Virus record (IMG/VR): IMGVR_UViG_3300045988_123958
Length of the DNA stretch: 14,203 bases
Source: a virus
Strand: one strand, 5' to 3'
Part shown: positions 1 through 14,203 of the stretch, piece after piece
Position numbering within the stretch: position 1 is the first letter of the stretch
How the letters are laid out: each line of letters starts with the position of its first letter
The notes under the pieces: model-generated
What the model saw: the letters and a program-made list of their open reading frames with translations, nothing else
What the model was told of the DNA's origin: nothing
Databases searched by the model: none
Position numbers and translations under genes: made by a program

Positions 1-80
1 TGTGGAAAATTGCGAGAGTGTGGAAAATGTGGAAAATTGCGAGAGTGTGGAAAATGTGGAAAATTGCGAGAGTGTGGTGC
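1..80. repeat. Tandem direct repeat, 27-bp unit tgtggaaaatgtggaaaattgcgagag, about 2.7 copies, truncated by the window edge
   Basis: Exact copies at 19-45 and 46-72, partial copy 1-18. No stop codon in any frame. Period 27 = 9 codons, so it could be the coding repeat of a plus-strand gene ending at 97-99 (frame 1 gives a CGKC/CxxC-rich peptide), or non-coding iterons. Confidence 0.6.
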
Positions 81-135
81 CGATCGGTTTAATTAAACCA
101 CCAACACATTTTCCTCGTTTCCGATCTTCGAACCT

Positions 136-172
136 AAAAAAAAGAGAGACTTTTTTCAGTCTCTCTTTTTTC
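136..172. terminator. Bidirectional intrinsic terminator (A8, 10-bp stem aagagagact/agtctctctt, T6)
   Basis: Perfect 10-bp stem flanked by an A-run upstream and a T-run downstream. It serves the minus gene ending at 239 and any plus-strand transcript entering from the left. Confidence 0.7.
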
Positions 173-238
173 ATATTAGGCAATTCTTGGTGAAATTGTC
201 GATTCTTAGGATGAAAAATATCTCACCCGACACATTGT

Positions 239-616
239 TCACTTATTGATGAAAGTATTCAAAAATTCGGCAATTACATCATCATCAGTTCTCTTGACCT
301 TCTTAACCTTTACCTTCTCACTCTTGGGAAAAAGCACGTCGAGAAGACCATTAACCCCGGTCATAAGACCGTAGACCTCAGCAAAGATATTCTCCACATC
401 AGACGCGGTCAATGCGGAATCCTTGCAACCATTAAGAGCGGCATACTCGTTAATCCGATCGGCGATTTCCTGCGCGAGCGCGGTCTTTCGATCGGCCTGC
501 TTGGTTTCCTTCTCCACCTGCTTAACCGCATCATTCAGAGACTTAGTCATTTCGTCCGCAATAACCTGAGCGTCCTCACCATTTTTTAGACGAGCAATAA
601 TATCATTCATATCCAT
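239..616 (-). CDS. hypothetical protein (125 aa, MDMNDIIARLKNGEDAQ...)
   Basis: ORF-track ORF 239..697 trimmed to the first ATG with an SD (AAAGAGGT, 6 nt, ATG). The upstream 27 codons read through the promoter. Consensus promoter at 648-676. Confidence 0.6.
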   Translation of the reverse strand: MDMNDIIARLKNGEDAQVIADEMTKSLNDAVKQVEKETKQADRKTALAQEIADRINEYAALNGCKDSALTASDVENIFAEVYGLMTGVNGLLDVLFPKSEKVKVKKVKRTDDDVIAEFLNTFINK

Positions 617-647
617 ATGAATACCTCTTTTCTTATTTTCTATATAT

Positions 648-676
648 ATTATATACTTTTTTTTTAAAAATGTCAA
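648..676 (-). promoter_or_regulatory. sigma-A-type promoter, TTGACA-17-TATAAT
   Basis: rc of 671-676 = TTGACA; rc of 648-653 = TATAAT; 17-bp AT-rich spacer. Confidence 0.65.
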
Positions 677-786
677 GATTTTTTTGGACGAAAACATACG
701 CGTGAAACAATGTAAGGGCGAAGCAATTTTTAATTAATCATAAAGGCATATGATCCTACGCGGGCTTAAAAAAGTCTTTTTTTACC

Positions 787-815
787 ATTATAACATATTT
801 TTTATAAAAAGTCAA
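787..815 (-). promoter_or_regulatory. tandem upstream promoter, TTGACT-17-TATAAT
   Basis: rc of 810-815 = TTGACT; rc of 787-792 = TATAAT. No ORF between it and the next promoter. Confidence 0.45.
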
Positions 816-889
816 TTTTCGGGATTTTTTTGGGCCATATGGAGAGGTGCTAGAAGTATGAAAAATTTTGCATATGGGTATACCGATCG

Positions 890-1015
890 GAAACTCGGGC
901 TGCCCCCCCCAGCCGTAGGCAGCCCGGCCATTATACCACATTTTCCGATCGGTGTCAATAGGCAAAATGTACAAAAAAAATCAGCAGGTTTTAGTTAACC
1001 TGCTGATTGAATATT
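890..1015. promoter_or_regulatory. Cassette copy A: GC hairpin (897-904 / 919-926) + leftward consensus promoter (TATAAT 930-935, TTGACA 953-958) + bidirectional terminator (981-1006)
   Basis: Homologous to the cassettes at 3130, 5660, 7925 and 10330. Shared core ccggccATTATAccaca..N..TGTCAAtaggcaaaat..A-run..hairpin..T-run. Stem gggctgcc/ggcagccc. The plus-strand partner promoter is degenerate here. Confidence 0.6.
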
Positions 1016-1425
1016 TATGCAAGAAATGCGCTTACAATTTCATCGAACACCGTGGGGTTAATGTCCACATTGAAAAAGCGGTCATTCTTTCTAAACGCCT
1101 TGGGGTAGCGTCTAATCAGTTCTGCACGCAACGCGCTTTCCGCGCCCTCGGCGGGGTAGTCTCCGCAAGAACGGATTCGATGAATCTCAACGCGCGTGAT
1201 AGAATATTTTTTCGAGTATTCGCCGATTTCATCACGCAAGCGCCCTACGACGTCTTTCGCGGAAGTGCCTACTTTATTAAATTCAAGTTTGTTGTTGTTG
1301 TAAAACTTGAAAAAGTAAACCGCTTGAACGTCTTTCAGATTCTCGCCACAATTAGGCATAAACTCCATTGAAACGGGCGGTCTACCGTCCTTAAATCGGC
1401 GTAGTTTAACAGTAATTTCTTCCAT
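1015..1425 (-). CDS. hypothetical protein (136 aa, MEEITVKLRRFKDGRPP...)
   Basis: The ORF-track start is a GTG; ATG at 1423-1425 preferred (GAGAGGA, 10 nt, ATG). Preceded by the conserved 27-nt leader element 1447-1473. Terminator 981-1006. Confidence 0.5.
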   Translation of the reverse strand: MEEITVKLRRFKDGRPPVSMEFMPNCGENLKDVQAVYFFKFYNNNKLEFNKVGTSAKDVVGRLRDEIGEYSKKYSITRVEIHRIRSCGDYPAEGAESALRAELIRRYPKAFRKNDRFFNVDINPTVFDEIVSAFLA

Positions 1426-1446
1426 TGGCACAAAATCCTCTCTATT

Positions 1447-1473
1447 GATTGAGGTTTACCATCGTTCTCTCAA
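1447..1473 (-). promoter_or_regulatory. Conserved leader element gattgaggtttaccatcgttctctcaa, copy 1
   Basis: 27/27 nt identical to 4679-4705. 7-bp inverted repeat gattgag/ctcaatc around a 15-nt loop in the DnaQ copy, one mismatch in this copy (gattgag/ctcaacc); sits in the 5' UTR just before the RBS. Confidence 0.55.
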
Positions 1474-1507
1474 CCATTATTTTTTGCACTTTTTGACTTG
1501 TTTTTGG

Positions 1508-1548
1508 GTGAAAAACCGCATTTTTCAGCGGTTTTTCACCCTTTTTTG
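1508..1548 (+). terminator. 13-bp stem-loop ggtgaaaaaccgc/gcggtttttcacc followed by a T-run on the plus strand only
   Basis: Strong hairpin. The U-tract is on the plus-strand side (ttttttgtcagttttt); on the minus strand it is followed by A-rich sequence. Likely a partial terminator or processing site between 1549..1956 and 1015..1425. Confidence 0.4.
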
Positions 1549-1956
1549 TCAGTTTTTGGGCTTTCGCTTCTGAATCAGGGTCAATTCATAGTCATTTTCG
1601 CCCACATGGAACGCAATCATGCGCTCAATGTTCGTGATTTCCACGTTTTCGCACGCATTTTCGCTGTTTTCACGCAAAAAAGTCGCAAGTTCAGCGATAA
1701 TCGAGCGTTTTGTGGGGTTTTCCTTGCGCTGTCGCTTCTCGAATTTATAAGCGGTCGGCGCTTTGCGTGTTCCGGTTTTAGAATACTTGTTAGCTTCTTT
1801 GAGCTTTTCCGCGGACAGGTCAAAGTCTTTGGCGATTCCATGGTCAATGTCATCATCGTCCATGAGAATTTCTTTTGCTTCCTCGGCAGTACAATCCAAC
1901 TTTTTCATCAGATTATCAATCTTTGCCTGAAAGTCTTTTTCACTCATTTTAGGCAT
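1549..1956 (-). CDS. hypothetical protein (135 aa)
   Basis: RBS GAAAGGGGG, 8 nt, ATG. Promoter 1981-2009 (TTGACA-17-TTATAAT). Confidence 0.6.
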   Translation of the reverse strand: MPKMSEKDFQAKIDNLMKKLDCTAEEAKEILMDDDDIDHGIAKDFDLSAEKLKEANKYSKTGTRKAPTAYKFEKRQRKENPTKRSIIAELATFLRENSENACENVEITNIERMIAFHVGENDYELTLIQKRKPKN

Positions 1957-1980
1957 TTCTTTTGCCCCCTTTCAAGTATG

Positions 1981-2009
1981 ATTATAACACCGCCGTCAGC
2001 AAATGTCAA
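1981..2009 (-). promoter_or_regulatory. sigma-A-type promoter, TTGACA-17-TATAAT
   Basis: rc of 2004-2009 = TTGACA; rc of 1981-1986 = TATAAT. Confidence 0.6.
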
Positions 2010-2019
2010 GAGAAATTTT

Positions 2020-2052
2020 TGGGAGCGCCTGATTTTTTTCAGGCGCTCCCCT
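2020..2052 (-). other. 3' stem-loop (11-bp stem gggagcgcctg/caggcgctccc, A7/T7 loop) after paralog A
   Basis: No U-tract on either side, so not a classical intrinsic terminator. Structurally equivalent to the hairpin at 4757-4790 after paralog B, with different sequence. Confidence 0.5.
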
Positions 2053-2055
2053 GAA

Positions 2056-2433
2056 TCAGTGGGCGAGACGGAAGTAGGACTTGCGCTTGTCCACAATCTT
2101 CTCGACGCCGTTCGCTTCAATCATCTGACGCAGAAGAGCGGAAACGCGCTGGTTGGTGAGGTCGCCCAGACCGTCCACATTCTTGATGAGGTCAGTCACG
2201 GTGTAGAGCTTGTCGGGGTTTGCGGTCATCTCAGCAAAGATAATGTCCTTATAGCCGTCGTTGGCAACCTGATTCGCGGTCGGCTTCTTGTCGCCCGCGT
2301 TCTTCTTGGCGAGCAGTTCAATCTCGTGATTGATAAACTCAACCATGGCGGGGTCAGCCTGAACCTCGGACAGTTTGAGCAGAGCCTCGAAACGGTCGCG
2401 CTTGGTGAGCTTCTTAACAGTAGAAGTAGACAT
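2056..2433 (-). CDS. hypothetical protein, paralog A (125 aa; C-terminus NQRVSALLRQMIEANGVEKIVDKRKSYF looks like a winged helix)
   Basis: RBS AAAGGAATTGATACT-ATG. Roughly 70% identical to 4795..5169. Promoter 2484-2512 (TTGACA-17-TATACT with TG). Confidence 0.65.
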   Translation of the reverse strand: MSTSTVKKLTKRDRFEALLKLSEVQADPAMVEFINHEIELLAKKNAGDKKPTANQVANDGYKDIIFAEMTANPDKLYTVTDLIKNVDGLGDLTNQRVSALLRQMIEANGVEKIVDKRKSYFRLAH

Positions 2434-2483
2434 AGTATCAATTCCTTTCTTTGGCGGTAGGTCGCTACCCTTTTGATATATTG

Positions 2484-2512
2484 AGTATACCACATTTTAG
2501 AGTGCTTGTCAA
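2484..2512 (-). promoter_or_regulatory. sigma-A-type promoter, TTGACA-17-TGGTATACT
   Basis: rc of 2507-2512 = TTGACA; rc of 2484-2489 = TATACT. Confidence 0.6.
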
Positions 2513-2722
2513 GAGGTTTCGCAAACTTTTCACACGAATTACTACCCCGACCTGACGGATAATTTATTGTTTGTTGATTCAATCTATTTGTCAGCGGAAA
2601 ACCGCGTCAAGGATAGTTGGTTCAATCAAACTCACTTTCGCGTTCAACGTTTGGCTTTACAACGTGGTGTATTATGTTTTCTTCCTGTACTTTCTCAAGG
2701 TCGCGCGCCCTTGGATTTCTTG

Positions 2723-2780
2723 GGCTACTCCCTCTTGACATTTTCTATTGTAGCACACTCGCTGGGATTTGTCAAGAGGT
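2723..2780 (-). promoter_or_regulatory. Promoter-only module 1: inverted repeat CCTCTTGACA-N-TGTCAAGAGG enclosing TTGACA(2770-2775)-17-TACAAT(2747-2752)
   Basis: Consensus promoter whose transcript begins AAAAUGUCAAGAGGGAG. No SD-led ORF for about 200 nt. Confidence 0.5.
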
Positions 2781-2915
2781 TTTCAAGAAAAAACTCATGA
2801 ATTTTTTCTTTTATCCCGTGCGTTCCGCTCCGAAGAGACCTTAACGTAATAGGTGAACGGTCTATTGCTACTTCCAACCGTAGCCCCACACCGACCTGTG
2901 GCTCAGGGGTTTCCC

Positions 2916-2963
2916 TCTTGACATTATTTATTGTAGCACTTTTCGCGCCACTTGTCAAGAGGG
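2916..2963 (-). promoter_or_regulatory. Promoter-only module 2: CCCTCTTGACA-N29-TGTCAAGAGGG, TTGACA(2953-2958)-17-TACAAT(2930-2935)
   Basis: Same architecture as module 1. A third, degenerate copy lies at 3040-3075. Confidence 0.5.
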
Positions 2964-3134
2964 AATTTCAAATTTCTTTGAAATTTTTTTTGGCTTAATC
3001 CTGATAGGAGCGACCCATCATTGAGCCATTCCCCTCTTGACATTATCCATTATAACAGATTGCCCACGGATTACAATTGACAAAATAACCAAATTACGGG
3101 AAAAAATTTTCTTCACTTTTGTGCAACTTTTCTC

Positions 3135-3163
3135 TTGACAAAATTGGCGGGGCGTGATATAAT
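3135..3163 (+). promoter_or_regulatory. Cassette B plus-strand promoter, TTGACA-17-TATAATGG, convergent with the minus promoter at 3202-3230
   Basis: Exact -35 and -10 hexamers at 17-bp spacing. Predicted transcript about 110 nt, from the hairpin at 3172-3198 to the terminator at 3253-3276. Confidence 0.5.
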
Positions 3164-3201
3164 GGTGAATTCGGCCCGCTTTGGGCGTTAGCGGGCCGGC
3201 C

Positions 3202-3230
3202 ATTTTATCACAAAAATTCACGTTTGTCAA
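3202..3230 (-). promoter_or_regulatory. Cassette B minus-strand promoter, TTGACA-17-TGaTAAAAT; transcript starts in the GC hairpin
   Basis: rc of 3225-3230 = TTGACA; rc of 3202-3207 = TAAAAT. Confidence 0.55.
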
Positions 3231-3244
3231 TAGGTAAAATAGAC

Positions 3245-3280
3245 AAAAAAAACTGCCCATTTTTGGGCAGTTTTTTATTT
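3245..3280. terminator. Bidirectional intrinsic terminator (A8, ctgccca/tgggcag, T6)
   Basis: Terminates minus gene 3279..3518 and the predicted plus-strand RNA. Confidence 0.7.
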
Positions 3281-3518
3281 AGTCCAGCAAGTTAATTTCG
3301 CCGGGAATTCTGAAAGAATCCGCGTCCAGCGTGGAATTATAGTCCTCGGTAAAGAGTTCAATCATTCCACATTCCATGATGTAATTCTGAACCGACCGCT
3401 GAACGTTTCTCCAAAGGTCAGTCTTTCGGCTTTCTGCACGGGCTTCCTTGACTTCCTTTATTTGGGCAATGAGTTCGTCCAATTCCTCGGTTGTCATGTA
3501 AGTGAAATCCAAATCCAT
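3279..3518 (-). CDS. hypothetical protein (79 aa), translationally coupled to 3521..3799
   Basis: The ATG lies 4 nt after the upstream TGA (GGAGAGTTTTGAAAATG), and the upstream stop is embedded in the SD. Confidence 0.55.
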   Translation of the reverse strand: MDLDFTYMTTEELDELIAQIKEVKEARAESRKTDLWRNVQRSVQNYIMECGMIELFTEDYNSTLDADSFRIPGEINLLD

Positions 3519-3520
3519 TT

Positions 3521-3799
3521 TCAAAACTCTCCTTTAATGGCTTCTTTCCACGCGTCCCAGCCGAACTTTTCCTTGCTATCCAGCTCCTTGCCAATGTCTT
3601 TTGCGGTCAGCAGGTCAAATTCGTCCGCAATTTCATCTTCAAAGTTTACCCAAGAGTCGTAAGTCTGAATAATGAGAACCTCGTCAGCTTCAAAGACGCC
3701 ACCACACTCGGCGCAGATAATATAGTCATGGTCGATTAAAATGCCCATGTGAGGGTCATTGTCATCAGGGACTACAAAAAGGACTTGTTTAGCAGTCAT
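3521..3799 (-). CDS. hypothetical protein (92 aa, one CxxC pair)
   Basis: Second ATG chosen (AAAGAGGTG, 6 nt, ATG). The first ATG lies in the conserved leader ACATCAAATGAAAG and has no SD. Promoter 3829-3857. Confidence 0.55.
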   Translation of the reverse strand: MTAKQVLFVVPDDNDPHMGILIDHDYIICAECGGVFEADEVLIIQTYDSWVNFEDEIADEFDLLTAKDIGKELDSKEKFGWDAWKEAIKGEF

Positions 3800-3828
3800 G
3801 TAAAACACCTCTTTCATTTGATGTATTA

Positions 3829-3857
3829 ATTATACCATAGGGAATAGGATTTGTCAA
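3829..3857 (-). promoter_or_regulatory. sigma-A-type promoter, TTGACA-17-TGGTATAAT; the -35 sits inside the inverted repeat gggaatagg/cctattccc
   Basis: rc of 3852-3857 = TTGACA; rc of 3829-3834 = TATAAT. Confidence 0.65.
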
Positions 3858-3876
3858 GCCCTATTCCCTATTTTTT

Positions 3877-4653
3877 TTAGCTCATGTTTATCATAGGATT
3901 TTCCTTAATGTTTCGCATGAGCGCACGCTGAAATTCGGTAGGCTTGGGACGTTCCACCGTGGGGGTTTTGAAAAGGGACTTTTCCATTTCCTTGTGCTGT
4001 CGGACGCAATAGCGCAGAATCTCAACTTCAATCAGAACGTCTTCAAGTCCCGTGTGGGATTCATCAAAGCTATCTTCACCGCTGATAAAGCGATAGAGAA
4101 TTTCTGCGGTAAAACGGAGCTGTCCGTTCTTGGTCTTGTAACCGTTCTTTTCGCAATAGTCGCGGTAAGTGGGCATTTTGCCCATAACCTGTCGCGCCAT
4201 TCGCAACGTGTCCCAAACTTCAAGGCCGTAGGGGAAGAAATAGCGATACTTGCTTTTCGTGTCCCATCTTTGCGCGTTATTACAGGCGTTAAGGTCGAAC
4301 CGCATATTGTGAGCGCAGACAAAAGAACAGTTATAACGCTCGACACATTCGCAGAACGCAAGACGAATTTCATAAAGGTCAGCCATAATGCGCGAACCGT
4401 TCTTAATATCCTCGATATAGCGGGGAATCTTGTCGGCGTAGTAGGCAGACCGCATGAGGTCGCGCTCGTAGCAGAAAATGTCGCGATTCACAAAAGAATG
4501 AGTTTCATAAACATTTCCCTTGGAATCAATGACCGCCCAACCAAAGTCGTAGGGAAGCACATTTGACATATCCAGCTTATCGCCGTCCTGAATGGTGTTT
4601 GCGGTTTCCGTGTCCAGCATAATACCGTAGTTTCTGCGCCTATCAATACCCAT
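3877..4653 (-). CDS. DEDDh-family 3'-5' exonuclease (DnaQ / RNase T-like)
   Basis: Exo I MLDTETAN, Exo II CAHNMRFDLNA, Exo III ESHTGLEDVLIEV (His...Asp). RBS TAGGAGACGATAAA-ATG. 258 aa. Confidence 0.75.
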   Translation of the reverse strand: MGIDRRRNYGIMLDTETANTIQDGDKLDMSNVLPYDFGWAVIDSKGNVYETHSFVNRDIFCYERDLMRSAYYADKIPRYIEDIKNGSRIMADLYEIRLAFCECVERYNCSFVCAHNMRFDLNACNNAQRWDTKSKYRYFFPYGLEVWDTLRMARQVMGKMPTYRDYCEKNGYKTKNGQLRFTAEILYRFISGEDSFDESHTGLEDVLIEVEILRYCVRQHKEMEKSLFKTPTVERPKPTEFQRALMRNIKENPMINMS

Positions 4654-4678
4654 TTTATCGTCTCCTATTGGAAAAGTA

Positions 4679-4705
4679 GATTGAGGTTTACCATCGTTCT
4701 CTCAA
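4679..4705 (-). promoter_or_regulatory. Conserved leader element, copy 2 (identical 27 nt), at the 5' end of the exonuclease mRNA
   Basis: Lies between the promoter's -10 (4717-4722) and the RBS. Identical to 1447-1473. Confidence 0.55.
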
Positions 4706-4716
4706 TCTCTGATAAT

Positions 4717-4745
4717 AGTATAGCACTTTGCTATTGGTTTGTCAA
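4717..4745 (-). promoter_or_regulatory. sigma-A-type promoter, TTGACA-17-TATACT
   Basis: rc of 4740-4745 = TTGACA; rc of 4717-4722 = TATACT. Confidence 0.6.
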
Positions 4746-4756
4746 CAGTTTTTTTG

Positions 4757-4790
4757 TAGGGCAGGGGATTTTTTTTGTCCCCTGCCCTTT
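4757..4790 (-). other. 3' stem-loop (gggcagggga/tcccctgccc, T8 loop) after paralog B
   Basis: Same position and shape as 2020-2052 but different sequence. The U-tract is on the plus-strand side only. Confidence 0.5.
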
Positions 4791-4794
4791 TCCC

Positions 4795-5169
4795 TTACGC
4801 GCGGGAGAAGTAGGACTTGCGCTTGTCAACCGTCTTGACAACCGCGTTGGCTTCAATCATCTGACGCAGAAGAGCGGAAACGCGCTGATTGGAATACTCC
4901 GCAAGCTCGGGAACGCCCTTGATGAGGTCGGTCACGGTATACAGCTTGTCAGGGTTTGCGGTCATCTCGTCCAGAATGACCTGCTTCACGGCATCATTCT
5001 CCATCTGCTTGGCCGTGGGCTTCTTGTCGCTCGCGTTCTTCTTGGCGAGCAGTTCAATCTCATGCTCAATGAACGCCACCATATCAGGATTCGCCTGAAC
5101 CTCGCTCATTTTGAGCAGAGCCTCGAAACGGTCGCGCTTGGTGAGCTTCTTAGTAGTAGAAGTAGACAT
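4795..5169 (-). CDS. hypothetical protein, paralog B (124 aa)
   Basis: Same RBS and start context (AGAAAGGAATTGATACT-ATGTCTACTTCTACT) as paralog A. Promoter 5221-5249. Confidence 0.65.
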   Translation of the reverse strand: MSTSTTKKLTKRDRFEALLKMSEVQANPDMVAFIEHEIELLAKKNASDKKPTAKQMENDAVKQVILDEMTANPDKLYTVTDLIKGVPELAEYSNQRVSALLRQMIEANAVVKTVDKRKSYFSRA

Positions 5170-5220
5170 AGTATCAATTCCTTTCTGGTTTTTAAGACTG
5201 TCCTTGTCTTTGATGTAGTT

Positions 5221-5249
5221 ATTATATCATAGGTGGAGCAGGCTGTCAA
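5221..5249 (-). promoter_or_regulatory. sigma-A-type promoter, TTGACA-17-TATAAT
   Basis: rc of 5244-5249 = TTGACA; rc of 5221-5226 = TATAAT. Confidence 0.6.
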
Positions 5250-5364
5250 TAGGTTTTGCAAATTTTTTTAGGGGCGGTCGCGAGGTTTATTACTATACAT
5301 CTTGTTTATACCTACCTTTATCTATAATCATAAATCAATTCATTTTACTAAACCAAATCAGTCT

Positions 5365-5394
5365 TTAAGGCGGTGGACGAGCATCAGAAATCAT
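5365..5394 (-). CDS. 9-codon micro-ORF MISDARPPP-stop with its own SD and promoter (candidate leader peptide)
   Basis: Promoter TTGACA(5447-5452)-17-TATAAT(5424-5429), then GAGAGAGG, 8 nt, ATG. Ends in Pro-Pro-Pro-stop. Confidence 0.25.
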   Translation of the reverse strand: MISDARPPP

Positions 5395-5423
5395 CTTGTT
5401 TACCTCTCTCATTTGATGTATTC

Positions 5424-5452
5424 ATTATACCCTACGTTGAGCGGTTTGTCAA
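5424..5452 (-). promoter_or_regulatory. sigma-A-type promoter, TTGACA-17-TATAAT, driving only the micro-ORF and leader
   Basis: rc of 5447-5452 = TTGACA; rc of 5424-5429 = TATAAT. Confidence 0.55.
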
Positions 5453-5460
5453 GGGGTTTT

Positions 5461-5574
5461 TCAAACTTTTTTGAAAGTTTGTTCGGCACGCCACGCTTGG
5501 AACATTCCGTCGGATTTTGGTATAATGGTCAAGGGAACTGCCTTTCCGCAGGTCTTACTCTTTCCTCCTGACAT
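5461..5574 (-). CDS. possible leaderless small ORF (37 aa, MSGGKSKTCGKAVPLTIIPKSDGMFQAWRAEQTFKKV)
   Basis: ATG 5 nt after the -10 TATACT (5580-5585; -35 TAGACA 5603-5608). No SD. The ORF track extends it upstream through the promoter. Confidence 0.25.
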   Translation of the reverse strand: MSGGKSKTCGKAVPLTIIPKSDGMFQAWRAEQTFKKV

Positions 5575-5666
5575 TATGTAGTATAGCAGATTGGTAATGA
5601 TTTGTCTATTGGCAAAATGACCAAATAACGGGAAAAAATAAAACTGAAATTTGTGCGAAATTTCTC

Positions 5667-5695
5667 TTGACAAAAATGCTGGCGGGGTGTATAAT
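5667..5695 (+). promoter_or_regulatory. Cassette C plus-strand promoter, TTGACA-17-TATAATGG
   Basis: Exact hexamers at 17-bp spacing, convergent with 5734-5762. Confidence 0.5.
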
Positions 5696-5733
5696 GGTAA
5701 ATTCCGGCCGTAGCGCGCGGAAACGGCCGGCCA

Positions 5734-5762
5734 ATTTTATCACATTTAGATGGTTTTGTCAA
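5734..5762 (-). promoter_or_regulatory. Cassette C minus-strand promoter, TTGACA-17-TAAAAT
   Basis: rc of 5757-5762 = TTGACA; rc of 5734-5739 = TAAAAT. Confidence 0.55.
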
Positions 5763-5780
5763 TAGTCAAAGTAAACAAAA

Positions 5781-5812
5781 AAATCTCCCCACTTTTGGGG
5801 AGATTTTCTTTT
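5781..5812. terminator. Bidirectional intrinsic terminator (atctcccca/tggggagat)
   Basis: A-run before, T-run after. Abuts the stop of 5811..6068. Confidence 0.7.
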
Positions 5813-6068
5813 AGCCAATCACATTGACCTCGGTTTTGACAGGCGTTACCATCTTGTCGCGCGAGAACTCGCGAACCTGACCCGTTTCAAGATTCACCGC
5901 GTAGCAATACTGCGAACCTCTCGACCGAACGAACGGCGTGTTGTTGTTGCTGTCAATTTTGAGATACATTCCCATACCGACGCCATTGGAACGCGGGGTG
6001 GTGAATGTGCCACCGCTGAGAACGTTGATAATCTGGAACTGACCCTTAGTGCCAAAATTTACTTTCAT
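5811..6068 (-). CDS. hypothetical protein (85 aa), translationally coupled to 6083..6397
   Basis: Second ATG chosen (GAAAGAGGAAATAAAA-ATG). The upstream gene's TGA stop lies in the SD. Confidence 0.55.
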   Translation of the reverse strand: MKVNFGTKGQFQIINVLSGGTFTTPRSNGVGMGMYLKIDSNNNTPFVRSRGSQYCYAVNLETGQVREFSRDKMVTPVKTEVNVIG

Positions 6069-6082
6069 TTTTATTTCCTCTT

Positions 6083-6397
6083 TCAAAATTCTTCTAAGAA
6101 ATGAATTGGTTTATGATTTGGTCTGAAAAATGCCATTCCCTCAGTATAAAGAGAATTAAACAAATCCGCGGACACTTCAAACCATTCTGTGCCACTAATG
6201 CGATTGCCTAACTCACTTAAAGTCAGATGACAAGAATTTTCAATGTCTCGACTTCCGGCGCAAGTGCTACGCATTATCGCTTTCGGATTGTGGCTATAAT
6301 AGCTTTTACGACGCTTTGCGAGGTTTTTAGTGCCGTCAGAATAGCCAACTTTAACCAAATGGCTATTGGTTAAATTATCCATCATCAAATACAGCAT
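6083..6397 (-). CDS. T5orf172 / GIY-YIG-like domain protein (104 aa)
   Basis: Pattern hLVKVGYSDG...LAKRRKSY...C-H...R...TEWFEV resembles the T5orf172/MUG113 signature. RBS GTGAGGTAAAA-ATG. No strong promoter of its own, so probably co-transcribed with 6554..6760. Confidence 0.45.
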   Translation of the reverse strand: MLYLMMDNLTNSHLVKVGYSDGTKNLAKRRKSYYSHNPKAIMRSTCAGSRDIENSCHLTLSELGNRISGTEWFEVSADLFNSLYTEGMAFFRPNHKPIHFLEEF

Positions 6398-6553
6398 TTT
6401 TACCTCACAACAGATGGGTATTGACCCAATCTGCGGTCACAAGTCCAATTTCCTTAGAGACAACCGTTTCATAACGGTAATTACCACCGGCAGTTCGTCC
6501 GGTCACTTTGGCGAGAACGCCAAGAGTAAGCCAAAAATAAGGCATCATTTTTA

Positions 6554-6760
6554 TCACCCCTTATTGCCGACCGAGAAGATGGACTGTAAAAGCACGAGAA
6601 TAATCCAAATTGCGAGTGCCAACTTCCACGAGAACACGATGACGAAAGTGCCGATTGTGGTGATACCAAGGGCGGGAAGAAGCCAACAGAGAAGCCAAAC
6701 CAGACCAGAGGTAAGCAGGAACGAAACAGCGAGAGACAGCAGAATCAAAAGAACAATCAT
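6554..6760 (-). CDS. small membrane protein (68 aa, two predicted TM helices)
   Basis: Hydrophobic throughout. RBS GAAAAGGGGAAAATAAA-ATG. Promoter 6790-6818. Confidence 0.6.
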   Translation of the reverse strand: MIVLLILLSLAVSFLLTSGLVWLLCWLLPALGITTIGTFVIVFSWKLALAIWIILVLLQSIFSVGNKG

Positions 6761-6789
6761 TTTATTTTCCCCTTTTCATTTGATGTATT

Positions 6790-6818
6790 TATTATACCAT
6801 TGGAGTAGGACTTTGTCA
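6790..6818 (-). promoter_or_regulatory. sigma-A-type promoter, TTGACA-17-TGGTATAAT
   Basis: rc of 6813-6818 = TTGACA; rc of 6790-6795 = TATAAT. Confidence 0.65.
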
Positions 6819-7316
6819 AGCCCTTTTCTCCAAAAGTTCCGAAAGTTTTTCGATAATGTTTACTGCGGTCGGGTCAATGGTAGCGCCCAAGTGCCAACCA
6901 TTCCGAACCTTTTCATTATCGTCAACCAAGATGGACACGTCGTAGCGGTCGCGCACGCTGTCGGCCTTAGTCGCGCCATACTGGACGCCGTGGAAGTGGT
7001 CATAGTGGAAGCCCTGTTCTTCAAGCCATGCGCGCTTTGCTTCACGAACGGCGTTCTTGTATTCCTCGCTCGAATCCTTAGAAAGCCAAGTGATGATATT
7101 GATTTCCCAACCCTCGGCGCGGAGAAGTTCGCAAACCTCATTCAGTTCAGCCATATCGCACATAGGAACGGCAGGCCGATAGGGCGTGGGGTTTTCCGAA
7201 CGGAGAAGCGCAAGCCAATCCTTGACGCCGTAGAGGTCAGCAATAGTGCCGTCCATGTCAAAGTTGATGGAGCGTCGAGTGGCTACAACGTGGGACTTGA
7301 TGTAAGTGATTTTCAT
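6816..7316 (-). CDS. HAD-superfamily 5'(3')-deoxyribonucleotidase-like protein (NT5C family)
   Basis: Motif I FDMDGTIADLYG (DxDGT), a distal SILVDDN acidic motif, length 166 aa. RBS AAAGGAAAGGGGTAAACACCA-ATG. Promoter 7348-7376. Confidence 0.6.
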   Translation of the reverse strand: MKITYIKSHVVATRRSINFDMDGTIADLYGVKDWLALLRSENPTPYRPAVPMCDMAELNEVCELLRAEGWEINIITWLSKDSSEEYKNAVREAKRAWLEEQGFHYDHFHGVQYGATKADSVRDRYDVSILVDDNEKVRNGWHLGATIDPTAVNIIEKLSELLEKRA

Positions 7317-7347
7317 TGGTGTTTACCCCTTTCCTTTACTATGCTTG

Positions 7348-7376
7348 TATTATACCACTATTGGATTTGCTTGTCA
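7348..7376 (-). promoter_or_regulatory. sigma-A-type promoter, TTGACA-17-TGGTATAAT
   Basis: rc of 7371-7376 = TTGACA; rc of 7348-7353 = TATAAT. Confidence 0.65.
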
Positions 7377-7407
7377 AGTGTTTTTTTCAAAATTTTCGCG
7401 GTCTTTC

Positions 7408-7551
7408 TCAATACCCGAAAGATAAGAAATTAAGCAAAATCAACACAGGAATAGCGTATATGATATTGAAAGAGTCCCACCCGAGACTTTCACAGGAATA
7501 AGCAAAAATAAAGCCAAAAACGAGGCCGAAAATGCCGATTAAAATAATCAT
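7408..7551 (-). CDS. 47-aa hydrophobic membrane peptide, ATGA-coupled to 7548..7811
   Basis: The start ATG overlaps the upstream TGA (ATGA at 7548-7551). SD TAGAGGA 6 nt upstream. The ORF track's longer start has no SD and overlaps the upstream gene by 45 nt. Confidence 0.45.
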   Translation of the reverse strand: MIILIGIFGLVFGFIFAYSCESLGWDSFNIIYAIPVLILLNFLSFGY

Positions 7552-7811
7552 TCTAAATCCTCTATATGACCATAGTGTTCGCTGATATGCCATTCAAGAT
7601 AGGTATTAGTCGCAATCTGAATTTCTCTATCTAACCAGTCGTAAAAGTCCTCGGGGTCGCGGGCCATGCGTTCATCAATAATATCAGCAAGAGAAACGCG
7701 GTGGGCGAGAAATTCCGAAATATCAAGAGAATCCATAGAAGAAAGAAGTTCTTCCACACATTCTCCGCGAGTAGAAAACTTTTCAGTAGAAAAATCGTGA
7801 GTGTAATACAT
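7548..7811 (-). CDS. hypothetical acidic protein (87 aa)
   Basis: RBS AAAGAAAGGGGATACAAACA-ATG. Promoter TAGACA(7876-7881)-17-TATACT(7853-7858). Confidence 0.55.
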   Translation of the reverse strand: MYYTHDFSTEKFSTRGECVEELLSSMDSLDISEFLAHRVSLADIIDERMARDPEDFYDWLDREIQIATNTYLEWHISEHYGHIEDLE

Positions 7812-7929
7812 TGTTTGTATCCCCTTTCTTTACGGTAATTATAGTATAGCAGATTATTACATTCTTGTCTATTGGTAAAATGCCCAAATTCGGGAAAATA
7901 ATTAGTTGGACTTTTGGCTAAATTTCCTA

Positions 7930-7958
7930 TTGACAAATTGCTGAGATGGTGGTATAAT
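7930..7958 (+). promoter_or_regulatory. Cassette D plus-strand promoter, TTGACA-17-TGGTATAATGG
   Basis: Exact hexamers and an extended -10 TG, convergent with 7995-8023. Confidence 0.5.
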
Positions 7959-7994
7959 GGAATTTCCGGCCGTGGCAGGCGCAAACGGCCGGCC

Positions 7995-8023
7995 ATTTTA
8001 GCACACTATTGGATTTTTGTCAA
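7995..8023 (-). promoter_or_regulatory. Cassette D minus-strand promoter, TTGACA-17-TAAAAT
   Basis: rc of 8018-8023 = TTGACA; rc of 7995-8000 = TAAAAT. Confidence 0.55.
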
Positions 8024-8037
8024 TAGGCAAAATAAAT

Positions 8038-8082
8038 AAAATTTTGAGACGAGATTTGTTATCTCGTCTCAAAATATTTTTA
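8038..8082. terminator. Bidirectional intrinsic terminator (11-bp stem)
   Basis: AAAATTT before, AAAATATTTTT after. Abuts the stop of 8080..8532. Confidence 0.65.
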
Positions 8083-8532
8083 ACGTTCGGACACAATGCT
8101 GAGGTAGCGGACAATCATGTCCATTTCGCAACCCTTGTCCTGTTGGTCGCAAACCGCATAACCAATGAGTTCGCCGTCTGCGGTAATCGGATAAACGCCA
8201 TAAGTGTTATTGAAAATAAACGGCTTTCTTTCATATTCCCATTGGGTCGGAACATAGGCCGGATAGTTTTCCATACCCCGCAGTTTCACGGTAGTATCAT
8301 AGATTGCGATGGGACGCAGACCGGAATTCGACGCCATTGTAATAGCGGTTCGCAGAGCTTCTTCGGTCAAAGAGCCAAGTACCGAATATCTCTTGAAGCA
8401 AACGCAATCGTTGTCTTCAATGAAGATTTCGAGCGGGTCGCCCTCACGAATCTTCAAAATCCGGCGAATCTCTTTCGGAATGACCACACGTCCAATGTCA
8501 TCAATTCTGCGGATAATACCAGTAGCTTTCAT
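8080..8532 (-). CDS. AbrB/SpoVT-family transcriptional regulator with a C-terminal ~95-aa domain (SpoVT-like architecture)
   Basis: N-terminus MKATGIIRRIDDIGRVVIPKEIRRILKIREGDPLEIFIEDN closely matches the AbrB/SpoVT swapped-hairpin DNA-binding domain (compare AbrB MKSTGIVRKVDELGRVVIPIELRRTLGI). RBS GAAAGGGGAAAATTAAA-ATG. Promoter 8563-8591. Confidence 0.85.
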   Translation of the reverse strand: MKATGIIRRIDDIGRVVIPKEIRRILKIREGDPLEIFIEDNDCVCFKRYSVLGSLTEEALRTAITMASNSGLRPIAIYDTTVKLRGMENYPAYVPTQWEYERKPFIFNNTYGVYPITADGELIGYAVCDQQDKGCEMDMIVRYLSIVSER

Positions 8533-8562
8533 TTTAATTTTCCCCTTTCACTTGATACGTTA

Positions 8563-8591
8563 AGTATAGCAGAATAAAAGGCTTTTGTCAA
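8563..8591 (-). promoter_or_regulatory. sigma-A-type promoter, TTGACA-17-TATACT
   Basis: rc of 8586-8591 = TTGACA; rc of 8563-8568 = TATACT. Confidence 0.6.
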
Positions 8592-8596
8592 GCCCT

Positions 8597-9070
8597 TTAT
8601 TCAAGATTTTTGCTTTCCGCGACAAAATATTTTGCTTCATATTGATTGGCAATAGCCTTGACTTTTGCGCTTTCCTTTTGAGTTGCACAGTAAAAATTGA
8701 AAAGCGTATGTTTATCGCTCAATTCAATGTAAGAATGTGGAACGTCATGCAAATCAAAGTCAATGGTATTAGTGTATTTTGTCGGGACGGTAAGCTCGAC
8801 TTTCCATAATTTATCTTTGCGGGCTTTCTCTTCAATCCACTTGACAAAGTAAACGCCCACAAAATTACAGACGGCAGTAATAGCCATTTTTAACCAAATA
8901 GGCATACCGTCCGCGGAAGTCAGCACAATCACATAGGAATAAAAACCATAAGTGATGGCGTTGATAAGAGACGCGCTAACTTTTCCGCCGTTGACAGTCA
9001 AGATGCTTTTGATAGTTGACAGAATCACATTCACCGCCGTGCAAAGCGCGAACAGAAGAATTGTATTCAT
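8597..9070 (-). CDS. membrane protein (157 aa; about 3 N-terminal TM helices plus a C-terminal soluble domain)
   Basis: Second ATG chosen (GGAAAGGG, 8 nt, ATG). Promoter TTGACA(9113-9118)-17-TATTAT. Confidence 0.55.
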   Translation of the reverse strand: MNTILLFALCTAVNVILSTIKSILTVNGGKVSASLINAITYGFYSYVIVLTSADGMPIWLKMAITAVCNFVGVYFVKWIEEKARKDKLWKVELTVPTKYTNTIDFDLHDVPHSYIELSDKHTLFNFYCATQKESAKVKAIANQYEAKYFVAESKNLE

Positions 9071-9143
9071 TATTATCACCCTTTCCTTTTTCTATTATAA
9101 TAATATCATATTATAATAGAAATGTCAATAGAGAGTTTTTAAT

Positions 9144-9284
9144 TTACTCCTTTAATTTTTCTAATAGGTCATCAGCACATTCATAGCTGATGCTTCTGCG
9201 GTCGCGCGTTTCCCATACTTCATAAAGCTCATCTTCCGCGCGTTTTTCATATGGGTTAAAAGGCTTCTTTTTCTTACCGAACAT
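9144..9284 (-). CDS. 46-aa charged small protein (MFGKKKKPFNPYEKRAEDELYEVWETRDRRSISYECADDLLEKLKE)
   Basis: SD AAGGAGA, 9 nt, ATG. The start overlaps the last 11 nt of 9274..9612. The ORF track's 122-aa version overlaps the upstream gene by about 240 nt in another frame and has no start signals. Confidence 0.4.
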   Translation of the reverse strand: MFGKKKKPFNPYEKRAEDELYEVWETRDRRSISYECADDLLEKLKE

Positions 9285-9612
9285 TTTTCTTTTTCTCCTT
9301 TTCCTGTTTATTCCACATTCTATCAAAGAACGCATTTGCGAGAACACGCTTGTAAAGGTTGTCAGGCATGGGGCGCTCGCCGTGCTTGTTTCTCCAAATC
9401 GCGGTGATTTTATCAATATCCGCGATATAGGCGGTAATGAGTGTGCCGTCGGAAGCGCTACGAACGAGAAGAACACCTGTTGTAGTGATAGTGTAGAGAA
9501 CATCGTCCTCAACGCTGTCGATATATGGTTCGCCGATTCCTACATTATCGTAGATGAAGAGCAGGCGGTCAATGCGGTCTTGCGTGGCGTGTTTTGACAT
9601 TTTGATAAGCAT
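9274..9612 (-). CDS. hypothetical protein (112 aa, MLIKMSKHATQDRIDRLLF...)
   Basis: RBS GAAAGAGGTAAAACAA-ATG directly downstream of promoter 9650-9678. The ORF track's N-terminal 44 codons run through that promoter. Confidence 0.55.
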   Translation of the reverse strand: MLIKMSKHATQDRIDRLLFIYDNVGIGEPYIDSVEDDVLYTITTTGVLLVRSASDGTLITAYIADIDKITAIWRNKHGERPMPDNLYKRVLANAFFDRMWNKQEKEKKKNVR

Positions 9613-9649
9613 TTGTTTTACCTCTTTCTTTTCCTCTTGGATTGATTGT

Positions 9650-9678
9650 ATTATACCATATGGGGAGGGGCTTGTCAA
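9650..9678 (-). promoter_or_regulatory. sigma-A-type promoter, TTGACA-17-TGGTATAAT
   Basis: rc of 9673-9678 = TTGACA; rc of 9650-9655 = TATAAT. Confidence 0.65.
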
Positions 9679-9688
9679 GCCCTTTTTA

Positions 9689-9817
9689 TCAGAAATGATA
9701 ATTTCTGATGATGGCGTCGAACTTGGGAGCATGCGCAAGGGCATTATTTTTAGCTTGAATTTCTTTGCGGACTTCCTCGGCTTTGCGCGTCATTTCATAA
9801 GCATATTTAATTTCCAT
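9689..9817 (-). CDS. 42-aa small protein (MEIKYAYEMTRKAEEVRKEIQAKNNALAHAPKFDAIIRNYHF), not in the ORF track
   Basis: Own promoter TTGACA(9870-9875)-17-TATAAT(9847-9852) with the -35 inside the inverted repeat atagggc/gccctat. SD GGAAAAGGAGAAACACC-ATG. Confidence 0.4.
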   Translation of the reverse strand: MEIKYAYEMTRKAEEVRKEIQAKNNALAHAPKFDAIIRNYHF

Positions 9818-9895
9818 GGTGTTTCTCCTTTTCCTTTGATGTTTTCATTATAACATATAGGGCTTGTTTTGTCAAGCCCTATATGCAATTTTTTT

Positions 9896-10204
9896 TTAGC
9901 AGTAGGCCAGATTCCCGCGCGCCCAGCCATATACGCTGATTTGATTGCACGCCTTGCCAATTTCAAGCGCCTGCTTCTTGGTCTGCACCCTCTTGGACTT
10001 ATCAACGAACCAAGTATTGTTGCTATACCACACACCACAGTTTCCGCCGAAGTCCTTAACCGCGTTAATAGCTTCGCGGGCGGTCTTGCACTCTACGCCG
10101 TTGGTAGCGACCTGCCAGCCGGACTTGTAGTTGACTTTCTTGCCATATTTGAGCGTCATGCCGTCGTTTTCAGCGAGTTTGCGAATAGAACGAATGTTAA
10201 TCAT
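9896..10204 (-). CDS. hypothetical protein (102 aa)
   Basis: RBS GGAAAGGGATTTACAAC-ATG. Promoter TAGACA(10280-10285)-17-TATACT(10257-10262). Confidence 0.55.
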   Translation of the reverse strand: MINIRSIRKLAENDGMTLKYGKKVNYKSGWQVATNGVECKTAREAINAVKDFGGNCGVWYSNNTWFVDKSKRVQTKKQALEIGKACNQISVYGWARGNLAYC

Positions 10205-10329
10205 GTTGTAAATCCCTTTCCGGTTTGGTAGGTTTTCCTTCCCTTACTGTGATTATAGTATAGCACCGATTCGGGATTCTGTCTATTGACATTATGCACA
10301 AAGATTTGCCCCAAAAATTTGTGCAATCC

Positions 10330-10463
10330 GCCTATTGACAAAAACTCGGCGTGCCAGGTCCGTTCGCGCGCCGGCCGATTATACCACAAAGTTTTGAAAA
10401 TGTCAATAGGCAAAATATACAAAAAGCTCGGCAGGATTTTGTATATCCTGCCGAGCTTTTTTA
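10330..10463. promoter_or_regulatory. Cassette copy E: TTGACA-only plus-strand remnant (10335-10340), short GC stem, strong minus promoter TTGACA(10401-10406)-17-TGGTATAAT(10378-10383), bidirectional terminator (10425-10457 + T6)
   Basis: Homologous to cassettes A-D. The plus-strand -10 is missing. Also carries the inverted repeat ATGCACAAA...TTTGTGCAAT at 10295-10328. Confidence 0.55.
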
Positions 10464-10655
10464 CTCTTTCCAACTCTCGATGACTTCACCGGTCATTGCA
10501 TCGATAATGTCAACCGAGAGGACGTTGTCCGCGTCCATAAACTTCTGTCCGAGGGTGTATGCGTTTTTCTGTCCTGCGACAGACACTTCATAGCGATAGC
10601 GGTTGTTATCATCAGCCTTGTAGTTGTAGTAGTTAACAGAAACGATAAATAACAT
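10461..10655 (-). CDS. hypothetical protein (64 aa)
   Basis: RBS AAAGAAAGGGGAACAAAAAA-ATG. Promoter TTGACA(10698-10703)-16-TATAAT(10676-10681). Confidence 0.5.
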   Translation of the reverse strand: MLFIVSVNYYNYKADDNNRYRYEVSVAGQKNAYTLGQKFMDADNVLSVDIIDAMTGEVIESWKE

Positions 10656-10743
10656 TTTTTTGTTCCCCTTTCTTTTTATACTCTTATTATAACACAGTTT
10701 TGGGATTTGTCAATAGTTTTTTCAAAAAAGTTTGAAAAAAAAT

Positions 10744-10762
10744 AAGGGCTTTTTCAGCCCTT
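10744..10762 (-). terminator. Intrinsic terminator (aagggct/agccctt, minus-strand U-run)
   Basis: Stem, then TTATTTTTTTT on the minus strand. Follows the stop of 10767..10928. Confidence 0.6.
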
Positions 10763-10766
10763 ATTC

Positions 10767-10928
10767 TTAGCACTTGACCCATGTGTTGACTAACTTCCGC
10801 TCAATGGTCGCGGGCTTGGTAAGCGTTTCCGCATACGCCTGTGCTTCTTTCTTCGTCTTGAAGTAGGTCGGCAGGTAGCAGCCAAGGTGAGCGCTATAAT
10901 TATCTTCGGTATAAACTCTGTATTTCAT
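10767..10928 (-). CDS. 53-aa small protein (MKYRVYTEDNYSAHLGCYLPTYFKTKKEAQAYAETLTKPATIERKLVNTWVKC)
   Basis: Internal ATG with SD AAAGGAAAGGGGAACACAAAAA-ATG. The ORF track's upstream 20 codons overlap the promoter TTGACA(10983-10988)-17-TATTAT. Confidence 0.45.
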   Translation of the reverse strand: MKYRVYTEDNYSAHLGCYLPTYFKTKKEAQAYAETLTKPATIERKLVNTWVKC

Positions 10929-11017
10929 TTTTTGTGTTCCCCTTTCCTTTACTGTAATTATAATACCATAGACCGCAAAGAATGTCAAGTGTTTTTTTCA
11001 AAAAAAAGAGAAGTTTT

Positions 11018-11140
11018 TCAACTTCTCTTTCTGCGATGAATCGCTCTCTTTACGCGGTGCTCCACGTATTCGATAAGCGCGCCCGCGCCGATAACACCAA
11101 CATAGATAGCGAGAAGAACAAGACCGTCATGAGTAGACAT
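11018..11140 (-). CDS. 40-aa single-TM peptide (MSTHDGLVLLAIYVGVIGAGALIEYVEHRVKRAIHRRKRS), not in the ORF track
   Basis: Own promoter TTGACA(11197-11202)-17-TATAAT(11174-11179). SD GAAAGAAAGAGGTAAATCAA-ATG. Intrinsic terminator gagaagtt/aacttctc + U8 overlapping the stop (11007-11027). Confidence 0.45.
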   Translation of the reverse strand: MSTHDGLVLLAIYVGVIGAGALIEYVEHRVKRAIHRRKRS

Positions 11141-11325
11141 TTGATTTACCTCTTTCTTTCTTTTGATGATACTATTATAGCATTTCGGGATAGAAATGTC
11201 AAGTGGTTTTTGGCAAAAAATGGAAAAAATTTTGCTTTAACGCTTTACTGTGGTAAAGTTCGGGCTGGGACGCCCTGCACGCGCACCACGGCGCAAGAGA
11301 AAGAGCGGGAAGCCCGCTCCCGCCC

Positions 11326-11535
11326 TTAATACATTTCGCTACTGGATTCAACTGTGAAATACTCGACATTCCGCAAGTCGAGCTTGCCATAGAATTTATC
11401 ATTATACATCGTAGCATCTGTCGCAAGTAAGTCGTTCATCTTACCTGCAATCTCCATAGCGCGCTGTTCCTCGAACGCCTGCTGGAAGAGATAGCCCTGA
11501 CCGCCCTTAGTGTAATAAACAATGCCGTAAATCAT
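11326..11535 (-). CDS. hypothetical protein (69 aa)
   Basis: RBS AAAGGAAAGGGGAATGAAAA-ATG. Promoter -35 TTGACA(11578-11583) with -10 TATTCT at 17 bp (TATAAT at 21 bp). Confidence 0.55.
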   Translation of the reverse strand: MIYGIVYYTKGGQGYLFQQAFEEQRAMEIAGKMNDLLATDATMYNDKFYGKLDLRNVEYFTVESSSEMY

Positions 11536-11601
11536 TTTTCATTCCCCTTTCCTTTTGTGATTATAGAATACCACATTCTAACTAATTTGTCAAGACCTTT
11601 T

Positions 11602-11630
11602 TGCAAAAAATCTTTGTTAATTTTTTAACA
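11602..11630. promoter_or_regulatory. Palindromic element copy 1: ctttgTTAATTTTTTAACAAtctacgccg, upstream of the -35 at 11578-11583
   Basis: 7-bp perfect inverted repeat TTGTTAA/TTAACAA. 28/29 nt identical to 12027-12054. Also the palindrome TTTTTGCAAAAA at 11588-11600. Confidence 0.5.
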
Positions 11631-11665
11631 ATCTACGCCGTTAGAAAGGGAGCATTACTGCTCCC

Positions 11666-11956
11666 TTAATCTGCGTAAAGACTTATCAATTCGTTTATCT
11701 TGTCAATGGCTTCATCAATGTCATCGAGGTAGTTGTCCGCCAACATACTTGCATGGCTGGCTTCCTCGTAGTCATCATACGCGTCGCTGAGTTCCTGTGT
11801 GCCAAACTTACCTGCATCTTCGAGGGCGTTTACTTCGTGACATGCCCTCGACATCTCACTATGCTTAGTCTGGCAATCGCGGAACGCCTGCTTGCTTTCG
11901 TTCATCAACCGTTCCTTTTCTGCTTTGAGAGTGTTGTAAAAATCCTGATTAGTCAT
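11666..11956 (-). CDS. hypothetical acidic protein (96 aa, MTNQDFYNTLKAEKERL...)
   Basis: RBS AAGAAAGGGGAATACTCAA-ATG. The ORF track's N-terminal 15 codons lie in the promoter TTGACA(12000-12005)-17-TACAAT(11977-11982). Confidence 0.55.
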   Translation of the reverse strand: MTNQDFYNTLKAEKERLMNESKQAFRDCQTKHSEMSRACHEVNALEDAGKFGTQELSDAYDDYEEASHASMLADNYLDDIDEAIDKINELISLYAD

Positions 11957-12026
11957 TTGAGTATTCCCCTTTCTTATTGTATCTACATTGTAGCACATCA
12001 TCGCGCATTTGTCAAGATCTTTTTTA

Positions 12027-12054
12027 CTCTTTTCTGCTTGTTAATTTTTTAACA
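12027..12054. promoter_or_regulatory. Palindromic element copy 2: cttgTTAATTTTTTAACAAtcttcgccg, upstream of the -35 at 12000-12005
   Basis: Same spacing relative to the promoter as copy 1. Confidence 0.5.
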
Positions 12055-12085
12055 ATCTTCGCCGATCCGCAAGAAAGAGAGAGAC

Positions 12086-12457
12086 TTAATAAGCCTCTCT
12101 CCATACCTTAATGATTGTATCATCTTCCACAGTATCAGTATCATTGTCGTTAATCCACAAGAGCAAGAAGTCGTTATCATCAATGTTGAGTGCTTCCACG
12201 TCCCACAGGTTGTCCTGCTCATCAATGAGCGTCAGGGTATCGCCCTCGCGTGCGTAGACCTCTGCACCGACGAAACGAATGCTTCCGCGTTCTGTGCCTG
12301 AACCGCACCAATTCTCAATGACCGAGAGGTCGTAAGACTGGGGTGCTTCCTCGCAGGCCATAGCCTCGGGAGTTTTGAGTGCGGAAATAGCTAAAATAGC
12401 AACAAGAGGAATGGTGATGAAGACAACCTTGATAAAAGAATTGATAATAGTTTTCAT
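12086..12457 (-). CDS. secreted or exported acidic protein (123 aa) with an N-terminal signal peptide (MKTIINSFIKVVFITIPLVAILAISALKTPEAMA/CEE)
   Basis: RBS AAAGAAAGAGGTAAATCAACT-ATG. Hydrophobic h-region followed by AMA (or a lipobox-like MAC). Promoter TTGACA(12513-12518)-17-TATACT(12490-12495). Stop inside the hairpin 12077-12105. Confidence 0.55.
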   Translation of the reverse strand: MKTIINSFIKVVFITIPLVAILAISALKTPEAMACEEAPQSYDLSVIENWCGSGTERGSIRFVGAEVYAREGDTLTLIDEQDNLWDVEALNIDDNDFLLLWINDNDTDTVEDDTIIKVWREAY

Positions 12458-12589
12458 AGTTGATTTACCTCTTTCTTTTTGATGATACAAGTATAACACA
12501 TGGCTACTGGATTGTCAATAGTCATTTTGCACAAATGTGATGGCGTAGTTTCGGGTATTTTGACGATTGTGCATTATGACGAAGTTTTG

Positions 12590-12650
12590 GCGAGAAATTT
12601 GTGCAAACTGCTGATTTTTATAAAACTCGGCTCGCCACTGCCGCCAGCGA
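12590..12650. other. Cassette-like remnant F: TTTGTGCAA motifs and a 10-bp GC stem ctcggctcgc/gcgagccgag
   Basis: Partial homology to the left part of cassette E (aaatttgtgcaa...aaaactcggc). No flanking promoters. Confidence 0.35.
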
Positions 12651-12835
12651 GCCGAGCAACGTTTACTGGGGTGTTTGTGTGGGATGGGGTTGTGCGTTCC
12701 GCGAAAGAGCGAGAGTAAGGCTGGTATACTCTCAGAGAATAAACGAGTTAGAACCTTATAGATGGGGGGTGTATTTCGGGAAAAAATTTTTTTTGATTTG
12801 TGTTTTTTCTTTTGCGTGGTCAAAACGCAATCTAA

Positions 12836-12991
12836 ATCAATTTTCAATTTCAAATTACGAAGAATAATTTAAATTTACTATAATCAATTTTCAATTTCAA
12901 ATTACGAAGAATAATTTAAATTTACTATAATCAATTTTCAATTTCAAATTACGGTTTAAAACAACAAATCAATTTTCAATTTCAAATCACG
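12836..12991. repeat. Iteron-like array: four direct copies of ATCAATTTTCAATTTCAAAT(T/C)ACG (24 bp) at 12836, 12883, 12930 and 12968; the first two spacers are identical
   Basis: Periods 47, 47 and 38 bp. AT-rich. Sits exactly where GC content drops. Identical spacers argue against CRISPR. Confidence 0.7.
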
Positions 12992-13109
12992 AAACAAAAT
13001 AATAATTTTAAATTACGATTTCTTTTTTCTACCTCTTTTAGGCTTCTCACCCCACATAAGAGTGTATAATCCAGAAGTAGCAGAATAAGTAGCTTTCTGC
13101 TGATACTTT

Positions 13110-13505
13110 TTAGCAACTGCCTTCAAGGGGCTGAGTGGTTTCCGCATTTAATTTTTCCTCCATATATTCAATTAATTTATCTTTATATTTACAACTATCA
13201 ATATATCTATTAATAGTATTCATATCATATTTTTCCATTAAGTGTTCTAATACATATTTGTATTTATTTAACTGGTATTCTTCTTGTTCTTCTTTGGTGC
13301 TTAATTGAGCCTTTTCCGCGTCTGATAAAGGTCTGTAAGTAATCGTTCTTGATCCATTATCCTTTTGCTCGATACGTATTGTTTTAAATAATTTCCAATC
13401 TCTTACAAAAGGGTCTTTATCTCTTGTTGCGTTAAAATATTCTTGTTCTAATCTAAATATTACCGCATCTATCCCTCTTACTTCAAAAGGCTGGTTCCAT
13501 CCCAT
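13110..13505 (-). CDS. hypothetical protein (131 aa) in the AT-rich module
   Basis: Internal ATG with SD GGGAGGA, 8 nt, ATG. Overlaps the end of 13483..13722 by 23 nt, so the two are probably coupled. Confidence 0.45.
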   Translation of the reverse strand: MGWNQPFEVRGIDAVIFRLEQEYFNATRDKDPFVRDWKLFKTIRIEQKDNGSRTITYRPLSDAEKAQLSTKEEQEEYQLNKYKYVLEHLMEKYDMNTINRYIDSCKYKDKLIEYMEEKLNAETTQPLEGSC

Positions 13506-13722
13506 CTTCAATATCCTCCCATTCAAATGTTCCATCATCTAATTCATACACAAATGCTTGTTTATAGAATGATGAAACAATTCCATCATTTGCAATTCCT
13601 TTTGGACTATTTTTCGTATCATGAAAACAATTATAAACAATTAATCCTTGCGTTTCATATCGCGAAAAATCTACTGCTCTTCCTTCAAAGTCATAGTTAT
13701 AAAATATATTTAACAATAGCAT
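13483..13722 (-). CDS. hypothetical protein (79 aa)
   Basis: ORF only. Weak start signals. Composition matches the AT-rich module. Confidence 0.3.
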   Translation of the reverse strand: MLLLNIFYNYDFEGRAVDFSRYETQGLIVYNCFHDTKNSPKGIANDGIVSSFYKQAFVYELDDGTFEWEDIEDGMEPAF

Positions 13723-14014
13723 ACACTCATATTGCGCGATTGGCCATTTATTTAATTCTTTTTGCTAATTTGCCATTTTTTGATATAATACCCAAAAAGC
13801 TTTTCTATATAACCATAAAAAAAGGAGTGATGCTACTAATGCACAACTCAATAATACAATAAAAATAATTTCCATAAATACTCCTTTTCTTTTTCTTATA
13901 ATAATAATAAAATAAAAAATAAGAAATGTCAAGTCGTGGAGCGTGATTGGGCAAAAGTTATTTGTTTTGTTAAAAAAATTTTTAAATATAAAAAGAAAAA
14001 ATTTTAAATGAAAC

Positions 14015-14043
14015 TTGACAAAAAAAATTTTTTCGAGTATAAT
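14015..14043 (+). promoter_or_regulatory. sigma-A-type promoter, TTGACA-17-TATAAT, the only strong plus-strand gene promoter
   Basis: TTGACA 14015-14020, TATAAT 14038-14043. SD GGAGGT at 14057-14062. Confidence 0.6.
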
Positions 14044-14067
14044 ATAAATATAGACTGGAGGTAAAAA

Positions 14068-14203
14068 ATGATAAAACTTGATTATTCTTTACAAACTCCA
14101 GAAGAAAGAAATCAATTAGTCGAACAAATTTTGGCTGATAATCCAGATCCGCCTGAAAAGTATTTAGAAATTTTAGCAGACTATTTGGTTCTTTGTATGG
14201 AGA
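14068..14203 (+). CDS. hypothetical protein, N-terminal 45 aa only (MIKLDYSLQTPEERNQLVEQILADNPDPPEKYLEILADYLVLCME...), runs off the window
   Basis: ATG 5 nt after GGAGGT. Open to the window end. Position right after the iterons and a promoter would suit a replication initiator, but nothing in the sequence identifies it. Confidence 0.45.
   Translation, partial: MIKLDYSLQTPEERNQLVEQILADNPDPPEKYLEILADYLVLCME

Follow-up and report, generated by a model that had tools for sequence, protein, structure and literature searches.

Face-to-face promoters around a covarying hairpin: a repeated control cassette in the early region of an uncultured gut phage

Introduction

Why would the early region of a phage repeat, between its genes, an element in which two strong promoters point at each other across a GC hairpin? 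The question is raised by the window analysed here, the whole 14,203 nt of IMGVR_UViG_3300045988_123958, an early-gene region with a repeated intergenic control cassette. The window comes from a large uncultured human-gut phage whose early region depends on the host RNA polymerase, and whose host is probably a Firmicute. In the cassette a two-way terminator is followed by two host-type promoters, one leftward (P-) and one rightward (P+), that stand face to face with a GC hairpin between them. The original prediction had placed five copies, A to E, in the window; all five are present, each beside a two-way terminator, and the evidence for them is stronger than was then reported. The unit exceeds the span first given, being ~250-300 bp long, with the conserved part running ~95-130 nt further to the left and including a TTTGTGCRA element and a second leftward promoter.

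Organization of the copies in the window

Three copies are convergent (hairpin coordinates for A to E were taken by reading the sequence). In copy B the two-way terminator (3247-3276, both strands) is followed by P- (3202-3230, minus strand; TTGACA-N17-TAAAAT, with a TGTG -16 motif), the hairpin (3172-3198; CGGCCCGC / GCGGGCCG with an 11-nt loop; 63.6 bits with the covariance model), P+ (3135-3163, plus strand), a TTTGTGCAA element 8 nt upstream of the P+ -35 (3118-3126, plus strand) and a second leftward promoter (3049-3076, minus strand; TTGTAA-N16-TATAAT) that lies within repeat D7. Copy C has its terminator at 5777-5810 (both strands), P- at 5734-5762 (minus strand), the hairpin at 5704-5730 (CCGGCCGT / ACGGCCGG; 65.7 bits), P+ at 5667-5695 (plus strand), a TTTGTGCGA element upstream of P+ at 5650-5658 (plus strand) and a second leftward promoter at 5580-5608 (minus strand; TAGACA-N17-TATACT). 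Copy D comprises a terminator at 8041-8075 (both strands), P- at 7995-8023 (minus strand), a hairpin at 7966-7992 (60.2 bits) with the same stem as copy C, CCGGCCGT / ACGGCCGG, and a different loop, P+ at 7930-7958 (plus strand), and a second leftward promoter at 7843-7871 (minus strand; TAGACA-N17-TATACT) directly upstream of the gene at 7548-7811.

Copies A and E belong to a second type that is without P+. Copy A consists of an intrinsic terminator with a 12-pair stem (979-1008, both strands), P- (930-958, minus strand; TTGACA-N17-TATAAT) and a hairpin (896-926; CGGGCTGCC / GGCAGCCCG; 21.2 bits on the plus strand), while copy E has a terminator of 17 pairs (10421-10461, both strands), P- (10378-10406, minus strand), a hairpin (10346-10374; 20.7 bits) and a TTTGTGCAA element (10318-10326, plus strand). 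Both had been described as having lost only the plus-strand -10, which holds for copy E, where the -35 is retained (10335-10340) and the -10 is missing, but not for copy A, which has lost the -35 as well. A degenerate sixth copy, F, consists of a 10-bp GC hairpin in repeat D19 (12627-12656; 16.8 bits, E 0.04). No promoter is recognisable to its left or right, and the hairpin is flanked by inverted TTTGTGCAA sites, one on the minus strand (12527-12535) and one on the plus strand (12598-12606).

Chance falls far short of explaining the cassette promoters. Perfect TTGACA-N17-TATAAT sites number 16 in the window and none in 200 shuffles, and three of the four on the plus strand are the rightward promoters of B, C and D; the TTTGTGCRA-type element occurs at 5 sites where 0.51 are expected. 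All leftward promoters had been called perfect, which is true of A and E (12/12) but wrong for B, C and D, as TAAAAT gives 11/12. P- is a strong promoter of the sigma-A type; it carries an upstream element as well as a TRTG motif at -16. P+ was rightly called perfect in B, C and D (12/12 each), and among 67 unique copies picked without regard to the promoter it is 12/12 in 63, even though its 17-nt spacer takes 59 different sequences among 104 copies. It is kept as a promoter, with an extended -10 TG and the TTTGTnnA-N9 upstream element that it has in common with P-.

The geometry is fixed: 7-9 nt separate the P+ -10 from the stem (8 nt in copy B), 2-4 nt separate the P- -10 from it, and the gap from the P- -35 to the terminator is 15-22 nt. 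The predicted start points of P+ and P- are only ~25-30 bp apart, and this arrangement backs the earlier proposal of a plus-strand RNA of ~110 nt that would be antisense to the leftward 5' end and its promoter. The predicted RNA measures 105-118 nt among the copies and 111-116 nt in the window, and folds into two strong hairpins, the 5' GC hairpin and the terminator (z -4.4 to -6.8). In copy B it would span approximately 3168-3282 on the plus strand (~112 nt; z -6.27), with the 5' hairpin, an A/U-rich middle and the terminator in that order.

Conservation among relatives and covariation of the hairpin

A search with an nhmmer profile showed that the cassette recurs throughout relatives, in many IMG/VR phage contigs, some of them distantly related. 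Three architectures are found, with both promoters, with the leftward promoter only, or with the rightward promoter only together with hairpin and terminator. The last are stand-alone units of ~60-90 nt without P-, seen in other clades (L150 3881-3975, L175, L148 and L126). Copies of the A/E type, without the rightward -10, form a conserved class at fixed positions and are not products of random decay, and P+ is retained at positions B, C and D in all close relatives. Gene content between cassettes differs among close relatives.

About half of the convergent copies are followed within 1 kb by a conserved winged-helix gene. This gene is linked to 43 of the 91 assessable cassettes, and P+ recurs upstream of it in clades whose proteins are only 38-50% identical. 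In the window the gene (2056-2433, minus strand) and its paralogue (4795-5169, minus strand) are the first protein genes downstream of P- in copies B and C, respectively; the paralogue corresponds to repeats D5 and D8. The fold weakly resembles DNA-binding repressors (MarR/ArsR/Fur/MecI; E ~1e-2). In clade L150 the ‘far’ promoter aims at the winged-helix gene and not at a terminator. The wider cassette, its spread among clades, the stand-alone rightward units, the winged-helix link and the likeness to PeSL cassettes taken up below were all absent from the original prediction.

That the pairing of the stem is kept while its sequence changes, so that the structure is under selection, had been proposed from the copies in the window and is confirmed and greatly extended in the relatives. 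The 104 unique convergent copies have 43 distinct stem arms and 73 distinct hairpins, in which 818 pairs are Watson-Crick and 9 are not (5 G-U as read on the plus strand, 2 A-C and 2 others). Two-sided changes number 120 cells, against 38 +/- 4.5 in shuffles (0/500 reached the observed value) and 10-37 when the partner was slid, so the covariation exceeds every control. As G-U and A-C pairs stand at 5 to 2, they do not identify the selected strand, and the scarcity of wobble pairs also fits selection at the DNA level. Among close relatives (L010), some of the stem diversity at one site comes from exchange between copies and not from stepwise compensation; the copies act as repeated blocks of homology, with exchange from site to site.

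The hairpin is kept, and still covaries, at sites of the A/E type that are without P+, and it is kept without P- in the promoter-hairpin-terminator units of other clades. Covariation extends to its outer pairs, which are just 4-5 nt away from the P- -10 and probably not part of the P- transcript; this suggests that the stem in its entirety is important for the plus-strand RNA too.

A proposed mechanism and its alternatives

The best reading, which we hold tentatively, is that of a composite cassette at operon or transcription boundaries that combines a terminal stem-loop, a counter-promoter and a terminated antisense RNA; its function as a whole we infer from its architecture. Leftward transcription of the upstream operon would end at the two-way intrinsic terminator and be restarted by the strong P-, and the new transcript would begin inside the GC hairpin or at its base, and therefore carry a stem-loop at its extreme 5' end. 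Such a stem-loop may be protective, like those that are known to slow decay that depends on the 5' end. This stabilising role, one of those first suggested, gains support from the geometry and from the neighbouring tandem promoters, whose predicted transcripts begin with polypurine CAAGRGGGA elements; these resemble known 5' stabilisers (Hue et al. 1995, Emory et al. 1992, Hambraeus et al. 2002; listed in PMC3997798).

In most copies (B, C and D) the equally strong P+ would oppose P-, with a transcript that reads the hairpin, crosses the P- promoter and ends at the two-way terminator. This RNA would be perfectly antisense to two hairpins, the one at the 5' end of the leftward mRNA and the terminator hairpin that closes the upstream mRNA at its 3' end. 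Because RNA polymerase footprints extend to ~+20, the two promoters could not be occupied simultaneously, and every P+ transcript would cross P-. By competition and transcriptional interference P+ may thus throttle the promoter that leads the operon, and interference between convergent promoters is established in other systems (PMC5001618, PMC6593788, PMC2879508). As P+ and P- are of one host class, the sequence offers no account of how their balance would shift during infection, and it speaks neither for nor against the timing switch first suggested. Moreover, the genes downstream of the cassettes have 1-3 additional promoters that P+ does not oppose, and throttling P- alone may therefore change their output little. 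The stand-alone units point to a possible function of the plus-strand RNA that has nothing to do with P-.

One would then ask whether the convergence is selected at all. The hairpin could be a generic 5'-terminal stem-loop after strong promoters, and the convergent copies by-products that arose when two promoter-hairpin modules came to share a palindrome, for instance through an inversion or through recombination of copies in opposite orientation, with the P+ RNA and the promoter clash unselected. P+ and P- do look like copies of one module, as they share the upstream element and the -35, -16 and -10 features; single-promoter units with a hairpin occur in both geometries, cassette copies are swapped between sites, and the A/E-type sites show that P+ can be missing. 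A useless strong promoter that blocks an operon promoter should, however, decay or be deleted, as at A and E, whereas P+ stays perfect in 63 of 67 unique copies despite its variable spacer, is held at B, C and D in all close relatives and recurs before the winged-helix gene in the divergent clades. Such an origin is possible but unlikely. Somewhat more doubtful still is a reading in which the function lies in the plus-strand RNA. It would be a small RNA that the phage encodes in several copies, and its 5' hairpin would act in trans or serve as the binding site of a protein, either the winged-helix protein conserved alongside the cassette or a host factor; the overlap with P- would then be secondary. 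The units without P-, the CG[T/C] retained at a fixed place in the loop, the covariance model that scores the plus orientation far above the reverse even in A, E and F, the covariation of the whole stem, with its outer pairs that are probably not in the P- transcript, and the winged-helix link would all fit. Yet stems vary widely among the copies of a genome and from one near-identical phage to the next, an unusual pattern for a specific protein or RNA target, A/E-type copies retain the hairpin without a plus-strand promoter, the weak resemblance of the winged-helix fold is to DNA-binding repressors, and Rfam gave no match.

Two further roles entertained earlier fare less well. The palindrome might act as DNA, as an extruded or single-stranded hairpin for a recombination or replication protein, with the cassettes as sites of module exchange. 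This is improbable, although wobble pairs are nearly absent (7/827), as a need for pairing in both DNA strands would predict, copies are swapped between sites, gene content between them is variable, and the authors of the PeSL work raised the same idea for its stem-loop (PMC2839356). The need for pairing in both transcripts explains the wobble scarcity equally well, the strict spacing to both -10 elements indicates transcription, and neither an HUH nor a recombinase gene was seen in the window. Loops of 7-13 nt on 8-bp stems form cruciforms poorly, which disfavours extrusion here. Processing by RNase III in the manner of SP82/SPO1 early RNAs, at the hairpin or at the duplex of sense and antisense RNA, is very improbable. 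SP82 early RNAs, which are reportedly processed by Bs-RNase III (cited in PMC1935012), would provide a precedent, and the predicted transcripts overlap by ~25-30 nt and would give a perfect duplex. RNase III, however, requires ~20 bp, roughly two helical turns; the hairpin alone, with 8-10 bp, is well under this length, the duplex would be at its lower limit, and A/E-type copies retain the hairpin without an antisense partner.

Comparison with known systems

The cassette of these gut phages is conserved across many related phages and has no described counterpart, and we know of no description of convergent promoter-hairpin cassettes for SPO1. The setting is nonetheless familiar from SPO1-like phages, which carry a host-takeover module in their terminal redundancy (Herelleviridae; PMC7414437, PMC10531801). 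Both the module and the window are blocks of ~12-13 kb with many short early genes, a strong host-type promoter per unit and terminators between, at the end of a genome of 140-200 kb. The only cultured-phage relatives of the window's exonuclease-like protein are in Enterococcus Herelleviridae (38% identity). None of the genes in the SPO1 module was recognised in the window.

With the 5' mRNA stabilisers of E. coli (ompA/papA) and B. subtilis (the aprE leader and the SP82 polypurine element), references 95, 94, 109 and 179 in PMC3997798, the cassette shares a stable stem-loop at or within a few nt of the predicted 5' end and conservation of structure and not of sequence; the polypurine CAAGRGGGA start at neighbouring promoters is a further likeness. 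In contrast, the stem of the cassette, whose stabilising role is putative, reaches 2-4 bp past the likely start of the leftward RNA, its loop is partly conserved and its orientation is fixed, none of which a pure stabiliser would need.

The pIN/pOUT promoters of IS10 form a face-to-face pair with a cis-antisense RNA. Similar pairs are found in coliphage 186 (pR/pL), Shigella (RnaG/icsA) and Ecl18kI (PMC5001618, PMC6593788, PMC2879508, PMC2760811). Like the cassette, they have close convergent promoters whose transcripts overlap at their 5' ends, one product being a short structured antisense RNA (predicted in the cassette), and a geometry that predicts occlusion, collision or dislodging of open complexes. 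The cassette differs in that its predicted starts are ~25-30 bp apart, the overlap is a single palindromic hairpin in both RNAs, and each genome has 3-6 copies of the unit, which is tied to a two-way terminator; its transcription is predicted, and no repressor that sets the balance is known.

As a composite promoter-terminator cassette, the element may be likened to the PeSL (promoter-early stem-loop) of T4-type phages (PMC2839356, PMC4122927). Both are short repeated intergenic cassettes in which a strong early promoter of the sigma-70 type, with an A/T-rich region upstream, is combined with a terminator stem-loop, present in many copies in a variable early region crowded with small function-unassigned genes, and both undergo recombination between copies. 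Excision and minicircles have been shown experimentally for PeSL, whereas the gut cassette is known from sequence alone; the sequences are unrelated, and the phage lineage and host group differ. PeSL has neither a hairpin downstream of its promoter nor an opposing promoter, and it is the covarying GC hairpin with a face-to-face promoter that forms the conserved core of the gut cassette.

Organisation and conservation of the cassette

The intergenic cassette, composed of a two-way terminator, a leftward promoter (P-) and a GC hairpin, often with a rightward promoter (P+) facing P-, is a real element, conserved widely and with a structure that covaries strongly; its function, discussed below, is what we infer from the sequence. 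All five copies described in the original prediction (A to E, from left to right) are present. Their hairpins lie at 896-926 (A), 3172-3198 (B), 5704-5730 (C), 7966-7992 (D) and 10346-10374 (E), and their terminators, each found on both strands, at 979-1008, 3247-3276, 5777-5810, 8041-8075 and 10421-10461, respectively. The leftward promoter had been called perfect throughout, which holds for copies A (958-930, minus strand) and E (10406-10378, minus strand), where it matches the consensus at 12/12 positions, but not for B (3230-3202), C (5762-5734) and D (8023-7995), also on the minus strand, which carry the -10 sequence TAAAAT and match at 11/12. The rightward promoters of B (3135-3163), C (5667-5695) and D (7930-7958), on the plus strand, are indeed perfect (12/12 each). 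Copies A and E are without the plus-strand -10 as stated, but A, thought to retain the remainder, has lost the plus-strand -35 as well. Within the window the plus-strand T-tract after the terminator is not confined to copies with P+, and the terminator of the P+-less copy E is symmetric too. A degenerate sixth copy, F, is recognized by the covariance model and by repeat family D19 (hairpin at 12627-12656).

The conserved unit reaches about 95-130 nt further left than first described, and this added stretch contains a second leftward promoter and the element TTTGTGCRA, which is located 8-10 nt upstream of the P+ -35 and occurs at five sites, every one in a cassette, against 0.51 expected. Cassettes A to E are nearly evenly spaced (2272, 2532, 2261 and 2383 bp; repeat family D6). 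Units B and C have further repeats in common at 2532-2736 bp (families D5, D8, D11 and D17), pointing to a module of about 2.5 kb that was duplicated in tandem.

A profile built from the five copies (nhmmer) gave 425 matches in 908 kb of related loci; the cassette occurs throughout these loci and on many contigs. Two types can be distinguished among the 106 unique copies scoring at least 60. In the convergent type 1, P+ is followed by 36-38 nt (GGnAAATTY, an 8-bp stem with a loop of 9-11 nt, and CC) and then by P-; type 2 lacks the rightward -10, which makes it shorter by about 25 nt. Each position keeps its type: B, C and D are type 1 and A and E type 2 in essentially all 13 close relatives. 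Among 67 unique type 1 copies that were collected irrespective of the promoter, P+ matches at 12/12 positions in 63 and at 11/12 in the others, and 104 copies have 59 different versions of its 17-nt spacer. Scanning IMG/VR for pairs of consensus promoters that converge at a distance of 30-44 nt extends this picture: among the matches listed, about half are GC-hairpin cassettes clearly homologous to those of the window, spanning contigs of many samples and including clades in which neighbouring proteins share only 38-50% identity, and the rest of the convergent pairs listed are A/T-rich, without a hairpin, and unrelated. The gene content between cassettes differs among relatives whose neighbours are 94-98% identical, and in one related locus (L010) a C-type hairpin sits at the B site.

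Structure and covariation of the hairpin

The claim that pairing is kept while the stem sequence varies is strongly borne out among the relatives. The 104 unique oriented type 1 cassettes comprise 73 distinct hairpins with 43 distinct 5' arms, and their stems contain 818 Watson-Crick pairs, with only five G-U pairs, two A-C pairs (as counted on the plus strand, hence G-U on the minus strand) and two other mismatches. In a 68-sequence alignment 89% of cells pair, compared with 70% in shuffles, and two-sided changes fill 120 cells as opposed to 38 +/- 4.5 in shuffles (0/500 as high) and only 10-37 after shifting the partner by 1-3 columns, although such cell counts overstate the number of independent events, as some of the stem diversity at one site reflects exchange between copies. 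Many arms are one fully compensated pair apart, for example CCGGCCGC and CCGGTCGC, CGGCCCGC and CGGACCGC, or the series CGGGCGCC, CGAGCGCC and CGCGCGCC. Even among loci whose exonuclease gene is 90-98% identical (L001-L014), different and fully paired stems occupy the same site: CGGCCCGC, CGGACCGC or CCGGTCGC at site B, and CCGGCCGT, CCGGTCGC or CCGGCCGC at site C. Since near-identical phages differ in this manner, the hairpin is a polymorphic hotspot, in part via exchange between copies.

Stems of 7-10 bp enclose loops of 7-13 nt that retain CG[T/C] two to three nt ahead of the 3' arm. Spacing is fixed, with the stem 7-9 nt from the rightward -10 and only 2-4 nt from the leftward one, and each -10 is followed by GG, in agreement with the optimal discriminator known for promoters. 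The element is not a symmetric palindrome, as the covariance model favours the plus orientation even in the copies without P+ and in the degenerate one (21.2 versus 8.5 bits for the reverse in copy A, 16.8 versus 9.0 bits in copy F, and likewise by a wide margin in copy E). The predicted plus-strand RNAs fold into the 5' GC hairpin and the terminator, with z-scores of -6.3, -4.4 and -6.8 relative to shuffles. For the 5' ends expected from the inferred starts, folding at minimum energy gives this hairpin. A permissive Rfam scan of the window returned no family match; the sub-threshold matches pick up terminators only, the best overlaps being STnc230 (36.4 against a threshold of 50 bits) and Phe/Leu leaders.

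Genomic setting

The window consists of tightly packed, short minus-strand genes, nearly every one with its own consensus host-type promoter. A scan detected 78 promoter-like sites, compared with 28.9 +/- 4.9 in shuffles, and the exact sequence TTGACA-N17-TATAAT occurs 16 times but never in 200 shuffles. Perfect promoters on the plus strand number only four in the whole window, three of which are the P+ of cassettes. Ribosome-binding sites are strong, and at most promoters there is a -16 motif, TG or TRTG, as is typical of Gram-positive bacteria. No tRNA or tmRNA gene was detected in the window, and among 50,697 phage records there was no nucleotide match either to the whole window (megablast) or to one cassette (blastn). 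The only cultured-phage relatives of the exonuclease-like protein (3877-4653) are Enterococcus Herelleviridae, at 38% identity; an identical protein is encoded at one end of a contig of 142 kb that comes from a human-gut (MetaHIT) sample, and relatives in IMG/VR are numerous, on contigs of 100-197 kb. Based on the layout of promoters and genes, and on these gut and large-contig relatives, the region looks like the early block, transcribed by the host polymerase, in the genome of a large virulent gut phage. The host-takeover module of SPO1 is comparable in layout (PMC7414437, PMC10531801).

A search for hosts over genome contigs found the cassette in six MAG contigs only, with inconsistent taxonomy. 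One is a single 164-kb contig (L188; CAMELE010000001.1, 163,874 bp) from a MAG labelled 'uncultured Mollicutes bacterium' and the five others come from unrelated taxa; these contigs are probably phage genomes binned as bacteria.

Two further genes of the region deserve mention. An early gene at 8080-8532 (minus strand) encodes an N-terminal AbrB/MazE (SpoVT-type) DNA-binding domain (PF04014, E 2e-8; phrog_4681, E 2e-18); it is a further candidate regulator and fits a Firmicute host. A small gene at 6083-6397 (minus strand) encodes a GIY-YIG-like T5orf172/MUG113 domain (Pfam E 8e-7) and is absent from four close relatives that are otherwise syntenic (L004, L005, L006 and L009), a presence/absence pattern as expected of a mobile homing-endonuclease gene.

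Tandem arrays are found near both ends of the window. A perfect 27-nt repeat, TGTGGAAAATTGCGAGAGTGTGGAAAA, occupies the very start (1-77; 2.9 copies), and several related contigs (L001-L003 and L015) start near it; it may represent the genome terminus or an assembly break at the repeat. Just right of copy F, at 12835-13013, is an A/T-rich 47-nt array with 2.5 perfect copies and additional degenerate ones, to the right of which the GC content falls from 0.41-0.48 to 0.29. In a distant relative (L082) a tandem array of TTTTTCAAATTCAATCCAA directly adjoins a cassette. Arrays beside cassettes could be iterons, an origin, or the boundary of a terminal repeat.

Possible functions of the cassette

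P+ and P- are convergent, with -10 elements 36-38 nt apart, predicted starts about 25-30 nt apart and transcripts predicted to overlap. RNA polymerase footprints extend to about +20, and with starts this close the two promoters therefore cannot carry open complexes simultaneously. In the leftward sense the terminator precedes the P- -35 by 15-22 nt, with an A-tract between them. A plus-strand RNA of about 110 nt, antisense to the leftward 5' end and its promoter, had been anticipated, and this geometry agrees, giving a predicted length of 105-118 nt in the main clade with an end at the two-way terminator. We favour a scenario in which the boundary between operons combines a 5'-protected leading transcript with a throttling counter-promoter. 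Every transcript from P+ would pass the -10, the -35 and the upstream element of P- before ending at the terminator. As a perfect complement, the RNA from P+ would match both the 5' hairpin that opens the leftward mRNA and the 3' terminator hairpin that closes the mRNA of the upstream operon. The leftward RNA would itself open with a GC stem of 5-7 bp at its extreme end, so that the early promoter leading the operon would yield a protected transcript held in check by the opposing promoter. By analogy, the polypurine CAAGRGGGA-type starts at the next downstream promoters in several clades lend support to 5'-protection of the leftward RNA. There are considerations against this scenario: P+ and P- belong to one promoter class, the downstream promoters face no opposing promoter, and stand-alone rightward units hint at an independent small-RNA role. 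Such units belong to other clades (L150 at 3881-3975, L175, L148 and L126), in which a strong promoter in 'far' geometry (7-13 nt) precedes hairpin and terminator without any leftward promoter, and their predicted RNAs measure 60-90 nt.

These arrangements raise the question of which strand, or which level, requires the stem. In type 2 copies the hairpin persists and covaries despite the lack of P+, and it must therefore belong at least to the leftward promoter or transcript. The two outermost stem pairs covary although they are 4-5 nt from the leftward -10; as they are probably upstream of the leftward start, their covariation fits a need for the stem in the plus-strand RNA or in the DNA. The near absence of wobble pairs can be read in two ways, namely that both transcripts need the stem or that selection acts on the DNA, two readings between which the G-U and A-C counts (5 versus 2) do not separate. 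In a distant clade (L127, 780-1000) the roughly 150 nt after a perfect promoter and GC hairpin contain segments with long-range complementarity, GCATTTAGCCCCTCACAT and ATGTGAGGGGCTAAA, and look like an unannotated structured RNA.

Other roles for the hairpin fare less well. An RNase III site of the SP82/SPO1 kind had been suggested, but RNase III substrates are double-stranded stems of about two helical turns, for which the 7-10 bp of the hairpin alone are too short; only a hypothetical sense-antisense duplex of about 25-30 bp would approach that length. The loop is too long for the protein-bound DNA cruciform also put forward. A solitary CRISPR repeat or RNA anti-CRISPR, which would mimic a single host repeat and so keep one stem sequence, is rejected because the stems are too variable, with 43 arms that differ even between copies in one genome; typical CRISPR repeats have loops shorter than the 7-13 nt seen here. 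A CsrA-type GGA motif is not conserved across the loops, and a sigma-dependent pause at the reverse -10 is contradicted by the non-template strand, which reads ATTATA and is not a -10.

Early termination of the plus-strand RNA could occur at the hairpin together with the AUUUUA behind it (TAAAAT, the leftward -10, in reverse). TAAAAT is commoner in convergent copies (43/67 versus 15/46, counts that are not phylogenetically independent); for a terminator, the loop would be long.

In two long stretches, 2440-3130 and 5170-5660, there are no convincing genes but arrays of tandem leftward promoters, all on the minus strand (2512-2484, 2775-2747, 2958-2930 and 3076-3049 in the former; 5249-5221, 5452-5424 and 5608-5580 in the latter). 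At several of these ATGTCAAGAGGG, or ATGTCAGGAGGA in one case, is located five nt past the -10; such starts may encode leaderless micro-ORFs of 18-39 codons (MSRG... or MSGG...) or act as SD-like polypurine stabilizers of the 5' end. An array of this kind is also found ahead of the winged-helix gene in other clades.

A candidate regulator and operator

The first protein genes downstream of copies B (2056-2433) and C (4795-5169) are winged-helix paralogues, which are included in repeats D5 and D8. Homologues lie less than 1 kb downstream of P- in 43 of 91 assessable type 1 cassettes, distant clades included, and in one locus (L150) on the opposite side, downstream of the 'far' promoter. In the protein database the family counts 1570 members and carries no annotation, and comparison with Pfam, PHROGs and PDB sequences yielded only phrog_19455, of unknown function. 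An AlphaFold model (pLDDT 84.8) consists of N-terminal helices and a C-terminal winged helix, for which the best, albeit weak (E ~1e-2), structural matches are repressors of the MarR, ArsR/SmtB, Fur/PerR and MecI types. Between P+ and the second leftward promoter there is a widely conserved imperfect inverted repeat, TTGCACAAA...TTTGTGCAA, which is a lead as a candidate operator. The TTTGTGCAA motif, which precedes P+, is also seen in the loop or stem of terminator hairpins near cassettes of other clades (L083, L127 and L135), and the inverted pair of L150 folds by itself into a terminator-like hairpin with 18 pairs. A CodY-box-like site, AAATTTCGGGAAAA, was considered, but it is not a palindrome and is not enriched (4 in the window versus 1.5 expected).

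A far-reaching version of regulation, which we regard as rather improbable, would make the cassette both operator and RNA part of a hitherto undescribed early-gene switch: the ~110-nt RNA, produced by a stand-alone promoter-hairpin-terminator unit in some clades, would represent a new multi-copy class of phage small RNAs, the covarying hairpin with its partly conserved loop would be read by the co-conserved winged-helix protein or a host factor, TTGCACAAA...TTTGTGCAA would be the DNA operator, and the two promoters would exclude each other, with the level of the protein selecting the active one.

Next to nothing is known about gene regulation in the uncultured phages that abound in the human gut, and the cassette is a compact, recognizable and widely conserved mark of operon starts in their early regions that can thus guide annotation. 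It holds a strongly covarying structured RNA motif that is absent from Rfam, and the link to the winged-helix gene provides a concrete candidate regulator. Should the proposed face-to-face action prove true, nature would have supplied a repeated minimal module of about 95 bp that joins promoter competition, antisense RNA and a shared terminal hairpin, and that could serve both as a model in which to study transcriptional interference and as a part for synthetic biology in Gram-positive hosts.

Comparison with known systems

With regard to face-to-face interference systems (PMC5001618, PMC6593788, PMC2879508, PMC2760811), the geometry of the cassette, here a prediction from sequence, is alike and unusually tight. 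With 5'-terminal stem-loop stabilizers (references in PMC3997798) it shares a stable stem-loop near the predicted 5' end in which structure is kept over sequence, and the CAAGRGGGA-type starts of the downstream promoters recall the polypurine stabilizer of SP82. For the Kayvirus phage K, small RNAs from the terminal repeats have been reported, but that account describes no such cassette (PMC9241854).

The closest described kind of element is the PeSL of T4-type phages, in which a terminator stem-loop, an A/T-rich region and a strong early promoter are combined, and which is repeated in hyperplastic regions and mediates module shuffling (PMC2839356, PMC4122927). Like PeSLs, the cassette places a strong sigma-70-like early promoter (11-12/12 in every copy) in a short repeated intergenic motif, with a predicted upstream terminator stem-loop adjoining it and an A-tract before the -35. 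There are also signs of copy exchange, as in the C-type hairpin at the B site of one genome, together with variable gene content. Unlike PeSLs, the cassette is unrelated in sequence and lineage, with no match to T4-like myoviruses among the 50,697 phage records, and it conserves both a covarying post-promoter hairpin and an opposing promoter, which are absent from PeSLs. The cassette is thus a composite promoter-terminator cassette with two parts that PeSLs lack.
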